Shown one piece after another: positions 1 to 64,000 of a DNA stretch of 64,000 nt. The position numbers were made by a program, and so were the translations under genes. The stretch lies in assembly GCA_047459655.1 (NCBI GenBank), contig JAJREF010000005.1:32001-96000 (forward strand), written 5' to 3'. A model generated the notes under the pieces. It made no database searches and was not told the origin of the DNA. It saw nothing but the letters and a program-made list of their open reading frames with translations. The first letter of the stretch is position 1. Each line of letters begins with the position of its first letter. Source of the DNA: Rhabdochlamydiaceae bacterium (GTDB taxonomy: Bacteria > Chlamydiota > Chlamydiia > Chlamydiales > Rhabdochlamydiaceae).

Positions 1-571
1 CTTGAGACACTTAGAAAAATACGTTGGCTGCGCACCAGCCGGAAAATAAAATATCCCACTATAGCTAGGGGTAGTAGATAAATAAAACCTGGCAGAAACC
101 ACCCAGAAAAAAGGGTCACTGCCAAGATAAGCACGAAAACGCTGCTCTCTTTTGAGGAGCGAAATAAGGGGCCCCAAAACCTACGGAAACGGCTTTTAGA
201 GGTTTGATAAGCTAGAATTTCTTCAAACTGAGGCTCTTCAAACGACAATCTTGCCGCGTGTACAGCTTCATGCGCTAAAAACTCCTTCTGATCTTTTTGA
301 AAAAGCTTTGTCTTGAAAAAGTGTTTGCGTAATTGAATCTGGGGAATATCCCCTCCAATTATCCACGTAGCCGCCCCCTCCCAAGGAAAGAGATTTTGGT
401 TCGAAAAAAGACAGGAACCCAGTCAATGGAAAAACCAAATAGCTCTTTTGTGACTGGTGAAAGATCCTGCAGCTTCGATTGTGAAGCTATCTCGACTCTT
501 TTGAAAAAAGAAGTTTCATCTTCTGTGGGACCTGGGATGAGTCCTTGTACATAAACTTTAGCAAGATCCAT
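1..571 (-). CDS. Conserved chlamydial-type hypothetical protein with HExxH motif (frameshifted; runs off window start)
   Basis: ORF 359..571 (MDLAKVYVQGLIPGP...) continues after frameshift(s) into a frame reading LAHEAVHAARLSFEEPQFEEILAYQTS. Confidence 0.6.
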
Positions 572-1611
572 GGCTTTTTCTTCGTTTGAAAAACAGTATT
601 GTAAATCCTGCGATGTTAATGAGAGTCATCATCCCAAAGAGAAAGAAGCTGCTTATTGGTTTTTTTCGTAATTCTAACAAGTCTTTTTCTGACCGATTGC
701 TCAAAGAGGGTTTCACTTTCAAACCACGTTCCCTTGAATTGATGACGAGAAAAAATCGCAGGTGTTCCTTTAGGAGCATTGAAATAAAATGCCGGAAATA
801 CAATATCACGATTAGCCCCTTGCCCCCTACTTGCTGTATAAGAGTCTCCTAAAACGATAAAGGTTCTATGCGCTACACGGCTAATCATGGAATTTCGATC
901 GTTTCCAGGGTACTCTTGCTCAATTCTATCCCAATTTTTTTCAATTACATCAAGGCATCTTTTCATAATAGGATGACCTGCCCTTGCGCCAATCAGATTA
1001 TTTGTTGGTACGACAGAAGAGGATAAAAATGTCGTATCAGGCATCTGCATCCCTACATAGAAATCATAGGTGTTATTGAAGAGATCAAATGATTGCATAC
1101 ATTCGACATCGTGATCGATGTAAACGCCCCCTTCTTGATATAAAATTTCATAGCGCAGAAGGTCTGACTTTTCCCCGTAATTTTCTGAATATTTATAACA
1201 CCGCGCCAGCTGTAAAAAATGGAAATCTTGCACTCGGCACTCTTGCATATTTTCGTGAGGAAGAGTTCTTTTTCGGTCTGTCCAAAATTTCACTTTCCAA
1301 TGAGGGTTATGCGTCATCCACGAATGAATATTTTTGACAGATTCTGGTGGAAAAGGTTTAGGTCCGATCCAGATTACATGTAGGACTTTCGGGATATGCA
1401 CATTTTCTGACGGGCTAGCCATGAGGGGAAAATTTTTGTCATACAGTGACTTGAAAAATTGCAGGTTCTCCCGATCCTCTTTTGTTTTTACATAACTCCA
1501 CGCAGGCAGATTCTTGCCCATTAATTCTTCAAAATCCGTCGACTGTTTTTTTACCTCTTGTTTTGAGCATCCGAAGAAAAAAATCACACTAAGTAGCCAA
1601 AGATATCTCAT
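558..1611 (-). CDS. DXD glycosyltransferase (Gly_transf_sug / OCH1-like), lipoprotein-like N-terminus, C-terminal TM anchor; frameshift near 645
   Basis: IPKVLHVIWIG, SDLLRYEILYQEGGVYIDHD; hydrophobic tail LFGMMTLINIAGFTILFF lies in the adjacent frame ending at 558. Confidence 0.8.
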
Positions 1612-2657
1612 ATGCGCCCTCTTCTAAGGAACTGTAAAAAACATACACTCATGAAGATAATGTTCAATACGACAATAGCCATACAGAATAGCAGGTTATT
1701 GGTAACTTTCTGTTCGATTTTCTGCAGAGCACCTTTGGTAGACTTTTCAAAAGCCGCTCTTTCATTCACGCCTCCGGCCCAAGAGTTGGCAAAAAAATGC
1801 TTAGAATAGACGGGTTTTACACCTGTCTTTGCAAAAAAATAGGCAGCCGGCAAAACAATGTCGCGTGTAGAAGTGGATGGCTGCATTTCTTTCATGACAA
1901 GTGTTAAGGCTAGATAAGTTCTTTCTATAACGATCTGCCCTCTAGAAAAGGGGTCTCTTTCTTCATATTTTTTTCCTATTTCATCCCATCTAGATAAAAT
2001 CGTCTCCATGACTTTTTTAATGGCAGGATGACCCGAGATAGCCCCTATGACCCCATTCCCTAGTGTTACCGTATATCCTCCCATGGGAAGGTGTGGCATC
2101 TCAAGCCCACAATATAAATCATACGCTTTGTGAAGCCCATCAAAAGGCTGTAGGCAATTAGCATCATGATCTACATAGACACCGCCCTCATGATAGAGGA
2201 TCTCAAAACGGAGGCAGTCTGACTTCTCTCCCCAGTTTTCCGAAGTCTCATAGCAACTCTTTAGATAAGAAAATGGATACTCTTTGATCAGAATTGTTTC
2301 CATCCCCTTGCAAGGCGCATCTCTTTCTCGATCTGTCCAAAATTTGAACGTCCAGTCGGGGTTTTGAGCCATCCATGTTCTGATATTTTCTACAGATGTA
2401 GGAGGGTATTGTTTTGGTCCTAGCCAAATGAAGTGCACCACTTTAGGGATTCTGACAGAATCTCCTACCACAAGCTGCAGAGATTTTTGAGACTCATAGA
2501 TCTCTTTGAAACGCGCCAGCATTTTCATATCTTCAGGATTGCCCAGATGGTTCCAATGGTGGGTTTTTTTTCCCATGCACAGATCAAACTCATCCATATC
2601 CCCTGCAGAGACAAAAGAAAAAAGCAGGAGAAATACCGCTAAAAAATTAATCATCAT
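1608..2657 (-). CDS. DXD glycosyltransferase (Gly_transf_sug family), tandem paralog of 558..1611
   Basis: IPKVVHFIWLG, SDCLRFEILYHEGGVYVDHD; N-terminal signal and C-terminal TM helix. Confidence 0.85.
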   Translation of the reverse strand: MMINFLAVFLLLFSFVSAGDMDEFDLCMGKKTHHWNHLGNPEDMKMLARFKEIYESQKSLQLVVGDSVRIPKVVHFIWLGPKQYPPTSVENIRTWMAQNPDWTFKFWTDRERDAPCKGMETILIKEYPFSYLKSCYETSENWGEKSDCLRFEILYHEGGVYVDHDANCLQPFDGLHKAYDLYCGLEMPHLPMGGYTVTLGNGVIGAISGHPAIKKVMETILSRWDEIGKKYEERDPFSRGQIVIERTYLALTLVMKEMQPSTSTRDIVLPAAYFFAKTGVKPVYSKHFFANSWAGGVNERAAFEKSTKGALQKIEQKVTNNLLFCMAIVVLNIIFMSVCFLQFLRRGRI

Positions 2658-4345
2658 CCCTTCCTATAAAAGCGATCTCATGTTCGATGTGAGCCGATTT
2701 ATTTTTGATCTGATGGAAAGGAGTGATATCGATTTTTAATCCATCCAAAAATCGCTTGAGCAATTCTTCTCTGGAATAACTATGGATCGCCCGATTAGAG
2801 GAGATTTCAGTTAAGTTAAGAGGAATATTGACCACTTTAGAATGAGGAAAACAAAGACCTACTTTGTGCTTCGTATTTCCTTTTTCCGCCCAACTCGACT
2901 CCAAGGTTTTAGGATTATGAAACTCCATCTTACTCAACCTTTTATCCACATCTTTTTCTATAGAGGGTAAAGTCTACTGTGTTGGGGTATCCCCAGTCTC
3001 CCTCACTACCGCCAAACTGCCAAGCAAGCGCCTTTCCCACCTGCGTGAGGGGAGGCATTTTCTGGGGACTATCTTGCATATAACAATGATTGAGGTTACG
3101 ACCTAAGCGGAGATAAAAACCATACGCTTGAGCCTCTTCCATTGCTTCGATACATGCATTTAAATCGATGCTATCTTTTACAATGATATCATCTACGATG
3201 AAAGCGACATGATCTCCTATCCCGCTATTCAATGCCTGCAAAACAAGTGGCTTGAAATCTTTGCGCGGCTCTTGCCCTTGCTCCAAGAATTTCACCATCG
3301 GGAAACTATCTTTAACTCTTTCATACCCTTGAGAAAACTCGGGCGAGGAAGATCTGTAAATGACACACACCTCCCCCCTATTCTCAACATATTTATAGGT
3401 GGACTCTAAAAGAGCATATAGCTGCATCGGACCATCAAAGGAAAAAACAATCAGGTCCGCCTTGTTTGCTACTACTTTTTTGTCAAAAGAGGGTATACGA
3501 TTATATTTTGGAAGAGCGCGGATATATTCTTGCACAGAAACCTGCTCCTTCCAGCGCATGGCATCATCATTGAGAGGATTAGAGTGATTATAAATGTAGA
3601 AAATATCTTTTTTAATATAGAAAATTTTTTCTCTAGCCATTTCTAACATAGGCATCATCATCGCAACATCACAAGCTGTTGCCAAAAATTTCCCATCCTT
3701 AAAAAAATCTTGCAGCTTAATTTGTTTAAATAAGCCAGCATAAAAAGTTCTGATATGAGAAGTGCTCCACTCATGCTCTCGAAACTTGTTATGATTGATC
3801 ACGTGATTTGGGAGCTTTTTCGAATAACACCCCTTATTGTAAGAAGGGTACTCTCTATATCCTCCATAGGCAAGCCACACATCTGGATTAGCATAGAATG
3901 TATTTAAGCGCTCTAGCACTCGATCGTGAGCTAGCCAGTCATCCCCATCCAAACACACCACAATTTCTTCGTTGGAGCAAGAATGGATCGCATGGTAAAA
4001 ATTTGCCATGGCCCCTTTATTTACCTTATTACGGATGAGCTGAACTTTATCCGCTTTCCCAAATCTGGCAACAATTTCTTGAACCTTATCTGCTGTACCA
4101 TCTGTCGAGCAATCATCTATGTAAATTAACCGGTAGTTATCGTATGTTTGATCAAACACACTCATTAAATTTTTTTCACACCACTTGCTATTATTGAAAG
4201 AAGGCGTGATGATCACAAAAGGCTTCTGCTCAGTGACCAAAAAACTTTTTTCTACTTTTGTAAAACTACGTTTTATCTTCTGTCCAAAAAGACCCCAACC
4301 CAGCCCCACGGCCAAAATAACTAGCAAAAAGACCCGCCTCATCAC
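2647..4345 (-). CDS. GT2 glycosyltransferase with a second C-terminal domain (frameshift near 2950)
   Basis: VIITPSFN, IYIDDCSTDGT, LDGDDWL; ORF 2647..2949 continues the protein. Confidence 0.8.
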
Positions 4346-4475
4346 CCCTTACTCCTACTAAAAAATGACCGAAATGGTATTATTTGTTCCAAGCAGTATA
4401 ACTGTTACTTGTTTAAAATCCAGAGAGATGCTATCAACCTGTTAGATCTAGTGTATTCATAAAAAAAATTACATA

Positions 4476-7027
4476 ATGAAAAAAGCTTTAATCATTGTTG
4501 AGTCTCCTTCAAAAATCAAAACTTTAAAAAAGTTTTTAGGACCACAGTACCATGTTGAATCGTCGGTTGGACATATCCGGGACCTCCCCAAAAAGGGCTT
4601 TGGAATCGATATTGAGAACAATTTCGAACCCACTTATGCCACCCTTGAAGATAAAAAAGAAGTCATACAAAAATTAAAAAAATCAGCCAAAGAATCTTCC
4701 ATTGTCTATCTAGCACCTGACCCCGATAGAGAAGGGGAAGCAATTGCATGGCATATTGCCTCTATCCTTCCTCCTCATACAAAATTCCAGCGTGTTACCT
4801 TCAACGAGATTACCAAAGAAGCGGTTTTATCCGCTCTTGAACATCCACGTAGCATCGATCAGGGACTCGTCGATGCGCAACAAGCAAGACGCCTTCTGGA
4901 TAGAATTGTAGGCTATAAGATCTCCCCTATTCTTACACGCAGAGTGCAAGGATCAAGAGATGGAGGCCTATCCGCAGGGCGGGTCCAATCGGTAGCCTTA
5001 AAACTTGTCGTTGACAGGGAAAAGGAGATCGATGCCTTTACTCCTGTTGAATATTGGAATATCTTCTCTCAGCTGATAGGTAATAAAAACGAAAAGTCAT
5101 TCACAGCTACTCTCTTTTCTGTAGGCGGCAAAAAAATAGAAAAAGAGCCTATCGAAGGAAAAGATGTCTTCCTGATTCCGAATGAAAAAGTAGCAACTGA
5201 CCTAGTTGCAAAACTAAAAAGTGCTATCTATAAAGTAGATACCGTCGATAAAAGAAAAAAAGAGAAACCCTGTTGCGCCCTTTATCACGTCTACACTCCA
5301 ACAAGAGGCAAGCCGCCACTTTGGATTTTCAGCTGTAAGAACAATGCGCGCTGCGCAAGATCTCTATGAAGGTATAGATTTTGGCCAAGACGGCGCAGAA
5401 GGCCTCATTACCTATATGCGTACAGACTCTGTCCGCATTGCTCCTGAAGCAATGACAGGGCTCAGAAAATACATCCTAAAGGAATATGGCCCTAACTTTC
5501 TACCTGAAGAACCCAAACAATATAGCACAAAAAAAAGCGCCCAAGATGCTCACGAAGCCATCCGTCCGACAAGCCTCAGCAGGCCTCCTGATGCCATTAA
5601 AAACTATCTGACACCTGATCAATTTAAACTCTATACCCTCATTTGGCGCCGTTTTGTTGCCTCTCAAATGAATCCTGCGATTTATGACACCGTTTCTTGC
5701 GACATTGTCACTGACAAAAACATGTTGCTAAGAGCCTCTGGCTCAGTCATCAAATTCTCTGGGTTCTTAGCTGTGTATGAAGAGAAACAAGACAGAGAAG
5801 GCGCTCAAGAAAAAGAAGAAGATGAAAGCAAAATTCTTCCTCCTCTTGCTCCAGGACAAGTCCTCTCTCTTTTAAAAGTTACTCCTGAACAATCGTTTAC
5901 AAAACCACCTCCACGCTTTACAGAAGCCTCCCTTGTAAAAGAACTTGAAAAGTCTGGCATTGGTAGACCTTCAACCTTTGCTTCTATTATGCAGAAAATT
6001 CAAAGTAGAGACTACACCGTTAAAGAAAAAGGAACACTGCGGCCCACAGAACTAGGAAAAGTGATTGCCAAAATGCTAGAAGATAGCTTCAAGCTAATCA
6101 TGGACATCGGCTTCACAGCCACCATGGAAGATAACCTGGAGCTCATCGCTGAAAATAAACTCCCCTGGAAAGAGCTAATTTCAGAGTTTTGGAAAGAATT
6201 CATCCCCACTGTTCAAATTGCTGAAAAAGAAGCCTTTGTTCCTAAAGTTCTTACAGAATTAGACTGCCCGCAGTGTAAACACAAACTCCAAAAAATCTGG
6301 TCTCGTAGATAAATATTTCTACGGATGCTCTAATTATCCAGAGTGTAAGTACACAACCTCGATGGATGCGTTGGACTTTAAAAAAGAAGACTACGCCCCT
6401 AATTTTGATTGGGATCAACCCTGCCCCAAATGCAGCGGTCCCATGCAACTACGCTTCGGAAGATTTGGTGCTTTCCTTGGATGCACAAAATACCCTGAAT
6501 GCAAAGGGATCGTGAACATCTCCAAAAAGGATGACGTCTTAATGGAAGATCTACCCCCATGCCCAGCTATTGGCTGTGATGGGAAGCTTGCTCAAAGGCG
6601 CTCTCGCTTTGGAAAACCTTTTTTCTCCTGTTCCAACTACCCCGATTGCGATGTCATCGTCTCAGACCTCGAAGACCTTCCCAATAAATACATCGATCAT
6701 CCTAAAACACCTTACGTCAAAAAAAGTAAATTTGGGAAAAAAGAAGATAAAGAAAAACCATCCAAAGAAAAGAAAAAGAAAAAATCGACCAGAGTCCAGC
6801 CTGCCTATAAGCTCTCCAAGGACCTCCAAGCCATTGTAGGCGCAGCCTCCCTTTCCCGTCCCGAAGTCACAAAAAAAGTCTGGGAATACATCAAAGCCAA
6901 CAAGCTGCAAGATCCTAAACATAAAAGACTCATCATCCCCGATGCCAAGTTAGCCAAAATCTTTGGCAACAACAAGCCCCTCGACATGATGCAACTAGCC
7001 CGTGTTTTAAATAAACACATCGACTAG
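4476..7027 (+). CDS. topA: DNA topoisomerase I with zinc ribbons and C-terminal SWIB domain (frameshifts near 5260 and 6310)
   Basis: IVESPSK, SVGHIRDLP, DPDREGEAI, SAGRVQS, GLITYMRTDS, AHEAIRP, C4 zinc ribbons, LSRPEVTKKVWEYIKANKLQDP (SWIB). Confidence 0.95.
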
Positions 7028-7030
7028 ATC

Positions 7031-7126
7031 TCATAAAAATGACGATTTTGTCATTTTTTATGGCAAAAAAGTGACAGAATTGTCACTTTTTGTTAAGATA
7101 AAGTGACGGGATTGTCATTAATTGGT
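7031..7126. promoter_or_regulatory. Three TGAC-N6-GTCA palindromes at exact 32-bp period
   Basis: TGAC starts at 7040, 7072 and 7104; the first two have A-tract/T-tract arms; the array ends just before the ATG at 7132. Confidence 0.65.
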
Positions 7127-7131
7127 GGGCT

Positions 7132-8527
7132 ATGCAGCGAAAATTGATGGAAAGGCTAGTTAAATGGAAGGAAGAAAAAGGTCGTAAACCTTTGCTAATA
7201 AAGGGCGTACGCCAAGTTGGGGAAAACCCACCTCCTTAAAGAGTTTGGGGAACACCACTTCTCTCAATGCCATTATTTTAATTTTGAAAAAGAACCTTCT
7301 CTAGCCAAGCTCTTTGAACTCAATCTTGATCCCAAGAGAATCCTCGACGAACTAACCTTCCATGCCAATCGTCCTATCCACATCGGAAAGGATCTTGTCA
7401 TTTTCGATGAAATCCAAGAAATTCCAAAAGCGCTAACGAGCTTAAAGTATTTCCAAGAAGAATGCCCTGAATTGCATCTATGTGGAGCGGGGTCGCTTTT
7501 AGGCCTCCATCTTAACTCTAGCTCTTTTCCTGTAGGGAAGGTGTCTTTTGAAACCCTGAGACCCATGTCTTTTGAAGAGTTCCTCATGGCCAGCAACGAT
7601 AAAGCTCTATCTCTACTCCAAAAGCTGACTGCAAAAGATGCGATTTCAGAGCTTCAACATGCCCATTTATGGCAGCAGCTAAAACACTATTTTATTGTAG
7701 GAGGCCTACCCGAAGCAGTGGCCACATATTGTGAACATAAAGAAACCCTTTTTGAAGCTTTTACACGCGTCAGAAAAAAACAGGATGACCTTCTTAAGTC
7801 TTATTATGCAGACATCGCTAAGCATGCTGGGAAGGTAAACGCTATGCATATTGATAGAATATTTCAATCTGTTCCTATGCAACTTAGCCAGACTCAGAAT
7901 GAATCGATTACACGCTTTAAATTTAAAGGGGTCGTCCCAGGTGTAACGCATTATGACAGGCTTGCTGGAGCAATTGATTGGCTAGAAGCAGCAGGCCTAG
8001 TGATTAAAATTCATATCGTTAATAAGGGGCTCCTTCCTTTTAAAGCTTACGGGAAAGAAAACTGCTTTAAACTACTGCTCTTTGATATTGGCGTTCTTGG
8101 AAGCATGAGCGACCTTGCTCCCAAAACTATTTTAGATGCTGAATACGGAAGCTTCAAAGGCTATTTTGCGGAAAACTTCGTAGCAGAAGAGCTGCTTGCC
8201 CATGGAAGAGAAAATCTATTCAGCTGGCAAGAAAATCTTGCAGAAATAGAATTTTTATTAGAAGTCACAGGAGAACCAATTCCTATCGAAGTTAAGTCAG
8301 GCTTAAATACCAAAGCAAAAAGCTTAAGAATCTTCTTGGAAAAATATAAATCACCTTACGGCGTTATTTTTAGCGGCCAGCCTTTACATACTCGCTCGAA
8401 TATTCATCACTATCCACTATATCTAGCTGGGAAGGTCCCTCTTTCTTCAGCAATTGCGAATGAACCAAGCTTGATTCGTAAAAAAGCGCACACATTATTT
8501 GATAGCTATATCGGAAATAATTTTTAA
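7132..8527 (+). CDS. AAA_14 ATPase with DUF4143 / PD-(D/E)XK-like C-terminal domain (frameshift at the GGGG run near 7220)
   Basis: MQRKLMERLVKWKEEKGRKPLLIKGVRQVG|KT (Walker A), IFDEIQ (Walker B), GGLPEAV, EIEF...PIEVKSG. Confidence 0.85.
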
Positions 8528-8616
8528 AGGATGTTAAAAAAACAACTTGCAACAAAAATTGTATACACGCTAGATTCTCTGAATCATTCGGTAAGATTTT
8601 TTTTGCGGAGGCAATC

Positions 8617-10665
8617 ATGTTTCAGCTTCCTAAGTTCTTCACTAACTTTATTCTCTTATTTACCCTCTTCACCGTTCTTGTTTATCCTCAAGGGCATGTT
8701 CCCCTTCAACACTCTGAAATAACTCTAAGAATATTACCTGAGTTTTCTGAGATGACTTACGATGATGTCATGAATCTGCTAGATGACTTCGAAACCGGTG
8801 CTATCGAATACAAATATAGCCGAGAAGATATCGAAAAGGCTATAGATCTAGTCATCATGCTTGCAAGGACAGGTCTTTTACCCGACGAAGATCCTGAAGA
8901 GTTAGAAAGAGATATCCAAGAGCTTTTATACGGGGAAGGTTGTTCTACTCTTCCTGCTCTTTTTTATGGGAAAGGAGATACTGTTTTATGTAAAAATTGG
9001 TTTGTTAAATCCTGCCAAAAGACAGGAAAATTCATTAAAAAGAAAAGAAAGGCCATTATTATTGGGGCAGCTGTTGCTGTAGCCGTTATAACCGTAGTTG
9101 GAATTGCAGCTGCTGCAACAGCAGGAGCTGCGGCAGTGGGATCTGCCGCAGATAACTCCACCTCATCAAAATCAAGCACTTCAACTTCTTCTCCAACTGC
9201 TTCTAATCCAACCTCTACTCTATATACTCAAATAGAAGCTCCAACCATATCTTTTAAAGAAAACATAGCTAGCGAGCATTTTTTTCAACCCTCTTTTTAC
9301 AAAGAAACTTCTCAAGAAAAGGGAAGGGTATTAGGATCCCTTTTTGCTCATGATACTCTTCATCAATTTAGTGATCGATTTGCTTTACAACCCAACTTTG
9401 CGACCAATGAACATGATAAAATCGACCATAAATTTACAACAGACTATACGCAGTTGTATTCAAACTCTAAGAAAGAGCCCGATTTCAATACCCTTGCCTA
9501 TCAGCTTCAAGGAGAAAGAGAGCTATCTTCTGGTCACCTAAACCAAGCCATCTATGACTTCAGCCAAGCCATCGAACGCAATCCCACAAGCCCCCTTCCC
9601 TATCTTGAAAGAGGCGTTGCACATTTTGGGCTGGGGCAATACGACCGCTCCTTAGAAGATTATCATCAGTTTGCAGCTCAAGTAGAAAAAACAGAACCAC
9701 TATCAATCCCCTCCTTCAGCTTAGGCTTTGCAAAAGGCCTTCCAAGCGGCATCTGTGAATCGGGAAAAGGTTTGGCCTTGTTTGTCTCTGATGTCGCTCT
9801 ACACCCCGTTCGCACAGGAGGTCAAGTTTGGGAGTCGCTTAAACTTTTAGCAGACCTTACAAAATCTCAGGAGTGGAGCACTTTAAGTGAGGTGTTAGCC
9901 CCAGAAGTTCATCAACTTGTCAAAGAATGGGATACACTTGACTCTGAAGTAAGAGGGCAACTCGCAGGACATGCCTTTGGCAAATACGGAGCTGACATCC
10001 TCATACCAGGAGCCTTAGCAAAAGCTGTTGCCAAAGGAGCAAAGGGAGCCCAAGAGCTAAGCGCTGTCTACAAAACACTCCAAAATGCTGAAAAAGCGCT
10101 CCTCCTTGAGTCTGCAGCTGAGTTAGGCAGTAGCGCCAAGATCGGAGAAGCTTTAACTACCACGTATAATACGGCTCTTCTTGGAGAGAAGTTAGGGTTT
10201 AGTGTTAAAGAAATGAACCAGCTTAAGCAAGCGGGGCAATTGGAGAGAAGCTTTGGACATATTGCAAATAATCCAGTTCTAATGGAATCTGCTCAGAAAT
10301 TTAAGCAAGCTAAGGAGTTTTTAAAGCCTCATACGAAGCAGTTCATGACAGAAGCTAGGGCTAGAGAACTTTTACATGAGGCGGGGATTCCGACTTTTCC
10401 TAGGCCAGACGGTTTGCCACAAGATTGTTTAATTACTGTTTCAGATAAAGGGGCTGGCATGAAATATATGGACCCAAGCAATAAACATACTTATACAAGA
10501 GTAATGCCAGGACAGCCACATAGTTCATTCCCATACCAACAAAAGCCATATGTGAATCAGAGAGTAAATGGAAAATCCTTAGATAAACATGGCAATATAG
10601 TTCCGAATGATGCACCAGAAGCTCATGTACCCCTTGAAGAATTCATATATAGGAGAATTGATTGA
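8617..10665 (+). CDS. Secreted or membrane TPR protein with polymorphic-toxin-like C-terminal domain
   Basis: N-terminal hydrophobic signal, TM helix, TPRs (AIYDFSQAIERNP..YLERG), Ala/Gly-rich linker, tip RVMPGQPHS...KPYV...NG..LDKHGN..PEAHVPL. Confidence 0.6.
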   Translation: MFQLPKFFTNFILLFTLFTVLVYPQGHVPLQHSEITLRILPEFSEMTYDDVMNLLDDFETGAIEYKYSREDIEKAIDLVIMLARTGLLPDEDPEELERDIQELLYGEGCSTLPALFYGKGDTVLCKNWFVKSCQKTGKFIKKKRKAIIIGAAVAVAVITVVGIAAAATAGAAAVGSAADNSTSSKSSTSTSSPTASNPTSTLYTQIEAPTISFKENIASEHFFQPSFYKETSQEKGRVLGSLFAHDTLHQFSDRFALQPNFATNEHDKIDHKFTTDYTQLYSNSKKEPDFNTLAYQLQGERELSSGHLNQAIYDFSQAIERNPTSPLPYLERGVAHFGLGQYDRSLEDYHQFAAQVEKTEPLSIPSFSLGFAKGLPSGICESGKGLALFVSDVALHPVRTGGQVWESLKLLADLTKSQEWSTLSEVLAPEVHQLVKEWDTLDSEVRGQLAGHAFGKYGADILIPGALAKAVAKGAKGAQELSAVYKTLQNAEKALLLESAAELGSSAKIGEALTTTYNTALLGEKLGFSVKEMNQLKQAGQLERSFGHIANNPVLMESAQKFKQAKEFLKPHTKQFMTEARARELLHEAGIPTFPRPDGLPQDCLITVSDKGAGMKYMDPSNKHTYTRVMPGQPHSSFPYQQKPYVNQRVNGKSLDKHGNIVPNDAPEAHVPLEEFIYRRID

Positions 10666-11024
10666 AGCTTACCAACGAAGAAAAGAAGTACACATTAAAT
10701 GAGTACCTCAGGCATATCGTGCATATGACCGATAAAGAATATCAAACAAGAGTATGGATTCACGCGAAAGGTCCGGAATGTCAAGCGTTTGGTGATGCTG
10801 TATGTGATTTTTTTGATATTGGGGATCCTATCTTAGATCAATATAAGGACTTCGGGCTTACAGATAAGCAATACCAATTACTAAAGAAATTCCGAGATGC
10901 TTTTCGCATTTTTTCTGATGATAACGATTTTCCCGAACTATTCATACATACGCCCGAATGGACAAAAATCACAGAAATGGCAAAGGAAGTCCTAAAAGCA
11001 TTCAACTATCAGAAAAAAAGATAA
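10662..11024 (+). CDS. Probable cognate immunity protein
   Basis: 120 aa; start overlaps the toxin stop codon; D.EYQ.RVW and HTPEWTKITEMAKEVL motifs. Confidence 0.55.
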   Translation: MKLTNEEKKYTLNEYLRHIVHMTDKEYQTRVWIHAKGPECQAFGDAVCDFFDIGDPILDQYKDFGLTDKQYQLLKKFRDAFRIFSDDNDFPELFIHTPEWTKITEMAKEVLKAFNYQKKR

Positions 11025-11066
11025 ATTTTTTTAATAGAACAGAAAAAGCGCATGAGCTAACATGCC

Positions 11067-12110
11067 TTGTTCTATAAGGAGAGATCTATGGCAATTGCAA
11101 AATCTACTAGAGCAAAACGCTCAAAAGCAGAAGTAGAAGAAGAGTTTGAGTTTTTAGTGGAAGAGGCGGGCAAGAAAAAAGCTTCCTCTTCGAATAAAAT
11201 TGAAACAGCAGCACAAATAGAAGAAATGGAAGTCAAAAATGCTGTCTCTGGCATTACTGTGGAAATTGTAGCTCAAAAACTATCGCTGCTCAATGTTGAG
11301 ATTTCTAAAACGCTTTCCAATCTCTCTGAAAAAATGACCTCAGAGGCTAATCTCCTCCACTCTTTACAAGAAGCCGTTAACCTCGAGTCAAAAGAACTAA
11401 ACCGCCTTCATGGTATTGATATAGCCGCTACAAACTTGGATCAACTTTTGTCTGATTATCAAGCAAAAAAAGACTCTCTTGGAAGAGAACTTTTACAAAT
11501 TCAGCAAGAAATTGTAGCAACAAGAGAAAATAGCAAAAGGGAAGAAGCTGAATCTTTAGAAGCATTGAAAAAAAATCGAGTAAGAGAACAAGAAGAATAC
11601 GAATACAAAAAAAATCTGGAAAGAAAAAAACTCCAAGATCGTTTTGAAGAAGAGTGCGCATTAAGAGAAAAACAAAATAGAGATGCTCAAGAAACTTTAG
11701 AAAAAACATGGAAAGCAAGAGAAACAGAACTCGAGTTGAAAGAAGAAGAGTTTATCTCACTTAAAAAAGAAGTGGAGCAGTTTCCTTCACGCCTTGCTAC
11801 AGATTGCGCTAAAGTAGCTAAAGAAGTCACTAAGGAAATAGAAGCTAAGTATAGCCAAGAAGTGGCTCAACTCAAACGCGACCTATCTGTAGAAAAACAG
11901 ATCGGAGAACTAAAGATTCACCAATTGGAGGAGCTACTTGCCAATCAGCAAACCCAAATTACAATACTCCAGGCCCAACTAGAAGAAGCTAAAAAACAAG
12001 TCCAAGATATTGCTGTCAAAGCCATCGAAGGAGCATCTGGATCAAGGGCTCTATCCCATATTAATCAAATTGCAATAGAACAAGCTAAGAACCGTACATC
12101 TAACACTTAA
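11067..12110 (+). CDS. Coiled-coil hypothetical protein
   Basis: E/K-rich heptads; C-terminus VQDIAVKAIEGASG; probable start is the ATG at 11088. Confidence 0.7.
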   Translation: MFYKERSMAIAKSTRAKRSKAEVEEEFEFLVEEAGKKKASSSNKIETAAQIEEMEVKNAVSGITVEIVAQKLSLLNVEISKTLSNLSEKMTSEANLLHSLQEAVNLESKELNRLHGIDIAATNLDQLLSDYQAKKDSLGRELLQIQQEIVATRENSKREEAESLEALKKNRVREQEEYEYKKNLERKKLQDRFEEECALREKQNRDAQETLEKTWKARETELELKEEEFISLKKEVEQFPSRLATDCAKVAKEVTKEIEAKYSQEVAQLKRDLSVEKQIGELKIHQLEELLANQQTQITILQAQLEEAKKQVQDIAVKAIEGASGSRALSHINQIAIEQAKNRTSNT

Positions 12111-12134
12111 CGATGTAGCATTTAACAGCTACCT

Positions 12135-12445
12135 CTTGCTTTGCAGACATCCAAGCAGCAAAGTAGAATAGAAAAGTAAAGCCAAGTGAGATGATGATTC
12201 AAGTTGTGATTTGTAAGAGCAAACTACAAAATATACACCATTCTAATCATGCACAGGCATTTAGCAAAAAATTCTTCCAAACTTAGATCTTGTTTGGGAA
12301 GGGAAAACAGCAGATCTTTTCCCCATAATATCTGGAATGAAAAATCCTCCCAAGCCCCACCCCATAGGACAAACCGACTCCCCACAGATCCTTGAGTTGC
12401 TTGCATCCAATCAAATCCAAGCAGAATGAACTGGACAATGCTAAT
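12135..12445 (-). pseudogene. Degenerate partial duplicate of the 3' end of the Wzy/WaaL-like gene (14018..14441)
   Basis: Shared DNA such as GATGATTCAAGTTGTGATTTGTAAGAGCAAAC; peptide QFILLGFDWMQATQGS vs QFILFGFDWMQVTQGS; internal deletion and a Trp-to-stop change. Confidence 0.8.
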
Positions 12446-12685
12446 TATACCCCCTCTTCCCCATAGAAACAGAGAACGCAAACAAGTTAGAAACAATACC
12501 TTCAAGGAAGGTCCTTTCAAGGCCAAAGAGGGGGGTAAAATACAAAATATGACTCCCAGAACCCTATGACATTCTGATTTTATGATCCAGTGACTTTTTT
12601 TGAATTGATGTTAAATTAATATTTTGCTTCATTTTAATTCTTGAGCTTTTTATAATTAGGGGCAAATTTTGATGGAGAATAAAAA

Positions 12686-13399
12686 TTGGATAGCATAAAC
12701 ATAGTTAATTTTCGAAATTTTCGTTTAGATAATGCTATAATTGGGCTTGATGATAATAACAGGCGATTGTTCCTGGCCATCAATAACGAAGCCACCGAAA
12801 CAAAAAATTTCTTTAACGAACAAGATCCTAATGGGTTTTTTCAAATTTTAGATGAGCAGTTTTTTCAAGAAAACAATTATTCAATTAATCAAGCTGGTAT
12901 AGCTATCTTACTTCAATCTCTTGTACAACTAAAGTGTGCAAATCCCTCCACAGAAATTATAAAAAGTTGGATTAGCTCTATTACTTTGCATATTTATAAT
13001 GTTAGCGTTAGATACCCATTAGAGATGAAGCGTCTTGTAGAAATACCTGGCTTCATATACAACCCTTCCCTAACCGAAGAAATAAAGAAAATAAAATACT
13101 TGGTAAAACCTAGATTTTTATCAAGTCGACAAGATTGGTTTATATTTGGAACGCGTTTTTCTCATCATTTAGGTGGAAATTTGGGGAACTTTAAAAACAC
13201 ATCAAAAGGTGCAGGATATTTTTTGTCTGGTATAGCAGTTATTGGTGTAGGAATCGCTCTTTCAGAGCCTACAAAAGAAGATGAAAATCTTACAGATCAA
13301 ATTGAAAAAATTGGCAAATTTTGGCTAACAATAGGTGGTTTACTGTTATCATCTCCTTTTGTAAATGCAGGTTTATGTGCTAGAGAGAATAATCCCTAA
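12686..13399 (+). CDS. Hypothetical AT-rich protein with two C-terminal hydrophobic segments
   Basis: 237-aa ORF preceded by GGAG; no recognised motif. Confidence 0.55.
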   Translation: MDSINIVNFRNFRLDNAIIGLDDNNRRLFLAINNEATETKNFFNEQDPNGFFQILDEQFFQENNYSINQAGIAILLQSLVQLKCANPSTEIIKSWISSITLHIYNVSVRYPLEMKRLVEIPGFIYNPSLTEEIKKIKYLVKPRFLSSRQDWFIFGTRFSHHLGGNLGNFKNTSKGAGYFLSGIAVIGVGIALSEPTKEDENLTDQIEKIGKFWLTIGGLLLSSPFVNAGLCARENNP

Positions 13400-13428
13400 T
13401 TTTGAAAAACAATTAAAAAGAGGTAAAT

Positions 13429-13812
13429 ATGGAATCTTTATTAAAAGCATTCCTTGATTGTACTCGGATTGGAGAAGGCCAGACAAAATACGCGTCAATC
13501 CATAAAAAAGATGATAATTCAGAAAATCGTGTTACAGATTGGATTGCATCTCATCCCATAGATCCTCTCATATATACATATGAAGATACTTTCCTCCGAT
13601 CTTATGTTAAAAAACAAATTAAAGATTTAAGCACTATAAAAGTTGACGCATCTAGTATTCATCTCATTGGGAAATACTTGCAGAGTGCTGCAAAGATAAG
13701 TATGCGATTCAAACAATATACCTCTAAAGAAATTGATCAATTACCTTGGACCCCCGAAAACAAAGCTTATTTAAAAGACAGATTGATATTTGCATGTCCA
13801 ACTTGTCCTTAA
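13429..13812 (+). CDS. Hypothetical protein
   Basis: 127-aa ORF preceded by GAGG; ends in CPTCP. Confidence 0.55.
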   Translation: MESLLKAFLDCTRIGEGQTKYASIHKKDDNSENRVTDWIASHPIDPLIYTYEDTFLRSYVKKQIKDLSTIKVDASSIHLIGKYLQSAAKISMRFKQYTSKEIDQLPWTPENKAYLKDRLIFACPTCP

Positions 13813-13973
13813 ATTTTGGAAGGTGAGTTAAATAGTCAGAACGTCCTCGCAAAGGAAGGAGCTTGAGTGAATGTGAGCAGCCCGGAGGGCTGGAGCTAGA
13901 CTCAGCACACCGAATAGGAAATGGCAAACTACTTTGACATGCCCGCTCCGATGGAGCAAGCTAAGGACCCCGT

Positions 13974-15178
13974 CTAATACCAATCCTCACTTATAAACCT
14001 CAGCGGTTTACAGGTTGCTTGCTTTGCAGAAATCCAAGAAGCAAAGTAAAATAGAAAGATCAGCCACGTCAGGTGATGATTCAAGTTGTGATTTGTAAGA
14101 GCAAACCACAAAACATGCATCATTCCAACCCTGCGGACGCACTTAGCAAAGAGCTCTTCTGGTGTGAGTTCTTCCTTAGGGAAGAAGAGTAGAACTCTCC
14201 TTTTAAAAAAAGCACATGTGAGGGCTCCGATGAGAAGGCATATTCCCACAAGGCCAAGCTCTCCAAGCAGCTGAAAATAGACATTATGTAGATCTGCAAA
14301 GGCGGCAAAACCCTTCCCCCATAATGCCTGGGATGAAAATTCTTCCCAAGTTTGGCTCCATAGAATAACTCGACTTCCCATAGATCCTTGAGTCACTTGC
14401 ATCCAATCAAATCCAAATAGGATGAATTGGATAATGCTAATGTTAAATAGCTTTAAAATGCCTAGCACACTGAGACTGAATAGAGAGGCCCAGAGCAGCA
14501 CCTTCTTTCTAAACCAGAAAATATAGCAAATACTCAAAAAGCAAGCGACATAAGCGCTCCTTGTCGTTGTTAGGAGAAGGGCAATATAGGTTAGCCCTAA
14601 AAAAATAATGGTTGTTGTCCTTGAAAACGGAAGAGCTTTCCACTTTTGAGAAAGCGAAAGAAGAAGAACTGCAGAGACAAAACTTGCCACAATTCCATAT
14701 TCGTTCGGATAAGATCCAATCGAAAAGCGTAGCATGCCATACCCAAACTGCCCCAACACAGAAAACCTTTCGATGGTTTCAAAAGAGATCAACTTCATGT
14801 AAAAACCAAACAAAAATGTATATCCCACAATCAGTGAGATAAAAAAGATTTCAGATAGATGGTGAGCGCTTCCTTTTGACTATTGATATAGGCTGCCGCC
14901 CCTAATACAAAAAGAAACTGAAAAAACAATAAAAAAAATCGATATGTCGCATAAAACGCCTCCTCATCTACAAGCATGCTAGATACAAAACAGTAAAGAA
15001 AAAAAGGTAGCAACAAGAAAAACAGCTTGTGTTGTTTTTGATCTATCCGGTTAAAAAAAAGAGGAAATCCTAAAAGAACAAAATAATAGGTGCGGAATGC
15101 AGGAGGCAACCCTCCCGGTGTTAACAGATTCCCTAGCGGCCCCAAAAAGATAAATAGGTAAATCAGCCATTTTTTCAC
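13974..15178 (-). CDS. O-antigen ligase/polymerase-like (Wzy_C) membrane protein (frameshift near 14830)
   Basis: Multi-TM; PNEYG, LLTTTRSA, GSR...W...WGKG...LHNVYFQLLGELGLVG. Confidence 0.75.
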
Positions 15179-16194
15179 AGATCTTGATCTCTTTGTTGTT
15201 TTTTCAGCTCTTCTACGATCATTTTAACCTTCTGTGATTCTCCTCTTTTTCCAATAAAGAGAATATCGTCTGTTTCTACAATCACCATATCTTCTAGCCC
15301 AACGGTTGAAATCAGTTTTTTGCCTCCAAGGATCAAGCTATTTTTCGTATCGATATCCAATACGTTACCTATTTTCACATTGCAATTTCCATCTTTCTCA
15401 CTAACATCAAAAATGCTATCCCAAGATCCAATATCTGACCACGCAAGATCAAGCACAACAGCTATCCCATTTTTTGTCTTCTCCATCAGCGCATAATCAA
15501 TGGAAATAGGGGGCAGGCTAGGAAATGCGTCCAAGATCTCTTGGTAAGAGAAATAGGCTAACGTAGGGTAATGGAGACGAAGCTCTTGCCAGAAAGTCTC
15601 TATCCTGCACATAAAAATCCCACAGTTCCATAGATATGACCCATCTTGTATAAAGGCCCCGGCTCTTTCCTCAGATGGCTTTTCTACAAAAGCCTCTACC
15701 GCTCCTGTGGTTTGATTGATCTTTATATAGCCGTAACCTGTTTCTGGTTTATTTGGTAAAACACCGAGCATGACAAGTTTTCCTTGCTTAGCAAGACCCT
15801 CTGCAACAGCTACTTTTTCTAAAAACCTTTTTTCATCGGCTATAAAATGATCAGAAGATGCCACAAGCACAATCTCATTCATGCACTCTTTTTTCTCTTC
15901 TAAAAACTTTAAAGCTAAAGCAATCGCTGGCGCTGTATTTTTACGTTCTGGTTCTAGAATAATTTGCGATGTTAAAGAAGGATCGATTTCTCCGATTTGC
16001 TCTTGGATGATCGCTCCATATTTTTGATGGGTGACAGCCCAAATATCTTCCTTAGAAACCAGGCGTAAAAAGCGGCGAAGTGTTTTTTGAAAAAAACTTT
16101 CCCCTCCTAACTTTAGAAACTGTTTTGGGCTAGCCTCTCTGGAAGTGGGCCAAAGACGCGTTCCACTACCTCCCGCAAGAATCAGAACTTTCAC
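15175..16194 (-). CDS. manC: Mannose-1-phosphate guanylyltransferase
   Basis: GTG start, VKVLILAGGSGTRLWPTSR..PKQF, EPERKNTAPA, PETGYGYI, FVEKP, SIDYALMEK, WSDIGSW. Confidence 0.9.
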   Translation of the reverse strand: MKVLILAGGSGTRLWPTSREASPKQFLKLGGESFFQKTLRRFLRLVSKEDIWAVTHQKYGAIIQEQIGEIDPSLTSQIILEPERKNTAPAIALALKFLEEKKECMNEIVLVASSDHFIADEKRFLEKVAVAEGLAKQGKLVMLGVLPNKPETGYGYIKINQTTGAVEAFVEKPSEERAGAFIQDGSYLWNCGIFMCRIETFWQELRLHYPTLAYFSYQEILDAFPSLPPISIDYALMEKTKNGIAVVLDLAWSDIGSWDSIFDVSEKDGNCNVKIGNVLDIDTKNSLILGGKKLISTVGLEDMVIVETDDILFIGKRGESQKVKMIVEELKKQQRDQDL

Positions 16195-17284
16195 AAAAAG
16201 CCTCCCACTTTTTTTCAACAAAGGCTTGAAAATTTTTAGAGAATTGCTCTTCTCCAAACTGCTGTGCGTGCATCTTGATGAAGACGGGGTCAAATTCCAT
16301 CTGTTCAAACCTTTGGATACCACCGATTAGACTATTAAGTGTCTGCTCTTGGAAAAACACGCCTGTCTTTCCGTCGATAACAGTTTCTAAAACACCCCCT
16401 TTTCCGTAAGCAATAACAGGCGTACCCGCGGCCTGGGCTTCTACGGGCGCAATGCCAAAATCTTCTTCTGCCACAAACACAAATCCCTTCGCTCTTCCTA
16501 AAAAATCTCGCACCACGCTATCTTCCTGATATCCCATTAGTTCTATATTTTTTCCTGCTTTTGCTTGGATGTTTTTCCATTCAGGCCCCTCTCCAATCAC
16601 AACTAAGCGCTTATCTGGTAAAAATGAAAAAGCCTGTACAATCAGCTGTATCTTTTTATAGGGAACTAAGTGGGAAACAGTCAGATAAAAATCTTCTTTT
16701 TCTTTGAGCTCCATGAGATGGGTCATGACAGGCGGATAAATCACCTCTGAATCCCTTCCATAAACCCTTTGAATACGCTCCCTAATAAACTGGGAGTTAG
16801 CAATAAAGTGATCAACTTGCCTTGTTGCCCGAACATCCCATCTGCGCAAATACCCGAGGCCTATTTTCGCAGAAATTTTTTTTACACCCTTTAAATTTTG
16901 TAGATATTGATCATAAAGATCCCAAGCGTAACGCATCGGAGAGTGGCAATAACAGATATGTAGTTGATTCTCTCGCTTGCGAATCCCCTTAGCAACCGCA
17001 TGAGAACTAGAAAGGATCAGATTGTAAGCACTTAGATCGATTCTCTCAATTGCCAAAGGAAATAATGGAAAATAATTTCTGTAACTTTTTAAAGCGAAAG
17101 GAAGATGTTGAATGAAAGATGTCCGCACAAGTTCATTCTGCAGCTCCAAGCGCTCCACTATTTTCTTATTCTTTAGCAAAGTGTAAATAGGTGAAGGATA
17201 TAACCGTTCAATGGCTTTTAAAACCCTTTCCCCTCCTCTTAAAGAGACCAACCAGTCATGGATAATCGCTGTTTTTCTTATCAC
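16166..17284 (-). CDS. GT4 glycosyltransferase (probable mannosyltransferase)
   Basis: HDWL..RGGERV, YCHSPMRYAW, EDFGIAPVEAQAAGTPVIA. Confidence 0.9.
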   Translation of the reverse strand: MIRKTAIIHDWLVSLRGGERVLKAIERLYPSPIYTLLKNKKIVERLELQNELVRTSFIQHLPFALKSYRNYFPLFPLAIERIDLSAYNLILSSSHAVAKGIRKRENQLHICYCHSPMRYAWDLYDQYLQNLKGVKKISAKIGLGYLRRWDVRATRQVDHFIANSQFIRERIQRVYGRDSEVIYPPVMTHLMELKEKEDFYLTVSHLVPYKKIQLIVQAFSFLPDKRLVVIGEGPEWKNIQAKAGKNIELMGYQEDSVVRDFLGRAKGFVFVAEEDFGIAPVEAQAAGTPVIAYGKGGVLETVIDGKTGVFFQEQTLNSLIGGIQRFEQMEFDPVFIKMHAQQFGEEQFSKNFQAFVEKKWEAFCESSDSCGR

Positions 17285-17951
17285 TAATTAGTGTTCCTTT
17301 TTCTAAAAGAAGCTCCCTGTGCCAATATTTTCTCATCCACTCTGTATGGTGAGAAACACATAAAATGATTTTACCTGCCTTAGCAACTTCTTGCATCTTG
17401 GTAGAACACTGATCTTGAAAAGATTTATCCCCTATAGAAAGAACTTCATCAAGAATCAAAATATCTGTGTCTAAATGCAGCATTACCGATGCTGCAAGGC
17501 GTATTGCCATACCTGAGGAATACTTTTTTAGGGGATCGTCTAAAAATGGAGAGATGCCAGAAAAATCTACAATCTGATCTAACTTTGCTTCCGTTTCTCT
17601 TTTCTTCATTCCTAAAAGAGCTCCCAAAAAATAAATATTGTCTCTTCCTGACAGTTCAGAGTGTAACCCAACACCAGCTTCTAACAACGCGCCTACCTTT
17701 CCCCCGATCTCAATAGATCCTTTGGTTGGTTCAGTCACCTGCGCGATCAATTTAAGAAGCGTGCTCTTTCCTGATCCATTTTTGCCTATAACTCCTACGA
17801 TCTCTCCTGACTTTACAGAAAAAGAAACATCCTCGAGTGCCCACAAAATCCTCTTTCCTTTTTGTAAGGATAACATCCGATGTAGCCTTTCTTTTAAAGA
17901 CTCTCTCATTGAATATCTTTTTCCTACAGAAACAACCTTGATATATGTCAT
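17256..17951 (-). CDS. wzt: Polysaccharide ABC transporter ATP-binding subunit
   Basis: GKNGSGKSTLLK, YSSGMAIRL, LILDEVLSIGD. Confidence 0.85.
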   Translation of the reverse strand: MTYIKVVSVGKRYSMRESLKERLHRMLSLQKGKRILWALEDVSFSVKSGEIVGVIGKNGSGKSTLLKLIAQVTEPTKGSIEIGGKVGALLEAGVGLHSELSGRDNIYFLGALLGMKKRETEAKLDQIVDFSGISPFLDDPLKKYSSGMAIRLAASVMLHLDTDILILDEVLSIGDKSFQDQCSTKMQEVAKAGKIILCVSHHTEWMRKYWHRELLLEKGTLISDKKNSDYP

Positions 17952-18766
17952 AACCAATCCGCAAAATAGCGCTCGAGCTGAGCAAACACTGACACCCCTA
18001 AAATTCCTATGATAGCTGAGACTGCTCCTGCTATCAAAAAACTGTCCATCGGGAACTGTGGGGTTCCCAAAAAACACCACCTACACGCATCGATAATGCC
18101 TACCATAGGATTGAGCTCATACACGAGACGCCACTTTTCTTGCACTACCTGGGAAGAATAGACAACAGGGGATAAATACATGAATACCTGCAGAAAAAAG
18201 GAAGCAGATAAATGACATCTCGATAATACACAGAAACAGAAGAAAAAAAGCTCCCAGGCCAAGCGTTAGAAAAAAAGAGGCACTATACATAGAGGAAAGA
18301 GGCACATATGCCAGCTAAAGACTCCTCCCAACACCTTCATTAAAATAGCCAAAATCACCACAAGAATAGCGACATCTATCAAAGAAACAACGGCAACGCT
18401 TAATGGGATCAATAGACGAGGAAAATAGATTTTGTTGATGATCAATTTATCATTTTGGATTCCCACACAGGCCCTTTGAATACCTTGAGAGACAAATGTC
18501 CAAGGAATAAGTCCACAGATAGCAAACAAAAAGTAAGGGGTTTTCTCGCTATCCAGATGCAGCCACTTTCCAAAAATAATGGCAAAGAGCCCTCCCATAA
18601 CTAAAGGCTGCAATGCTACCCATGCCATACCCAAAAAAGTTTGCGTGTATCTCAGCTTGATGTCGCGCACAACTAACCGCTTTAAGACCTCGATGTAAGC
18701 AAACATCTCCTGGAAATCAACCCCGCGCCACTTCTGCGTTGCCTTTATGTGTTTAGAGTAAGTCAT
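17948..18766 (-). CDS. wzm: Polysaccharide ABC transporter permease (frameshifts near 18200-18270)
   Basis: RDIKLRYTQTFLGMAW, KIYFPR, MYLSPVVYS, LNPMVGII. Confidence 0.85.
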
Positions 18767-18814
18767 TGGACTTATTACTTTACGTAAGAAAAAGAATCTT
18801 CGCAATAGACCTCT

Positions 18815-18976
18815 TATAGCCGATTAAGTTTTGATTGATAGTTTGGACTGCGCCAAAGACCCAGGCTTGAACGATTGTAAAGGGGTCAATATTAGAAATA
18901 TGGACCCCTTTACAATCATCCAATCGCGGGACTTTCGCGCTGGCCCAAATTATCAATCAAAATTTAATCGGCTATA
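18815..18976. mobile_element. Palindromic MITE-like element, family D (TA-flanked)
   Basis: TATAGCCGATTAAGTTTTGATTGATA ... TATCAATCAAAATTTAATCGGCTATA; inner arms GATTGTAAAGGGGTC / GACCCCTTTACAATC. Confidence 0.8.
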
Positions 18977-19087
18977 TTATAGATTTAGTATTCAGCAATA
19001 AAAAGATGTACTTGTACTCCATGTAATGCTTACAAGTTAAAAAACTTATGTCATTGATTATTAGGTTAATATGCTATTTTATACCAC

Positions 19088-19169
19088 CCCCGAAAACAGC
19101 AATTGCACTTTTCGGGGAAATTAAATATAATATGAATAACCCCTAAATGTGCGTTTGCAACTTTAGGGG
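19088..19169. promoter_or_regulatory. Two related 30-bp palindromes 52 bp apart
   Basis: CCCCGAAAA-N12-TTTTCGGGG (19088-19117) and CCCCTAAA-N14-TTTAGGGG (19140-19169), each followed by AAAT, directly upstream of the ATPase gene. Confidence 0.6.
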
Positions 19170-19171
19170 AA

Positions 19172-20641
19172 ATGCATTATGCAGGTAAGAAGATGTCAAA
19201 ATTTATTGGTCGAAAAAGAGAACTTGAAGCTCTTAGAGGACTTCTACAGAAAAAGAATGCTAGCCTTGTTGTCATTCGTGGACGGCGACGGATTGGGAAA
19301 AGCCGTTTAGCGGAGGAATACGCTTCTTCCTTTAACAAAGCCTATATTTTGTCAGGGATTCCACCCGAGCCCGGAACGACTTCAGAAATACAGAGAGCAG
19401 AGTTTCTGCGCCAGCTGCAAGAGTACCGACTACCGATCTACCGCAGTGATGACTGGGGAAATCTATTTTACGATTTAGCGCAGGAGAGCAAAAAAGGACG
19501 AGTACTTGTCGTTCTCGATGAAATTACCTGGATGGGTTCACACGATCCAACATTTCTTCCCAAATTAAAAACTGCATGGGACCGTTATTTTAAAAAAAAT
19601 CCGCAGTTTGTAATGGTTCTTTCGGGATGTAACTCTGCTTGGATCAGTAAAAATATTCTGAGCAGTACTGGATTTTTTGGTCGTATTTCTCTACGTCTTG
19701 TACTAGAGGAACTCTCGCTTTCTGAATGCAACGCATTCTGGAAAGATCAATCGGGGACCATTTCTGCCTATGAAAAATTTAAGATCTTGTCCGTGACAGG
19801 GGGCATCCCCCGTTATCTGGAAGAGTTGCGGCCCGATCTATCTGCTGAGGCAAATCTTCAGCGTCTTTGCTTTGATTCAGAAGGCTTACTTTTTCGTGAA
19901 TTCGATCAAATTTTTCACGATTTATTTCAAAAACATGGGCCTTTTTATAAGCAAATTGTTGAAAGATTGAGTGATTCTTCTCTGTCCACAGTAGAGCTGG
20001 CTAAAAAGCTAGATAGATCACGCGGCGGCGATTTAAGTAAAGCTCTTGGAGAGCTTATGGAATCAGGATTTTTATCGCGTGATTATACATGGGCTATAGA
20101 AACCGGAAAACGCTCTCAATCTAGTCGATATCGGATCAGAGATAATTATTTGCGATTTTATTTAAAATATATTCTTCCACACAAAGAACAAATCGAAAGC
20201 ACCAAGCTACAACGACTGCCTCAGGGATGGGTATCCATTATGGGATTACAGTTTGAAAATTTAGTTGTGAACAATGGAGCTCTTATATGTAAGATTTTAG
20301 GAGTCTTACCAGAAGATATACTCATTGCTAACGCCTACTTTCAAACAGCGGGTGTCCGCAAGCGAGGCTGCCAAATCGATTATCTCATTCAAACGCGGTT
20401 CCGCTACTTGTATGCATGTGAAGTCAAATTTCGACAGACAGTGATTGGAGTAGAAGTCATTGAAGAGGTAGAAGAAAAGCTCAGTCGTCTAAAACTTCCT
20501 CGTGGGTTTTCGTGTCGCCCTGTGCTTATTCATGTAAATGGAGTATCAGAAGAGCTTGTGGATAGTGGCTATTTCGCAAAAATCATAGACCTTTCTGAGT
20601 TACTCACCTTACACAAAAAGGATGGCTCATGGACTTTTTGA
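19172..20641 (+). CDS. ATPase_2-type AAA ATPase with wHTH and PD-(D/E)XK-like C-terminus (probable start 19193)
   Basis: FIGRKREL, GRRRIGKS, VVLDEI, TGGIPRYL, QIDYL...CEVKF. Confidence 0.85.
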   Translation: MHYAGKKMSKFIGRKRELEALRGLLQKKNASLVVIRGRRRIGKSRLAEEYASSFNKAYILSGIPPEPGTTSEIQRAEFLRQLQEYRLPIYRSDDWGNLFYDLAQESKKGRVLVVLDEITWMGSHDPTFLPKLKTAWDRYFKKNPQFVMVLSGCNSAWISKNILSSTGFFGRISLRLVLEELSLSECNAFWKDQSGTISAYEKFKILSVTGGIPRYLEELRPDLSAEANLQRLCFDSEGLLFREFDQIFHDLFQKHGPFYKQIVERLSDSSLSTVELAKKLDRSRGGDLSKALGELMESGFLSRDYTWAIETGKRSQSSRYRIRDNYLRFYLKYILPHKEQIESTKLQRLPQGWVSIMGLQFENLVVNNGALICKILGVLPEDILIANAYFQTAGVRKRGCQIDYLIQTRFRYLYACEVKFRQTVIGVEVIEEVEEKLSRLKLPRGFSCRPVLIHVNGVSEELVDSGYFAKIIDLSELLTLHKKDGSWTF

Positions 20642-20764
20642 AAGCTGTTGATAAATCGAATTGCAGAAAATGGGTAGTATTGAATAAAACACAACCCATT
20701 TTCTGCAATTTAATTTTCAACGCTTTGAAACAGTCCATGAGCCATCCTTTTTGCGTAAGGTGAG
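20603..20764. mobile_element. Palindromic MITE-like element, family C, with TTA TSD
   Basis: CTCACCTTACACAAAAAGGATGGCTCATGGACT ... AGTCCATGAGCCATCCTTTTTGCGTAAGGTGAG; TTA at 20600-20602 and 20765-20767. Confidence 0.85.
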
Positions 20765-20793
20765 TTACTCTGTACACCATTATAAGGAAATTT

Positions 20794-21960
20794 ATGGGCA
20801 TAAAAAAACTGAAGTTTTGCACTCGTAGTAGAAAAGTTAGATTCCTATTTTTTCTCCACAGTCTTTTACGAACTTTTAGAAAAAAACATACTCCCCTGCC
20901 ACCTGAGAAAGTAAATAGCATCCTGATTTGTAACTGGGCAAACCTGGGAGATGTCCTGCTAGCTACTTCCATCATCCCTGCGTTGAAAGAAAAATGGCCT
21001 CAAGCAAAAATTGGCTTTTTAACATCCCCTACATCTAAAATTGTTTTACAAGATCATCCTCTCATCGACACCGTCCATATAGCTTCTAACTGGAAACAGC
21101 GCGTACTCAATGCCTCTTTTTTTCGTCGTTTCCTAACATTTCTTCATATTTGTATTTCTTCAAACACCCTTTTTATAGAAGAGATCAAAAACCAGTACTA
21201 TGATCTTGCAATAGACACACACCCCTTCTTCCCGAACTGTTCCTATATATTGAGAAAAGCAAGAATCCCCTACTTTCTAGAATTTAGCTCTGCGGGCCTT
21301 CACCTCCCACAAACATGTGCCATAGATTTTCCAAAGAAATTGGAGTATTTGCCCAAGATGTATTGTAGCTTGTTACAAGCCTTAAATATCGCTCCACAAC
21401 CACTCAACCCATGCTTTCATTTTACACACACCTCCCCTTTAAAGGGACAGGAGTACATTGTGCTACACATGGGAACAACAGAAGTGCGAAGAGAATGGTC
21501 TACTGGTCATTGGATTACTCTTGCACGCACATTAGCTCAAGAAGGCAAAACGATTGTCTTTACAGGTCAAGGGAAAAGAGAAGCGAAAGCAATCCAAGAG
21601 GTTACCTCTTTTTTACCCCACTTTATCAACCTATGCGATCAACTCAATTGGAGTGAATTTATCTCTGTCATCAAAGACGCTAAAACACTAATTTCTGTCA
21701 ATACGGTTTCAGTACATCTGGCTGCATATCTTGGAACCCCGTGTATAGCTCTATATTTTGCTACCTACCATCCTGAACTATGGATGCCCGACTATGGCTC
21801 AATCCATTTCTTGATCGAAGAAAACTCCCATGTTTATTTATCCGATGCCTCCTTTTTCAAACAGCGCAAAAATATCACACAGGTTGCTAAGATAACCCCC
21901 CAAGATGTATATCTGAAGTCACTGTCGTACTTATCTGTCAATGGAGGAATATGGGTGTAG
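20794..21960 (+). CDS. GT9 family glycosyltransferase (heptosyltransferase-like)
   Basis: LGDVLLATSIIPALK, HMG...REW, LCDQLN, SVNTVSVHLAAYLGTP. Confidence 0.85.
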   Translation: MGIKKLKFCTRSRKVRFLFFLHSLLRTFRKKHTPLPPEKVNSILICNWANLGDVLLATSIIPALKEKWPQAKIGFLTSPTSKIVLQDHPLIDTVHIASNWKQRVLNASFFRRFLTFLHICISSNTLFIEEIKNQYYDLAIDTHPFFPNCSYILRKARIPYFLEFSSAGLHLPQTCAIDFPKKLEYLPKMYCSLLQALNIAPQPLNPCFHFTHTSPLKGQEYIVLHMGTTEVRREWSTGHWITLARTLAQEGKTIVFTGQGKREAKAIQEVTSFLPHFINLCDQLNWSEFISVIKDAKTLISVNTVSVHLAAYLGTPCIALYFATYHPELWMPDYGSIHFLIEENSHVYLSDASFFKQRKNITQVAKITPQDVYLKSLSYLSVNGGIWV

Positions 21961-22196
21961 AGCGTTTTAGAATTTTTTACCCTCGCTCCAAGTTTTGGTT
22001 AATCTTTTGGCTTTTAGTGTGGCTTCCTATTGGACTTGTATTGCTATTAAAGAATGTCAAGTTAGTCACTCATGATCGAACATTGCGGCTTGCCTACCAT
22101 GGTTCTTATTTCTGGCTTTACTTCTGGTCAGTGGCGTGTTTCCCTGTGATGGTGCTACTGTTTCTATTTAATGGATCATTTGTTAAAAAAATGTAA
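21951..22196 (+). CDS. Small two-TM membrane protein
   Basis: 81 aa with internally repeated FWLIFW / FWLYFW hydrophobic halves; overlaps the GT9 stop. Confidence 0.6.
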   Translation: MGVERFRIFYPRSKFWLIFWLLVWLPIGLVLLLKNVKLVTHDRTLRLAYHGSYFWLYFWSVACFPVMVLLFLFNGSFVKKM

Positions 22197-22252
22197 CCTT
22201 CTAAACAATTGTGATATCGAGACCTTTTAATAATCCTACGACTTCCGGAAAG

Positions 22253-22413
22253 AGACCTCTGCATAACTCTGGTGAAACGAAAAAATCGAAGATTTTTTTG
22301 CAGATTTTTGTTTTTACATCGAAGACATACTCTAGAGAGTAGGCGAGATGTGAAAATAAACATCTGCAGAAAAAGCACGATTTGAGCGATTTACCAGAGT
22401 TATGCAGAGGTCT
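22253..22413. mobile_element. Palindromic element family A (RPE-like), copy 1, with 7-bp TSD CGGAAAG
   Basis: AGACCTCTGCATAACTCTGGT ... ACCAGAGTTATGCAGAGGTCT; CGGAAAG at 22246-22252 and 22414-22420. Confidence 0.9.
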
Positions 22414-22559
22414 CGGAAAGGAAAATTTCGCTTTTACAAGTTTATTTGTTGCCGGATCAATAGCGTAGTGCCTAGCTGTAGAAAAATCTGCTTTGCAGAG
22501 ATCACAGTTGTGGAATGTGGTTCCTGAGAAATCAACCTGGCTAAAATCTGCATTCTTAA

Positions 22560-22721
22560 GGAACCTCTGGACAAGTGCTTTGTCGGAGATTGCTGATCAA
22601 TTTTTCGAAGACGACGATTTTGGAGAACGCAGCTAACATGCAGAATGTTAGCGAGTTCGAAAAATCTAGTATTCGCAAAAATTGGCGGCAAGATTCGGCA
22701 AATGACTTGTCCAGAGGTTCC
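22560..22721. mobile_element. Palindromic MITE family B, copy 1, with TTAA TSD
   Basis: GGAACCTCTGGACAAGT ... ACTTGTCCAGAGGTTCC; central GCTAACAT-N5-ATGTTAGC. Confidence 0.9.
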
Positions 22722-22969
22722 TTAAGGCAGGTATTTGTAAAATAGTTCTCTCTTGGCTGACTGCTAGTGAAAGCTGTATTCTTCATATCGAGATCTGAGA
22801 AGTTGCAGCTCTGAAATGTACAGTTTGTAAAAGAGGCGCCATCAAATGATTTTTCTGAGAAATTTTCCGATTGGAACGTTTTTTGTTCTGTAGACTCTTT
22901 CATTATACCTGTTGCGCTGTTAATAAAAAATTTAATTCCAGGAACCGTGTAATTAAGAACTTGCCACCC

Positions 22970-24952
22970 TCACATCAATAAAAGTTCTTGGTACTGACGC
23001 ATGAGGTCGCGGAACCGTGCGGCATCTTCGAAACGGAATTCTTTAGCAGCGCGTTTCATTTCACTTTCATACTCTTCCACTTTTTGCATCGCTTCTTCAT
23101 GCGTAAGATGGGGAGGTACATCTTCTTTCTCTTCTTTCAGGGTATCGACCACTTCACCGAAGGTTGTAGCGAGATCTTCAGCTGCAAGGCGTTTAACGGT
23201 TTTAGGAGTGATGCCGTGTTTTGTGTTATACTCTTCTTGGACCACTCTACGAGCTCTTGTAATGCTGAGTGTTTGCTGGATTGACTTGGTAATCGTATCA
23301 GCATACATGACAACTCTGCCGTCTAAGTTACGGGCAGCTCTACCGCAGGTTTGAATGAGGGCTGTCTCGCTGCGTAAAAAACCTTCTTTATCAGCATCTA
23401 AAATAGCAACGAGTGCAACTTCAGGAATATCGAGACCTTCTCTAAGGAGATTAATACCTACTAAAACATCTACAACACCGAGGCGGAGGTTATTGATGAT
23501 CTGCACGCGCTCTAAAGTATCTATGTCAGAGTGGAGGTAGGTTGCTTTTACACCGATATCTTTGAGGTACTTAGTGAGATCTTCAGAGAGTTTTTTAGTG
23601 AGCGTTGTGACCAGCACGCGCTGTTTTTTCTGTATTGCTTGTTGAATTTCTTCCAGACAATCATCGACTTGATTCGTAGCGGGACGAATATCGATCACAG
23701 GATCTAACAGGCCCGTAGGTCTAATGATCTGCTTAACGACTTCTCCTTCTGCTTCTTGCACTTCCCAAGCACTTGGGGTCGCAGAGACATAGATCACTTG
23801 ATTGATATGTGTATAGAACTCTTCGAACTTAAGCGGACGGTTATCAAAGGCAGAAGGAAGCCTAAATCCAAATTCAATCAGGGCTGTTTTTCTGGCCCTA
23901 TCTCCATTGTACATCGCGTGTACTTGAGGGATCGTCTGGTGAGACTCATCCACAAATAAGAGAAAGTTCTTAGGAAAATAATCGATCAGGCAAGAGGGGG
24001 GATCTCCTGCTGATCTATCACTAAAGTGGCGCGAGTAATTTTCTATCCCCTTACAAAATCCAATTTCTTTGATCATCTCAAGATCGTATTTTGTTCTTTC
24101 CTGGATGCGCTGCAGTTCGATGAGCCTGTTTTCTTTTTCAAAGAGGGCTGCTCTCTCTTTAAGCTCTTCCTGAATCCTACGGATAGCATCAAAGCGCACC
24201 TCTTCAGGCGTCACATGGTGAGATCCTGGGAAAATGGAAATTTGCTCGAGCCGTTTTTTGACACCCCCGGTGAGGGGATCAATCGCGCTGATGCGATCAA
24301 TTTCATCTCCGAAAAATTCTATGCGGTAAGCAACCGACTCTTCGTACGCTGGCATCACTTCTAAAACATCGCCTCTCACTCTAAACGTGGTTCTAGCTAA
24401 TTCAAAATCATTGCGCTTGTAATGCATTTGAACAAGATGAAAGAGAACATCATCACGTCTTTTTTCCTCTCCTACCTTAATCGTAAGCTGCATTTTTCTG
24501 TAGTATTCAGGAATCCCCAATCCATAGATGCATGAAACAGAAGAGATAATAAGCACATCATCCCTTTCTATGAGAGAGCGCGTAGCAGAAAGACGCATCC
24601 GATCGATTTGTTCATTGATCGCCATGTCTTTTTCTATGTAGGTATCAGTTCTAGCAATATAGGCTTCCGGTTGGTAATAATCGTAGTAAGAAACAAAATA
24701 TTCAACCGCGTTGTCTGGGAAAAATGACTTGAACTCCTGATAGAGTTGCGCTGCCAGTGTCTTGTTGTGTGCTAAGATGAGGGTAGGTTTATTGACCTTA
24801 GCAATCACATTGGCCATGGTGAATGTCTTCCCAGAGCCCGTGACACCCAAAAGCACCTGAGCTTTCTTATCATGGAGAACGCCGCTGGCCAGCCGTTCAA
24901 TGGCCTCAGGTTGATCTCCTTTCGGGGTCATATCTGTATGCAGTTTAAACAT
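22970..24952 (-). CDS. uvrB: Excinuclease ABC subunit B
   Basis: [49 protein letters not shown]-terminal UVR domain. Confidence 0.98.
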
Positions 24953-26153
24953 ATATCATGGTAGACAACTGGAAAAAGAAAATGAAAAGGGCAATAGCCA
25001 TCGTTATTATAAGTAGAGGTTTTCCTCCCTGAACACGGTAAGGGGATTGAGCATTTTTATAATACCTTCCTATCCAAACCATCATAACAGGAAGAACTCC
25101 AAAAAGAAGAACAGCACATATACCACCTGCAAAATTGAGCGCTCTGATAAAAAGATGGGGATAGATGAGGGCGCACAGAAAAGGGGGAACAAGAGTGAGC
25201 AAACAAATGAAAAAGTTTTCACACTGCTTTTTCTGAACTTTCAGAGCATCCGTTAGAAAGTGTACGAGTGATAAGGTCTGAGCCAGGAATGATGTAAGGA
25301 GTGCAAAAAAAGCAAGCCCCTCTGCAAATGTGCTGACCCAAGAAATACCCAAAACACCTGCTACCGCATCAGAAGCCTGCCTACCCGCCTTCCAACTTTC
25401 CATAAGACCCCACCTCCCATCTATTGGAACAATCCCCAGCACAATGACTTCCCAAATAAGATAGACAATAAGAGCAAAAAGACTACCTGAAAATAAAATA
25501 GACCTTACCCTTTTAAGATCCCCTTTCATGTAAGTTACTAACGTGGGAATCATATTATGGTAGCCAAATGAAACGATCAAGATGGGCAAGGAAAATAACA
25601 TGTATCCTGGATCTGCTCTTAAAAGCTTCTCTGGATGAATATATTTAAAGCCTAAAAATACAAGAGCTAAATATGTCCCAATTTTGCCAAACATGAACAC
25701 GCGGTTCCAATGGTCTACCATTTTTGTGCCTCGGTAAACAATCCACCCACAAAGGCCTACCAAGATCACAGACCCTACCCACGCAGGAATGCTCGTTGCA
25801 AATAAAAATCCAAAATATGTCGAGCCTAAACTCCCACTACCAGAAATATAGGCAACCAGAAGGGAGTAAAAAAGAAAAAGGTAAATAGTTCCACATAAAA
25901 CCTTCCCAAATTTTCCAATAGCCTGCTCTGCCATCGATGTAATATTAGCCCCCTCTTTGCACCACCCATTTGCTTCCAAAAGAAGTAGCGCGGTGACTTT
26001 CATAAAAGCCCAGGCTAAAATAAACATGAATAGAGAAGGGATGAACCCCGCGATGCCCGTTAAAATAGGCAGCGCTAACATGCCAGCTCCAATACAACTT
26101 CCCCCTACAAGAAGAAGACCTCCGATATAACTCCCTGGTTTTTCTACCGCCAT
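24945..26153 (-). CDS. tyrP: Aromatic amino acid permease (TyrP/Mtr family)
   Basis: [26 protein letters not shown], multiple TM helices. Confidence 0.8.
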
Positions 26154-27792
26154 TATATCATCTCTACATGCTGAACTTTCGCAGCCTTTCTTTTTTCTTG
26201 CTCTAAACGACCCAACTTACACCCTTCAAAATTCACAAATTTAAAAAATCGCTTAAATTCAGGAATCACTTCAGAAACCTGTCTTGCTAATTCTTGGGCA
26301 ATGTGTCTGTACCCTGAATGCCCTTGTGGAGAAGATCTAAGCTCACACAGCCACTGAAGCGACCTTAAATTCACGTGGAAATACCAATGAATATTATATG
26401 CCATAGGAACAACATACTGAGCCTCTTCAGGAAGCTCTCTTGCAATAATATCATATGCTTTTTTTGTCTCATCCATCGCACGAACATATTCTTCTTCCAG
26501 GGGAGTTCCCACTATTTCTTCAGGAATATAATATCCAAAATCGCAGGTAAGAAACTGCCTTTCTTGCGTGAGCATTCGGTGGCGTTGAAGGTCTCGATAG
26601 ACGCCAAAATCAGACAAAATATCAAACGTAAATGTTGCGTGCTCAAGAGCTCTTGGAGATTTATGTCTTCGATTTTCACGATGATTACACCCTCCATCTA
26701 AAATAGCCTCCAATTCCTCTTTGGGAAGTCTTCGACAATACTCTTGCAATTCTAGCAAGCTGACATTGCTATGATCAAATAGAAGCGCGGCAGCTACCTG
26801 ATAAAGACTGTCTGGATCGTAAGATGTTAACTGAACACCGGGAGTTTTCATTTTTTCGAGAAAAATAGAGTGTTTTTCGCTAAGAGCCTTAAGGTCGGCT
26901 TCTGTTTCCTCTTTAAACAAACTGAAACTTTTTTGGTGCCTGTGGCTAACGTCTACACGTGTTACAAAAGAAGGAATTTCCTGAGAAAGCTCATGGTGTA
27001 TTTTTTTTCCTAACTTTTGAAGTTCAGAGAAATTATGGCAATGCAATTTCTGAATCAATCCTTCAAAAAATCTCCCGTTTCCGTACATCCCCATATTCGT
27101 CAATGTGCTAGCAGGAAGTAGCCCTCTTAAACAGTCGAGGACTTTACACCGGAGAGAGGCTGTATAAGGTCCTACTGCCTCATTCTCTCCTCTAGGAATT
27201 TGTTTTTCCATGATTGTTGTGAGAGGAGGAATCAGCCTTGAATAGGTTTCAAAAAGAGCATTACAAGCATCTAAATAATAGTGTCGATAAGCCGATGTCA
27301 TGATGACTTGCTCTCTATAGAAAAGATATTCCCCTTGATATTTTTGATCAAAATAAACATACCGCGTTGATTTCTCAAGAGGGGACCCTCCAATTCTACA
27401 ATCTTCCACCACCTTTGCAGCTAACATCGAAATGTTTTCCAAAGCAAGGTGAGCCCCCCCTAGTTCTCCAATTGAATCATCACCATATCCATCCAAGATA
27501 TTATCGTAAAATCGCTGAGCCTTTTTGATTGCTTGGCTTTGCTCGTCAATTTTTTCTTCATCTGTCCGACACACACCTGTAATCGCAGAAAAAGCGGAGT
27601 CTTCTTGTGATATAAATTCTTTCAATAAAAGAGAACGAAGCCCTAAAACAGATCTGGAATATTTAGAAAAAGAGCACCTTTAATTACCTCTGGCAAATTG
27701 CGCAATACAAAAACGTTACTTGTTGTACTCGTCACATAGCGTTTTAAAATTTTAATCTGGGCCTCTGAAAACTCCTCGTAATTCTCATCCAT
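26153..27792 (-). CDS. thyX: FAD-dependent thymidylate synthase, long chlamydial type (frameshift near 27660)
   Basis: MDENYEEFS...LPEVIKGALF; YGDDSIGEL, EKSTRY, RDLQRHR, ELRSSPQGH..YR. Confidence 0.9.
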
Positions 27793-27864
27793 AAAAAAAA
27801 TCCTCATTAGTGCCTTCAGGGTCTCACATCCCACCCTCTTCAATCAAGAAAAAAAACAATAGCC

Positions 27865-30020
27865 CTAATGCTTTCTTTCTAGGCGCAGTATTGGGTAGAG
27901 TTGCTTGCCTGTATCTGCAACAGCCCCAACATCGCGCAGCCATGCAGACATTGCATACCCAACTTGGTTGCGGCTACTTTTCTTAAGAAAAAAATCTAAG
28001 GGGATCACAAAAGAAAAACCTTTGTCATAGTAAATACGTCCATTGATTTTATCATGCCCGTTCGTAACTGTGCACCATAGAGAACTTCTAAAGCCACTAG
28101 GGAACCAGCGTGTAACCTCAAAACGAGCCCCTCTATCCTTTGCTAGAAATTGTCCCGCCATGATCTTGATATCTAAATCAAGGGGCTTAAACGTATAGTA
28201 AAGATCTAAAAAATACTGCACGCCTATAAAATGTTCATAGTGAGGAACCCTTCCATCCAACTTTCTTACTTTGTTTGTAAATCCCAGCCCATGGTAGCGT
28301 CTTTTAAATACAGTTGCCTCTTCCACCCCAATTGCCCAATTCGCTTGCACAGGACAGTATAAAAACTCTAAAGCCTCTCCACCATAGGCAGGCTCAAAAT
28401 ATCCACCTGCAGCTCTGGCAAACCATCCTTTCCCTAGGTTCCAGCTTTTTTGCAAGTAGGCCATTTCTAAAGCAACCGTATTGGTTTGATAATAGGAAAG
28501 AGAATCTGTGCGCACATTAAGGAGCTGAGACGGATTGATCCGGTCAATCGTACTTGCATGCGCAATACTCGACTTTACATCGTATGCAACCTGCGCTTGG
28601 TAGTAGACTTGATCTCCAAAATACCCCTCAGGCGTCAAAACCAACGCTAAGTTATACTTAATTTTTCCTGTAGAGCTTCCAAAAAAGTTAATCATCCGCG
28701 GTTTTAGAGAAATATCCCAAATCGCTTTTTTACGTCGAAAGAGCTGCTCTTCATGAGAAGGAGCAAAAATCACCTCTCTCATTGGAGAAAGCGTTTTCAT
28801 CTCGAAGGCGCCTATAAGCCTTTGACGGTACCGATAGAGATCTTCTGTGCGAAAAAAGTAACTGTGGCAAAGAAGGCCCGTTGCTTCCACAGTGACTACA
28901 ACATCTTTGATATCTGATGGCACAAGAGCTGAAAGAACTCTTTCTATTCTTTCTCTTAGCTCAGGTTCTTCTCTGTACGCATTATTGATAATTTTGATCC
29001 AAAGACTTTTCTCTTTGGTGAGATAAACGCTATAGAGATCGAGGCCTTGTCGTTCAAAAGTATAGGCTAGATCCTGCGCAAACACATACTTCGGGCGTAC
29101 AACACCAAGAGGCTCTGTATCCACAGGAGATTTATAAAGATGGGGATCGTCAACTTTTGCAAAAAAACCCTTGCTTGACCCAAAAGGATAGCGGAGCGAT
29201 CCCGAAGCGCCGAGATGACTTCCTCTTAAGTAATAGCCACTGACCTGGAGAGAGTCTCCCAGTAGGTAAGTAATCCCCCCATTGATCCGATGTTTTACAT
29301 CTCTTCCCTCTGGATGCTCTCCAATATTATTTTTGTAATCAACCCCGTCGTATTCTGCAACAACAGAAAGGTCTTTAATAAAAGGCACCCCTGTACGTCT
29401 AAAAGGAGTCCAAGCAAATCCCCCAAAAAGTCCCTTGAACCTCTTTCTTCCCCATCCAAGCGTAACTTCTAAGTTAGCCTCTACCCATTTTTGAGTGATT
29501 ACTGCGTACTCCGCGTTGAATCTCTTAGTTCCTATAAAATCATCCAGTCCTATTGCAAAAATAGGAAACATGGGAAATCCATCCCCCGGAAGGTTAAAAG
29601 CTAGTTTGACATTCCCTGTGCGCTCTGCGTCATCTCCAAAACCTTCAGAGCCAAATGTTGGCTCTAATATACCCTTGTAAACACGGTATGTCCCAGAAAG
29701 CTCAACGTGTTCAAAGAATTGAAAATTTAAACCGTAGACATTGTAGGGATGTACTCTTGCAGCCCCAATGCCGATTTCCCCTTCTTGCGCCATCCGCGCA
29801 GAAGGCATATTCCAATATCCCCCGACCATCGAGAAGTTGTAGAAAAAGGAAGATCATCCTTAAGCTGCTTGTCAATTTCCGACACGATTGCTAGATCGCG
29901 GAAAAGATTTGCCCCTTCGTCTGCATGCGAAATAGAAGAAGCAAAACAAAAGCAGCAAATTTGTGCAAAAAAACATAATCGATAGCGCGCACAAACCTTG
30001 TTTTGAAAAGCAATCATCAC
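27865..30020 (-). CDS. YjbH-like outer-membrane protein (frameshift near 29845)
   Basis: GGYWNMPSARM, GLDDFIGTKRF, GWG, GQFLAKDRGAR; N-terminal part lies in ORF 29727..30020. Confidence 0.75.
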
Positions 30021-30110
30021 AGCCTTAGATCAGGCAATTGTACAGAGGCTCTCAAATTTTTTTCTATTTAAAAACTCACCCCAGAATTACATATTGAGAC
30101 CATTGAATAA

Positions 30111-30272
30111 GGAGCCTCTGGACAAGTGCTTTTTCGGATATTGCTGATCAATTTTTTGAAGACGACGATTTTGGGAAGCGCATCTAACATGCAGAATGTT
30201 AGCAAGTTCGAAAAATATAATATTCGCAAAAATTGGCAGCAAGATTCGGCAAATGACTTGTCCAGAGTTTTC
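30111..30272. mobile_element. Palindromic MITE family B, copy 2, with ATAA TSD
   Basis: Near-identical to 22560..22721; ATAA at 30107-30110 and 30273-30276. Confidence 0.9.
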
Positions 30273-30303
30273 ATAAGTGATCATGTTTGTAAAAATGCAC
30301 ATT

Positions 30304-30423
30304 AGACCTCTTCGATTTTCGCTTGCCCCCTATGGAACGTCCCGCATATGTGGGCTCGCTCAATTCAAAATCTTATCAAAATGTCCTACTTTTTCAAAAC
30401 ACGCTGACTTAGTGCAACGGTCT
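30304..30423. repeat. Degenerate AGACC...GGTCT-ended palindromic element
   Basis: TAGACCTCTT at the left end, CAACGGTCT at the right end, internal hairpin CCCGCA-TA-TGTGGG. Confidence 0.45.
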
Positions 30424-30515
30424 TATATTAATCCAACTTATCCCCTTCATTTAAAATTAAACTATACACAATTTCAATGAACTTGGTATGATTTCGATCT
30501 CAACAGGAGTCTCTT

Positions 30516-33500
30516 ATGGCAACCCCACTTGATTTAGGCCAATTTTATCCTCGTGCTGAAGTTCATGAATTACTCTCTTCTTGTGGATCAGCTTGGTTAC
30601 ATAGCGAAGATCCCTTCCTACTACAAAAAATTATACAAGAGAATACCGCTGGTTATGCAAAAGTTTTTTGGCTTCAAGCAGGGGAAACTGGAGGAAAACT
30701 CATTCAGGCCTGCAATGAAATGGGGGTTACAATAGAGCCCTCTTGGCAGCAAACACCCCCCCGGAACTATTTGGAAACTTTGATTAGCCGTGTACAAAGC
30801 ATAAAAGATAGATGTTTATTCGTAATATCAGACTTTAAACCACAACATTTTTCTACCTTAAAAAAACTCACAGAAATCGTGGCCGAAAATAGACATATGA
30901 TGATCACATCCAGAAAAAGATTTCACGAGAAATCCAGCTATTGCCACTTACCCAGCAATCCTACTACTGATAAGATTGAAGCCTTAACACTTTCTGATTT
31001 TGAAATTCTTTCAGGGCTCAATAAAGAAGGAAGGCTAGATGATTGGAGAAAAAGTGGCCTTTCTCTTTTTAGCTTTTTATGTACCGTTTACCCTTATTTA
31101 TATCTAGTGAATGGATCCACAATACCTTGCGATTTTGCAACCACTCATTTAAAACTGGATTTAGAAACTCTTAAATGTTACGGCATCATCAAAAGAATAT
31201 CAGACGGTAGTGTTGAATTCTACTCTATAGGAAACCCAGATCCCAAATCTATTCAAGAGATAGCTCGTCTAGTTATTCCCATATTAAGAGAAATTACCTC
31301 AAGCCGCTTAAAGCCACAAGATCAGTGGACAATTTATTTTGCTCAGAAACTATATGAGCATTTGCCCGATGATTTTTTTCAATCACATCAAGAACTTACC
31401 CCTTTATTTTCTTCTCTTTTGCTGCAAATGGGCCATTTTTGTACACAAATAGGGAACCTATCCCTTGCTCGAGAACTAACAATCCAAGCTCGCGCGGTGA
31501 TTGAAACGAGTTTTAAACTCAAAGAAAGGGTAAAAAAAGCAAGAAGGACCGAGTTGTAGAGGATTTTGAAAAACTATATGAATCAGGTCCAAAAGGGGCT
31601 TTTCTTGTTTACCTCTACGCGCAAATTCAATATCAAGCAGGCAGACTCTCTTTCTACTCAAAAGAGCCCGATGAAAAATTGGGATCTAAGGGTTTACTTC
31701 AGTACGCAGAAGCATTGATGAATCAACTAGAAGAAAAAGAGAGTAAAAAATTTCTACTTACTTGCTTGATTGCACGTAATGGTCTTTTTTTCCATCTGAT
31801 GGAAGAAGGGAAATATAAAGAAGCAATTGTGGGTTATAGAGAGCTTTTGAAAATCGATTCAGCAGTGGAGGCTGATTTCTACAAAGAAACATGGATTCCA
31901 ATGGAGCTCGACAAAGACCCTCTATTTCAAATAAATTGCTTACGCTACATCATCACAAGTTCAGCCAAAGTTGGCGCAGTTCAACCAGCAGATATTGCAA
32001 AACTCAAAGAACACTTAAAAAATATTACACCTCAAGAAGGAATGAGCGCCTCAATTGCCTTATTAGAAGGATATATCGAAGAAAAAAACATTGAAGCAAG
32101 CGAAGCCGAGCTTAGTTCACTAAACACACAAAATATTCCTCCACACTACCGCCTTTCTTTTTTGCACGCTCAGTTGAAATTTTTTGTTCTAAAAGGTGAT
32201 GTTGAAGCTATTCGTGCAATTGCCCTAAAATATCGTCAAGAAGCTTCTCAACATTATTCGAAGGGAGCTCCAGAAGTTTGTACATTTTTGCTATATGAAA
32301 AACTAGCTGATGCCACCGAGCTAGGCAATATAGGCCCCTTTCCATTTGAAGATGTAGAAACAAAGATTCAGGCTCTTTTAAGTACCGTCCCAACACATTA
32401 CATCTATGAAGATCCAATATTAACAATAACAGTAGGTAAAAAAAGCAAATCTTCTTCTGTTCCATGGCAAACAGAACAAACAATTAGACTCCCTTTGGGT
32501 GAGCTGCATGATTTTTTAAGTTTTGTACCTCCTCCTACCGTTGCAGTAGCAGAAGTGCAAGAAGAAATGGATGGTGATAAAACAAAGTTAATAGCTGGAT
32601 CCTGTCAACTCACTCTTGCTTCTAGAATGGTTAAAAAAATTAAAAGTGATGGCAATTGGGATCCACTCAAAGATGCTTTAAAAAGAGGCCCAGATAGCTT
32701 CGCAACCAGTCCTTTTGGAGTCACTGCTGGATACCGACTCTCTTTAGATCATTCAAATGATGATGATAACACTTTCAGTGATAGTTCAATCTGTTCCGCT
32801 TTTGCTAAAGAACTAGGGGGCGATAAGGATTCTGGAGCAAGAGCTTCTGAAGTAACATTCAATGATTGGCGCCAATTTGCGCAATTATGCGTCAGACAAT
32901 TTTCCACAACCTCAATAAACACGGAAGATGTCGACAAAAGGATTGAAAAACTATGTGAAGAGATTCAAGAACTCCAAAGGGAAAAGCAAGCTTTGCAAGA
33001 AAAATATCCCTTTGATCCTACAGAAGTTAAGAAGATGCTTCATGAGACTGCTAGTGCTATACTCACTCTACCCATTGTTCAAGGAGCAAAACCTCTGATT
33101 TCTCCTAAAAAGGAGGATTGGAAAACAACCGCTCAGAAAATTCACTTCCAATCGCCTAGCACCTTCACTTACCATGTATTTAAACATTCAAAAGGTAGTT
33201 TTTTTGGCCCTATGGGCTTTAACATAAAAGAATTCGATAGGAGCTGTCATTCTTACCTTGAGACTGCTCGCCGTATTGTGCAGGTTCCTGATATCACTTC
33301 AGAAATACCCGATCAACACAATGATAGAGCAACAAATTATCGGTACTACACAATTGGAAAATCCATAGATCGTTTATGGCAAGCCCAACAAGCGTGGTTT
33401 GACGCAAAAGAAAGATCAGATCGATTAGAAGCATGGAAAGATAACCTTTCTTATCAACCAAAAAAAGATGGTAATGATTGCCAGCCATTCTTAGCACGAT

Positions 33501-33700
33501 GTGCAGAAGAAGCAAGGATTTTAAAAGAAAAAGCTGCCGATCTAGCCACTTTGGAAGGAAGGCTTGCAAATGCACCAGCAGATACTGTAATTGTTACCTC
33601 TATAGAACAAGATGACGGGACTTGTGCAGTTTTCTTCAGGACAATGATCCATGGAAGAAAACTCAACCTAGAAGTAGCCGATATGAATCTCGTTGTCTAA
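30516..33700 (+). CDS. Large hypothetical protein: degenerate NB-ARC-like N-terminus, helical/TPR-like middle, unknown C-terminus (split into 30516..31559 and 31679..33700)
   Basis: KVFWL, CLFVISD, HMMITSR resemble STAND NTPase motifs; no clear Walker A. Confidence 0.5.
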
Positions 33701-33778
33701 TACCCCCCAAGTTAGATATACCGCATTAATTGCAAATGGGGAAGGTATTAGGTTAATACAAGATGCGGTATAAGCTAA

Positions 33779-33941
33779 CGAGCCTATGGACAAGTGCTTT
33801 TTTCACATATTGCCGATCAATTTTTCGAAGACAACGATTTTGGAGGACGCAGCTAACATGCAGAATGTTAGCAAGTTCGAAAAATCTAGTATTCGCAAAA
33901 ATTGGCAGCAAGATTCGGCAAATGACTTGTCCAGAGGTTCC
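33779..33941. mobile_element. Palindromic MITE family B, copy 3, with CTAA TSD; followed by the left-end remnant of another copy (33946-33970)
   Basis: Near-identical to copies 1 and 2; CTAA at 33775-33778 and 33942-33945. Confidence 0.9.
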
Positions 33942-33983
33942 CTAAGGAGCCTATCGACGAGCACTTTGTCACAACGTCTAATC

Positions 33984-34845
33984 TTAGCCTTCTCTCAGAT
34001 ACTTCACCCCAATTGCCACACAACCTTGTGTACGTACACGATCTGAACCCGGAAAACCTTCATATGTTCTAATAGCTGCGCTCATTAAAGCTTCACCTTC
34101 CAGGTCTCGTCTATTTTTTAGTTGAGGCAAGAGGTTGTAAACTCCCTCTTTATCTACCATTTCTCTGAAAGAGTTATATCTATGCAAAAATACAATCTGG
34201 CAAATGATGCCTTCATTCCGATTATGAAGACGCAACTCATCTCCCACCTTATACCTTGTAAACTGACCCAAGTATATTCGACACTCGGCAGTCTTAACTC
34301 CATCCCTTATATATCTAATGTAGGGAGCTTCAGGGCGACTTTGAATGGTTAAGGCATGGCGTTGAACAGAACCACCCCTTCCACCCATTTCTGCAGAGCT
34401 ATGAGAAGGTGCTGGTTCTTCTCTTCTCACTCTTTTGGTTGCCCACCATCTGGACCATCAGGGCCTCTTTTTCTGCTACCTTCTTGATATGATGAAGCAC
34501 CTCCATAACGAGGATCAGGAGTTCCAAGATGAGTTTCCGTGCTTGATCTTGGAGTAGAACCACTTCCTGTATTTCTTATTGGCTCTCTATCATATTCATG
34601 GCGAGCTCTTTTTGCCTCTCTATCATCATGATAATCAAGTTTTCTTTTCTCTCAGTTTGACCAGGAGAATCTATACTAAAAAGAGACCCTAACCGATCTT
34701 GTAATGAACGGGGAGGGGGTGGCGGTGGAGGTAAAAGAGCGGCAGCCTGTGCCTGAACTTTTTTGTCAGTATCACTATTTTCTGTCCCCAAAGGAGCCTG
34801 AAAACTATCTGTAGGCGGCTTAGTAGGGTCTGTTTTTGTTACCAT
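33984..34845 (-). CDS. ASCH (PUA-like) domain protein, probably joined by frameshifts to the low-complexity ORF 34576..34845
   Basis: IRDGVKTAECR..YKVGDEL..YNSFREM..GCVAIGV in 33984..34430. Confidence 0.65.
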
Positions 34846-34855
34846 AAAATCTCCT

Positions 34856-37833
34856 TCAATTAAAAATAAAAAAATCTTCTTTTCGTGTGCTCTCTGTCAA
34901 TGAGTCAAAATATTGACGTCTTAGATCATCTAACAAAGAACGGTTCTGAACAAGGTTCAAAATTAGCTCATTTAGATGTGTTGCTGAAAAATGAAAAAAA
35001 TCCGCAAAGTCATCTTTAAAATGGTCCTTTTTTTCAATAAAATTGGCAAATGAAATCGGGGGCTGTCTTTCAAGACCCTTAACCCACTGGATCTCCTCTA
35101 AATCTAACCGCACATTGATAGAACCTTGTTGCACTCCATGCTTGTCTCTAGCAACTAAAGCAAGACGACGATCAGCTGCAATCATCGGCTTAACTGCGAC
35201 TGCTTGAGGGTTTAGATACTCTTTCAACATGAAGACAGTCCTCCAACTAGATCCTTCGTTTTGCCTTTGGGCCACGATTGTACTCCCTTCTAAAGAAAAA
35301 CTCCACAAACCTTTTGTCTTCATATCAACAGTCACTGATCTCTGATTATCTAAGATAACAATCGGTTCAGAAATATCAAAATTCGGATCTAATAAGATAT
35401 AGCCAGCGTCTTCCGGATCACAGGGAGAAGCAAATCGTATTACAAGGGCTGTATGGGAGTATTTAGACCATCCTTCTTGCGCAAATCTAGAGCCTAAAAT
35501 CGCAGGAATTTTTTTTGCACCAAGATGTCCAGGAAGGAGGTTATATACATCATCTATTAAGCCATGGCAAGAGCTTCCATGCCAAGGGTGGACTCTCATA
35601 TCGGGTGTAAATTTAACTAAAGCATCCACTAATTTCAAAGACGGATCTTCTAAACATCTTTCCGAATAAAAGTCTAGAAACTGAGCAACCAAATGGAGGC
35701 GATCGTAATTGGTATTCTCTAGATGATTTTCTAGAAAGGGTTGAACTATTTGCACAATCGCTTTAGAACTCGCACGCAGCGGCTCTACATTCAACTCCTC
35801 AAAAATAGGGCGAGCAGATATTTGATTAAGCTGAAAATCTAATCTCTTTGCTGGGTATAGTTTGTATCCTAGCTCTTCACACTTTTCGGTTAACTGAAAA
35901 AGGCAAGAGGGATTATAGAGTGTAGCCGTATTGCCGACCGGATCCCCCTCTACAAGGCTCTTTAAAATCCTCCTTAAAATTTTTCCGCTACGCGTTTTGG
36001 GAAGATCATCGACAACTTCGATTTCATCAGGGCGAGCATAAGAGCCTACATAATCTGCAACAACAGCTTTAAGTCGTTCTTTTTCTTTTCCATGCCGAGA
36101 AGCTCCATTTTTCAACACAACAAAAGCCACAATTTTTTGCCCTTTTAATGCATCTTTAACTCCAATCACAGCAGCTTCTGCAACACTGGAGTCTTCTATC
36201 AAAGCATTTTCAATCTCAGTAGTACCAATTCTATGCCCCGATATTTTTAAAACTTCATCACATCGTCCTTCGACCCAAAAGTGTCCATTATCATCTTGCT
36301 CTGCAAAATCGCCACAAAAATAATACTTTCCATTCCACTGTTTCCAATAGGTTGCGACATATCGATCATGATCTTTGTAAACACCCCTCATCATCGAAGG
36401 ATAGGGCTGCATAATCGCTAGAAATCCTTTTTTGGCTGGATTGCCCTCACCATCCAAGATAGCAACTTTATAGCCCGGCAAAGCATTGGTTACACTCCCT
36501 GGGATAAGAGGGGTGTAGCCAGGAATAGGGGAGATTACCAAAGCTCCCGTTTCTGTTTGAAACCAAGTGTCTACAATCGGGCATTTTTCATGACCAATTG
36601 CTTTGTAAAACCAGCGCCACGCATTCGGGTTAATAGGTTCTCCGATTGAACCGAGTAAGCGTAGGCTATCTAAATGAGCCCCCTTCCAGCATTTTTCTCC
36701 CCATTGCATTAACATCCGAATAAACGTGGGAGCTGTATAAAAAATCGTCACCTTGTGCTCGTCAATAATTTTTGCAAACTGATTTTTGGCTGGATAATCA
36801 AACGCCCCTTCATAAATAACCTGCGTGACACCATGGGATAGAGGGCCATAAACAACAAAGCTATGACCTGTGATCCAACCAATATCTGCTGTTGACCAGT
36901 AAATATCAGATGGCTTTAAATCAAATACCCACTTAAATGTCGAGTGGACTCCAACTAAATAACCACCTGTTGTATGTAAAATCCCCTTTGGCTTTCCCGT
37001 TGTTCCAGACGTATGTAAAATAAATAAAGGATCTTCAGCTCCCATTTGCTCTGGAGGGCATTCCTCTGAAACACCTTGCACGACATCTCTATATAAATAG
37101 TCCCGTCCCGGCTTTAACGAAAGTTCTGCTCCAGCATTTTCAAATACAAGAGTTGTTTGAAGGGTAGGACACTCTTCCAAAACAGCATCTAACTTAGACT
37201 TGTAAACAACCAGCTTTTCGCCACGGACACTACCATCCACTGTAACTAACAGCTTGGCTTCTGCGTCCAAAATGCGATCCTTTACAGATTGCGCCCCAAT
37301 CCCTCCAAAAATCACGACATGAACAGCTCCAATTCTATTGCAGGCTAACATAGAGGCGATGGCTTCTGGAATCATCGGCATATAAATAGCCACCCGATCC
37401 CCTTTTCGAATCCCCATTTTTTTGAATAGATTTGCAATGAGACAAACTTGCTTATACAGCTCTTGATAAGAAACGCGCCTTGTCTCACCTCGACTATTGA
37501 CAGAAATCAAGGCGACTTTTCCCCAAGCCCTTTTTGAAGGTGCCGATCCAGGCAGTTGTAAGAAACATTTAAAAGCCCCGTTTCAAACCATTTTGCATAT
37601 GGAGGCTCCCATATCAAAGGTTTATCCCACTTCTGAAACCAGTCGATTGCTAACGCTTCTTTTTCCCAAAAAGCAACAAAATCCTTTTCTCCCTCAACAA
37701 ACAATTGATCATCTTGAATGTTAGCGCAAGATTGAAAATCTGCGTGATGCAGAGGCAATTCCCGCTCAACACCCCACACACCACCAAAGTAAAAAACCGC
37801 ACAAATTAACATTAATCGCATAAAGATCCCCAC
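34856..37833 (-). CDS. acs: Acetyl-CoA synthetase with signal-like N-terminus and ~350-aa C-terminal extension (frameshift near 37510)
   Basis: LNVSYNCLDRH, ILHTSGTTGKPKG, ADIGWITGHS, GEPIN, DTWFQTETG, GHRIG, PKTRSGKILRR. Confidence 0.88.
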
Positions 37834-37836
37834 GTT

Positions 37837-39126
37837 TTATTCAGCAGCATTTTTTTTTGGGTTATCGCTACCTTCTTTTGCAAACACCCAACTTACTAAA
37901 TTAGGCTCTCTTCTTTTTGAGATGAATTCTCGGCCCCCAGTACCAGCAACAAGACACTGATCAGATAAAGCGCAGACACTATAAACAAACCCATCATCAG
38001 GATTTAAATTTAAAATTGGACCTGGCTTTCTTAAATCCCACAATTTAATTGATCCATCTCGAGAAGCGCTTGCAAACACATTCTTTGAAACTTTGCAAAC
38101 ATCAAAAATAGTTCCATCGTGCGCCTTCTTACTCCTAGTAGAATTATCCGCATAACATCCAGACACACTCAAAGATTCTACGTCCCAAATGCGTAAAACC
38201 TGGTCCTGCCCTCCTGTTATTACTGAATTTCCCATGAGGCACATGCTGTAGATTTTTCCTTTATGTTGCTCTCCAGGTGCACCTATTTGCTGATGTTGCA
38301 ATGTATGCCACACTCTTACAGTTCCATCTTCTGAAGAACTAATAAGTCGATTGTCGGGAAGACAAATAAGTTTAGAGACTCCCCCCTCATGACCCTTACA
38401 TCTTCCTATGACTTCCTTTTTAGGCAAACTCCAAATTTTAATCGTATGATCCCACTTTCGAGCGTACGGCAAGTCTTTAGGCCTTTGGGTAGCCCCTGTA
38501 GCAAGGCGCTCTCCTAGTAAAAATTCAGCGCTATACACACCTTGCTGGTTCGGATCTTTCAATTCTTGCTTTAATTCAAAAGTTTTTGAGTCCCAGAAAC
38601 AAATATCACCCTTCGCACAGCCAGTAACGAAAGAGTTTGCACTAACTGCGGCACATAATACCTCACCTTTATGTTGGATTGTTTTTCTAGAGACTCCTCT
38701 CATCATATCCCAGACTTTGGCGGTTTTATCATAGGAACATGTAACTAATTCCGTTCCCGACAACTGAACAATTCTCCAGATGCCACTCCGATGCGCAGAA
38801 ACCATTTTCTCCCATGCAGCCTCATATACAATTGTTTCAGGCTCTTGAAAAGTTCTACGAAAAAGAGGCCTCTGACTCGCTTTGGTAGCCGCAGTAACTG
38901 TGCTAACCGTTGCGCTGTAATCTGAAGCAGCATCCATCCGATGATCCTGTAACAGTAAACGAGAAGTTTGCGTAGAGATTGGTTCTATACTTCCACTGTG
39001 CTGAGGAGATACGGGTTCTTCCCCTAAACCCGAAACAGATACGCTGTCGCTTTCCTGATCTTCATCATCTTCATCATTAAACAAGCAGGCAAAATAACCG
39101 CCTGTTCTATTTACACTTCCTGCCAT
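37837..39126 (-). CDS. WD40-repeat protein with low-complexity N-terminus
   Basis: About 7 repeats such as SYDKTAKVWD, GHEGGV..SSEDGTVRVW, SRDGSIKLWD. Confidence 0.9.
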   Translation of the reverse strand: MAGSVNRTGGYFACLFNDEDDEDQESDSVSVSGLGEEPVSPQHSGSIEPISTQTSRLLLQDHRMDAASDYSATVSTVTAATKASQRPLFRRTFQEPETIVYEAAWEKMVSAHRSGIWRIVQLSGTELVTCSYDKTAKVWDMMRGVSRKTIQHKGEVLCAAVSANSFVTGCAKGDICFWDSKTFELKQELKDPNQQGVYSAEFLLGERLATGATQRPKDLPYARKWDHTIKIWSLPKKEVIGRCKGHEGGVSKLICLPDNRLISSSEDGTVRVWHTLQHQQIGAPGEQHKGKIYSMCLMGNSVITGGQDQVLRIWDVESLSVSGCYADNSTRSKKAHDGTIFDVCKVSKNVFASASRDGSIKLWDLRKPGPILNLNPDDGFVYSVCALSDQCLVAGTGGREFISKRREPNLVSWVFAKEGSDNPKKNAAE

Positions 39127-39302
39127 ATTTGTAAAAACTCCCTTATGCAAAGAGAAGTGTATACTAAAAAAAACATTGACCGCAAGAATTAAATCATCCC
39201 ATTTGTTGAACGTGGCTGATAAATAAAGGTTGATCCAACAAAATATGTGTAGTAACTTAGAGTCCCAAGATTTTCAGTAAATTCTAGAAAGAGAGCTCTT
39301 GT

Positions 39303-39623
39303 ATGGCGGATGTCACTTCTGTTGTATCTTCTTCGACTTCTCCACCCATATCCACATATTCTACTTTACAAATCTTACAACAACTCCAAGCAAACCCTGT
39401 TAATCGCCTCGCTTGCGAGATAAGATTGCAACAACTTTTAAACCAAGGAACTGTTTTCACTACCGAAGAAGTAACTTTTTTACAGTCTTTGGGATATTGC
39501 ATCTCTTACAATCACGCAACAATCGCTCGTTTCGAGCATTTCACATGCCCCGATACACCCACTTTAGAAGAAGTGGTTCGATCAGCTCATCCAAACACAG
39601 GCCTCCTGCTTAGACAAATTTAA
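39303..39623 (+). CDS. Hypothetical protein with Ser/Thr-rich N-terminus
   Basis: 106-aa ORF directly upstream of 39628. Confidence 0.45.
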   Translation: MADVTSVVSSSTSPPISTYSTLQILQQLQANPVNRLACEIRLQQLLNQGTVFTTEEVTFLQSLGYCISYNHATIARFEHFTCPDTPTLEEVVRSAHPNTGLLLRQI

Positions 39624-39627
39624 GGCA

Positions 39628-42600
39628 ATGCGTCCGGGGCCTGTTTCAAGTGTGGGGGGCTACGCCCGCGGATACGATGAAGTGTTTGCTATTTTTGAAA
39701 ACCAAACAACAGAAAAAAACGCCCATCAAACACAAATTACAGCATGGCTTAATGATCTAGGCTTGCAAAATAGGCGCCTTATCGATATTGGGTGTGGCAA
39801 CGGGGCTCAGCTGAAAGCGATTGCAGATGCAATCCCCCTTGGATCTGTGACAGCAATTGACAATCAAGCTGGCTCTATTGAAAAAGCACAAGCCCTCCTC
39901 GGGAAACCGACATGGGAATTTAAACAGATGAGCGCTTTTTCTCCATTGAATATATCACCTGCGGATATCTTTTTACTTGCTCATTTTTATTGTGCTCCCG
40001 ACAAAATTAACTCACTACTTGATAATCTTCAACCTTGCGAGAAACCAAACAGTCTCTACATTTTAATTCATAGCGCTCCACAATCTGACACAGGAACACT
40101 CTGCTCCAAACTTTCTTTTCTGCGCCCACGACCAGCTCAGCACATGAGCGAATCTTTTGAAACCGCTTTAAAAGATCGCGGGTACACATGCGAACCTCAT
40201 ATCGTTGAAGCCCAGATCTTATTTCCAAAGCTAACCCCTTCAGCCATTTCCACAATTCTAAACCTTCCTATAGGAGGATATGAAGATGCAGCAGTTACAG
40301 ATCCTGATGTGAGGATTATTAAGGCACTCATGGAGTTTATTGCGGGTTTTCCTCTAGAAGCATTTTCTTTGGAAGAGCGACAGCTTTACATACAAGAATT
40401 AGAAAATTTATTTCAGTCAAATGGGGGCAGTTTCCTTAAAATTTGCAACCGCATTATTTTGGCTCATCCGGAAACGGCAAGCCAATCATTTGCGCAAACG
40501 TTTAAAAAAATCCATGGGGACATATTAGATACTAACTGGCCTTTGATGATGGAAGGCTGCCAAAGAGCATATGATCAAGTTCTTCTAGCCATAGATCAGA
40601 AAAAATATGATGAAGCAGAAGACGTTTTGACACACTGGCTAAAACAGTTAAACCTCTTTCACAGAAATCCCACTGGAGATTCTGGAAAAATCTCTTTTGA
40701 AATGTCCAAGGGATACCTCCTTCTAGCCCGAATTTTGATGGACACAAAAAAACATATGGCTGCTTTGGCAGTGGCCTGGTATGCGCTGCGTATCGATCCT
40801 TCGTGTGAAAAGCAAACACATACAATGATTGAGACAATTGAAGAGCATTATCTAGCAACTTTATCTATCAGATCTCCTATTAAATGGCTCAAACAAGCCG
40901 AAGAAGATCGAAATATGCTGAATAAGTTACGCTCAGGCATTCATGAAAAACTTAATTCAATAGAAAAATTTGATCTCGACATTCAAACTCCTGCTTTGCG
41001 AATCCTATATCAACAGATCACAAAAGAGATGGGCGCCTTCTTTTGTCACCTTCTGGAAGGGGTAGAAAAAGATTTAAAAGATAGGGGAATGTCTCCTCCG
41101 TGTGCTTATGCTGTAGCTGGACTTGGCTCTTTTGCAAGAGAAGAGATCACCCCCTATTCTGATTTAGAATTTATGGTGATTACGGAATCTGATGAAGAAT
41201 CCCTCAAAGAATACTTTAGAATAATGACCTCTTGTTTTCATGCCAGAATTATCAATTTAGGAGAGACCATTCTTCCATCTTTAGGCATCAGGAGCTTACA
41301 TTGGCTTTTTGACGACGAAACAAATCGTGGAATTGCTTTCGATGGAAACATGTCAACTGCTGCCAAAACACCCCATGGAAAACAGCTGGGTAAAAAAGGA
41401 GATTATGAACTAATTGGATCAGTGTCTCACTTTCTTCGATTTCAAACTAACTGGATGCAAGATACACCCGAAGACAGATTGTGGGCTACCACACGATACC
41501 ATCTTCCTACAGTGTTGAGTAATGCGGCTTACATTCAGGGAGATAAACATCTTGTAGAAACCTATCAAATAGCTCTTCCTGCTGTTACCGACCATTCTTT
41601 GACCTTAGATCTACTACAACATGACCTAACGACCTTTAATCCTGAAATAGGGAAAGAAGAGGCTTCCGGGAAAATGCATGATGTCAAAAAAAACCTTTAT
41701 CGATTGCCAACTACCATTCTCGATTCATTGGCGCGTCACTTTCAATTGAAATCTCATAGCAGTTGGGAAAGAGTAGAAGAATTAAAAGATCGTAACATTT
41801 TTTCTAAAGAAGCTGCAGCAGATCTCCTCAAGCTACTTATGGAAGTCCAAGCATTAAGGCTGAAGGCTTATTTTGTTCAGAAGGCCCAAAAAGATGATCT
41901 TCCTCCAGGAACTGACCTCTATCCATTTTACTACATCGCTATACCATTTGTGGATGCTGTTAAGCGTTTTTATGAAGCTGTCAAACAGGGAGAAACAAAT
42001 AACGAAAAATACCTCAACACACCCCGTTTTTTTGACAACACTCCTTTTTGCCAAGGTTGCGTTGCCCGGAGACTATTGGATTATCGAAAAGCAGAATTTC
42101 TTCTGGAAAAAGACCCCCGCGACACCCCCCTATACCTTAGAGTGTTAGCTGATGTAAAAAAAGAGCTCTACAAATTAGATGAGGCCGCTAAACTTTATCA
42201 AAAACTCATCCACCAGCTCCCTAAAGAAGAATCAGAGCTCATTTTAAGCACAAGGATTAAATTAGCCCAGGTGCTTCAAGAGCAGGCTCATTATTCAGAT
42301 GCCCAAATAGCCTTAGCAGAAGCTGAAAAAATATCGATCCCTCTTTAGAGCTGTCTCGGAAAAGTTAGGCCGACTTCGAATCGAGTTTTACATGGATACG
42401 AATAACTACGCAGATGCAGAAAAAGAAGCCAACCGCGTCCTTAAATGCATTCAAAAGCGTCTAGCTAATGAAAAAAAGATCCTCGATACAAAGTATACAT
42501 TGATCCTTCTCTGGGAGAAACACTTCTTCTAAAAGCTCAAGTAAAACAAGGAAAATGTCAATTTAAAGAAGCAGAGGAATCTCTGAGGGAAGCAGACACC

Positions 42601-43582
42601 ATCTTCAGAGGTTATTACCAAAACCCCAAACACCCTAAGTTAGCCCGCATACAGCTCCTAATGGGAAATCTGCTCGAAAATCTAGGGAAATCTGAAGAAG
42701 CCCTTGCTAATGAAGAGGAAGCCCTTGCAATCTACACTGCTTTATTTGATCACAATCACCCTGATATAGCAACTAGCTACAACAATATCGGCCACTCTCT
42801 CGGCAAGCTAGGGAAACATGAAGAAGCTCTTGCTAAAAAAGAAGCGGCCTTAAAAATTTGGCAAAACCTGTTTGGAGAAGCTCACCCTAACATCGCAACT
42901 AGTTACCACAATATTGGAACCTCCTTAGCTGAACTACAACAATACGAACTTGCTCTTGAAAACCAAAAAAAGGACTAGATATGCAGCTCAAATGTTTGGG
43001 AGCCCAACATCCCCTTGTGGCAACAGCATATGACGGCATTGCAGGGACACTAGGAAAACTAGGAGAACACAAAGAAGCTCTCAGAAACAAGGAAAAAGCC
43101 CTACAGATCCGTGAATCTCTTTTGGCAAAATACATCTTGATGTAGCAATGAGTCTCAACAATGTAGCCTACTCCTTAGCAAAATTAGAAAAGCATCAAGA
43201 AGCCATCAAGAAATATGATGAAGCAGCCTTAATTTTTGAGGCGCTTTTTGGTAAAAGTTCCACATATTTAGCCGACTGCTACAGGGGTCGAGGACGCTGT
43301 TGGTATGAATTAGAAAAATATGAAAACGCTTTTTCTGATGAAGAAAAAAGTTTAAATATCTACTTAACTACTTTGCCTCCCCCTTACACGAAAATCGCAG
43401 CTTCTTATCATAAGCTAGGAGACTGCATCCTTAAACTAAAAGAGTTCGACAAAGCAAGGATACACTACACGCAAGAACTAACGATCCTTCAAAACCATTT
43501 AAGCGCAGACGCTCCTGAAATCAAAAAATGCAAACAAAAAATTGCGTATTGTGAAAAGAAGCTCCAAGCGCAAAAAAAATAA
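39628..43582 (+). CDS. SAM-methyltransferase / DUF294-like nucleotidyltransferase / TPR multidomain protein (several frameshifts in the TPR region)
   Basis: LIDIGCGNG; AGLGSFAREEITPYSDLEF; DVKKNLYR; HPDIATSYNNIG repeats in 42661..43582. Confidence 0.75.
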
Positions 43583-43607
43583 TTGAATCAACTTTCTGAA
43601 TCACTCC

Positions 43608-45073
43608 TGTCAACGCAAAATAGAAATGTCCGCTTTTCTCCAATTTAGAAATGTCCTCTTTGGATGTTCTGATCTTCATTGGACTTGTCCGTTTTTTATC
43701 TAAAATACCCATTTTCAAAAGCTCTTCTCTTATCTCCAAGGGTGACTCCTTGAAGGTTTTTGAGGTTTTTTGTTTATCCAATTAAGTGCTAAATCTATTT
43801 CTTTGGACATCACAATTTTCCCTTGCGGTTCTTCCCCATATATCTTGTATTTTAACTCCTTGCCCTTATACAGCACTCTTACCCGTCCATTGAGATCTTC
43901 TAGAAGCATGACTTTTGCTTTCCTTAGAGTGTATGATGATCTTTCACTATCGATCTGATAAAGACTGTTTTTGTATTGGAAGCTTAAGTTTTTAGAGAGA
44001 CATCGGATTTCCTGGTAACTGAAAATCTCTTCTAAGTTCTCTTCTGGTTTTAAAGCTCGATGAGCATCTTCTGCGTTTCTAGGAGCTACGGCAAATTTTT
44101 TGTTATACTTCTCTATGAACTCGGGAATCCATTCATTTGCCTTTTCAATAGTTGAAATATTTTTTTCTCTCATCTCCTTGACTAAACGATCTTGCAATGT
44201 TTGATTGGCTTTTTCAACTCTTCCTTTTGCCTGGGGTGTATTGGCACAAATGAGCTTGATATCGAGTTTTTTTAGGACTCTTCCAAACTCTGTCACTCCA
44301 TTACCAGATACAGCTTCTTTGTGGTTGACTCTAAAAACTCCATATTTATCGCTGTAGAAAGCAAGTGGTTTTCCACATCTCTTTAGATACCTTTTTGTCG
44401 CTTTAAAATAAGATTCTGTTGTTTCACCAAGAGAAAAAAACAGCTCGACAAGTCTACTAGTTGCATCATCAATGTATACTAAAAGGGTACACCTGGGTCC
44501 TCTATTTTCAAACCAGTCATGGGGAGATCCGTCTATTTGTACAAGATCTCCATACTGACTCCTTCTTGGTCTCATCGGGTGGATAACTGCCTTTTTAGCT
44601 TTTTTAGGAGACCAAATATTTTCTTCTATCATCCATTTCCTAAGCGTCTCTATAGACAATGTAAGCTTATGTTTTTCTTCTAACTTTTCTTGAGCTAACG
44701 TAGGGCCATAATCTGCATAATGAGCGGAAATCAGCTTTAGGACTTGTGATCTAAAAGCTTCTGTTAACCTGCGATTACTAGGCTGCCCTCTCTTTTTGGA
44801 AACTAAGCCAGCTTCTCCATGCAGTTCGTAAGCTTGTTTTAAACGTCTAACTTGTCTGGCTGTTATCCCCAGACGTTGTCCCACTTCTATCTGGGAAAAG
44901 CTTTTTCTTTTTAAATTGCGCATCATTTCAACTCTTTCTAATTCTCTTCTGCTCATAGTTATCAACTCCTTCACTCTCACCTCCTTTCAAAAACAAATTT
45001 GAATGAGGTCAGTATCTTCAAAAGAGGACATTTCTATTTAGCAGAAAGAGGACATTATCATTTTGGGCTAACA
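43608..45073 (-). mobile_element. IS1202-family (ISNCY) insertion sequence with 16-bp TSD
   Basis: TGT...ACA ends with doubled AATGTCC subterminal sites; CTTTCTGAATCACTCC at 43592-43607 and 45074-45089. Confidence 0.92.
43730..44980 (-). CDS. DDE transposase (IS1202/ISNCY)
   Basis: HTH, QIDGSPHDWF, IDDATS, YSDK, PQAKGRVEK.NQTLQDRL, HPWR. Confidence 0.95.
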   Translation of the reverse strand: MRVKELITMSRRELERVEMMRNLKRKSFSQIEVGQRLGITARQVRRLKQAYELHGEAGLVSKKRGQPSNRRLTEAFRSQVLKLISAHYADYGPTLAQEKLEEKHKLTLSIETLRKWMIEENIWSPKKAKKAVIHPMRPRRSQYGDLVQIDGSPHDWFENRGPRCTLLVYIDDATSRLVELFFSLGETTESYFKATKRYLKRCGKPLAFYSDKYGVFRVNHKEAVSGNGVTEFGRVLKKLDIKLICANTPQAKGRVEKANQTLQDRLVKEMREKNISTIEKANEWIPEFIEKYNKKFAVAPRNAEDAHRALKPEENLEEIFSYQEIRCLSKNLSFQYKNSLYQIDSERSSYTLRKAKVMLLEDLNGRVRVLYKGKELKYKIYGEEPQGKIVMSKEIDLALNWINKKPQKPSRSHPWR

Positions 45074-45089
45074 CTTTCTGAATCACTCC

Positions 45090-45118
45090 TTGAAGAGAAT
45101 TACCTTCCTTCATATACT
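45090..45118 (+). promoter_or_regulatory. Putative sigma70-type promoter of greA
   Basis: TTGAAG-17 bp-TATACT about 40 bp before the greA start. Confidence 0.55.
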
Positions 45119-45160
45119 GGCCGCTAACCCCTTTTTGGCGGTTTTATCAGGTCAATTTTC

Positions 45161-47332
45161 ATGATTAAAGGAATTCAAATGGGCTATTTGAAAGATTTTC
45201 GAACGTTGATTTCCTCAAGAGATTACCCAGCCTTTCTAAGGCTGTGGGAAGAGTACTGTGAAAGCGATGAGCTTGACACAGATGAGGTCATCACTCTCTT
45301 AAAAGAGGTAAAAAAATCAGATTTCGCCAGCCCCTTTGGCCGTTACATTGAAAAAATTTTTCCTCTTTGGGAACTCTCTCCAGAATCTCCTGAAAAGCAT
45401 GAAGTCTTCCGGCTTATCATCGATTTAGAAACCACCAACCAAGATGCCCTCCGACAAAAAGTCTTTGACTACCTAAAAAATCGGTATGGGACACAAAAAC
45501 TATTCAATGAAAAGATCAAGTTAATCGGTCTCCGTAATAAAGAATCATTCCAGGGCGCTGTGAGTGGATTTGAGCTTCTTAATCATATGGAAAAAGGAAA
45601 TTTTGTATTCCATGCGGGTGGTTGGGGAGTTGGAGAAATCATGGATGTTTCTTTCCTCAGGGAAGAACTCTCCCTTGAATTTGATTATGTCCCAGGAAGG
45701 AAAGATATGTCCTTCGAGAACGCCTTTAAGACCCTTACCCCTATTCCAAAAGAGCACTTCTTAGCTATGCGCTTTGGTGCAGCCGATCTTCTTGAAGAGC
45801 AGGCCAAGAAAAATCCTGTCGAAGTCATCCGTATTCTTCTTCGAGACCTCGGCCCTAAAACAGCTGCAGAAATCAAAGAAGAGTTAGCAGACCTCGTCAT
45901 TCAAGAAAATGAGTGGGCTAAATGGTGGCAAGGAGCAAGGGCAAAAATCAAAAAAGACACCCTTATTCAATCCCCTGAAGACATTAAAGATGTGTTTGTC
46001 TTAAGAAAAAGCGCCGTCTCCCATGAAGAGCGTTTACAAGCAACTCTTGAGTCTAATCCAGAACCCAAAGATCTTATTCCGATGGTGTACAATTTTCTCA
46101 GAGATTTTCCGGAAATCTTAAAAAACAATACTTTTAAAGGGAAACTTCAAGACAAATTAAAAGAGGCGCTTACACATACTGAAATACCAGAATCGCAAAT
46201 CGTACAGATTTACTTCCTGTTAGAAGATATGAATATCGAAAAAAATCCAACTCCTGTCCAAGATATTATTAAAAACGCAAAGTCTTTTGAAAGCCTTATT
46301 CAATCCATCGATATCTTGGCATTTAAAAAGCGCATTCTCACGCTAGCTAGAAAAAACAGAGCGGAATGGAAAGAGCTATTCTTAAATCTTCTCTTTGCTG
46401 TCTCTCAAAACCCTATCCGCGATTATTTACTCTCTGAATTGCTCAGCTCTGGAGCTGATCAAGAGTTAAACAAAAAATTAGAAGACCTGATGATATACCC
46501 AGGACGTCATCCCGAGCTCTTCTTATGGTATTTCCAAAAAATTATAAGCACACCCAATGTTCCTTTTTCAGATAAGGAAGGGAAAAACCGCTTCTTTGAA
46601 GGTTTTTTTGTTCTGCTAAATAACTTGGAAAATACATCAACCCACAAAGACATGATCAAAAAAATGCACGCCCTCCTCACAGGAGGAAGGTATGCTATTG
46701 TGCGTGAAATCATGCAAGGGGCAAACCTTGCAACAGTGCAAGAATTTTTACTTCTAGCAACCAAATGCCATTCTCTTTCAGATCATGATATTAAAATTTT
46801 GCACTCTTTAGCAGAAGTTGTACATCCATCCCTTGCAAAAATGCACGGCAAACAGGAGCCGAGCACTGAAACAAACATTATCTGGACCACTGAAGCAGGT
46901 TATAAAAAAATCAAAGATCGCATCCAACAAATTGCCACGGTAGAAACCGTCGAAAACGCACGAGAAATTGAAGTAGCCCGCTCTCATGGAGACCTCAGAG
47001 AAAATGCTGAATTTAAATCGGCATTAGAAAAACGCAGTAGACTCCAGTCAGAACTCAAGCAGCTCTCTGAGCAAGTTAACCACGCACGCGTACTAACACA
47101 AGCAGATATTGCTACTGCCCAAGTTGGCGTAGGAACACTTGTTGAGTGCAAAAACAAAAGTGGGAAATTAGTCTCCTACACTATCCTAGGGCCTTGGGAT
47201 GCAGACCCAGATCTCTTTATCCTCTCATTTCAGTCCAAGCTAGCCCAAACAATGCAAGGGCTTGAAGTAGGAGATAAGTTCCAGTTCCAAAATGAAGAAT
47301 TCACTATTGTAGCTATTCGCAGCTATTTGTAA
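45161..47332 (+). CDS. greA: Transcription elongation factor GreA with long chlamydial N-terminal domain
   Basis: C-terminal ARSHGDLRENAEFKSA, YTILGPWDADP. Confidence 0.92.
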   Translation: MIKGIQMGYLKDFRTLISSRDYPAFLRLWEEYCESDELDTDEVITLLKEVKKSDFASPFGRYIEKIFPLWELSPESPEKHEVFRLIIDLETTNQDALRQKVFDYLKNRYGTQKLFNEKIKLIGLRNKESFQGAVSGFELLNHMEKGNFVFHAGGWGVGEIMDVSFLREELSLEFDYVPGRKDMSFENAFKTLTPIPKEHFLAMRFGAADLLEEQAKKNPVEVIRILLRDLGPKTAAEIKEELADLVIQENEWAKWWQGARAKIKKDTLIQSPEDIKDVFVLRKSAVSHEERLQATLESNPEPKDLIPMVYNFLRDFPEILKNNTFKGKLQDKLKEALTHTEIPESQIVQIYFLLEDMNIEKNPTPVQDIIKNAKSFESLIQSIDILAFKKRILTLARKNRAEWKELFLNLLFAVSQNPIRDYLLSELLSSGADQELNKKLEDLMIYPGRHPELFLWYFQKIISTPNVPFSDKEGKNRFFEGFFVLLNNLENTSTHKDMIKKMHALLTGGRYAIVREIMQGANLATVQEFLLLATKCHSLSDHDIKILHSLAEVVHPSLAKMHGKQEPSTETNIIWTTEAGYKKIKDRIQQIATVETVENAREIEVARSHGDLRENAEFKSALEKRSRLQSELKQLSEQVNHARVLTQADIATAQVGVGTLVECKNKSGKLVSYTILGPWDADPDLFILSFQSKLAQTMQGLEVGDKFQFQNEEFTIVAIRSYL

Positions 47333-47354
47333 TATAGGCGCCAAAGGAAAAAAG

Positions 47355-47951
47355 ATGGAACTTGTTGTCGCCAGCAAAAATATCCATAAGATTCGTGAAC
47401 TCCGATCTATGCTCAAAGAGTATAAGCAATTCGATGTTCTGTCTCTCCTTGACTTTCCTGCCTATACCCCCCCTGAAGAGGATGGCTCCTCTTTTGAAGA
47501 AATCGCCTCCAATAAAGCTCTGCATGCTGCTAAAGCATTGAACCGCTGGACACTTGCCGATGATTCAGGTCTTATCGTTCCCGCTCTGCAAGGCGCCCCT
47601 GGTATCTATTCTTCTAGATATGCTGGAGATCTAGCAACAGATGCAGAGAATAGACATAAACTTTTAAAAGAAATGGAACATATCCTTGACCCCCAAAGGC
47701 AGGGATATTTCGAGTGTTGGATCGTTATTGCCTCACCAGAAGGTATAAAGAAGTGTGTAAAAGGCCTCTGTGAAGGGATGATCCTCGGAGCAGAAAAAGG
47801 CAGTTACGGGTTTGGCTACGATTCGATCTTTATTAAACATGAGTATGGCAAATCCTTTGCCGAAATCGAAGAAAATCTAAAGAACAGAATTTCTCACAGA
47901 AGAAAAGCTTTCGATAAACTCCATGTCTTTCTCTCTTCTTTAGGAGTTTAA
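47355..47951 (+). CDS. rdgB: Non-canonical purine NTP pyrophosphatase (Ham1/RdgB)
   Basis: ASKNIHK, ADDSGL, GAPGIYSSRYAG, GFGYDSIF, KNRISHRRKA. Confidence 0.93.
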   Translation: MELVVASKNIHKIRELRSMLKEYKQFDVLSLLDFPAYTPPEEDGSSFEEIASNKALHAAKALNRWTLADDSGLIVPALQGAPGIYSSRYAGDLATDAENRHKLLKEMEHILDPQRQGYFECWIVIASPEGIKKCVKGLCEGMILGAEKGSYGFGYDSIFIKHEYGKSFAEIEENLKNRISHRRKAFDKLHVFLSSLGV

Positions 47952-47952
47952 T

Positions 47953-48424
47953 CTGCAGTACTGGATTGACGGATATAACTTTCTTTTTCGCATTACAAAA
48001 GACTACAAGACCCTCCAGCGCCAAAAGAGTCAAATCTTAAATTCTCTAGAGGCCTTTGTTGATGCCTTTCATCTCCACCTTACACTGATCTTCGATGGCA
48101 AGCATAAAGCTCCTGCAGAAGCCATTCGAGGTCATCTCCGCAAGATTGAAATCGTCTATACACACGAAAACCAAAGTGCTGATGACTATATTATCGAACA
48201 GATCGAATACCATCCTAAACCTACCCAGATTGTCATCGTCTCCTCAGATCGAGAAGTGCTTGGCAAGTCAAAACAATTAGGCGCTAAAACACAAACCATC
48301 GAAGAGTTTCTTTCCTTTCTACTCAAAAAAAGAAAAAAAGGAAACAAGACCTGCTCCCTCCTTCCGCGACACCGACTTTCAGATCGAACGCTTGCGCAAA
48401 ATCTTCGAAGACAAGCTCCAATAG
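47953..48424 (+). CDS. NYN/YacP-like nuclease-domain protein (missed as a whole by the ORF track; CTG first codon; frameshift in poly-A near 48335)
   Basis: LQYWIDGYNFLF..LIFDG..QSADDYI..IVSSDREV. Confidence 0.75.
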
Positions 48425-48492
48425 ACCTCTTTCGAAATTATAATGGCCTTTATTTAAGATTATTTTTCCGCTAGTTGGAAGAATAAGGCGCG

Positions 48493-49968
48493 TTAGAAAT
48501 TGAATCCAAGCTTGAATGTGCCTCCATGGAGATAGAGATTCCCTCCATCTAGAGTACGTCCTTGGTTCGTAAGAATATGGGCAAGACCCGCTACCATATT
48601 TTGCTCCCAGAACCCTAAAGCTTCATACTTGAATATCAAATCGATAGAACTTCTATTGCGATTCATATAGGCCCTCCACCCAAATTCGAGGGCGACGTCC
48701 CCGTTAAATCTAAAAGCACTAGGACTTGAATGGATATTTGAGTAGTTAATACCATTTAAAATTTCCGTATGGCGCAGCTGGTATTGCGTATACAAAAGAG
48801 CACCAGCAATCGTTCCACCAAATCTGAAATTGTGTCCAACTAACCAGTTCATATCAAATCCAAATCTAGGCCCTATCTGCTGGGTATTATTTCTATTGTG
48901 AGAATAGATTGCATTAAGCACACCTGGCGCGCCTACGGTGTTGTATGTAAAGTTCACATTCAGAGTTTGATTGATTTTAGCTCCTCTAGCAGCAAGAAAG
49001 GGATTAAAAACTAGCTTTTTCCCTACGTAATAACTACGAGAAAGAAAGAGATCAAACATGCCAAAATTAAAGCCCCAGTGATTCGAAACACCGGAATGAA
49101 GTATTTCACCCGATGTAGGAGCAAAGGGAGTATATAAATTCTGGTCATTTGCAGTGATACCTACCCAGGGTGATACAATCATCGCTCCTTGGCTATTGAA
49201 AGATCGCGTGTTGGATTGATGTGTTCTCAGTTGTGTATATTCTAAATATAAAACCCAGTTGTCATAACTAAAGTTAGCTCCAAGACCCGCTTTAAATCCT
49301 GGCTCATACTTCGAGTGAAAATCCTTGAGCTTTTGCTGTACGGAAGGTCTTGGACCTGTAATTCCTACATTAAAGTCATCTTGCTGAGGCTTCCAATATA
49401 TAAAACTGCCGGACATAATGGCGCTAACGCCTGAATGTCTACTAGCCATGTCAGGCGTATTGTATCCAGAAGCAACGCCTGAACCTTCTCGTTGTTTTTT
49501 GGGCATTTCAGACTCCATGTTTGATGGAGCTTGTGCAATTGATGCACTAGAGTCAATTTCTGCTATTGCTTGTAAAGGGTAGGAGGTCTTGGCAACTGGC
49601 TGTACATGCTCATAGGAAGGAACCTGAGTCGTCGGCATTGTTTTTTTTTGTACGGATGGAACGGTCGCAGGAATAGCGCCTTCTGCCTTTCTTTTAGCAT
49701 GAGCATCTGCCCTCTGACGTTTTTGAGCCTGTGAAAGAATCTCTTCTCCTGAAGAAGTAAAGTGACCACCTGCTTCTTTTAAAAGGGAAGCAGATTTTTC
49801 TGGCTTAGGAGCTAAGGTCCCTTCCAATTCTATAGCTGCGACCACCTGCTCTTCAGCTTTATCTAGAAAAGAATATATATCTTCTAAAAATATTCCGCTA
49901 TCTGCGGAAAGGGTAGGTAAAAGCACATTGACACTCATTAATGATAAACTGGTGATTAACTTTTTCAT
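48493..49968 (-). CDS. MOMP-like / Lpg1974-like beta-barrel outer-membrane protein
   Basis: Signal peptide; SFIYWKP, PGFKAGLG, IGPRFGFD; terminal GNLYLHGGTFKLGFNF. Confidence 0.75.
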   Translation of the reverse strand: MKKLITSLSLMSVNVLLPTLSADSGIFLEDIYSFLDKAEEQVVAAIELEGTLAPKPEKSASLLKEAGGHFTSSGEEILSQAQKRQRADAHAKRKAEGAIPATVPSVQKKTMPTTQVPSYEHVQPVAKTSYPLQAIAEIDSSASIAQAPSNMESEMPKKQREGSGVASGYNTPDMASRHSGVSAIMSGSFIYWKPQQDDFNVGITGPRPSVQQKLKDFHSKYEPGFKAGLGANFSYDNWVLYLEYTQLRTHQSNTRSFNSQGAMIVSPWVGITANDQNLYTPFAPTSGEILHSGVSNHWGFNFGMFDLFLSRSYYVGKKLVFNPFLAARGAKINQTLNVNFTYNTVGAPGVLNAIYSHNRNNTQQIGPRFGFDMNWLVGHNFRFGGTIAGALLYTQYQLRHTEILNGINYSNIHSSPSAFRFNGDVALEFGWRAYMNRNRSSIDLIFKYEALGFWEQNMVAGLAHILTNQGRTLDGGNLYLHGGTFKLGFNF

Positions 49969-50021
49969 GGTCCCCTTCTGCATATATTAATTTGGAGACC
50001 CTAAAGAGTAGGGCTCCCTGT

Positions 50022-50097
50022 AGAGGTAGTTGCAAAACTCAGGTTCAGTCAAAATAATCCCGAAATTCGACGAACCCTGAGTTTTGCAACTACCTCT
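50022..50097. repeat. 76-bp hairpin with perfect 22-bp arms (mini-MITE or terminator)
   Basis: AGAGGTAGTTGCAAAACTCAGG ... CCTGAGTTTTGCAACTACCTCT. Confidence 0.7.
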
Positions 50098-50199
50098 TTA
50101 ATCCGCATTATTTGGAAAACTTCAATTTTGTAAAGAAATTTCTTTAAATTGTAAGAAGCGCCTTAAATCTATACGGGCAGACAGAATTAAAATAAATAC

Positions 50200-51198
50200 T
50201 TACATTGCTGCAAAGCTCGTATCTTCCCAAGGATAACTCAGAATAAGTTCGCGGATTTCAGCAACAGATTTGGAGTGGTTCAGGGCTTCACGTAGTTTCT
50301 TAGTGCCGTGCCCATTTTTAAGATACCAACACCCCACACGCCTCATATCGGTGATCACCTTTCTTTCCGGCTGGTAAGCGACAGTGTGAGCTAAATGTTC
50401 TAGCAAAGCATTTCTATAATCTGCCCCCGTACGAGCTTTCGTTGGCAGGCCCAACAGATGAAGATAAGTGTCCTCTATAATCCAAGGCTGCCCAAATGTT
50501 CCTCTTGCAATAAGGACTGCATCACAGTGGGCGTGCAAAAACATCTTCTCTACGCTTTCTGCATCAAAGAGATCCCCATTACCAATTACCTTAATCGTCT
50601 TAGCTTCCTCTTTGCACGCGCGGATCCAATCCCAGTTAGCAGGGCCACTATACCCCTGCTCCCTTGTCCTTCCATGAACGCAAATAGCTTGAGCCCCCGC
50701 TTTTTCAGCAATAGCTGTGATCTCTGCTGCATTCAAACTCCCCTCATCCCACCCAGCCCTTACCTTGACAGTGACGGGGATTTTTACAGCCGATACCATA
50801 TTGGCAATGATTTCTCCTACAAGAGCAGGATTTTTGAGTAATCCCGATCCACTACCATCTTTTGTGACTTTATCGACAGGACAACCGCAGTTGAGATCTA
50901 CCACATCAAATCCCAATTCTTCGATGATCCGTGCTGATTTAGCGGCAAGATGCGCCTTGCTTCCACAAAGCTGGGCTCCAATAGGATGCATCCCTCCCTC
51001 ATAATCCAACATCCGCAGCGTGTGGGGATCGTAACGAACAAGAGCGTCCATTTTCACCATCTCGCAAAACACAAGTCCTGGCTGGTAAGAGGTCGTCATC
51101 TTTCTAAAGGGGAAATCCGAGCAACCCGCTAAAGGCGCGCAGAAGATGTTAGATGGAAGAGTGAGATGACCTAGCTGAAAAGGGCGCTTTAGGGTCAT
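50200..51198 (-). CDS. dusB: tRNA-dihydrouridine synthase
   Basis: APLAGCSD, DLNCGCP, VTVKVRAGWD, VHGRTR, IGNGD, ARG. Confidence 0.9.
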   Translation of the reverse strand: MTLKRPFQLGHLTLPSNIFCAPLAGCSDFPFRKMTTSYQPGLVFCEMVKMDALVRYDPHTLRMLDYEGGMHPIGAQLCGSKAHLAAKSARIIEELGFDVVDLNCGCPVDKVTKDGSGSGLLKNPALVGEIIANMVSAVKIPVTVKVRAGWDEGSLNAAEITAIAEKAGAQAICVHGRTREQGYSGPANWDWIRACKEEAKTIKVIGNGDLFDAESVEKMFLHAHCDAVLIARGTFGQPWIIEDTYLHLLGLPTKARTGADYRNALLEHLAHTVAYQPERKVITDMRRVGCWYLKNGHGTKKLREALNHSKSVAEIRELILSYPWEDTSFAAM

Positions 51199-51455
51199 TT
51201 TAAGATAGATCGGATGAGATATTCTAAAAACTGGAGCGTTAGAAAAGCTAAAATAGGACTCAAGTCTAGCATCCCTCCAATGGGAGGAATAATTTTACGA
51301 AAAAGATTCAGAAAAGGGTCTGTAAACTTAGCAATCAAAAGCATCCAGGGCTGCATTGCAAGATCAGGAACCCAAGAACCTATGATTCTGACCGCCAAGA
51401 TCAGCGTATAGGCCACAAAAAGGTAATGGATCATTTGATTCAGCATACCGACCAA
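51195..51455 (-). CDS. yggT: YggT family membrane protein
   Basis: TDPFLNLFRKIIPPIGGMLDLSP. Confidence 0.9.
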   Translation of the reverse strand: MVGMLNQMIHYLFVAYTLILAVRIIGSWVPDLAMQPWMLLIAKFTDPFLNLFRKIIPPIGGMLDLSPILAFLTLQFLEYLIRSILK

Positions 51456-51577
51456 ATTATTATTTCTAGTATCTTCGAAACGAAAGTATACACTATGTAG
51501 GAAAAGGCGCGCTAGGGTAAAATGCGCTCGAAGCCGATTTTTAGATAGGCTCCTATTTTTGCTTTAGGAATAAACTT

Positions 51578-52885
51578 ATGTACTTTTTAGGTCTTCATAA
51601 AGAGCATGCTCATATTAAAGTCGCCCTCCTGTGTAAAGTTAAAAATAAAATAGAAATCGCTCTCTTGCAAAGCTTTCCTTTAGATGTAAAGCCGCTTGAC
51701 ATTCTGAAGACGGTTTTAGCAGGAAAAAAAGTAAAAATCGTATCTGGGCTGGAAACAAATGAGGTCATCCGTAGAGATATTTCTCTGAAGCTTGCAAAAG
51801 AAAAAGAAATACGCTCTGTTCTTCCTTTCCAAGTTGAATCCTTGATCCCTTTTCCCCTTGCTGAGACTATTCTTTTGCCCGTCTTGTATCCTCGGAACAA
51901 ACACGTAACAGATGTGACCATCTTTGCAACGAAAAAAGACCTCCTTCTCCACCATCTAGCAGATCTGAAAAATTCTGATATAAATCCAGATACCGTGTCC
52001 ACTACAGCAGTCGCCTTATCAAGATGGGGAAAGCTCCTCTTCCCTCATACAAAAGAGTTTTCAGTACTCCAGGGAAAAACCTGCATTGTTTATTCGGAAG
52101 GAAAAATCGTGGCAGCACACGCTATTGAAGACAACGAGAAAGGACTTGAGCAAGTGCAGGCTTTTGTAAAAACCAAATTTCCTAATGCTTTTCTTGTTTG
52201 GGAAGAATCTGTTCTAGCGGAGATGCAAGAAACCCCATCTTATAGCAACTTCGAGTTTCAATCCCTAAAAGAATTCGCCATTCCCATAGGCCTTGCTCTT
52301 GACGGTTTAATCGATGATTCCAATTCTCTCCAATTTTTACAGGGAGATTTAACCTCTCAAAAAGAAGCACAATCGCAAAAAATGCTCATCCTAAAGTACG
52401 TTGCTGCCTGTATATGCCTGGCTGTAGGTCTATGGAGCTTTGGCTCCTATCGCCTTAACGCGGAACAACTCCAACTAGAACAAATCATTGTACAGCACAT
52501 AGGAAAAGAAGGCGCCAAAGGTTGTTTACAGGACCAAATAGAGTCTTGGGAAGACCTCATCGAAAAACAAGAAAGAACATTTCCCCTTTCCCCCAATATT
52601 TATCTTGTGAGCGATGTTCTTGCATGGCTTAGCAGCCGCAAAGAAAACATTGACATCAGGCATATTCACTATGACTTAGTCAAATGCCCGACACTAGAAG
52701 AAAAAAACATTCCATACTTGGTCAAGGTCGATCTCGAACTGACTGCCCCTTCAGAATCGGCTGCTAAAGATTTTTATGAAACTTTAAAAAAGCAAACTCC
52801 TTTCATCAACACCTCAAAAGAAATTTCCTGGTCTTGCTCTCACGACGTTTATAAAACCTCTTTCTACCTAAAACAAAAGCTATGA
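51578..52885 (+). CDS. Conserved hypothetical protein, PilM/GspL-like architecture
   Basis: VLPFQVESLIPFP, FAIPIGLAL, single TM helix, periplasmic tail. Confidence 0.55.
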   Translation: MYFLGLHKEHAHIKVALLCKVKNKIEIALLQSFPLDVKPLDILKTVLAGKKVKIVSGLETNEVIRRDISLKLAKEKEIRSVLPFQVESLIPFPLAETILLPVLYPRNKHVTDVTIFATKKDLLLHHLADLKNSDINPDTVSTTAVALSRWGKLLFPHTKEFSVLQGKTCIVYSEGKIVAAHAIEDNEKGLEQVQAFVKTKFPNAFLVWEESVLAEMQETPSYSNFEFQSLKEFAIPIGLALDGLIDDSNSLQFLQGDLTSQKEAQSQKMLILKYVAACICLAVGLWSFGSYRLNAEQLQLEQIIVQHIGKEGAKGCLQDQIESWEDLIEKQERTFPLSPNIYLVSDVLAWLSSRKENIDIRHIHYDLVKCPTLEEKNIPYLVKVDLELTAPSESAAKDFYETLKKQTPFINTSKEISWSCSHDVYKTSFYLKQKL

Positions 52886-53487
52886 AAATATTATTCTCTA
52901 ACCCCATCCTGTTTTCTCTCTGCTTAATTCCTACCTTACTTGCCCTCTGGGGCCTCCAAATAAAAAAACAAGATTTAAAAATTGCCCAAATCAAAATTGA
53001 AAAAATCCATAAAAAGGCGATCGAAATCGATAGGCATAATGAAATCAATGCATCCATTTTTGCTCAAATCAAAGAGAGCGATCCTAAATATTTGGAAAAA
53101 GAACTAGCAACGATCTCGCTCTTAGAATCAGAACTAAGACGCCTAGAAACCATCTTAGTCCACCATAAAGATAATGCTATTTTGCACCGCAGGTTAGATT
53201 TTTTAAAAAGTGGGAAAAATAATTTTTCCCTCAACGAAGCAAAAAGAAGAACAGGAGACCAATTCCAAGAAGTCGATATCTCTTTAGCCCACCCCGTAGA
53301 AATGGATGATGAAGATATAAAGCATATGCTAACCTCTATCGAAGGAATCCCTATTAACAACTACCCGACCAAACAAGGGCGCCCACAACTATTAATCCGC
53401 AATTTTGATTTAGTCAAAGAAACCAATAATTTAGGGGAAGATATTTTCTTAGTAAAATGCAATCTCCTTCAAAGAGAGTCTTTATGA
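52882..53487 (+). CDS. Conserved hypothetical membrane-anchored protein
   Basis: N-terminal TM helix plus coiled coil; overlaps both neighbours. Confidence 0.6.
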   Translation: MKILFSNPILFSLCLIPTLLALWGLQIKKQDLKIAQIKIEKIHKKAIEIDRHNEINASIFAQIKESDPKYLEKELATISLLESELRRLETILVHHKDNAILHRRLDFLKSGKNNFSLNEAKRRTGDQFQEVDISLAHPVEMDDEDIKHMLTSIEGIPINNYPTKQGRPQLLIRNFDLVKETNNLGEDIFLVKCNLLQRESL

Positions 53488-54761
53488 GAGTTATTCTCAT
53501 AGCTCTTTTTCTTTTTGTGTGCAGCAGCTGCTCCCATACAGCTACTGAGAAAGAAGGTAAACTCATGAGTATGCAGATCATCGATCGCAATGGATTTGCA
53601 GAAACAATCAGCTCGAAAGATCGTTTAACACCTTTTGAAAACACCGATTTTGATTCAGCACAGCCCTACCAAAAAGTTGTACGTGTTTTTGGAAAATCTT
53701 CTTCTGGACAACAACTCTCAAAAATCACCTCTTACCATCCCAATGGCAATCTTCACCAGTATTTAGAAGTCGTAAGTGGGCGTGCCAATGGTTATTTTAG
53801 AGAGTGGTTCCCCAGTGGAACAAAAAAAATAGAGTGTTATGTCATTGAAGGAACTCCCGATATCAATGAGCTTGCTCAAGTAAGCTGGGTTTTTGATCAA
53901 ACCAGCTTTGTCTGGGATGAAGAGGGAACACTTGTTGCAGAAATCCACTATAATAAAGGCGCTCTTGAAGGCCCCTCCTCCTATTATCATAAAAATGGAC
54001 AGCTGGAAAAAACGATCCCCTACCATAAAAACCTTATCGACGGTACGTTATTTGTATATCGCGACGATGGACAACTTCTCGAGCAAGTTACCTATAATCA
54101 AGGCCTAAAAGAGGGAAGCGCCCTAGCCTATCGAAAAGATAATACGCTCTTGTATCAAGAAGAATATAACCAAGACAAGCTTATCACCGGCTCCTACTTT
54201 GACACCCAAGGAATCCTCATCACTTCCATCACAGATGGGATGGGCAAACAAGCTCTTTTCAAAAATGATACCCTCTACTCTCTCATTGAATACAAAAAAG
54301 GAATACCAGAAGGGAAAGTCGAATTTTTTTCCCCTCTGGGTGACCTCTGCTCTTATTATCACATCCTCAATGGACTCAAATCAGGAGAGGAAGTTGAATA
54401 TTACCCCACCACCACAGGCTCTTTAATGCCCAAGCTCTCTCTACAGTGGAATGAAGACACCATCGAAGGGATTGTTAAAACCTGGTATGAAAATGGCGTT
54501 TTAGAAAGCCAGCGAGAAGTCAGCCAGAATAAAAAACAGGGACTCTCTTTTGCCTGGTACAAAGATGGCAGCCTCATGTTCATGGAAGATTATGATAATG
54601 ATATCCTTACCACAGGCTCCTACCTTAAAAAAGGCGATAAAACCCCCGTTTCCAAAGTAGAAAATGGGAAAGGAATTGCCACCATTTACGACAGTAAAGG
54701 GCGGTTTCAAAAAAAAATTACCTATGAAAAAGGGCTCCCCCAGCTAGACGATAAAAAGTAA
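53484..54761 (+). CDS. MORN-variant repeat lipoprotein (YwqK-like)
   Basis: Lipoprotein-like signal; repeats YHPNG, WFPSG, YHKNGQL, WYENG. Confidence 0.8.
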   Translation: MRVILIALFLFVCSSCSHTATEKEGKLMSMQIIDRNGFAETISSKDRLTPFENTDFDSAQPYQKVVRVFGKSSSGQQLSKITSYHPNGNLHQYLEVVSGRANGYFREWFPSGTKKIECYVIEGTPDINELAQVSWVFDQTSFVWDEEGTLVAEIHYNKGALEGPSSYYHKNGQLEKTIPYHKNLIDGTLFVYRDDGQLLEQVTYNQGLKEGSALAYRKDNTLLYQEEYNQDKLITGSYFDTQGILITSITDGMGKQALFKNDTLYSLIEYKKGIPEGKVEFFSPLGDLCSYYHILNGLKSGEEVEYYPTTTGSLMPKLSLQWNEDTIEGIVKTWYENGVLESQREVSQNKKQGLSFAWYKDGSLMFMEDYDNDILTTGSYLKKGDKTPVSKVENGKGIATIYDSKGRFQKKITYEKGLPQLDDKK

Positions 54762-54894
54762 GCAGAATATATGGGTGCAGAAATAATCCCTGTCCTGAGG
54801 TAGCTCCGTTCAGCCTATTCCAAAATGCCTTTGTAAAATCTTATCTATACAATTCTGATCGTCGCTGGTATAAGAAGGAGCGAGGTCTTATAAT

Positions 54895-56613
54895 ATGGGT
54901 TTCTTCGGCCAGCAGAGATTTGCATCTTTGACACGTTTTCTTTCCCGTTTGCCAGGCTTTTCAAAGCCTGATAAACATTCGCTGCACTTTCTAAATATTG
55001 CCCAGTTCATGGGTGTTCTTAACGACAACATCTTCAAGCTTGTGATCGCCTTTTTATTAATTGGGATATATGGAAAGGAAGATGCAAGCACGATCTTGTC
55101 TGCTGCAGGAGCTATTTTCGTTATTCCCTTTCTCTTGTTCTCTTCGGCAGCGGGCGTTCTAGCCGACAGGTTTAGTAAACAGAGACTGCTCATCTGGATG
55201 AAATTTGCAGAAATAATTATCATGTCTTTGGCTATTATTGCTTTTGCTACAAAAAGTGTATGGGGCAGCTACACCCTTTTATTCCTTTTATCAACGCATA
55301 GCGCTTTGTTTGGCCCATCAAAGTATGCGATTATCTCTGATCTTGTCCCCGCTGATCGGGTATCAAGAGCAAATGGACTCATTACATCTTTTACCTACCT
55401 AGGCGTGATTATAGGAACCTTTCTTGCCTCTTTTTTGACGGAGTGGACCGATAAAAACTTCGTGCTGGTTGCCTTCTTTTGTCTCGGCATTGCGGGCATT
55501 GGCTTTATCAGCACATTCGGGATTAAATACACAAGTCCGCAGGGGTCGGATAAGAAAATCAAGATCCTTTTCTTAAAAGAGATCTCAGCAACACTCTCAT
55601 TTTGTAAAACAAAACCCCACCTTTTAATTTCCACCCTAGGATCCTCTTATTTTTTATTCACAGGAGCATTTGTTCAGTTGAATGTGATCCCCTTTGCAAT
55701 TGATGCGCTTCATCTGAATGAGGTAGCGGGAGGATATCTTTTTCTTTCAACAGCTTTAGGGATTGCCTTAGGGGCTTATTTAGCAGGGAAAGTTTCCCGC
55801 GTAAGAGTGGAGCTTGGAGTTTCGTGTATTGCAGGTATTTTAATTGGCGTTTGCCTTTTGCTTCTTGCTCTTTTATCCCACACCTTGCTCTCTGTGATAT
55901 TGCTTCTTGTACTGCTTGGAATCTTTGGTGGATTTTTCATTGTTCCTTTTGACTCTTTCATCCAAATTTTTAGCCCGAGTGAAAAAAGGGGACAAGTGAT
56001 TGCTGCGACTAACTTCTTAAGTTTTTGTGGCGTTTTAATGGCATCTGTTACTCTTTATATCTACAGTCAATGGATAGGTTTATCCCCCGAGCAAGGCTTC
56101 GGCATTACAGGATTGATTACGATTTTGTTTTCTATTTTTCTGATTCTTAGACTGTCCGATCTTTCTCTTTCTTTCTTTTCTAAATATTGCCTTAAACCTT
56201 TATTCCGTCTTAAAACAGAAAATCTGGATCTTTTTGAAAAACATTCTCACGTTGTACTTGTCTTGCGGAAAGCAAATTGGCTAAAAGCGCTCCTCCTTTT
56301 ATCTGTTGCTCCTAAAACACATCTTCTCATCTCTCAGAAACAAGCACCTCTCTTTCGATGGTTTAATCACCTTTTTTTCTCTATTCATGTAATCCCTTCT
56401 GATGCTACGTTAAAACCTTTACTAGAACAATCGAAAGCGCTTGTGTCTGAGGCTATTCATCCTTGTATCTTGCTAAATACAAGCTATATTCCTACCTCTT
56501 TTGACAAAACATCTTCCTTGATCTCTTTTTTTAATTTTAATTCGATCCATCTCATCTATGTCGATGTTGTTTTTGGACTAAGAACCACGGTCCATTTTTC
56601 TAAAAAGGCCTAG
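54895..56613 (+). CDS. MFS transporter (LplT-like) with C-terminal soluble domain
   Basis: AQFMGVLNDNIFK, AGVLADRFSK, SALFGPSKY. Confidence 0.85.
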   Translation: MGFFGQQRFASLTRFLSRLPGFSKPDKHSLHFLNIAQFMGVLNDNIFKLVIAFLLIGIYGKEDASTILSAAGAIFVIPFLLFSSAAGVLADRFSKQRLLIWMKFAEIIIMSLAIIAFATKSVWGSYTLLFLLSTHSALFGPSKYAIISDLVPADRVSRANGLITSFTYLGVIIGTFLASFLTEWTDKNFVLVAFFCLGIAGIGFISTFGIKYTSPQGSDKKIKILFLKEISATLSFCKTKPHLLISTLGSSYFLFTGAFVQLNVIPFAIDALHLNEVAGGYLFLSTALGIALGAYLAGKVSRVRVELGVSCIAGILIGVCLLLLALLSHTLLSVILLLVLLGIFGGFFIVPFDSFIQIFSPSEKRGQVIAATNFLSFCGVLMASVTLYIYSQWIGLSPEQGFGITGLITILFSIFLILRLSDLSLSFFSKYCLKPLFRLKTENLDLFEKHSHVVLVLRKANWLKALLLLSVAPKTHLLISQKQAPLFRWFNHLFFSIHVIPSDATLKPLLEQSKALVSEAIHPCILLNTSYIPTSFDKTSSLISFFNFNSIHLIYVDVVFGLRTTVHFSKKA

Positions 56614-58576
56614 AACCTATGAGCAGCTCTTGTCCCCATAGGTATTGTTAATTTAATAACTAATATTCCTTGATCATTAGCTTTTACAAACACAGAATCT
56701 CCATCTACTACTTCCTCACAGCGAATGTATTCTACGTTAGGGTTGGTCTTTCGATTTAAAATACACAAGACTAAACATTCAATCAATCTAGGAAAGCTTT
56801 CTTCTTTTAACGCGTCTTTCTGAACCTCTCTTGTCAATCCAATACTATCTGGAATACTCATTGAAGTGATTGTCATCCAATAGCTGCTTTCTGTAGGTTT
56901 GATTTCAAAGTGTTTAAGGGTAGAGATATCCACTTTGATATTTTCTGATTTAGCTAGCTCAAGCAGTCTTTCCAATGTAAGTCCTTCAGGAATAAAAATA
57001 CGATGACGGGTTTCTTCTTTTTTCTTCCAAAAAAAGGACAGGGGCCTTGAAGCCAAGGGTCCATATCGGGAGGTGGAGCTAATTCTGAACATATGTTCCA
57101 ATCTTTTGGAAGTATATGACAAATAGGAGGTAATTCCGAGATCTCTAATCGTGATGAATAACCTCTTGGTCTTTCCAATTGTGCATTTAAATCATCTATT
57201 TTTTCACGCTGTTTAATTAAGAGCTCCCAGAGGCGCATTTGGGCTTGCTGTTGAAAAGACAACTGTCTCATCTCGGGATCTATTTTCTTTATTCCATCGA
57301 CACCCCTAACAATTTTCCCAATATCAACACCTGCCAATCTCAAGGCCTCATAATAATAACCAGCGCTTTTAGGAAAGCTCTCTAATCCATAAAAAGCCTC
57401 CGCAAGAGCCATAGCCATCTCAAAAGTCTCACATTCTTTATAACATGCCTCTGCGTCATCTACCTGCCCATGTGCCATATAGATCGCCGCCAAGCAACTC
57501 CACAACTCTTTCGTAGCACCTTTAGGAACACTGGTAACAAGATCTTTAGAAATCTGCGGTGCAGATTTTGGCCCTTTTATTGGCACAATGTCGCTTTTTG
57601 CGCTTCCACCACAGCCTTGTTGTTCTAGCTCTTTTAACCACCTAAAACCATTTTTGCTATCACCTTGCCTGAAATACCAACTAACAACTTCCTGACACAG
57701 GTGGGATGAATAACCTAAATGGAGCAACATCTCATAAAGCTGAATCAATGATGCTGAATCAGAAGGAATAGGATGGGCTTGGAGTAGGGAGAGCAATATT
57801 TTTTGTATTTCTCTATTTGTTAGGATATCTGGTTTCCTTTCTTCCTTTGCAATGAGCACATCAACCCACCTATCCATAAAAGAGTCTGGATATTTCTTGT
57901 GCGCTTCATCACAAAACCCTCGAGCCTCTACAAATTCCTTTGCTTTAATAGCTTCTAAAGAGCCTTTTATTAAAACATGTGCCTTTTCAGGATTAGTTTT
58001 CATAATCGAAGCCAGCTTATGGTACCCTTGCCAATAGGTTGGCACATATGTCAACAAATGTTGGTAGTAACGAATAGCTTCTATTGAGCCCTCTATTCTC
58101 AGCTCTTTTAATGCCTGACCTGTTAAGGAAATGGCACTCTCTGACTTTTCATTTAAAACGTGCGCGATTACGAGAAGATAAAAAACATTGAAATCTTTAG
58201 GGGCTTTACTTAGTAAAGCGATTACACCTGGAAAATCTTTTTCTGTTTTCGAAATGGCATCTTTTAATAATGGTTCTTTATCTATGGGGCTGAGACGACA
58301 AGCATGCTTTAATTCTTCTAAAAAGCCTGCTTTGTCTTTTAATGGAGAAGAAAGATCCAAGCAATAATTAGGTGGTAATTGACATTTAGCTAAAGCACCC
58401 AAAGGATCCTCTTTTGCTTTTTCCTTTATAAACCCAACCTCTTCACATTTTTTTTCTAATAAAATTTTCTGGAAAACATTAAAAATCCTGAGGAAAAAAC
58501 CCTCTTTCTCTTCTGCCAATTCAAAACGATGTGAAAATGTAAGAAAACAATAATAACCTGTTGGAACCCTTTCCAT
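56610..58576 (-). CDS. Hypothetical helical-repeat protein (frameshift near 57030)
   Basis: ORFs 56954..58576 and 56610..57122 overlap across a homopolymer run; TPR-like helices. Confidence 0.5.
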
Positions 58577-58648
58577 TGCTACCTCTTCGAGGTATTATTC
58601 ACCGGTCAGAATTTAAAAAAAGAATTTTTATAAAAATTCAACTTTACC

Positions 58649-60459
58649 CAGCAATTCCGAATGAAGAAGCAATACGAGAGAGGTTTTCTGTTTAAAAATA
58701 AGAATATTACTTTTCTATAGACAAAAGCCAGTCACAAGAGTAAAAATATCCCTCACAGCTCTTACATCATGGAGGACAACCCTTATGCCTGGCTCATCTC
58801 ATGTTACCAAACAGTCAAAAAAAAGCAACTTCTTAAAAATTACTTTGTCTATTCCAGCTAACTCTGCCGATGTAGCTGGTTGGATAAGATTTCTTCGTCA
58901 AATGAAGGTCTCGAAAATATTTGCAAGGCTAACCGATAAAAGACAAAAAGGAAAAATCTGCTATTCATCTTCCTCTCTGATGCACTGGGCTCTTTCGGCT
59001 TGTGCTTTTAGACTGGGGTCTAAAAATGCTCTACAAACAAGTTTAGACCACCTTTCCTCAGAACAAAGCCAAGGCATGTTTAACTGTCTGGAGATTGATA
59101 ACAAAAGGTTCCCCCATTCATCAACAGTTGACCATTTTCTTTCACACACTTCTTTGGAAGAACTACAGGCTATCCCTTTCACCCTCATTAAGCAATTAGA
59201 AGAAGGCAAGTTCTTTTACAATCACCTCGAGCTTCTTCCTAATAATTCTCTAACCATCGGCTGTGATGGGTTTTGGCTACATACCTACGATCATCCTCAT
59301 GCGGCTAACGAAGATGGGTTGAATGCTTGTCCCTACTGTTTACCAAGAACCTATTTTAAAGGAACGGACAAAGAGACAACTAGGTGGGTTCATGTGATGA
59401 TCACCTTTGTTCTCATTTGCCAAGGACTCACTTTACCGTTGTTTGTGCATCCTTTAAAAGCAGGAGAAGTAGATCCCTGCCAATCAGATGAAAAATTAAA
59501 GGAAGAGTCTGAGCTCAAAGCGGCTCATATGATTTTGCCCCTGATTCGAGAGAAGTTTCCCAGAGCTAAAATAACATTCTTAGGAGATGCTCTTTATGCC
59601 AACAGACCGATAATCCGTCTTTGTGAGCACCTTAATATCGACTACCTGATTGTTCTCAAAGACAATAACTTGAAGAAGCTCAATTCCAAATGCCAGGAGC
59701 TTTCTAAAACGGACATCTATCAAAAATCTTATCAATTTAGAGACCAATTACCTTGCAAAGAAGGAACTCTCCATAGAGAGGCCTTCTGGTTTAATAATGT
59801 GGCAGCTGGAGAAGAGGTCTTTACGAATGTTTTGAAATATCAAGAGACTATTCATAAGAGCAATGGCGCATCTCAAGCAGGTTATGAAGGAGCTTGGATT
59901 AGTTCTCAAAAAATAAAAAATACCAACTGCTTTAAGAAAACAAAGATCGGACGCATGCGTTGGAATCAGGAAGATTTTCACAATACAGGCAAAAACAGAG
60001 GGTACGAGATGACACACGATATGGCAAGAACACGGCCCCATCTTCTCATAGCTTGGAAGACCATCAGTTTTATAGCTTACTTTTTGTTCGAGCTTTTTCA
60101 ACATACAACTTTTGCTTTAACAGCTCTTAAAAATCGCTCTCTCAAACGATTTGCTCAAAATCTGTTTGAACAGCTTGTTCATATGAGCTGGGGTATTATT
60201 TCCCAGTCACCCATCCTCAAAAAACAAAAAGTTCAATTTCGGTATCGATTTGATTCATCCTAGATAGAGAAACATAAAAAAAAGGAGGTGACAGACAACA
60301 TAAAAAAACAAGTTAAAAACGATTCAGAAATAGTGAATGGGGAGGAACGTCTTTTTGCTTTCGTTTAAAAAATTTTATTTACGCTTGTTACTTTGAAGAT
60401 GACATATTTTCAATATGTGTGCTTTTTCTGAATGAAGCTTGCTTCATTCACAATTGCTG
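58649..60459 (+). mobile_element. Insertion sequence (DDE, IS4-like signature) with 9-bp TSD
   Basis: Inverted repeats CAGCAATTCCGAATGAAG / CTTCATTCACAATTGCTG; AACTTTACC at 58640-58648 and 60460-60468. Confidence 0.9.
58785..60263 (+). CDS. DDE transposase
   Basis: GCDG, GDALYAN, RMRWNQEDFHNTGKNRGY. Confidence 0.85.
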   Translation: MPGSSHVTKQSKKSNFLKITLSIPANSADVAGWIRFLRQMKVSKIFARLTDKRQKGKICYSSSSLMHWALSACAFRLGSKNALQTSLDHLSSEQSQGMFNCLEIDNKRFPHSSTVDHFLSHTSLEELQAIPFTLIKQLEEGKFFYNHLELLPNNSLTIGCDGFWLHTYDHPHAANEDGLNACPYCLPRTYFKGTDKETTRWVHVMITFVLICQGLTLPLFVHPLKAGEVDPCQSDEKLKEESELKAAHMILPLIREKFPRAKITFLGDALYANRPIIRLCEHLNIDYLIVLKDNNLKKLNSKCQELSKTDIYQKSYQFRDQLPCKEGTLHREAFWFNNVAAGEEVFTNVLKYQETIHKSNGASQAGYEGAWISSQKIKNTNCFKKTKIGRMRWNQEDFHNTGKNRGYEMTHDMARTRPHLLIAWKTISFIAYFLFELFQHTTFALTALKNRSLKRFAQNLFEQLVHMSWGIISQSPILKKQKVQFRYRFDSS

Positions 60460-61065
60460 AACTTTACCAGTGGCAAGCTCATAATAAGCTCCCACTATTT
60501 TAAGTTTTTTACTTTTCAAAAGCGCTCCAATGACACGGCTTTTCTTCAAAGTTTTGATTCCATTTGTAACATTTGCTTTGATGGCATTTGTCAGTGGATC
60601 ACCTGTCATGTTTTTTGTTTCATCGACAGCTTCTTGAATATAAGGAGCGATACTCTCTATATCTTCATCACCAGATCCAGATAACACAGCGGAAACGGCG
60701 CCACACTTTTGATGGCCTAAAATAACGACAAGAGGAGTATCAAGCTTGTCTACTGAATACTCGATACTGTCTAGCTCGATGGGGCCTATGACGTTGCCAG
60801 CAACCCTTACAACAAATAGATCGCCGATTGTTTGATCAAAGATAATTTCAGGAGAGACTCGAGAATCAGAGCACCCCACGATCACAGCAAAAGGCATCTG
60901 CTTGACAAACGTCTCCTCTCTTTTTCTTCTAAATCATGTGAATGGGTAGGTGCTTGGTTAGCATACTTTTGATTGCCCTCCATCAATTTCTGTAAAGCTA
61001 CATCATATTTAGCAGGCCCTGCAAAAATAGTGAGGGGAAAAGAGAGCAAAAGAGAGAAGTTTCAC
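60448..61065 (-). CDS. Beta-class carbonic anhydrase with signal peptide (frameshifts near 60915 and 61035)
   Basis: LQKLMEGNQKY upstream; GCSDSRV, RVAGN, LGHQKCGAV. Confidence 0.88.
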
Positions 61066-61087
61066 TGTAATAGCCCTTCTGGAGGAC

Positions 61088-61489
61088 CTACATCTTCTTT
61101 TGGCTGTTCATCAGAGAAACTGTCATCATCCTGGAAAGGCTTGCTTCCTTTTTGGGAACTTTACAGGCTCTAGCCCCACCGCCTGACATTGCTTGTGCAA
61201 GGCCACCAGGAGAGACATTGCTACATGTTGAAAAACTTTCTCCATCCATGCAGTACCATTGGACAGTGTAGGGCGTGCGCGACTGGTTCGGCGCCCCTAC
61301 CCCTGAATTGTAATCATTCCACGACATCGTTTGACGAGGATTGACGACCACCTCTCCTAAAGAAGCGCCATCAGAAGCCTGAACAATAGCTTGCAGCTTA
61401 TATGTTGAATCATTCACAAGGCGGACGCTTCCTGCATGAGCTAACTGACAACACAACAGAGCGATTATAAAACTTATACTTTTCGTCAT
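61088..61489 (-). CDS. Secreted hypothetical protein
   Basis: Signal peptide ending AHA; Cys-containing beta-rich body. Confidence 0.6.
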   Translation of the reverse strand: MTKSISFIIALLCCQLAHAGSVRLVNDSTYKLQAIVQASDGASLGEVVVNPRQTMSWNDYNSGVGAPNQSRTPYTVQWYCMDGESFSTCSNVSPGGLAQAMSGGGARACKVPKKEASLSRMMTVSLMNSQKKM

Positions 61490-63234
61490 TTCTTATCTTT
61501 AACAATAAATGCCCATTTAAAGTCAACACTCCCTGTCGTAGAAACAGCGACATCTCTCACTCTTTCACTTGCTAAATAGAGCATCGTATAATGGAATAAG
61601 GGAATGATGGCCATCTCATCGATTAAGAGAGATTCACTCTCTTTTAAAACTTTTTTGCGCGCGTCAAAATCAGACAGAGAGAGCGCCTGATTGAGGAGTT
61701 CTTCATATTTAGGATTTTCCCACGATGTGTGGTTGGATCCTACTTTCTTATTTTTAAAAATTTCTAAAAAATTAAGAGGGTCGTTGAAATCAGCTGTCCA
61801 AGATCCAATAGCTATCTGAAAATCTTTTTTTGTCAGACGATCATAAAAAGTTTTCCGCTCCATCGGCTCAATTTTAACATCGACACCTAGAGTAGATGTC
61901 CACTGCGCTTGCACTGCTTGCGCAATCAGGTTGTTTCTCTCGCTTGTAATGTAGAGCAGCACAATACAAGGAAGGTCTTGGAGCGACAACCCTTGTTCTT
62001 TTAAAGCTTGGTTAAAACAGCGTTTAGCTGTTTCAACATCTCCATCCTTGAAATAGGGAGCATCTTGCAGCCCCATCGCTGTTGGAACAAGGCCTGTTGC
62101 CGCAATTTGTTTCCCCTGCAGCACATGGTCGATGATTTCTTGTCGGTTGATAGATAAACCAAAAGCTTTCCGCATCAAAGGATGGTTAAAAGGGGCTTTG
62201 TTTGTGTTTGTATTGAAAAAATAAGTCGCTAAAAAGGGTTTGGTATGAAACTCTTTTCGCTGCCTGAGCTGAGCAATCGCATCGAGAGGAAGCACAGAGA
62301 GGGGAGATCCTGCCCAATCAAGCTCTTTTTTTTCATACATCTTAAATTCTGTATCTTCACTGACCATGACTAGCTGTATCCCATCTAATTGAACATGCGG
62401 GGCATCCCAATAGTGGCCATTCTTAACAACTTCAAAACAATCAGAATGCTTCCATTCTTTCGGTAGGAAAGGACCGTTACAAATGTAGGTTGCTGCCTCA
62501 TCTGCCCAATGGGAGTTCAGCTCATCTGTTTTTTGATGAATAGGAAAATAGATGGGAAGCGCTGTTAATTCTAAAAAGTAGTGCGTGGGTCTTTCTAGTT
62601 CAACTTGTAAAGTTTTTGCATCGAGCACCTGTACCCCAAGATCGTCTACAGGTAGCTGCCCTTTCTTGATCAGTTCGGCATTTTTAATAGGGTATAGCTG
62701 AAAAGCTCTATCAGAAGGGAAGCTAGGACTTAGAGATTTTTTCCAGGCGTATGCAAAATCATCCGCTGTTACACGCTCCCCATTACTCCATTTGCAATCT
62801 CTTAAATGAAACGTGTACATCTTTCCATCAGAGGAGATCTCTAATCTTTCTGCAACAGCTAACTGAGGTTGATCTTTCGGATCCATGCGCGTTAATCCAT
62901 CAAAACACATCTGGACAACTGTCTGTGATTGGAGATCTTTTGCTTTTCTTGGGTCTAATGTTTGAGGCTCGCCCCCAATATTTACCTTAAGCTGCTTCCC
63001 TTTTTGGGGTTGACAGCCTGTGGCTAAAAGAAGTACAAGGAAAACCCATGTGGTATATACTGAGAGACCTCTGCGTAACTTTAGTGAAGTGAAAAAATCG
63101 AAGATTTTTGTTTTTATATCGAAGACATACTCTAGAGAGTAGGCAAGATGTGAAAATAAACATCTGCAGAAAAAGCACGATTCGAGCGATTTACCAGAGT
63201 TATGAAGAGGTCTCTCTAAGAATGTTTTTTTCAT
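61486..63234 (-). CDS. oppA: Oligopeptide ABC transporter substrate-binding lipoprotein
   Basis: LLLATGC lipobox, EPQTLDP, YTFHLR..KWSNG..VTADDF, NGPF, WTADFNDP; family A element in-frame in the N-terminus. Confidence 0.92.
   Translation of the reverse strand: MKKTFLERPLHNSGKSLESCFFCRCLFSHLAYSLEYVFDIKTKIFDFFTSLKLRRGLSVYTTWVFLVLLLATGCQPQKGKQLKVNIGGEPQTLDPRKAKDLQSQTVVQMCFDGLTRMDPKDQPQLAVAERLEISSDGKMYTFHLRDCKWSNGERVTADDFAYAWKKSLSPSFPSDRAFQLYPIKNAELIKKGQLPVDDLGVQVLDAKTLQVELERPTHYFLELTALPIYFPIHQKTDELNSHWADEAATYICNGPFLPKEWKHSDCFEVVKNGHYWDAPHVQLDGIQLVMVSEDTEFKMYEKKELDWAGSPLSVLPLDAIAQLRQRKEFHTKPFLATYFFNTNTNKAPFNHPLMRKAFGLSINRQEIIDHVLQGKQIAATGLVPTAMGLQDAPYFKDGDVETAKRCFNQALKEQGLSLQDLPCIVLLYITSERNNLIAQAVQAQWTSTLGVDVKIEPMERKTFYDRLTKKDFQIAIGSWTADFNDPLNFLEIFKNKKVGSNHTSWENPKYEELLNQALSLSDFDARKKVLKESESLLIDEMAIIPLFHYTMLYLASERVRDVAVSTTGSVDFKWAFIVKDKK
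63065..63213. mobile_element. Palindromic element family A (RPE-like), copy 2, inside oppA
   Basis: Near-identical to 22253..22413 but with a 12-bp deletion. Confidence 0.9.
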
Positions 63235-63240
63235 TTCCCT

Positions 63241-63270
63241 AATTTAGACAGGTAAGGGGGTTTTCGTCAA
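63241..63270 (-). promoter_or_regulatory. Possible sigma70-type promoter of oppA
   Basis: Minus strand TTGACG-18 bp-TAAATT, followed by AGGGAA and the ATG at 63234. Confidence 0.35.
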
Positions 63271-63271
63271 G

Positions 63272-63305
63272 TAGACCTCAGAACCTTAATTACGTAAGAG
63301 GTCTA
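63272..63305. repeat. Mini element retaining only family-A-like ends
   Basis: TAGACCTC-N18-GAGGTCTA immediately before the ATG at 63306. Confidence 0.55.
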
Positions 63306-64000
63306 ATGCCTTTCGCAACAACCATCTCTCCAGCTCCCTTGCTAAATACTCCTAAACTTATTTTCGAGCTTTCGAAAGATTCTCAAGATCGTTTTATGGA
63401 ATTAGAAACCGTGATTTTCACTTACGTCTTGCTAGAGCTCATCGAACAAAAAACAGAGCAGGTGTGGGAAGTAAAAACAAAAGAATACCCCTCTTCCTCT
63501 AAGCTATACATCGATCAACAATTTTTTCAGCCTATTTCCTTGCCCATAGAAAGAACGATTGAACTACCCTCTCTTGAAGAGATCTTAGCCAACATGAAAA
63601 AATTAGAAGGGCTTCGCTATTTTTGGGGTGGAGCCTATCCTTATGGCATTCCCAACATTTTAAAATTCTATCCCCACATCTCTGAAAGACCTGATTTGGC
63701 TGATCTCATTTGCCAGGGGGTCGATTGCTCAGGGCTTCTTTTTTTTGCTACCAATGGATGGACTCCCCGTAACACCACTGAGCTCACGCGTTTTGGCACA
63801 AACATCTTCGATCCTTCCCTGCCTTTAGATGAGTTAAAGCTAGAGCCTCTTGATATCATTGTATGGCAAGGGCACGTCCTGATCGCCGTTTCCCCCGACA
63901 CTCTCATTGAAAGCAGAATTGATAAAGGCGTTTGCTTCTCTCCACTAAAAACCCGTTTCCCCGAAGTACAAAAAATTGCTGCAGATCAAAAAAAGAACTC
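63306..64000 (+). CDS. NlpC/P60 family peptidase (partial; runs off window end)
   Basis: Read by eye: YFWGG, GVDCSGLL, TPRNT, IVWQGHVLI. Confidence 0.85.
   Translation, partial: MPFATTISPAPLLNTPKLIFELSKDSQDRFMELETVIFTYVLLELIEQKTEQVWEVKTKEYPSSSKLYIDQQFFQPISLPIERTIELPSLEEILANMKKLEGLRYFWGGAYPYGIPNILKFYPHISERPDLADLICQGVDCSGLLFFATNGWTPRNTTELTRFGTNIFDPSLPLDELKLEPLDIIVWQGHVLIAVSPDTLIESRIDKGVCFSPLKTRFPEVQKIAADQKKN

Follow-up and report, generated by a model that had tools for sequence, protein, structure and literature searches.

A 163-bp hairpin element with IS5-type ends in a Rhabdochlamydiaceae genome, a probable MITE with occasional in-frame copies

Introduction

In-frame MITE survivors have already been described in several bacteria. 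According to the accessible parts of the literature (PMC2229807, PMC10969869, PMC5896051), the RUP/IS630, Correia/NEMIS, ERIC and YPAL elements and the Coxiella QMITEs are 100-200 bp long and combine terminal inverted repeats and a target duplication with a long stem-loop; they are mostly intergenic, with occasional in-frame fusions. With a length of about 168 bp, YPAL includes a 56-codon open frame. The accessible text on the Rickettsia palindromic element RPE-1 describes a long imperfect palindrome of an intracellular bacterium, with in-frame insertions that include N-terminal ones (PMC10969869, PMC2229807, PMC1779305, PMC3733652). The mechanism of RPE movement is left open in the available part of Delihas 2008 (PMC2229807).

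The element analyzed here shares the architecture, the mostly intergenic location and the occasional in-frame fusions of these MITEs, the length and open frame of YPAL, and the palindrome, the intracellular host and the N-terminal insertions of RPE-1. In the open literature, supplements aside, we found neither an account of the present chlamydial elements nor a report of RPE with IS5 ends or of MITE interiors shared between different ends.

Results

Structure of the family-A element

The window, a 64,000-nucleotide stretch of a Rhabdochlamydiaceae contig, contains two copies of a palindromic element, here termed family A. An earlier note on this DNA had reported their ends and centre, their common orientation and a stop-free RPL...RGL frame, all of which we confirm, with the frame on the minus strand. 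The unit given there, 161 bp with a 7-bp duplication, was wrong; it fits only two of the 14 full copies. The unit is 163 bp long, terminal G...C included, has no genes and the ends GAGACC...GGTCTC, and is flanked by a 5-bp target duplication that is exact in 6/14 genomic copies. The net insert of 168 bp reported for copy 1 is correct.

Copy 1 (22252..22414) has GAGACCTCTGCATAAC-type terminal inverted repeats and a single stop-free frame, RPL...RGL on the minus strand, which has no protein-family match. It lies between two copies of the duplication, GGAAA on the left (22247..22251, plus strand) and its counterpart on the right (22415..22419, plus strand); the orthologue in a genome of the same genus (G002) lacks the insert. 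A genome-wide repeat search of the host genome (G000) found 14 full and 7 partial copies. In G002, the orthologues of the oppA, pentapeptide, RND adaptor and lptE genes are all empty sites. Palindromic repeats of this kind account for about 1.8% of the host genome and distort start-codon calls.

The predicted hairpin of copy 1 is far more stable than its shuffled versions (z -12.0 as DNA, -13.3 as RNA; none of 200 shuffles folds equally well), and its tip has the motif GCCTAC-N8-GTATGTC on the minus strand. Family A thus has what defines a MITE, being short, multi-copy and devoid of a transposase gene, with terminal inverted repeats and target-site duplication. It is also a long imperfect palindrome within 100-170 bp with an open frame, as expected of RPE-1.

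Candidate IS5 partners

Insertion sequences with GAGACC ends were found in four genomes (G362, G405, G406 and G409), the first from the same chlamydial family as the host. These elements are 1.17-1.28 kb long, encode IS5 transposases (NF033581), have exact 5-bp duplications, and agree with family A at 14-16 of its first 17 bases. We take them to be of the IS1106 / IS5 subgroup. Among short GAGACC-ended elements of a GTDB scan, 79/139 have an exact 5-bp duplication; a scan of viral contigs yielded one element. No GAGACC-ended insertion sequence was found in the host genome assembly, which is 82% complete, and the mobilizer is therefore now absent or unassembled.

A profile search of 17 IS5 elements did not find the hairpin core in their interiors (best E 0.1), so derivation from the partner by deletion, common but not universal in MITEs, is not seen here. 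Judged by its ends and duplication, family A is most likely an IS5-type MITE. We consider it probable that an IS1106-like transposase of the IS5 family moves this gene-less 163-bp hairpin with IS5-type ends in trans, and that its in-frame copies are chance survivors.

A hairpin core with changing ends

A hairpin core of about 161 bp, whose tip motif is near-invariant and keeps a constant distance to the ends, is widespread in Rhabdochlamydiaceae. A structure model finds it in 90/129 genomes, an upper-end figure for true homologues, since unrelated 160-bp hairpins also receive 30-75 bits from this covariance model. Conclusions on the core are drawn only from 120 motif-checked elements, which are the best-scoring matches from 129 family loci and not a random sample. 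Five end types occur on the core, three of them with 2-, 3- and 5-bp duplications. The GAACCTATC type accounts for 95 of the 120 elements (2-bp duplication in 72) and AGAC..TT for 17 (3-bp duplication in 13), followed by GAGGYA with three and GAGGGTG with one; four are unassigned. Eight DDE_Tnp_1 loci and 30 IS5 loci yielded no autonomous partner for the GAACCTATC ends, the commonest type; ISAs1 was rejected for this role, the Nostoc matches being MITEs of 128-131 bp. A search of plasmids for partners of the GAGGGTG or family-A ends gave no useful match.

Cores with different end types are 58-82% identical, compared with at most 53% in shuffles, and the core tree needs seven end changes (minimum four). 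The loop has eight nucleotides in 108/124 cases, the tip motif lies 69-71 bp from the left end, and the T- and A-tracts are fixed. We infer that the hairpin core is older than its present ends. Lengths of the GTDB elements are bimodal, with 74/139 at 139-144 bp and 47 at 157-161 bp. Support for a length period of 10.5 bp is weak (uncorrected p values of 0.07 and 0.03, from truncated windows), and we do not claim helical phasing of element length, an idea raised in the available text of PMC3464196.

The conservation of the tip could mean that the core itself is the functional unit, as a host-factor or single-strand-DNA site (for example of HUH/RAYT type) or as an RNA-processing signal. GCCTAC-N8-GTATGTC is near-invariant while the ends change, the core was not found in the 17 IS5 interiors, and a similar tip occurs in 17/138 GTDB elements, all of them Neisseriaceae records. 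On one of the strands the tip contains GTAG, the tag of REP sequences in the accessible part of PMC3733652. However, the length of the duplication depends on the type of end (2, 3 or 5 bp), which is what DDE transposases that read the ends should produce. The Y1 transposase (PF01797) was found in only one of five genomes, being undetected in the 82% complete host assembly and in 3/4 other element-rich genomes. Covariation, seen in 43/54 pairs, is nearly all two-sided and Watson-Crick (142 two-sided against 13 one-sided changes), unlike that of a selected RNA helix, and an Rfam search gave only miRNA-hairpin matches below threshold. We therefore regard the core as such a functional unit as improbable. 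It is just as doubtful that the IS5-like ends were acquired secondarily and that the elements are retained by the host because they regulate genes; species of the same genus do not share conserved insertion sites.

The two insertions in the window

The earlier note had placed both copies inside coding sequences, which is true of copy 2 only. The host of copy 1 is a pentapeptide-repeat pseudogene (22203..22903, minus strand), about 65-70 codons shorter than its orthologue in G002. Its reading frame stops after 115 codons owing to another MITE, family B (22560..22721; 162 bp, GGAACCTCTGG ends, TTAA duplication), and copy 1 sits downstream of this stop in the already broken gene. Family B is unrelated to family A; its ends match an IS5 on another contig (C3) of the same genome, its cognate IS5.

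Copy 2 (63064..63214) is 151 bp long and adds a net 156 bp, or 52 codons, to the gene of a 582-aa OppA-type peptide-binding lipoprotein (61486..63234, minus strand). It lies in frame in the n-region of the lipoprotein signal peptide, within codons 7-58. The native start is the sole in-frame ATG, GTG or TTG among the first 80 codons. The loss of 12 bp from this copy, noted earlier, is confirmed: the gap falls between two AAAAATCT repeats, and its length is 12 bp because slippage would have taken place between repeats that are 12 bp apart. The duplication has decayed, each 5-bp copy being one base off the site inferred from the G002 orthologue. The oppA gene remained intact as copy 2 aged. Together with internal in-frame inserts in the Ogt and MurD genes of relatives, this suggests that translation of inserts is tolerated. 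In a check of expression, the one sequencing run used covered only 62421..62656 and was uninformative.

In-frame copies and the peptide-donor question

Ten of the 14 copies lie outside genes and three are fused in the same frame, one in the pseudogene and two at signal peptides; none was seen within a mature protein. The third gene-touching copy lies at a start codon; in lptE, the fourth is inserted the opposite way round and carries a stop. The description of a chlamydial, selfish palindromic family with a different interior thus stands, as does in-frame insertion itself (OppA here, Ogt and MurD in relatives). Peptide donation as its defining behavior does not.

A dedicated peptide donor would have its length, duplication and open frame selected for tolerance in genes, and its peptide would be a conserved module. 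Several observations fit such a design. The unit and its duplication add up to 163+5 = 168 bp, a multiple of three; the fused copies share one frame; oppA can start only upstream of the insert; and an open RPL-type frame is kept in 8/8 relatives from genome G430. However, at 165 bp the G430 copies do not preserve the frame, and no fusion to a long ORF is seen among them. Copy 1 has no open frame other than RPL, and surviving in-frame copies must therefore share it. Internal in-frame inserts are known in relatives, in Ogt and MurD for elements sharing the core (2/120 in the best-scoring set) and in an Mfd-like gene for a sister family, but they use other strands and peptides than family A. The RPL...RGL peptide itself was found in one protein only, by word-index searches that are weak evidence for its absence elsewhere.

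Differences between copies are even over the codon positions (62/64/65). The in-frame share of 3/14 shows no excess over the 32% expected of random insertion (P(<=3 of 14)=0.29), an expectation that relies on crude gene calls (75.5% coding), with little power from 14 copies. Open frames seemed enriched over base-level shuffles (30/50 versus 21), but this enrichment did not hold with dinucleotide shuffles, 29% of which possess an open frame, and the excess mostly disappeared (19/33 versus 17.4; 39/62 versus 34.1). In favor of such a design, elements with a 3-bp duplication under-use one class of length plus duplication modulo three (33/29/14); against it, the classes number 18/15/17 across 50 GAGACC clusters. 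Moreover, insertion of the families with the most copies does not preserve the frame (B with 162+4 bp and 64 full copies; the GAACC type with 161+2 bp), and 67/95 copies of the GAACC type lack an open frame. A peptide-donating design is thus unlikely, and the in-frame copies are likely chance survivors. The present data point toward copies being no more frequent in genes than chance would predict and toward a dN/dS close to 1.

Comparison with RPE models

The RPL and RGL termini had been compared with RPE peptides; they are simply IS5-type ends in translation, and the likeness reflects the relatedness of these ends and not a shared peptide. The TIGR01045 (RPE1) model matched neither window peptide and found nothing in five genomes, the host included, at a cut-off of 30 bits, above which the positive control (L253) scored 32.5. 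As for RPE-2 to RPE-5 and WPE, a general search of NCBIfam gave no match at E<=10 for either window peptide. No named Rickettsia RPE-1 DNA was found on two Rickettsia plasmids. The interior is unrelated to the one RPE1-scoring element, from a metagenome contig (z -0.7), which agrees with the different internal sequence claimed earlier; membership of family A in RPE1 is rejected. This RPE1-scoring element has AGACCTCTTTCGAAAC ends, which translate to RPL, and shares identical 16-bp ends and a 3-bp duplication with IS5 elements that have intact ends. This identity names a candidate mobilizer for RPE-1-like repeats.

Discussion

We propose that a transposase binds both ends of family A and inserts it with little regard to genes. 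Insertions breaking useful genes would be purged. The survivors would be copies between genes, copies in genes already dead, and those coding insertions, about one in six, that happen to use the single open frame. Tolerance would be best at the start of a protein. In the case of OppA, the 52 added residues would be part of the translated chain and would then likely be lost together with the signal peptide. Arm-to-arm copying within the hairpin would alter both tips together and could switch the element to another transposase.

We speculate, tentatively and short of an even chance, that the core is an old chassis present throughout the family, with a fixed length of about 161-165 bp and a tip recognized by a protein, that hops between IS5-type and other transposases, RPE-1 being another chassis riding the short IS5 elements of about 0.9 kb with which it has its ends in common. 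Were one of its transposases lost, such a hairpin would persist through arm-to-arm copying that rewrites both tips together. If true, this would identify the enzyme that spreads the protein-invading repeats of Rickettsia. A peptide-donor finding would be ordinary. MITEs are usually pictured as short-lived deletion products bound to a single IS, a picture that an interior outlasting and exchanging its ends does not fit; the conserved tip motif offers a defined experimental target.

The REP, REPIN and BIME repeats with RAYT, as presented in the accessible parts of PMC3733652 and bioRxiv 10.1101/2021.07.10.451892, are likewise palindromic with GTAG at the hairpin tip, and in-frame insertions are known there too. 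Unlike REP/REPIN as described there, family A has IS-type terminal repeats, end-specific duplications and a central, not terminal, GTAG, and its host genome has no detected Y1 transposase. It differs from RPE-1 in size and duplication (163 bp and 5 bp versus 144 bp and 3 bp) and, by the available RPE accounts, probably in its fraction of in-frame copies (3/14, a small sample, versus nearly half). The prokaryotic MITEs named in the Introduction depend on IS630 and TA sites, whereas family A has an IS5-type partner and a 5-bp duplication. It shares 14-16/17 terminal bases and the 5-bp duplication with the GAGACC-ended IS5 elements, but has no transposase, is 163 bp long instead of 1.17-1.28 kb, and has a palindromic interior that is not homologous to the sampled IS interiors. 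This interior, not recognizably derived from an IS, carries at least five end types across the bacterial family.

Structure and copy number of family A

Both hairpin copies reported for the window are present, copy 1 at 22252-22414 (163 bp, with the 5-bp duplication GGAAA) and copy 2 at 63064-63214 (151 bp). The fold of copy 1 is a single long, imperfect hairpin, with z scores of -12.0 (DNA) and -13.3 (RNA); none of 200 shuffles was equally stable. The unit of 161 bp with a 7-bp duplication proposed in the earlier note is corrected to 163 bp with 5 bp, while the net 168 bp, a multiple of three, holds. The size of the 12-bp loss in copy 2 is also confirmed; the deletion falls between repeats spaced 12 bp apart. 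The genome-wide search found 14 full and 7 partial copies in the 1.61-Mb genome (G000), with 72-96% identity; 6 of the 14 full copies have an exact 5-bp duplication. Minimal versions with GAGACC ends occur in another genome, G336 (L035:1501-1535, 35 bp; L030:1501-1575, 75 bp), the shorter being flanked by an exact 5-bp duplication.

Contig C4 of G000 and C1:651000-664000 are diverged duplicates with many frameshifts. This suggests that the assembly contains contamination or indel errors, and calls for caution with single-base indels in element copies. The window also contains a local duplicated stretch (12135-12445 and 14018-14441; 76-93% identity, approximately 1.9-2.0 kb between), and one of its proteins scores above the threshold of NF004969, a chlamydial GreA-fusion model, which makes a chlamydial host very likely.

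Other palindromic families

Twenty seeds gave 253 palindromic-repeat matches in G000, covering 1.8% of the genome; the multi-copy families are mostly 161-166 bp long with duplications of 3, 4 or 5 bp. At least six further MITE families (K, C, B, J, H and F) are represented in the window at 18815-18976, 20602-20765, 30111-30270, 30269-30423, 33780-33941, 48422-48482 and 50022-50097. Across the genome, a second core with different ends is common to families C, D, E, K and M, and F and G share one. An element of the sister family M lies in frame inside an Mfd-like gene, named by eye (C3:173199-173368), adding about 56 residues. Upstream, this gene also has a frameshift, perhaps an error of the assembly.

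Gene contacts and the open reading frame

Four of the 14 full family A copies touch genes. Copy 1 shares the reading frame of the final codons of a pentapeptide-repeat gene. Another MITE (22560-22721) stops this gene at codon 115, and the gene is shorter by about 65-70 codons than its orthologue in a genome of the same genus; hence copy 1 is untranslated. In an OppA lipoprotein, copy 2 lengthens the n-region of the signal peptide by 52 codons; the orthologue (89% identical) lacks the insert. The native ribosome-binding site and ATG of oppA are upstream of copy 2, and the first 80 codons contain no other in-frame start codon; the insert is thus translated if OppA is made. Lipoprotein processing removes the signal peptide, and the extra residues would leave OppA together with it. 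The location in coding sequence assigned earlier to both copies therefore stands for copy 2 only. A third copy (C1:313420) lies where the gene of an RND adaptor lipoprotein begins; the target duplication there repeats the ATG, so that the native start comes after the element. The fourth (C3:66290), inserted among the first codons of lptE, has the opposite orientation and a stop inside, and the proposed common orientation of coding copies does not extend to the genome. At the remaining ten copies, neither frame analysis nor Pfam scanning of 45 flanking segments revealed an interrupted gene. Of the four copies that touch genes, three are inserted within the first ten codons of a lipoprotein gene (RND adaptor, LptE and OppA, the last at C5:95064), which may reflect target bias or survivor bias.

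The earlier note interpreted family A as peptide-donating, based on the stop-free frame that yields an RPL...RGL peptide. We attribute this appearance largely to a survivor effect. Copy 1 has no open frame other than the RPL frame, so surviving coding insertions must use it; 29% of dinucleotide shuffles likewise contain an open frame. A family built to donate a peptide would accord with oppA being still intact although copy 2 has aged, with the divisibility of unit plus duplication (168 bp) by three, and with an excess of open frames over base-level shuffles, though this excess mostly vanishes with dinucleotide shuffles. Against it, length plus duplication is even over the three frames in 50 GAGACC clusters (18/15/17), differences among the 14 copies show no codon-position bias (62/64/65 at positions 1/2/3), and 3 of 14 copies are in-frame survivors versus 32% from simulated random insertion (P=0.29, crude gene calls). 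The RPL-frame peptide was found in one protein only, the window OppA (a single candidate out of 6 and a single one out of 2276).

A shared hairpin core with changing ends

When 128 same-family genomes were searched in six frames with the peptide profile, 9 of them showed weak relatives. All of them except eight copies in G430 and the short G336 match have the tip GCCTAC-N-GTATGTC and different ends. Twelve tip-sharing elements can be aligned over their whole length; covariation is seen in 43 of 54 pairs, with 142 two-sided and 13 one-sided changes. This is more in keeping with arm-to-arm copying at the DNA level than with a selected RNA helix. The structure model built from them matches 90 of 129 genomes, with at least 1143 matches among the candidates scored (up to 22 per genome). 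Since the model scores unrelated hairpins too, 129 loci at the best-listed matches were examined and 120 motif-bearing elements kept. Their end types are GAACCTATC (95 elements, 72 with a 2-bp duplication), AGAC..TT (17, 13 with a 3-bp duplication), GAGGYA (3), GAGGGTG (1) and unassigned (4). The core motif lies 69-71 bp from the left end, the loop has eight bases in 108 of 124 cases, and the T/A-tracts are fixed. Cores of different end types are 58-82% identical versus a shuffled maximum of 53%, some pairs reaching 80-82%. The core tree, based on 64 of 124 cores with 35 of the 95 GAACC-type rows sampled, needs seven end changes versus a minimum of four, with few columns and limited support. 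The core was not found in the 17 IS5 elements searched, and no Y1 transposase was found in G000. Internal in-frame insertions are limited to 2 of the 120 elements, in Ogt (L418:1501-1665, immediately following the PCHR active-site motif) and MurD (L467), on different strands and with unrelated peptides; a third adjoins a gene start. The core with swappable ends merits further study.

IS5 elements as candidate mobilisers

A GTDB pattern scan for family A ends 137-167 bp apart gave at least 133 loci in many phyla; among the matches listed, 79 of 139 elements have an exact 5-bp duplication, and interiors vary with lineage. Three of five such genomes tested contain complete IS5 elements with the identical end type and 5-bp duplications, the other two a single end or a nested form. 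In a panel of 401 chlamydial genomes, GAGACC ends bound 2 of 30 IS5 loci, both in the same family and one with an exact 5-bp duplication. Transposases of GAGACC-ended elements score as NF033581 IS5, and the termini agree with 14-16 of the first 17 bases of family A. No IS5 with GAGACC ends was found in G000; this genome holds an IS5 with GGAACC ends matching the neighbouring family B (C3:6644-7825 and C3:54551-55136). Both of its copies have a stop near the 5' end and the second is internally deleted; family B has 64 full copies. An ISNCY-family transposase (window 43730-44980) is multi-copy and recently active in G000, where an IS4-like transposase is multi-copy as well.

Relation to RPE-1 and known systems

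The family A peptide does not match the RPE-1 model TIGR01045. A metagenome scan for AGAC..TCTT-type ends yielded 129 loci with 133 elements, 94 of them with 3-bp duplications. One metagenome-contig element, matching over all 48 positions, scores above the RPE1 cut-off; in its interior it is unrelated to family A, in line with the different interior noted earlier. A 0.9-kb chlamydial IS5 (L574) has exactly the 16-bp ends and 3-bp duplication of this element; the ends are near-identical to those of five more IS5, and similar ends bound plasmid IS5 elements. The RPL/RGL likeness to RPE is thus real at the tips and is due to related IS5 ends. Presumably, the RPE-1 of Rickettsia itself carries these IS5-type ends. 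According to PMC2229807, the RPE duplication is unknown and one copy has TA at each terminus, as would be compatible with such ends. The IS5 link to RPE-1-like repeats merits further study. Three recurring hairpin-tip motifs occur in MITEs of unrelated phyla (L056-L188, L242-L370), whose lengths cluster near 141 and 160 bp; the tip type of the RPE1-scoring element was seen in 11 of 138 GAGACC-ended and 35 of 133 AGAC..TCTT-ended elements.

In the literature other than the original RPE papers and supplements, we found no description of these chlamydial elements, the family being one that the earlier note allowed might already be known, nor any account of RPE with IS5 ends or of MITEs that share an interior while their ends change. 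In-frame fusion of MITEs is well documented (PMC2229807, PMC10969869, PMC5896051, PMC3733652 and PMC1779305). Family A works as a MITE and belongs to this class; it resembles RPE-1 in part but is not RPE-1.

Follow-up and report, generated by a model that had tools for sequence, protein, structure and literature searches.

An IS5-type MITE lies in frame in the leader of an oppA-like lipoprotein gene that is likely still functional

Rickettsia palindromic elements (RPEs) were reportedly described by Ogata et al. in 2000 and 2002. In sections of later papers, they are presented as palindromic repeats that lie in frame in protein genes, with inserts kept in the protein at solvent-exposed sites (PMC10969869, PMC2229807, PMC3767692), and their target site duplication (TSD) is entered as "?" in one of these sections (PMC2229807). 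The Yersinia YPAL/RU-2 element is described as a MITE of 168 bp with a 56-aa frame (YPO1552), which helps to form the signal of a proposed new exported protein (PMC2759123, PMC2229807). Autotransporters with long Sec signal sequences are exported (PMC2805444), and about 90% of bacterial MITEs are intergenic (PMC11602168).

The gene analyzed here, an oppA-like gene carrying a MITE, belongs to the window (the whole 64,000-nt stretch of DNA that was analyzed), which is held by the genome G000. Taken alone, the oppA event adds one more RPE-like in-frame insertion to a kind already known: as in the RPE cases of those sections, a palindromic repeat of about 150 nt is fused in frame in a conserved gene of an intracellular-type bacterium, and the protein is apparently constrained. 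In contrast to RPEs, the family of the oppA MITE has a clear 5-bp TSD and IS5-type ends, and only 4 of the 14 full-length family copies are intragenic (3 of the 14 being in frame within genes). Moreover, the RPE inserts of these sections remain in the protein, whereas the leader in which the oppA insert sits is predicted to be cut off. The insert would work like an RPE insertion, by a likeness of architecture rather than by comparison with RPE sequences, and we did not file the element as an RPE because its host appears chlamydial, not Rickettsia. Compared to YPAL/RU-2, which contributes to a new signal, the oppA MITE interrupts the signal of a long-established, conserved lipoprotein for which an empty allele is known. 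As in autotransporters, an extended N-terminal part ahead of a normal hydrophobic core would be compatible with Sec export; however, the autotransporter extensions are described as organised, functionally distinct domains, whereas that of oppA is mobile-element sequence in a signal peptidase II leader.

The oppA-like open reading frame encodes 582 aa and is open throughout, 52 inserted residues included. Its product matched SBP_bac_5 (PF00496) with an E-value of 1e-77 (262 bits, for a cut-off of 32.4), the most similar solved structure in a PDB search was an OppA (E = 6.5e-132), and the top NCBIfam profile was OppA PRK15104, with a score under its cut-off. By these matches the gene is an oppA-like gene for a family-5 solute-binding lipoprotein. 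Two more oppA paralogs were present in G000, so the need for the insert-carrying copy is not proven. The features of the locus, and a sister copy of the element, are as follows.

61486..63234, minus strand: oppA-like gene (PF00496, PRK15104 below cut-off, orthologs 89% and 80% identical).
63220..63234, minus strand: native start codon and first five codons, with the basic n-region, retained 5' of the insert (ortholog comparison, empty-allele protein P0003).
63215..63219, minus strand: upstream TSD copy, TTAGA, 5 bp (the family TSD is 5 bp).
63064..63214, minus strand: MITE of 151 nt with terminal inverted repeats of about 22 nt, read in a stop-free frame (copy comparison, empty site in X4).
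63059..63063, minus strand: downstream TSD copy, TCAGT (the family TSD is 5 bp).
63013..63058, minus strand: original hydrophobic region and lipobox up to Cys74, codon 63013-63015 (hydropathy, orthologs).
63241..63270, minus strand: sigma-70-type promoter-like site, TTGACG, 18 nt, TAAATT (1 found for 0.8 expected by chance).
63271..63305, no strand assigned: 35-nt hairpin left over from a second MITE family (not present at the G002 ortholog).
22252..22414, minus strand: sister copy of the oppA MITE, 163 nt, with a perfect 5-bp TSD, in a pentapeptide-repeat gene.

The locus was compared with two genomes of the same genus (G001 and G002) and with public sequencing runs (X1 to X4); the runs covering at least half of the window were lake and freshwater metagenomes. 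No RNA run was listed among those that cover it, a result that is neutral as to expression. X1 was not counted among the independent carriers, because the window is nearly the same in sequence and may derive from this run. The X4 contig skipped exactly 156 nt at 63059-63216, and the empty-allele protein assigned to it, P0003, which comes from a contig of equal length, has 530 aa, starts with MKKTLLVYTTW and carries its lipobox cysteine at position 22. The two alleles encode proteins that are 97% identical apart from one 52-residue insert; G000 and X4 differed by 12 amino-acid changes, and by 99 bases over 61404-63059. Among the same-genus genomes, G002 and G001 have orthologs with ordinary short lipoprotein signals; the identities of the orthologs to the G000 gene product are 89% and 80%. 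The first-pass annotation of this DNA had proposed about 50 extra residues in a fully open frame and had called for an empty site to be sought in relatives, and the comparison bears it out on these points. It had also predicted that removal of the element would restore a signal of about 22 aa; the length was right, as Cys22 of P0003 indicates, and the residues were not (L-V-Y-T-T-W instead of F-S-V-Y).

The X2 contig, from another study (4611 nt), spans 61400-63589 with 52 differences, no gaps and the insert present, and the right junction of the insert is identical in X3. These independent, gap-free carriers matter because G000 is indel-rich: apparent frameshifts split 263 of 698 orthologs (38%) in this genome vs 3 of 686 in G002. 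An assembly artefact was ruled out by the gap-free insert in contigs from other studies. Elsewhere in the window, topA with a C-terminal SWIB domain (4476-7027) is broken into three frames, for which assembly indels are the most likely cause, and G000 also encodes a GreA of 723 aa. Both features are hallmarks of Chlamydiota and point to an environmental chlamydia as the host.

The MITE in oppA, with ends GAGACC...GGTCTC, makes up a total insertion of 156 nt with one 5-bp TSD copy, i.e., 52 codons after codon 6. It is predicted to fold into a hairpin (z = -4.3, with none of 200 shuffles equally stable). Its family comprises 14 full-length and 8 partial copies in G000, and full copies were not found in the 30 related genomes searched. 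Eight of the 14 copies are 163 nt long (range 151-164 nt), the oppA copy being without 12 internal nt. Across the 14 copies, 16 to 22 of the 22 positions of the terminal inverted repeats form Watson-Crick pairs, and the oppA copy, with 18 of 22, is no outlier. A perfect 5-bp TSD flanks six of the 14 copies. In oppA the two TSD copies are alike at three of five bases, and both would be one change away from the TTAGT target that we infer from the L-V codons of the empty allele. The earlier statement that no clean TSD is visible is correct as to the letters; the TSD is nevertheless a degenerate (decayed) 5-bp duplication and is not missing.

One of the six frames is stop-free in eight of the 14 copies, intergenic ones included, and closed in the other six. 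The open frame is unremarkable because at least one also occurs in 15.6% of 5000 shuffled versions of a 163-nt copy, and the idea that the family is built to be coding is unsupported. The sister copy at 22252-22414 is in frame, 15-16 codons ahead of the stop of the pentapeptide-repeat gene (22118-22903). That gene is hit by two different MITEs, is shorter than its G002 ortholog and is probably a pseudogene.

Empty sites in relatives were seen for copies of the family, and the element encodes no transposase. Its 18-nt end recurs in other phyla, with at least 125 matches; flanks were available for 80 loci, and 19 of these have an exact 5-bp duplication. Three large elements bearing the same end were tested, and all three encode IS5 transposases above the NF033581 cut-off. 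We call the element an IS5-type MITE because the 18-nt end and the 5-bp duplication are common to IS5 elements, as also to 94-223-nt MITEs of other phyla; by these sequence features it is one. The exact 22-nt end gave no match in other genomes, and a transposase with the exact ends of the element was not found in G000, a genome 82% complete. The IS5 that G000 does possess (C3, about 6645-7830) has related but different ends, which match a 54-copy MITE family that it likely mobilises; its transposase frame appears interrupted near the 5' end. In a weak search involving longer proteins, the element peptide as a protein family matched one of four candidates, its own protein. A metagenome scan gave five loci with best segments 32-84% identical, and the one reaching the N-terminus aligned from residue 52.

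To evaluate the constraint on the insert-bearing gene, we compared the mature OppA of the two carriers G000 and X2. Of the differences, 29 were synonymous and 5 were non-synonymous (pN/pS 0.046, P = 3e-15). Polarised by hand with X4, the synonymous to non-synonymous counts were 13:2 on the G000 branch (P = 1e-7) and 16:3 on the X2 branch (P = 9e-9), among the differences listed (40 of 177, those of X2 being assumed complete over the gene, up to 63358). These values strongly argue for purifying selection on mature OppA along both carrier branches. The 582-codon frame is intact in both strains. In addition, the insert copy is not new, because G000 and X2 have in common two private substitutions, the 12-nt in-frame deletion and two TSD changes.

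The 533-bp tract 62793-63325, which includes the insert, has a history of its own. G000 and X2 differ there at one site among the differences listed, vs about 14 predicted from the rate of the 3' part, which holds 34 (P = 1.4e-5). Both flanks of the tract are divergent between the two strains, a pattern that is recombination-like or sweep-like. The insert-bearing 5' haplotype may have been recently exchanged between strains, and a part of the synonymous divergence may in that case predate the insert on one background.

Taken together, we consider it likely that oppA remains functional with the IS5-end element in frame after codon 6, by read-through of the element and removal of a 73-residue leader at the lipobox. 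An IS5-family transposase acting in trans would have inserted a 163-nt copy in a stop-free frame; with its 5-bp duplication, a fresh insertion of this family adds 168 nt, or 56 codons, and 12 nt would have been lost from the oppA copy afterwards. Translation would start at the native ATG, a start that we propose because the hairpin begins just past the initiation region, 20 nt after the A of the ATG. The predicted accessibility of the start region is barely altered by the hairpin (0.57 with it vs 0.52 without it, and 0.50 vs 0.47), so that initiation is likely unaffected and followed by read-through. The suggestion that the hairpin tunes translation or stability found no positive support in these values, nor in the pairing of the copy, which is ordinary for its family. 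The resulting precursor would carry a leader of 73 residues: the native basic start, the 52 foreign residues, which finish K-L-R-R-G-L-S, and the unchanged hydrophobic core and lipobox. The K-L-R-R patch from the element end would precede the original h-region, which would be recognised by Sec (its 11-residue hydropathy peak is 2.69). Sec, Lgt and signal peptidase II form the established lipoprotein pathway. Lgt would then lipidate Cys74, in the L-A-T-G-C lipobox that is identical in the OppA proteins of G000, X2, X4 and G002, and signal peptidase II would remove residues 1-73. With the leader discarded, mature OppA would match that of insert-free strains, and the insertion would be close to neutral. 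The insert also includes a Cys-rich patch of moderate hydrophobicity (11-residue peak 1.36), which could disturb targeting. That the insertion is tolerated through cleavage of the leader, as initially proposed, is the best reading of the empty site, the constraint and the unchanged h-region and lipobox; cleavage itself is predicted.

The first alternative to consider is that the insertion silenced or crippled oppA, through the hairpin on the message or through a long leader that is not exported, and that the gene has not yet decayed. The stability of a hairpin so close to the start, the existence of the paralogs, the broken appearance of other MITE-hit genes of G000 and a tract that appears to have become common to the strains only recently are all compatible with it. 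However, a crippled gene is hard to reconcile with strong purifying selection on both insert-carrying branches, with a frame kept intact in two strains and with a copy old enough to have accumulated shared changes and a deletion, and we consider it unlikely.

A second, quite unlikely alternative is that the insertion was selected, i.e., that it alters the level or the targeting of OppA, was fine-tuned and spreads through recombination among strains. Both private substitutions common to G000 and X2 (E to K and C to R) make the stretch encoded by the final 8 element codons, ahead of the h-region, more positively charged. About 2% of random changes add such charge (4e-4 when squared, a post hoc value for two substitutions), which is a post hoc hint of fine-tuning. 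The near-identity of the tract between strains that are otherwise 2.6% divergent also agrees with a selected insert. On the other hand, these are two substitutions only, picked after the fact, G-to-A transitions are common, neutral recombination also yields a shared tract, a close strain does without the insert, and the hairpin is neither clearly relaxed nor strengthened compared to the other 13 copies. Relaxation of the hairpin by selection was considered separately and is unsupported, the oppA copy having the second-weakest energy per base of the 14, inside the range.

Least probable, indeed very unlikely, is expression from a near-cognate start in the element, either the ATA of codon 40 or the ATC of codon 44 (both in frame), with a shorter leader and most of the element untranslated: a different MITE does appear to supply an internal ATG in the GT25-like gene described below, but the native ATG and the purine run 5' of it are intact and conserved in the orthologs, the ATA and ATC codons sit within the predicted hairpin, and the frame kept by the 12-nt deletion counts against an internal start because the frame matters only if it is read through. 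As had been noted for ATG between the element and the lipobox, codon 1 is the sole in-frame ATG, GTG or TTG among codons 1-74.

Upstream of oppA, the promoter-like site stops 6 nt 5' of the ATG and would give a very short mRNA leader. It is weak alone, given the chance expectation; a TTGAC is found at the same position in both same-genus orthologs. The 35-nt hairpin lies between the -35 box of oppA and the ATG of a divergent gene, and in X4, where the oppA site is empty, loose ends at 63279/63281 suggest a longer element there. The divergent gene (63306-64000, running on to G000:C5:96223) adjoins oppA in G002 too. Its D-C-S-G motif resembles that of NlpC/P60 peptidases, Pfam and PDB searches gave no match for it, and it could possibly form a peptidoglycan-recycling pair with oppA.

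We then analyzed the other MITE insertions of G000, which possesses about 190 MITE loci that fall into at least a dozen families. Flanks were compared with 75 contigs of G002 (1.62 Mb), and 66 loci were mapped on both sides. A gene reads away from the element on 114 sides, of which the nearest 63 were read by eye and 6 rechecked. At the DNA level, five of the six ambiguous 5' cases lay upstream of the start and one, in prfC, duplicates the ATG. We observed five MITE insertions at or after a start codon, four of them in signal-bearing genes, including three lipoproteins:

oppA, 63064-63214, minus strand: after codon 6, in frame, in a lipoprotein signal.
RND efflux adaptor lipoprotein gene, C1:313415-313587: oppA-MITE family, same open frame, with a TSD that includes the ATG.
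lptE, C3:66290-66453: oppA-MITE family in opposite orientation, in the signal-coding region, with the frame closed in the assembly.
GT25-like gene with a hydrophobic N-terminus, C3:24694-24887: 54-copy MITE family, three codons after the ATG.
prfC-like gene without a signal, C1:52150-52255: the MITE duplication repeats the start codon, the first frame closes and the second ATG is intact.

In the efflux adaptor gene, the first ATG overlaps the stop of the upstream gene and reads through in frame (+56 aa), and two sources give different lengths for the protein (412 and 356 aa). The lptE gene, which is normally essential, has no canonical in-frame start for its full signal in this assembly, and its closed frame may be an assembly indel. 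The native frame of the GT25-like gene ends one base ahead of an in-frame ATG within the element, which suggests possible re-initiation at that ATG. The prfC case, a name that we assume from the sequence of the gene, was added to the tally and counts against the signal-peptide pattern. For the efflux adaptor and GT25-like proteins, cluster look-ups returned no member from an independent sample.

Among 671 genes taken as a crude background, 200 have a hydrophobic N-terminus and 26 encode lipoproteins; on this basis, four signal-bearing genes of five gives P = 0.03 and three lipoproteins of five P = 5e-4. When oppA, the seed of the question, is excluded, these values become 0.08 and 0.009, respectively. 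The enrichment of copies in signal peptides that the first-pass annotation had asked about is thus seen in the raw count and is suggestive; it is also post hoc, small and, without oppA, marginal. It is a tentative and on balance doubtful idea that cleaved signal peptides, mainly lipoprotein leaders, would be a systematic safe haven for 5'-end MITEs, the element peptide being discarded by signal peptidases, and that the oppA copy would have used its own inverted repeat to rebuild a basic n-region and would have passed from strain to strain by recombination. The literature searches yielded no paper in which signal peptides are described as a preferred site of MITEs or palindromic elements; RPE insertions in leaders may already have been published.

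The pair of oppA alleles offers a natural test of how long and how foreign the n-region of a lipoprotein can be, and both alleles, which differ essentially by the leader insert, are available in public sequencing runs. If the enrichment holds across genomes, signal peptides would be a general hiding place for selfish DNA in conserved genes. These lipoproteins also carry a warning, as they will be cut short or wrongly labelled by programs that call genes or predict signal peptides.

On the 3' side, 44 of 122 sides overlap a projected gene end, 37 of them within the last 10 codons (uncurated), and many MITEs of G000 lie at the last codons of genes, replacing or extending the C-termini. The few deep MITE hits fall in genes that appear broken, for which assembly errors are possible. 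Finally, an insertion sequence of 1.47 kb with HTH and integrase-core matches is present in 10 copies, at 43607-45074 in the window and at 9 other loci, and is flanked by unusually long target duplications of about 13-16 bp.
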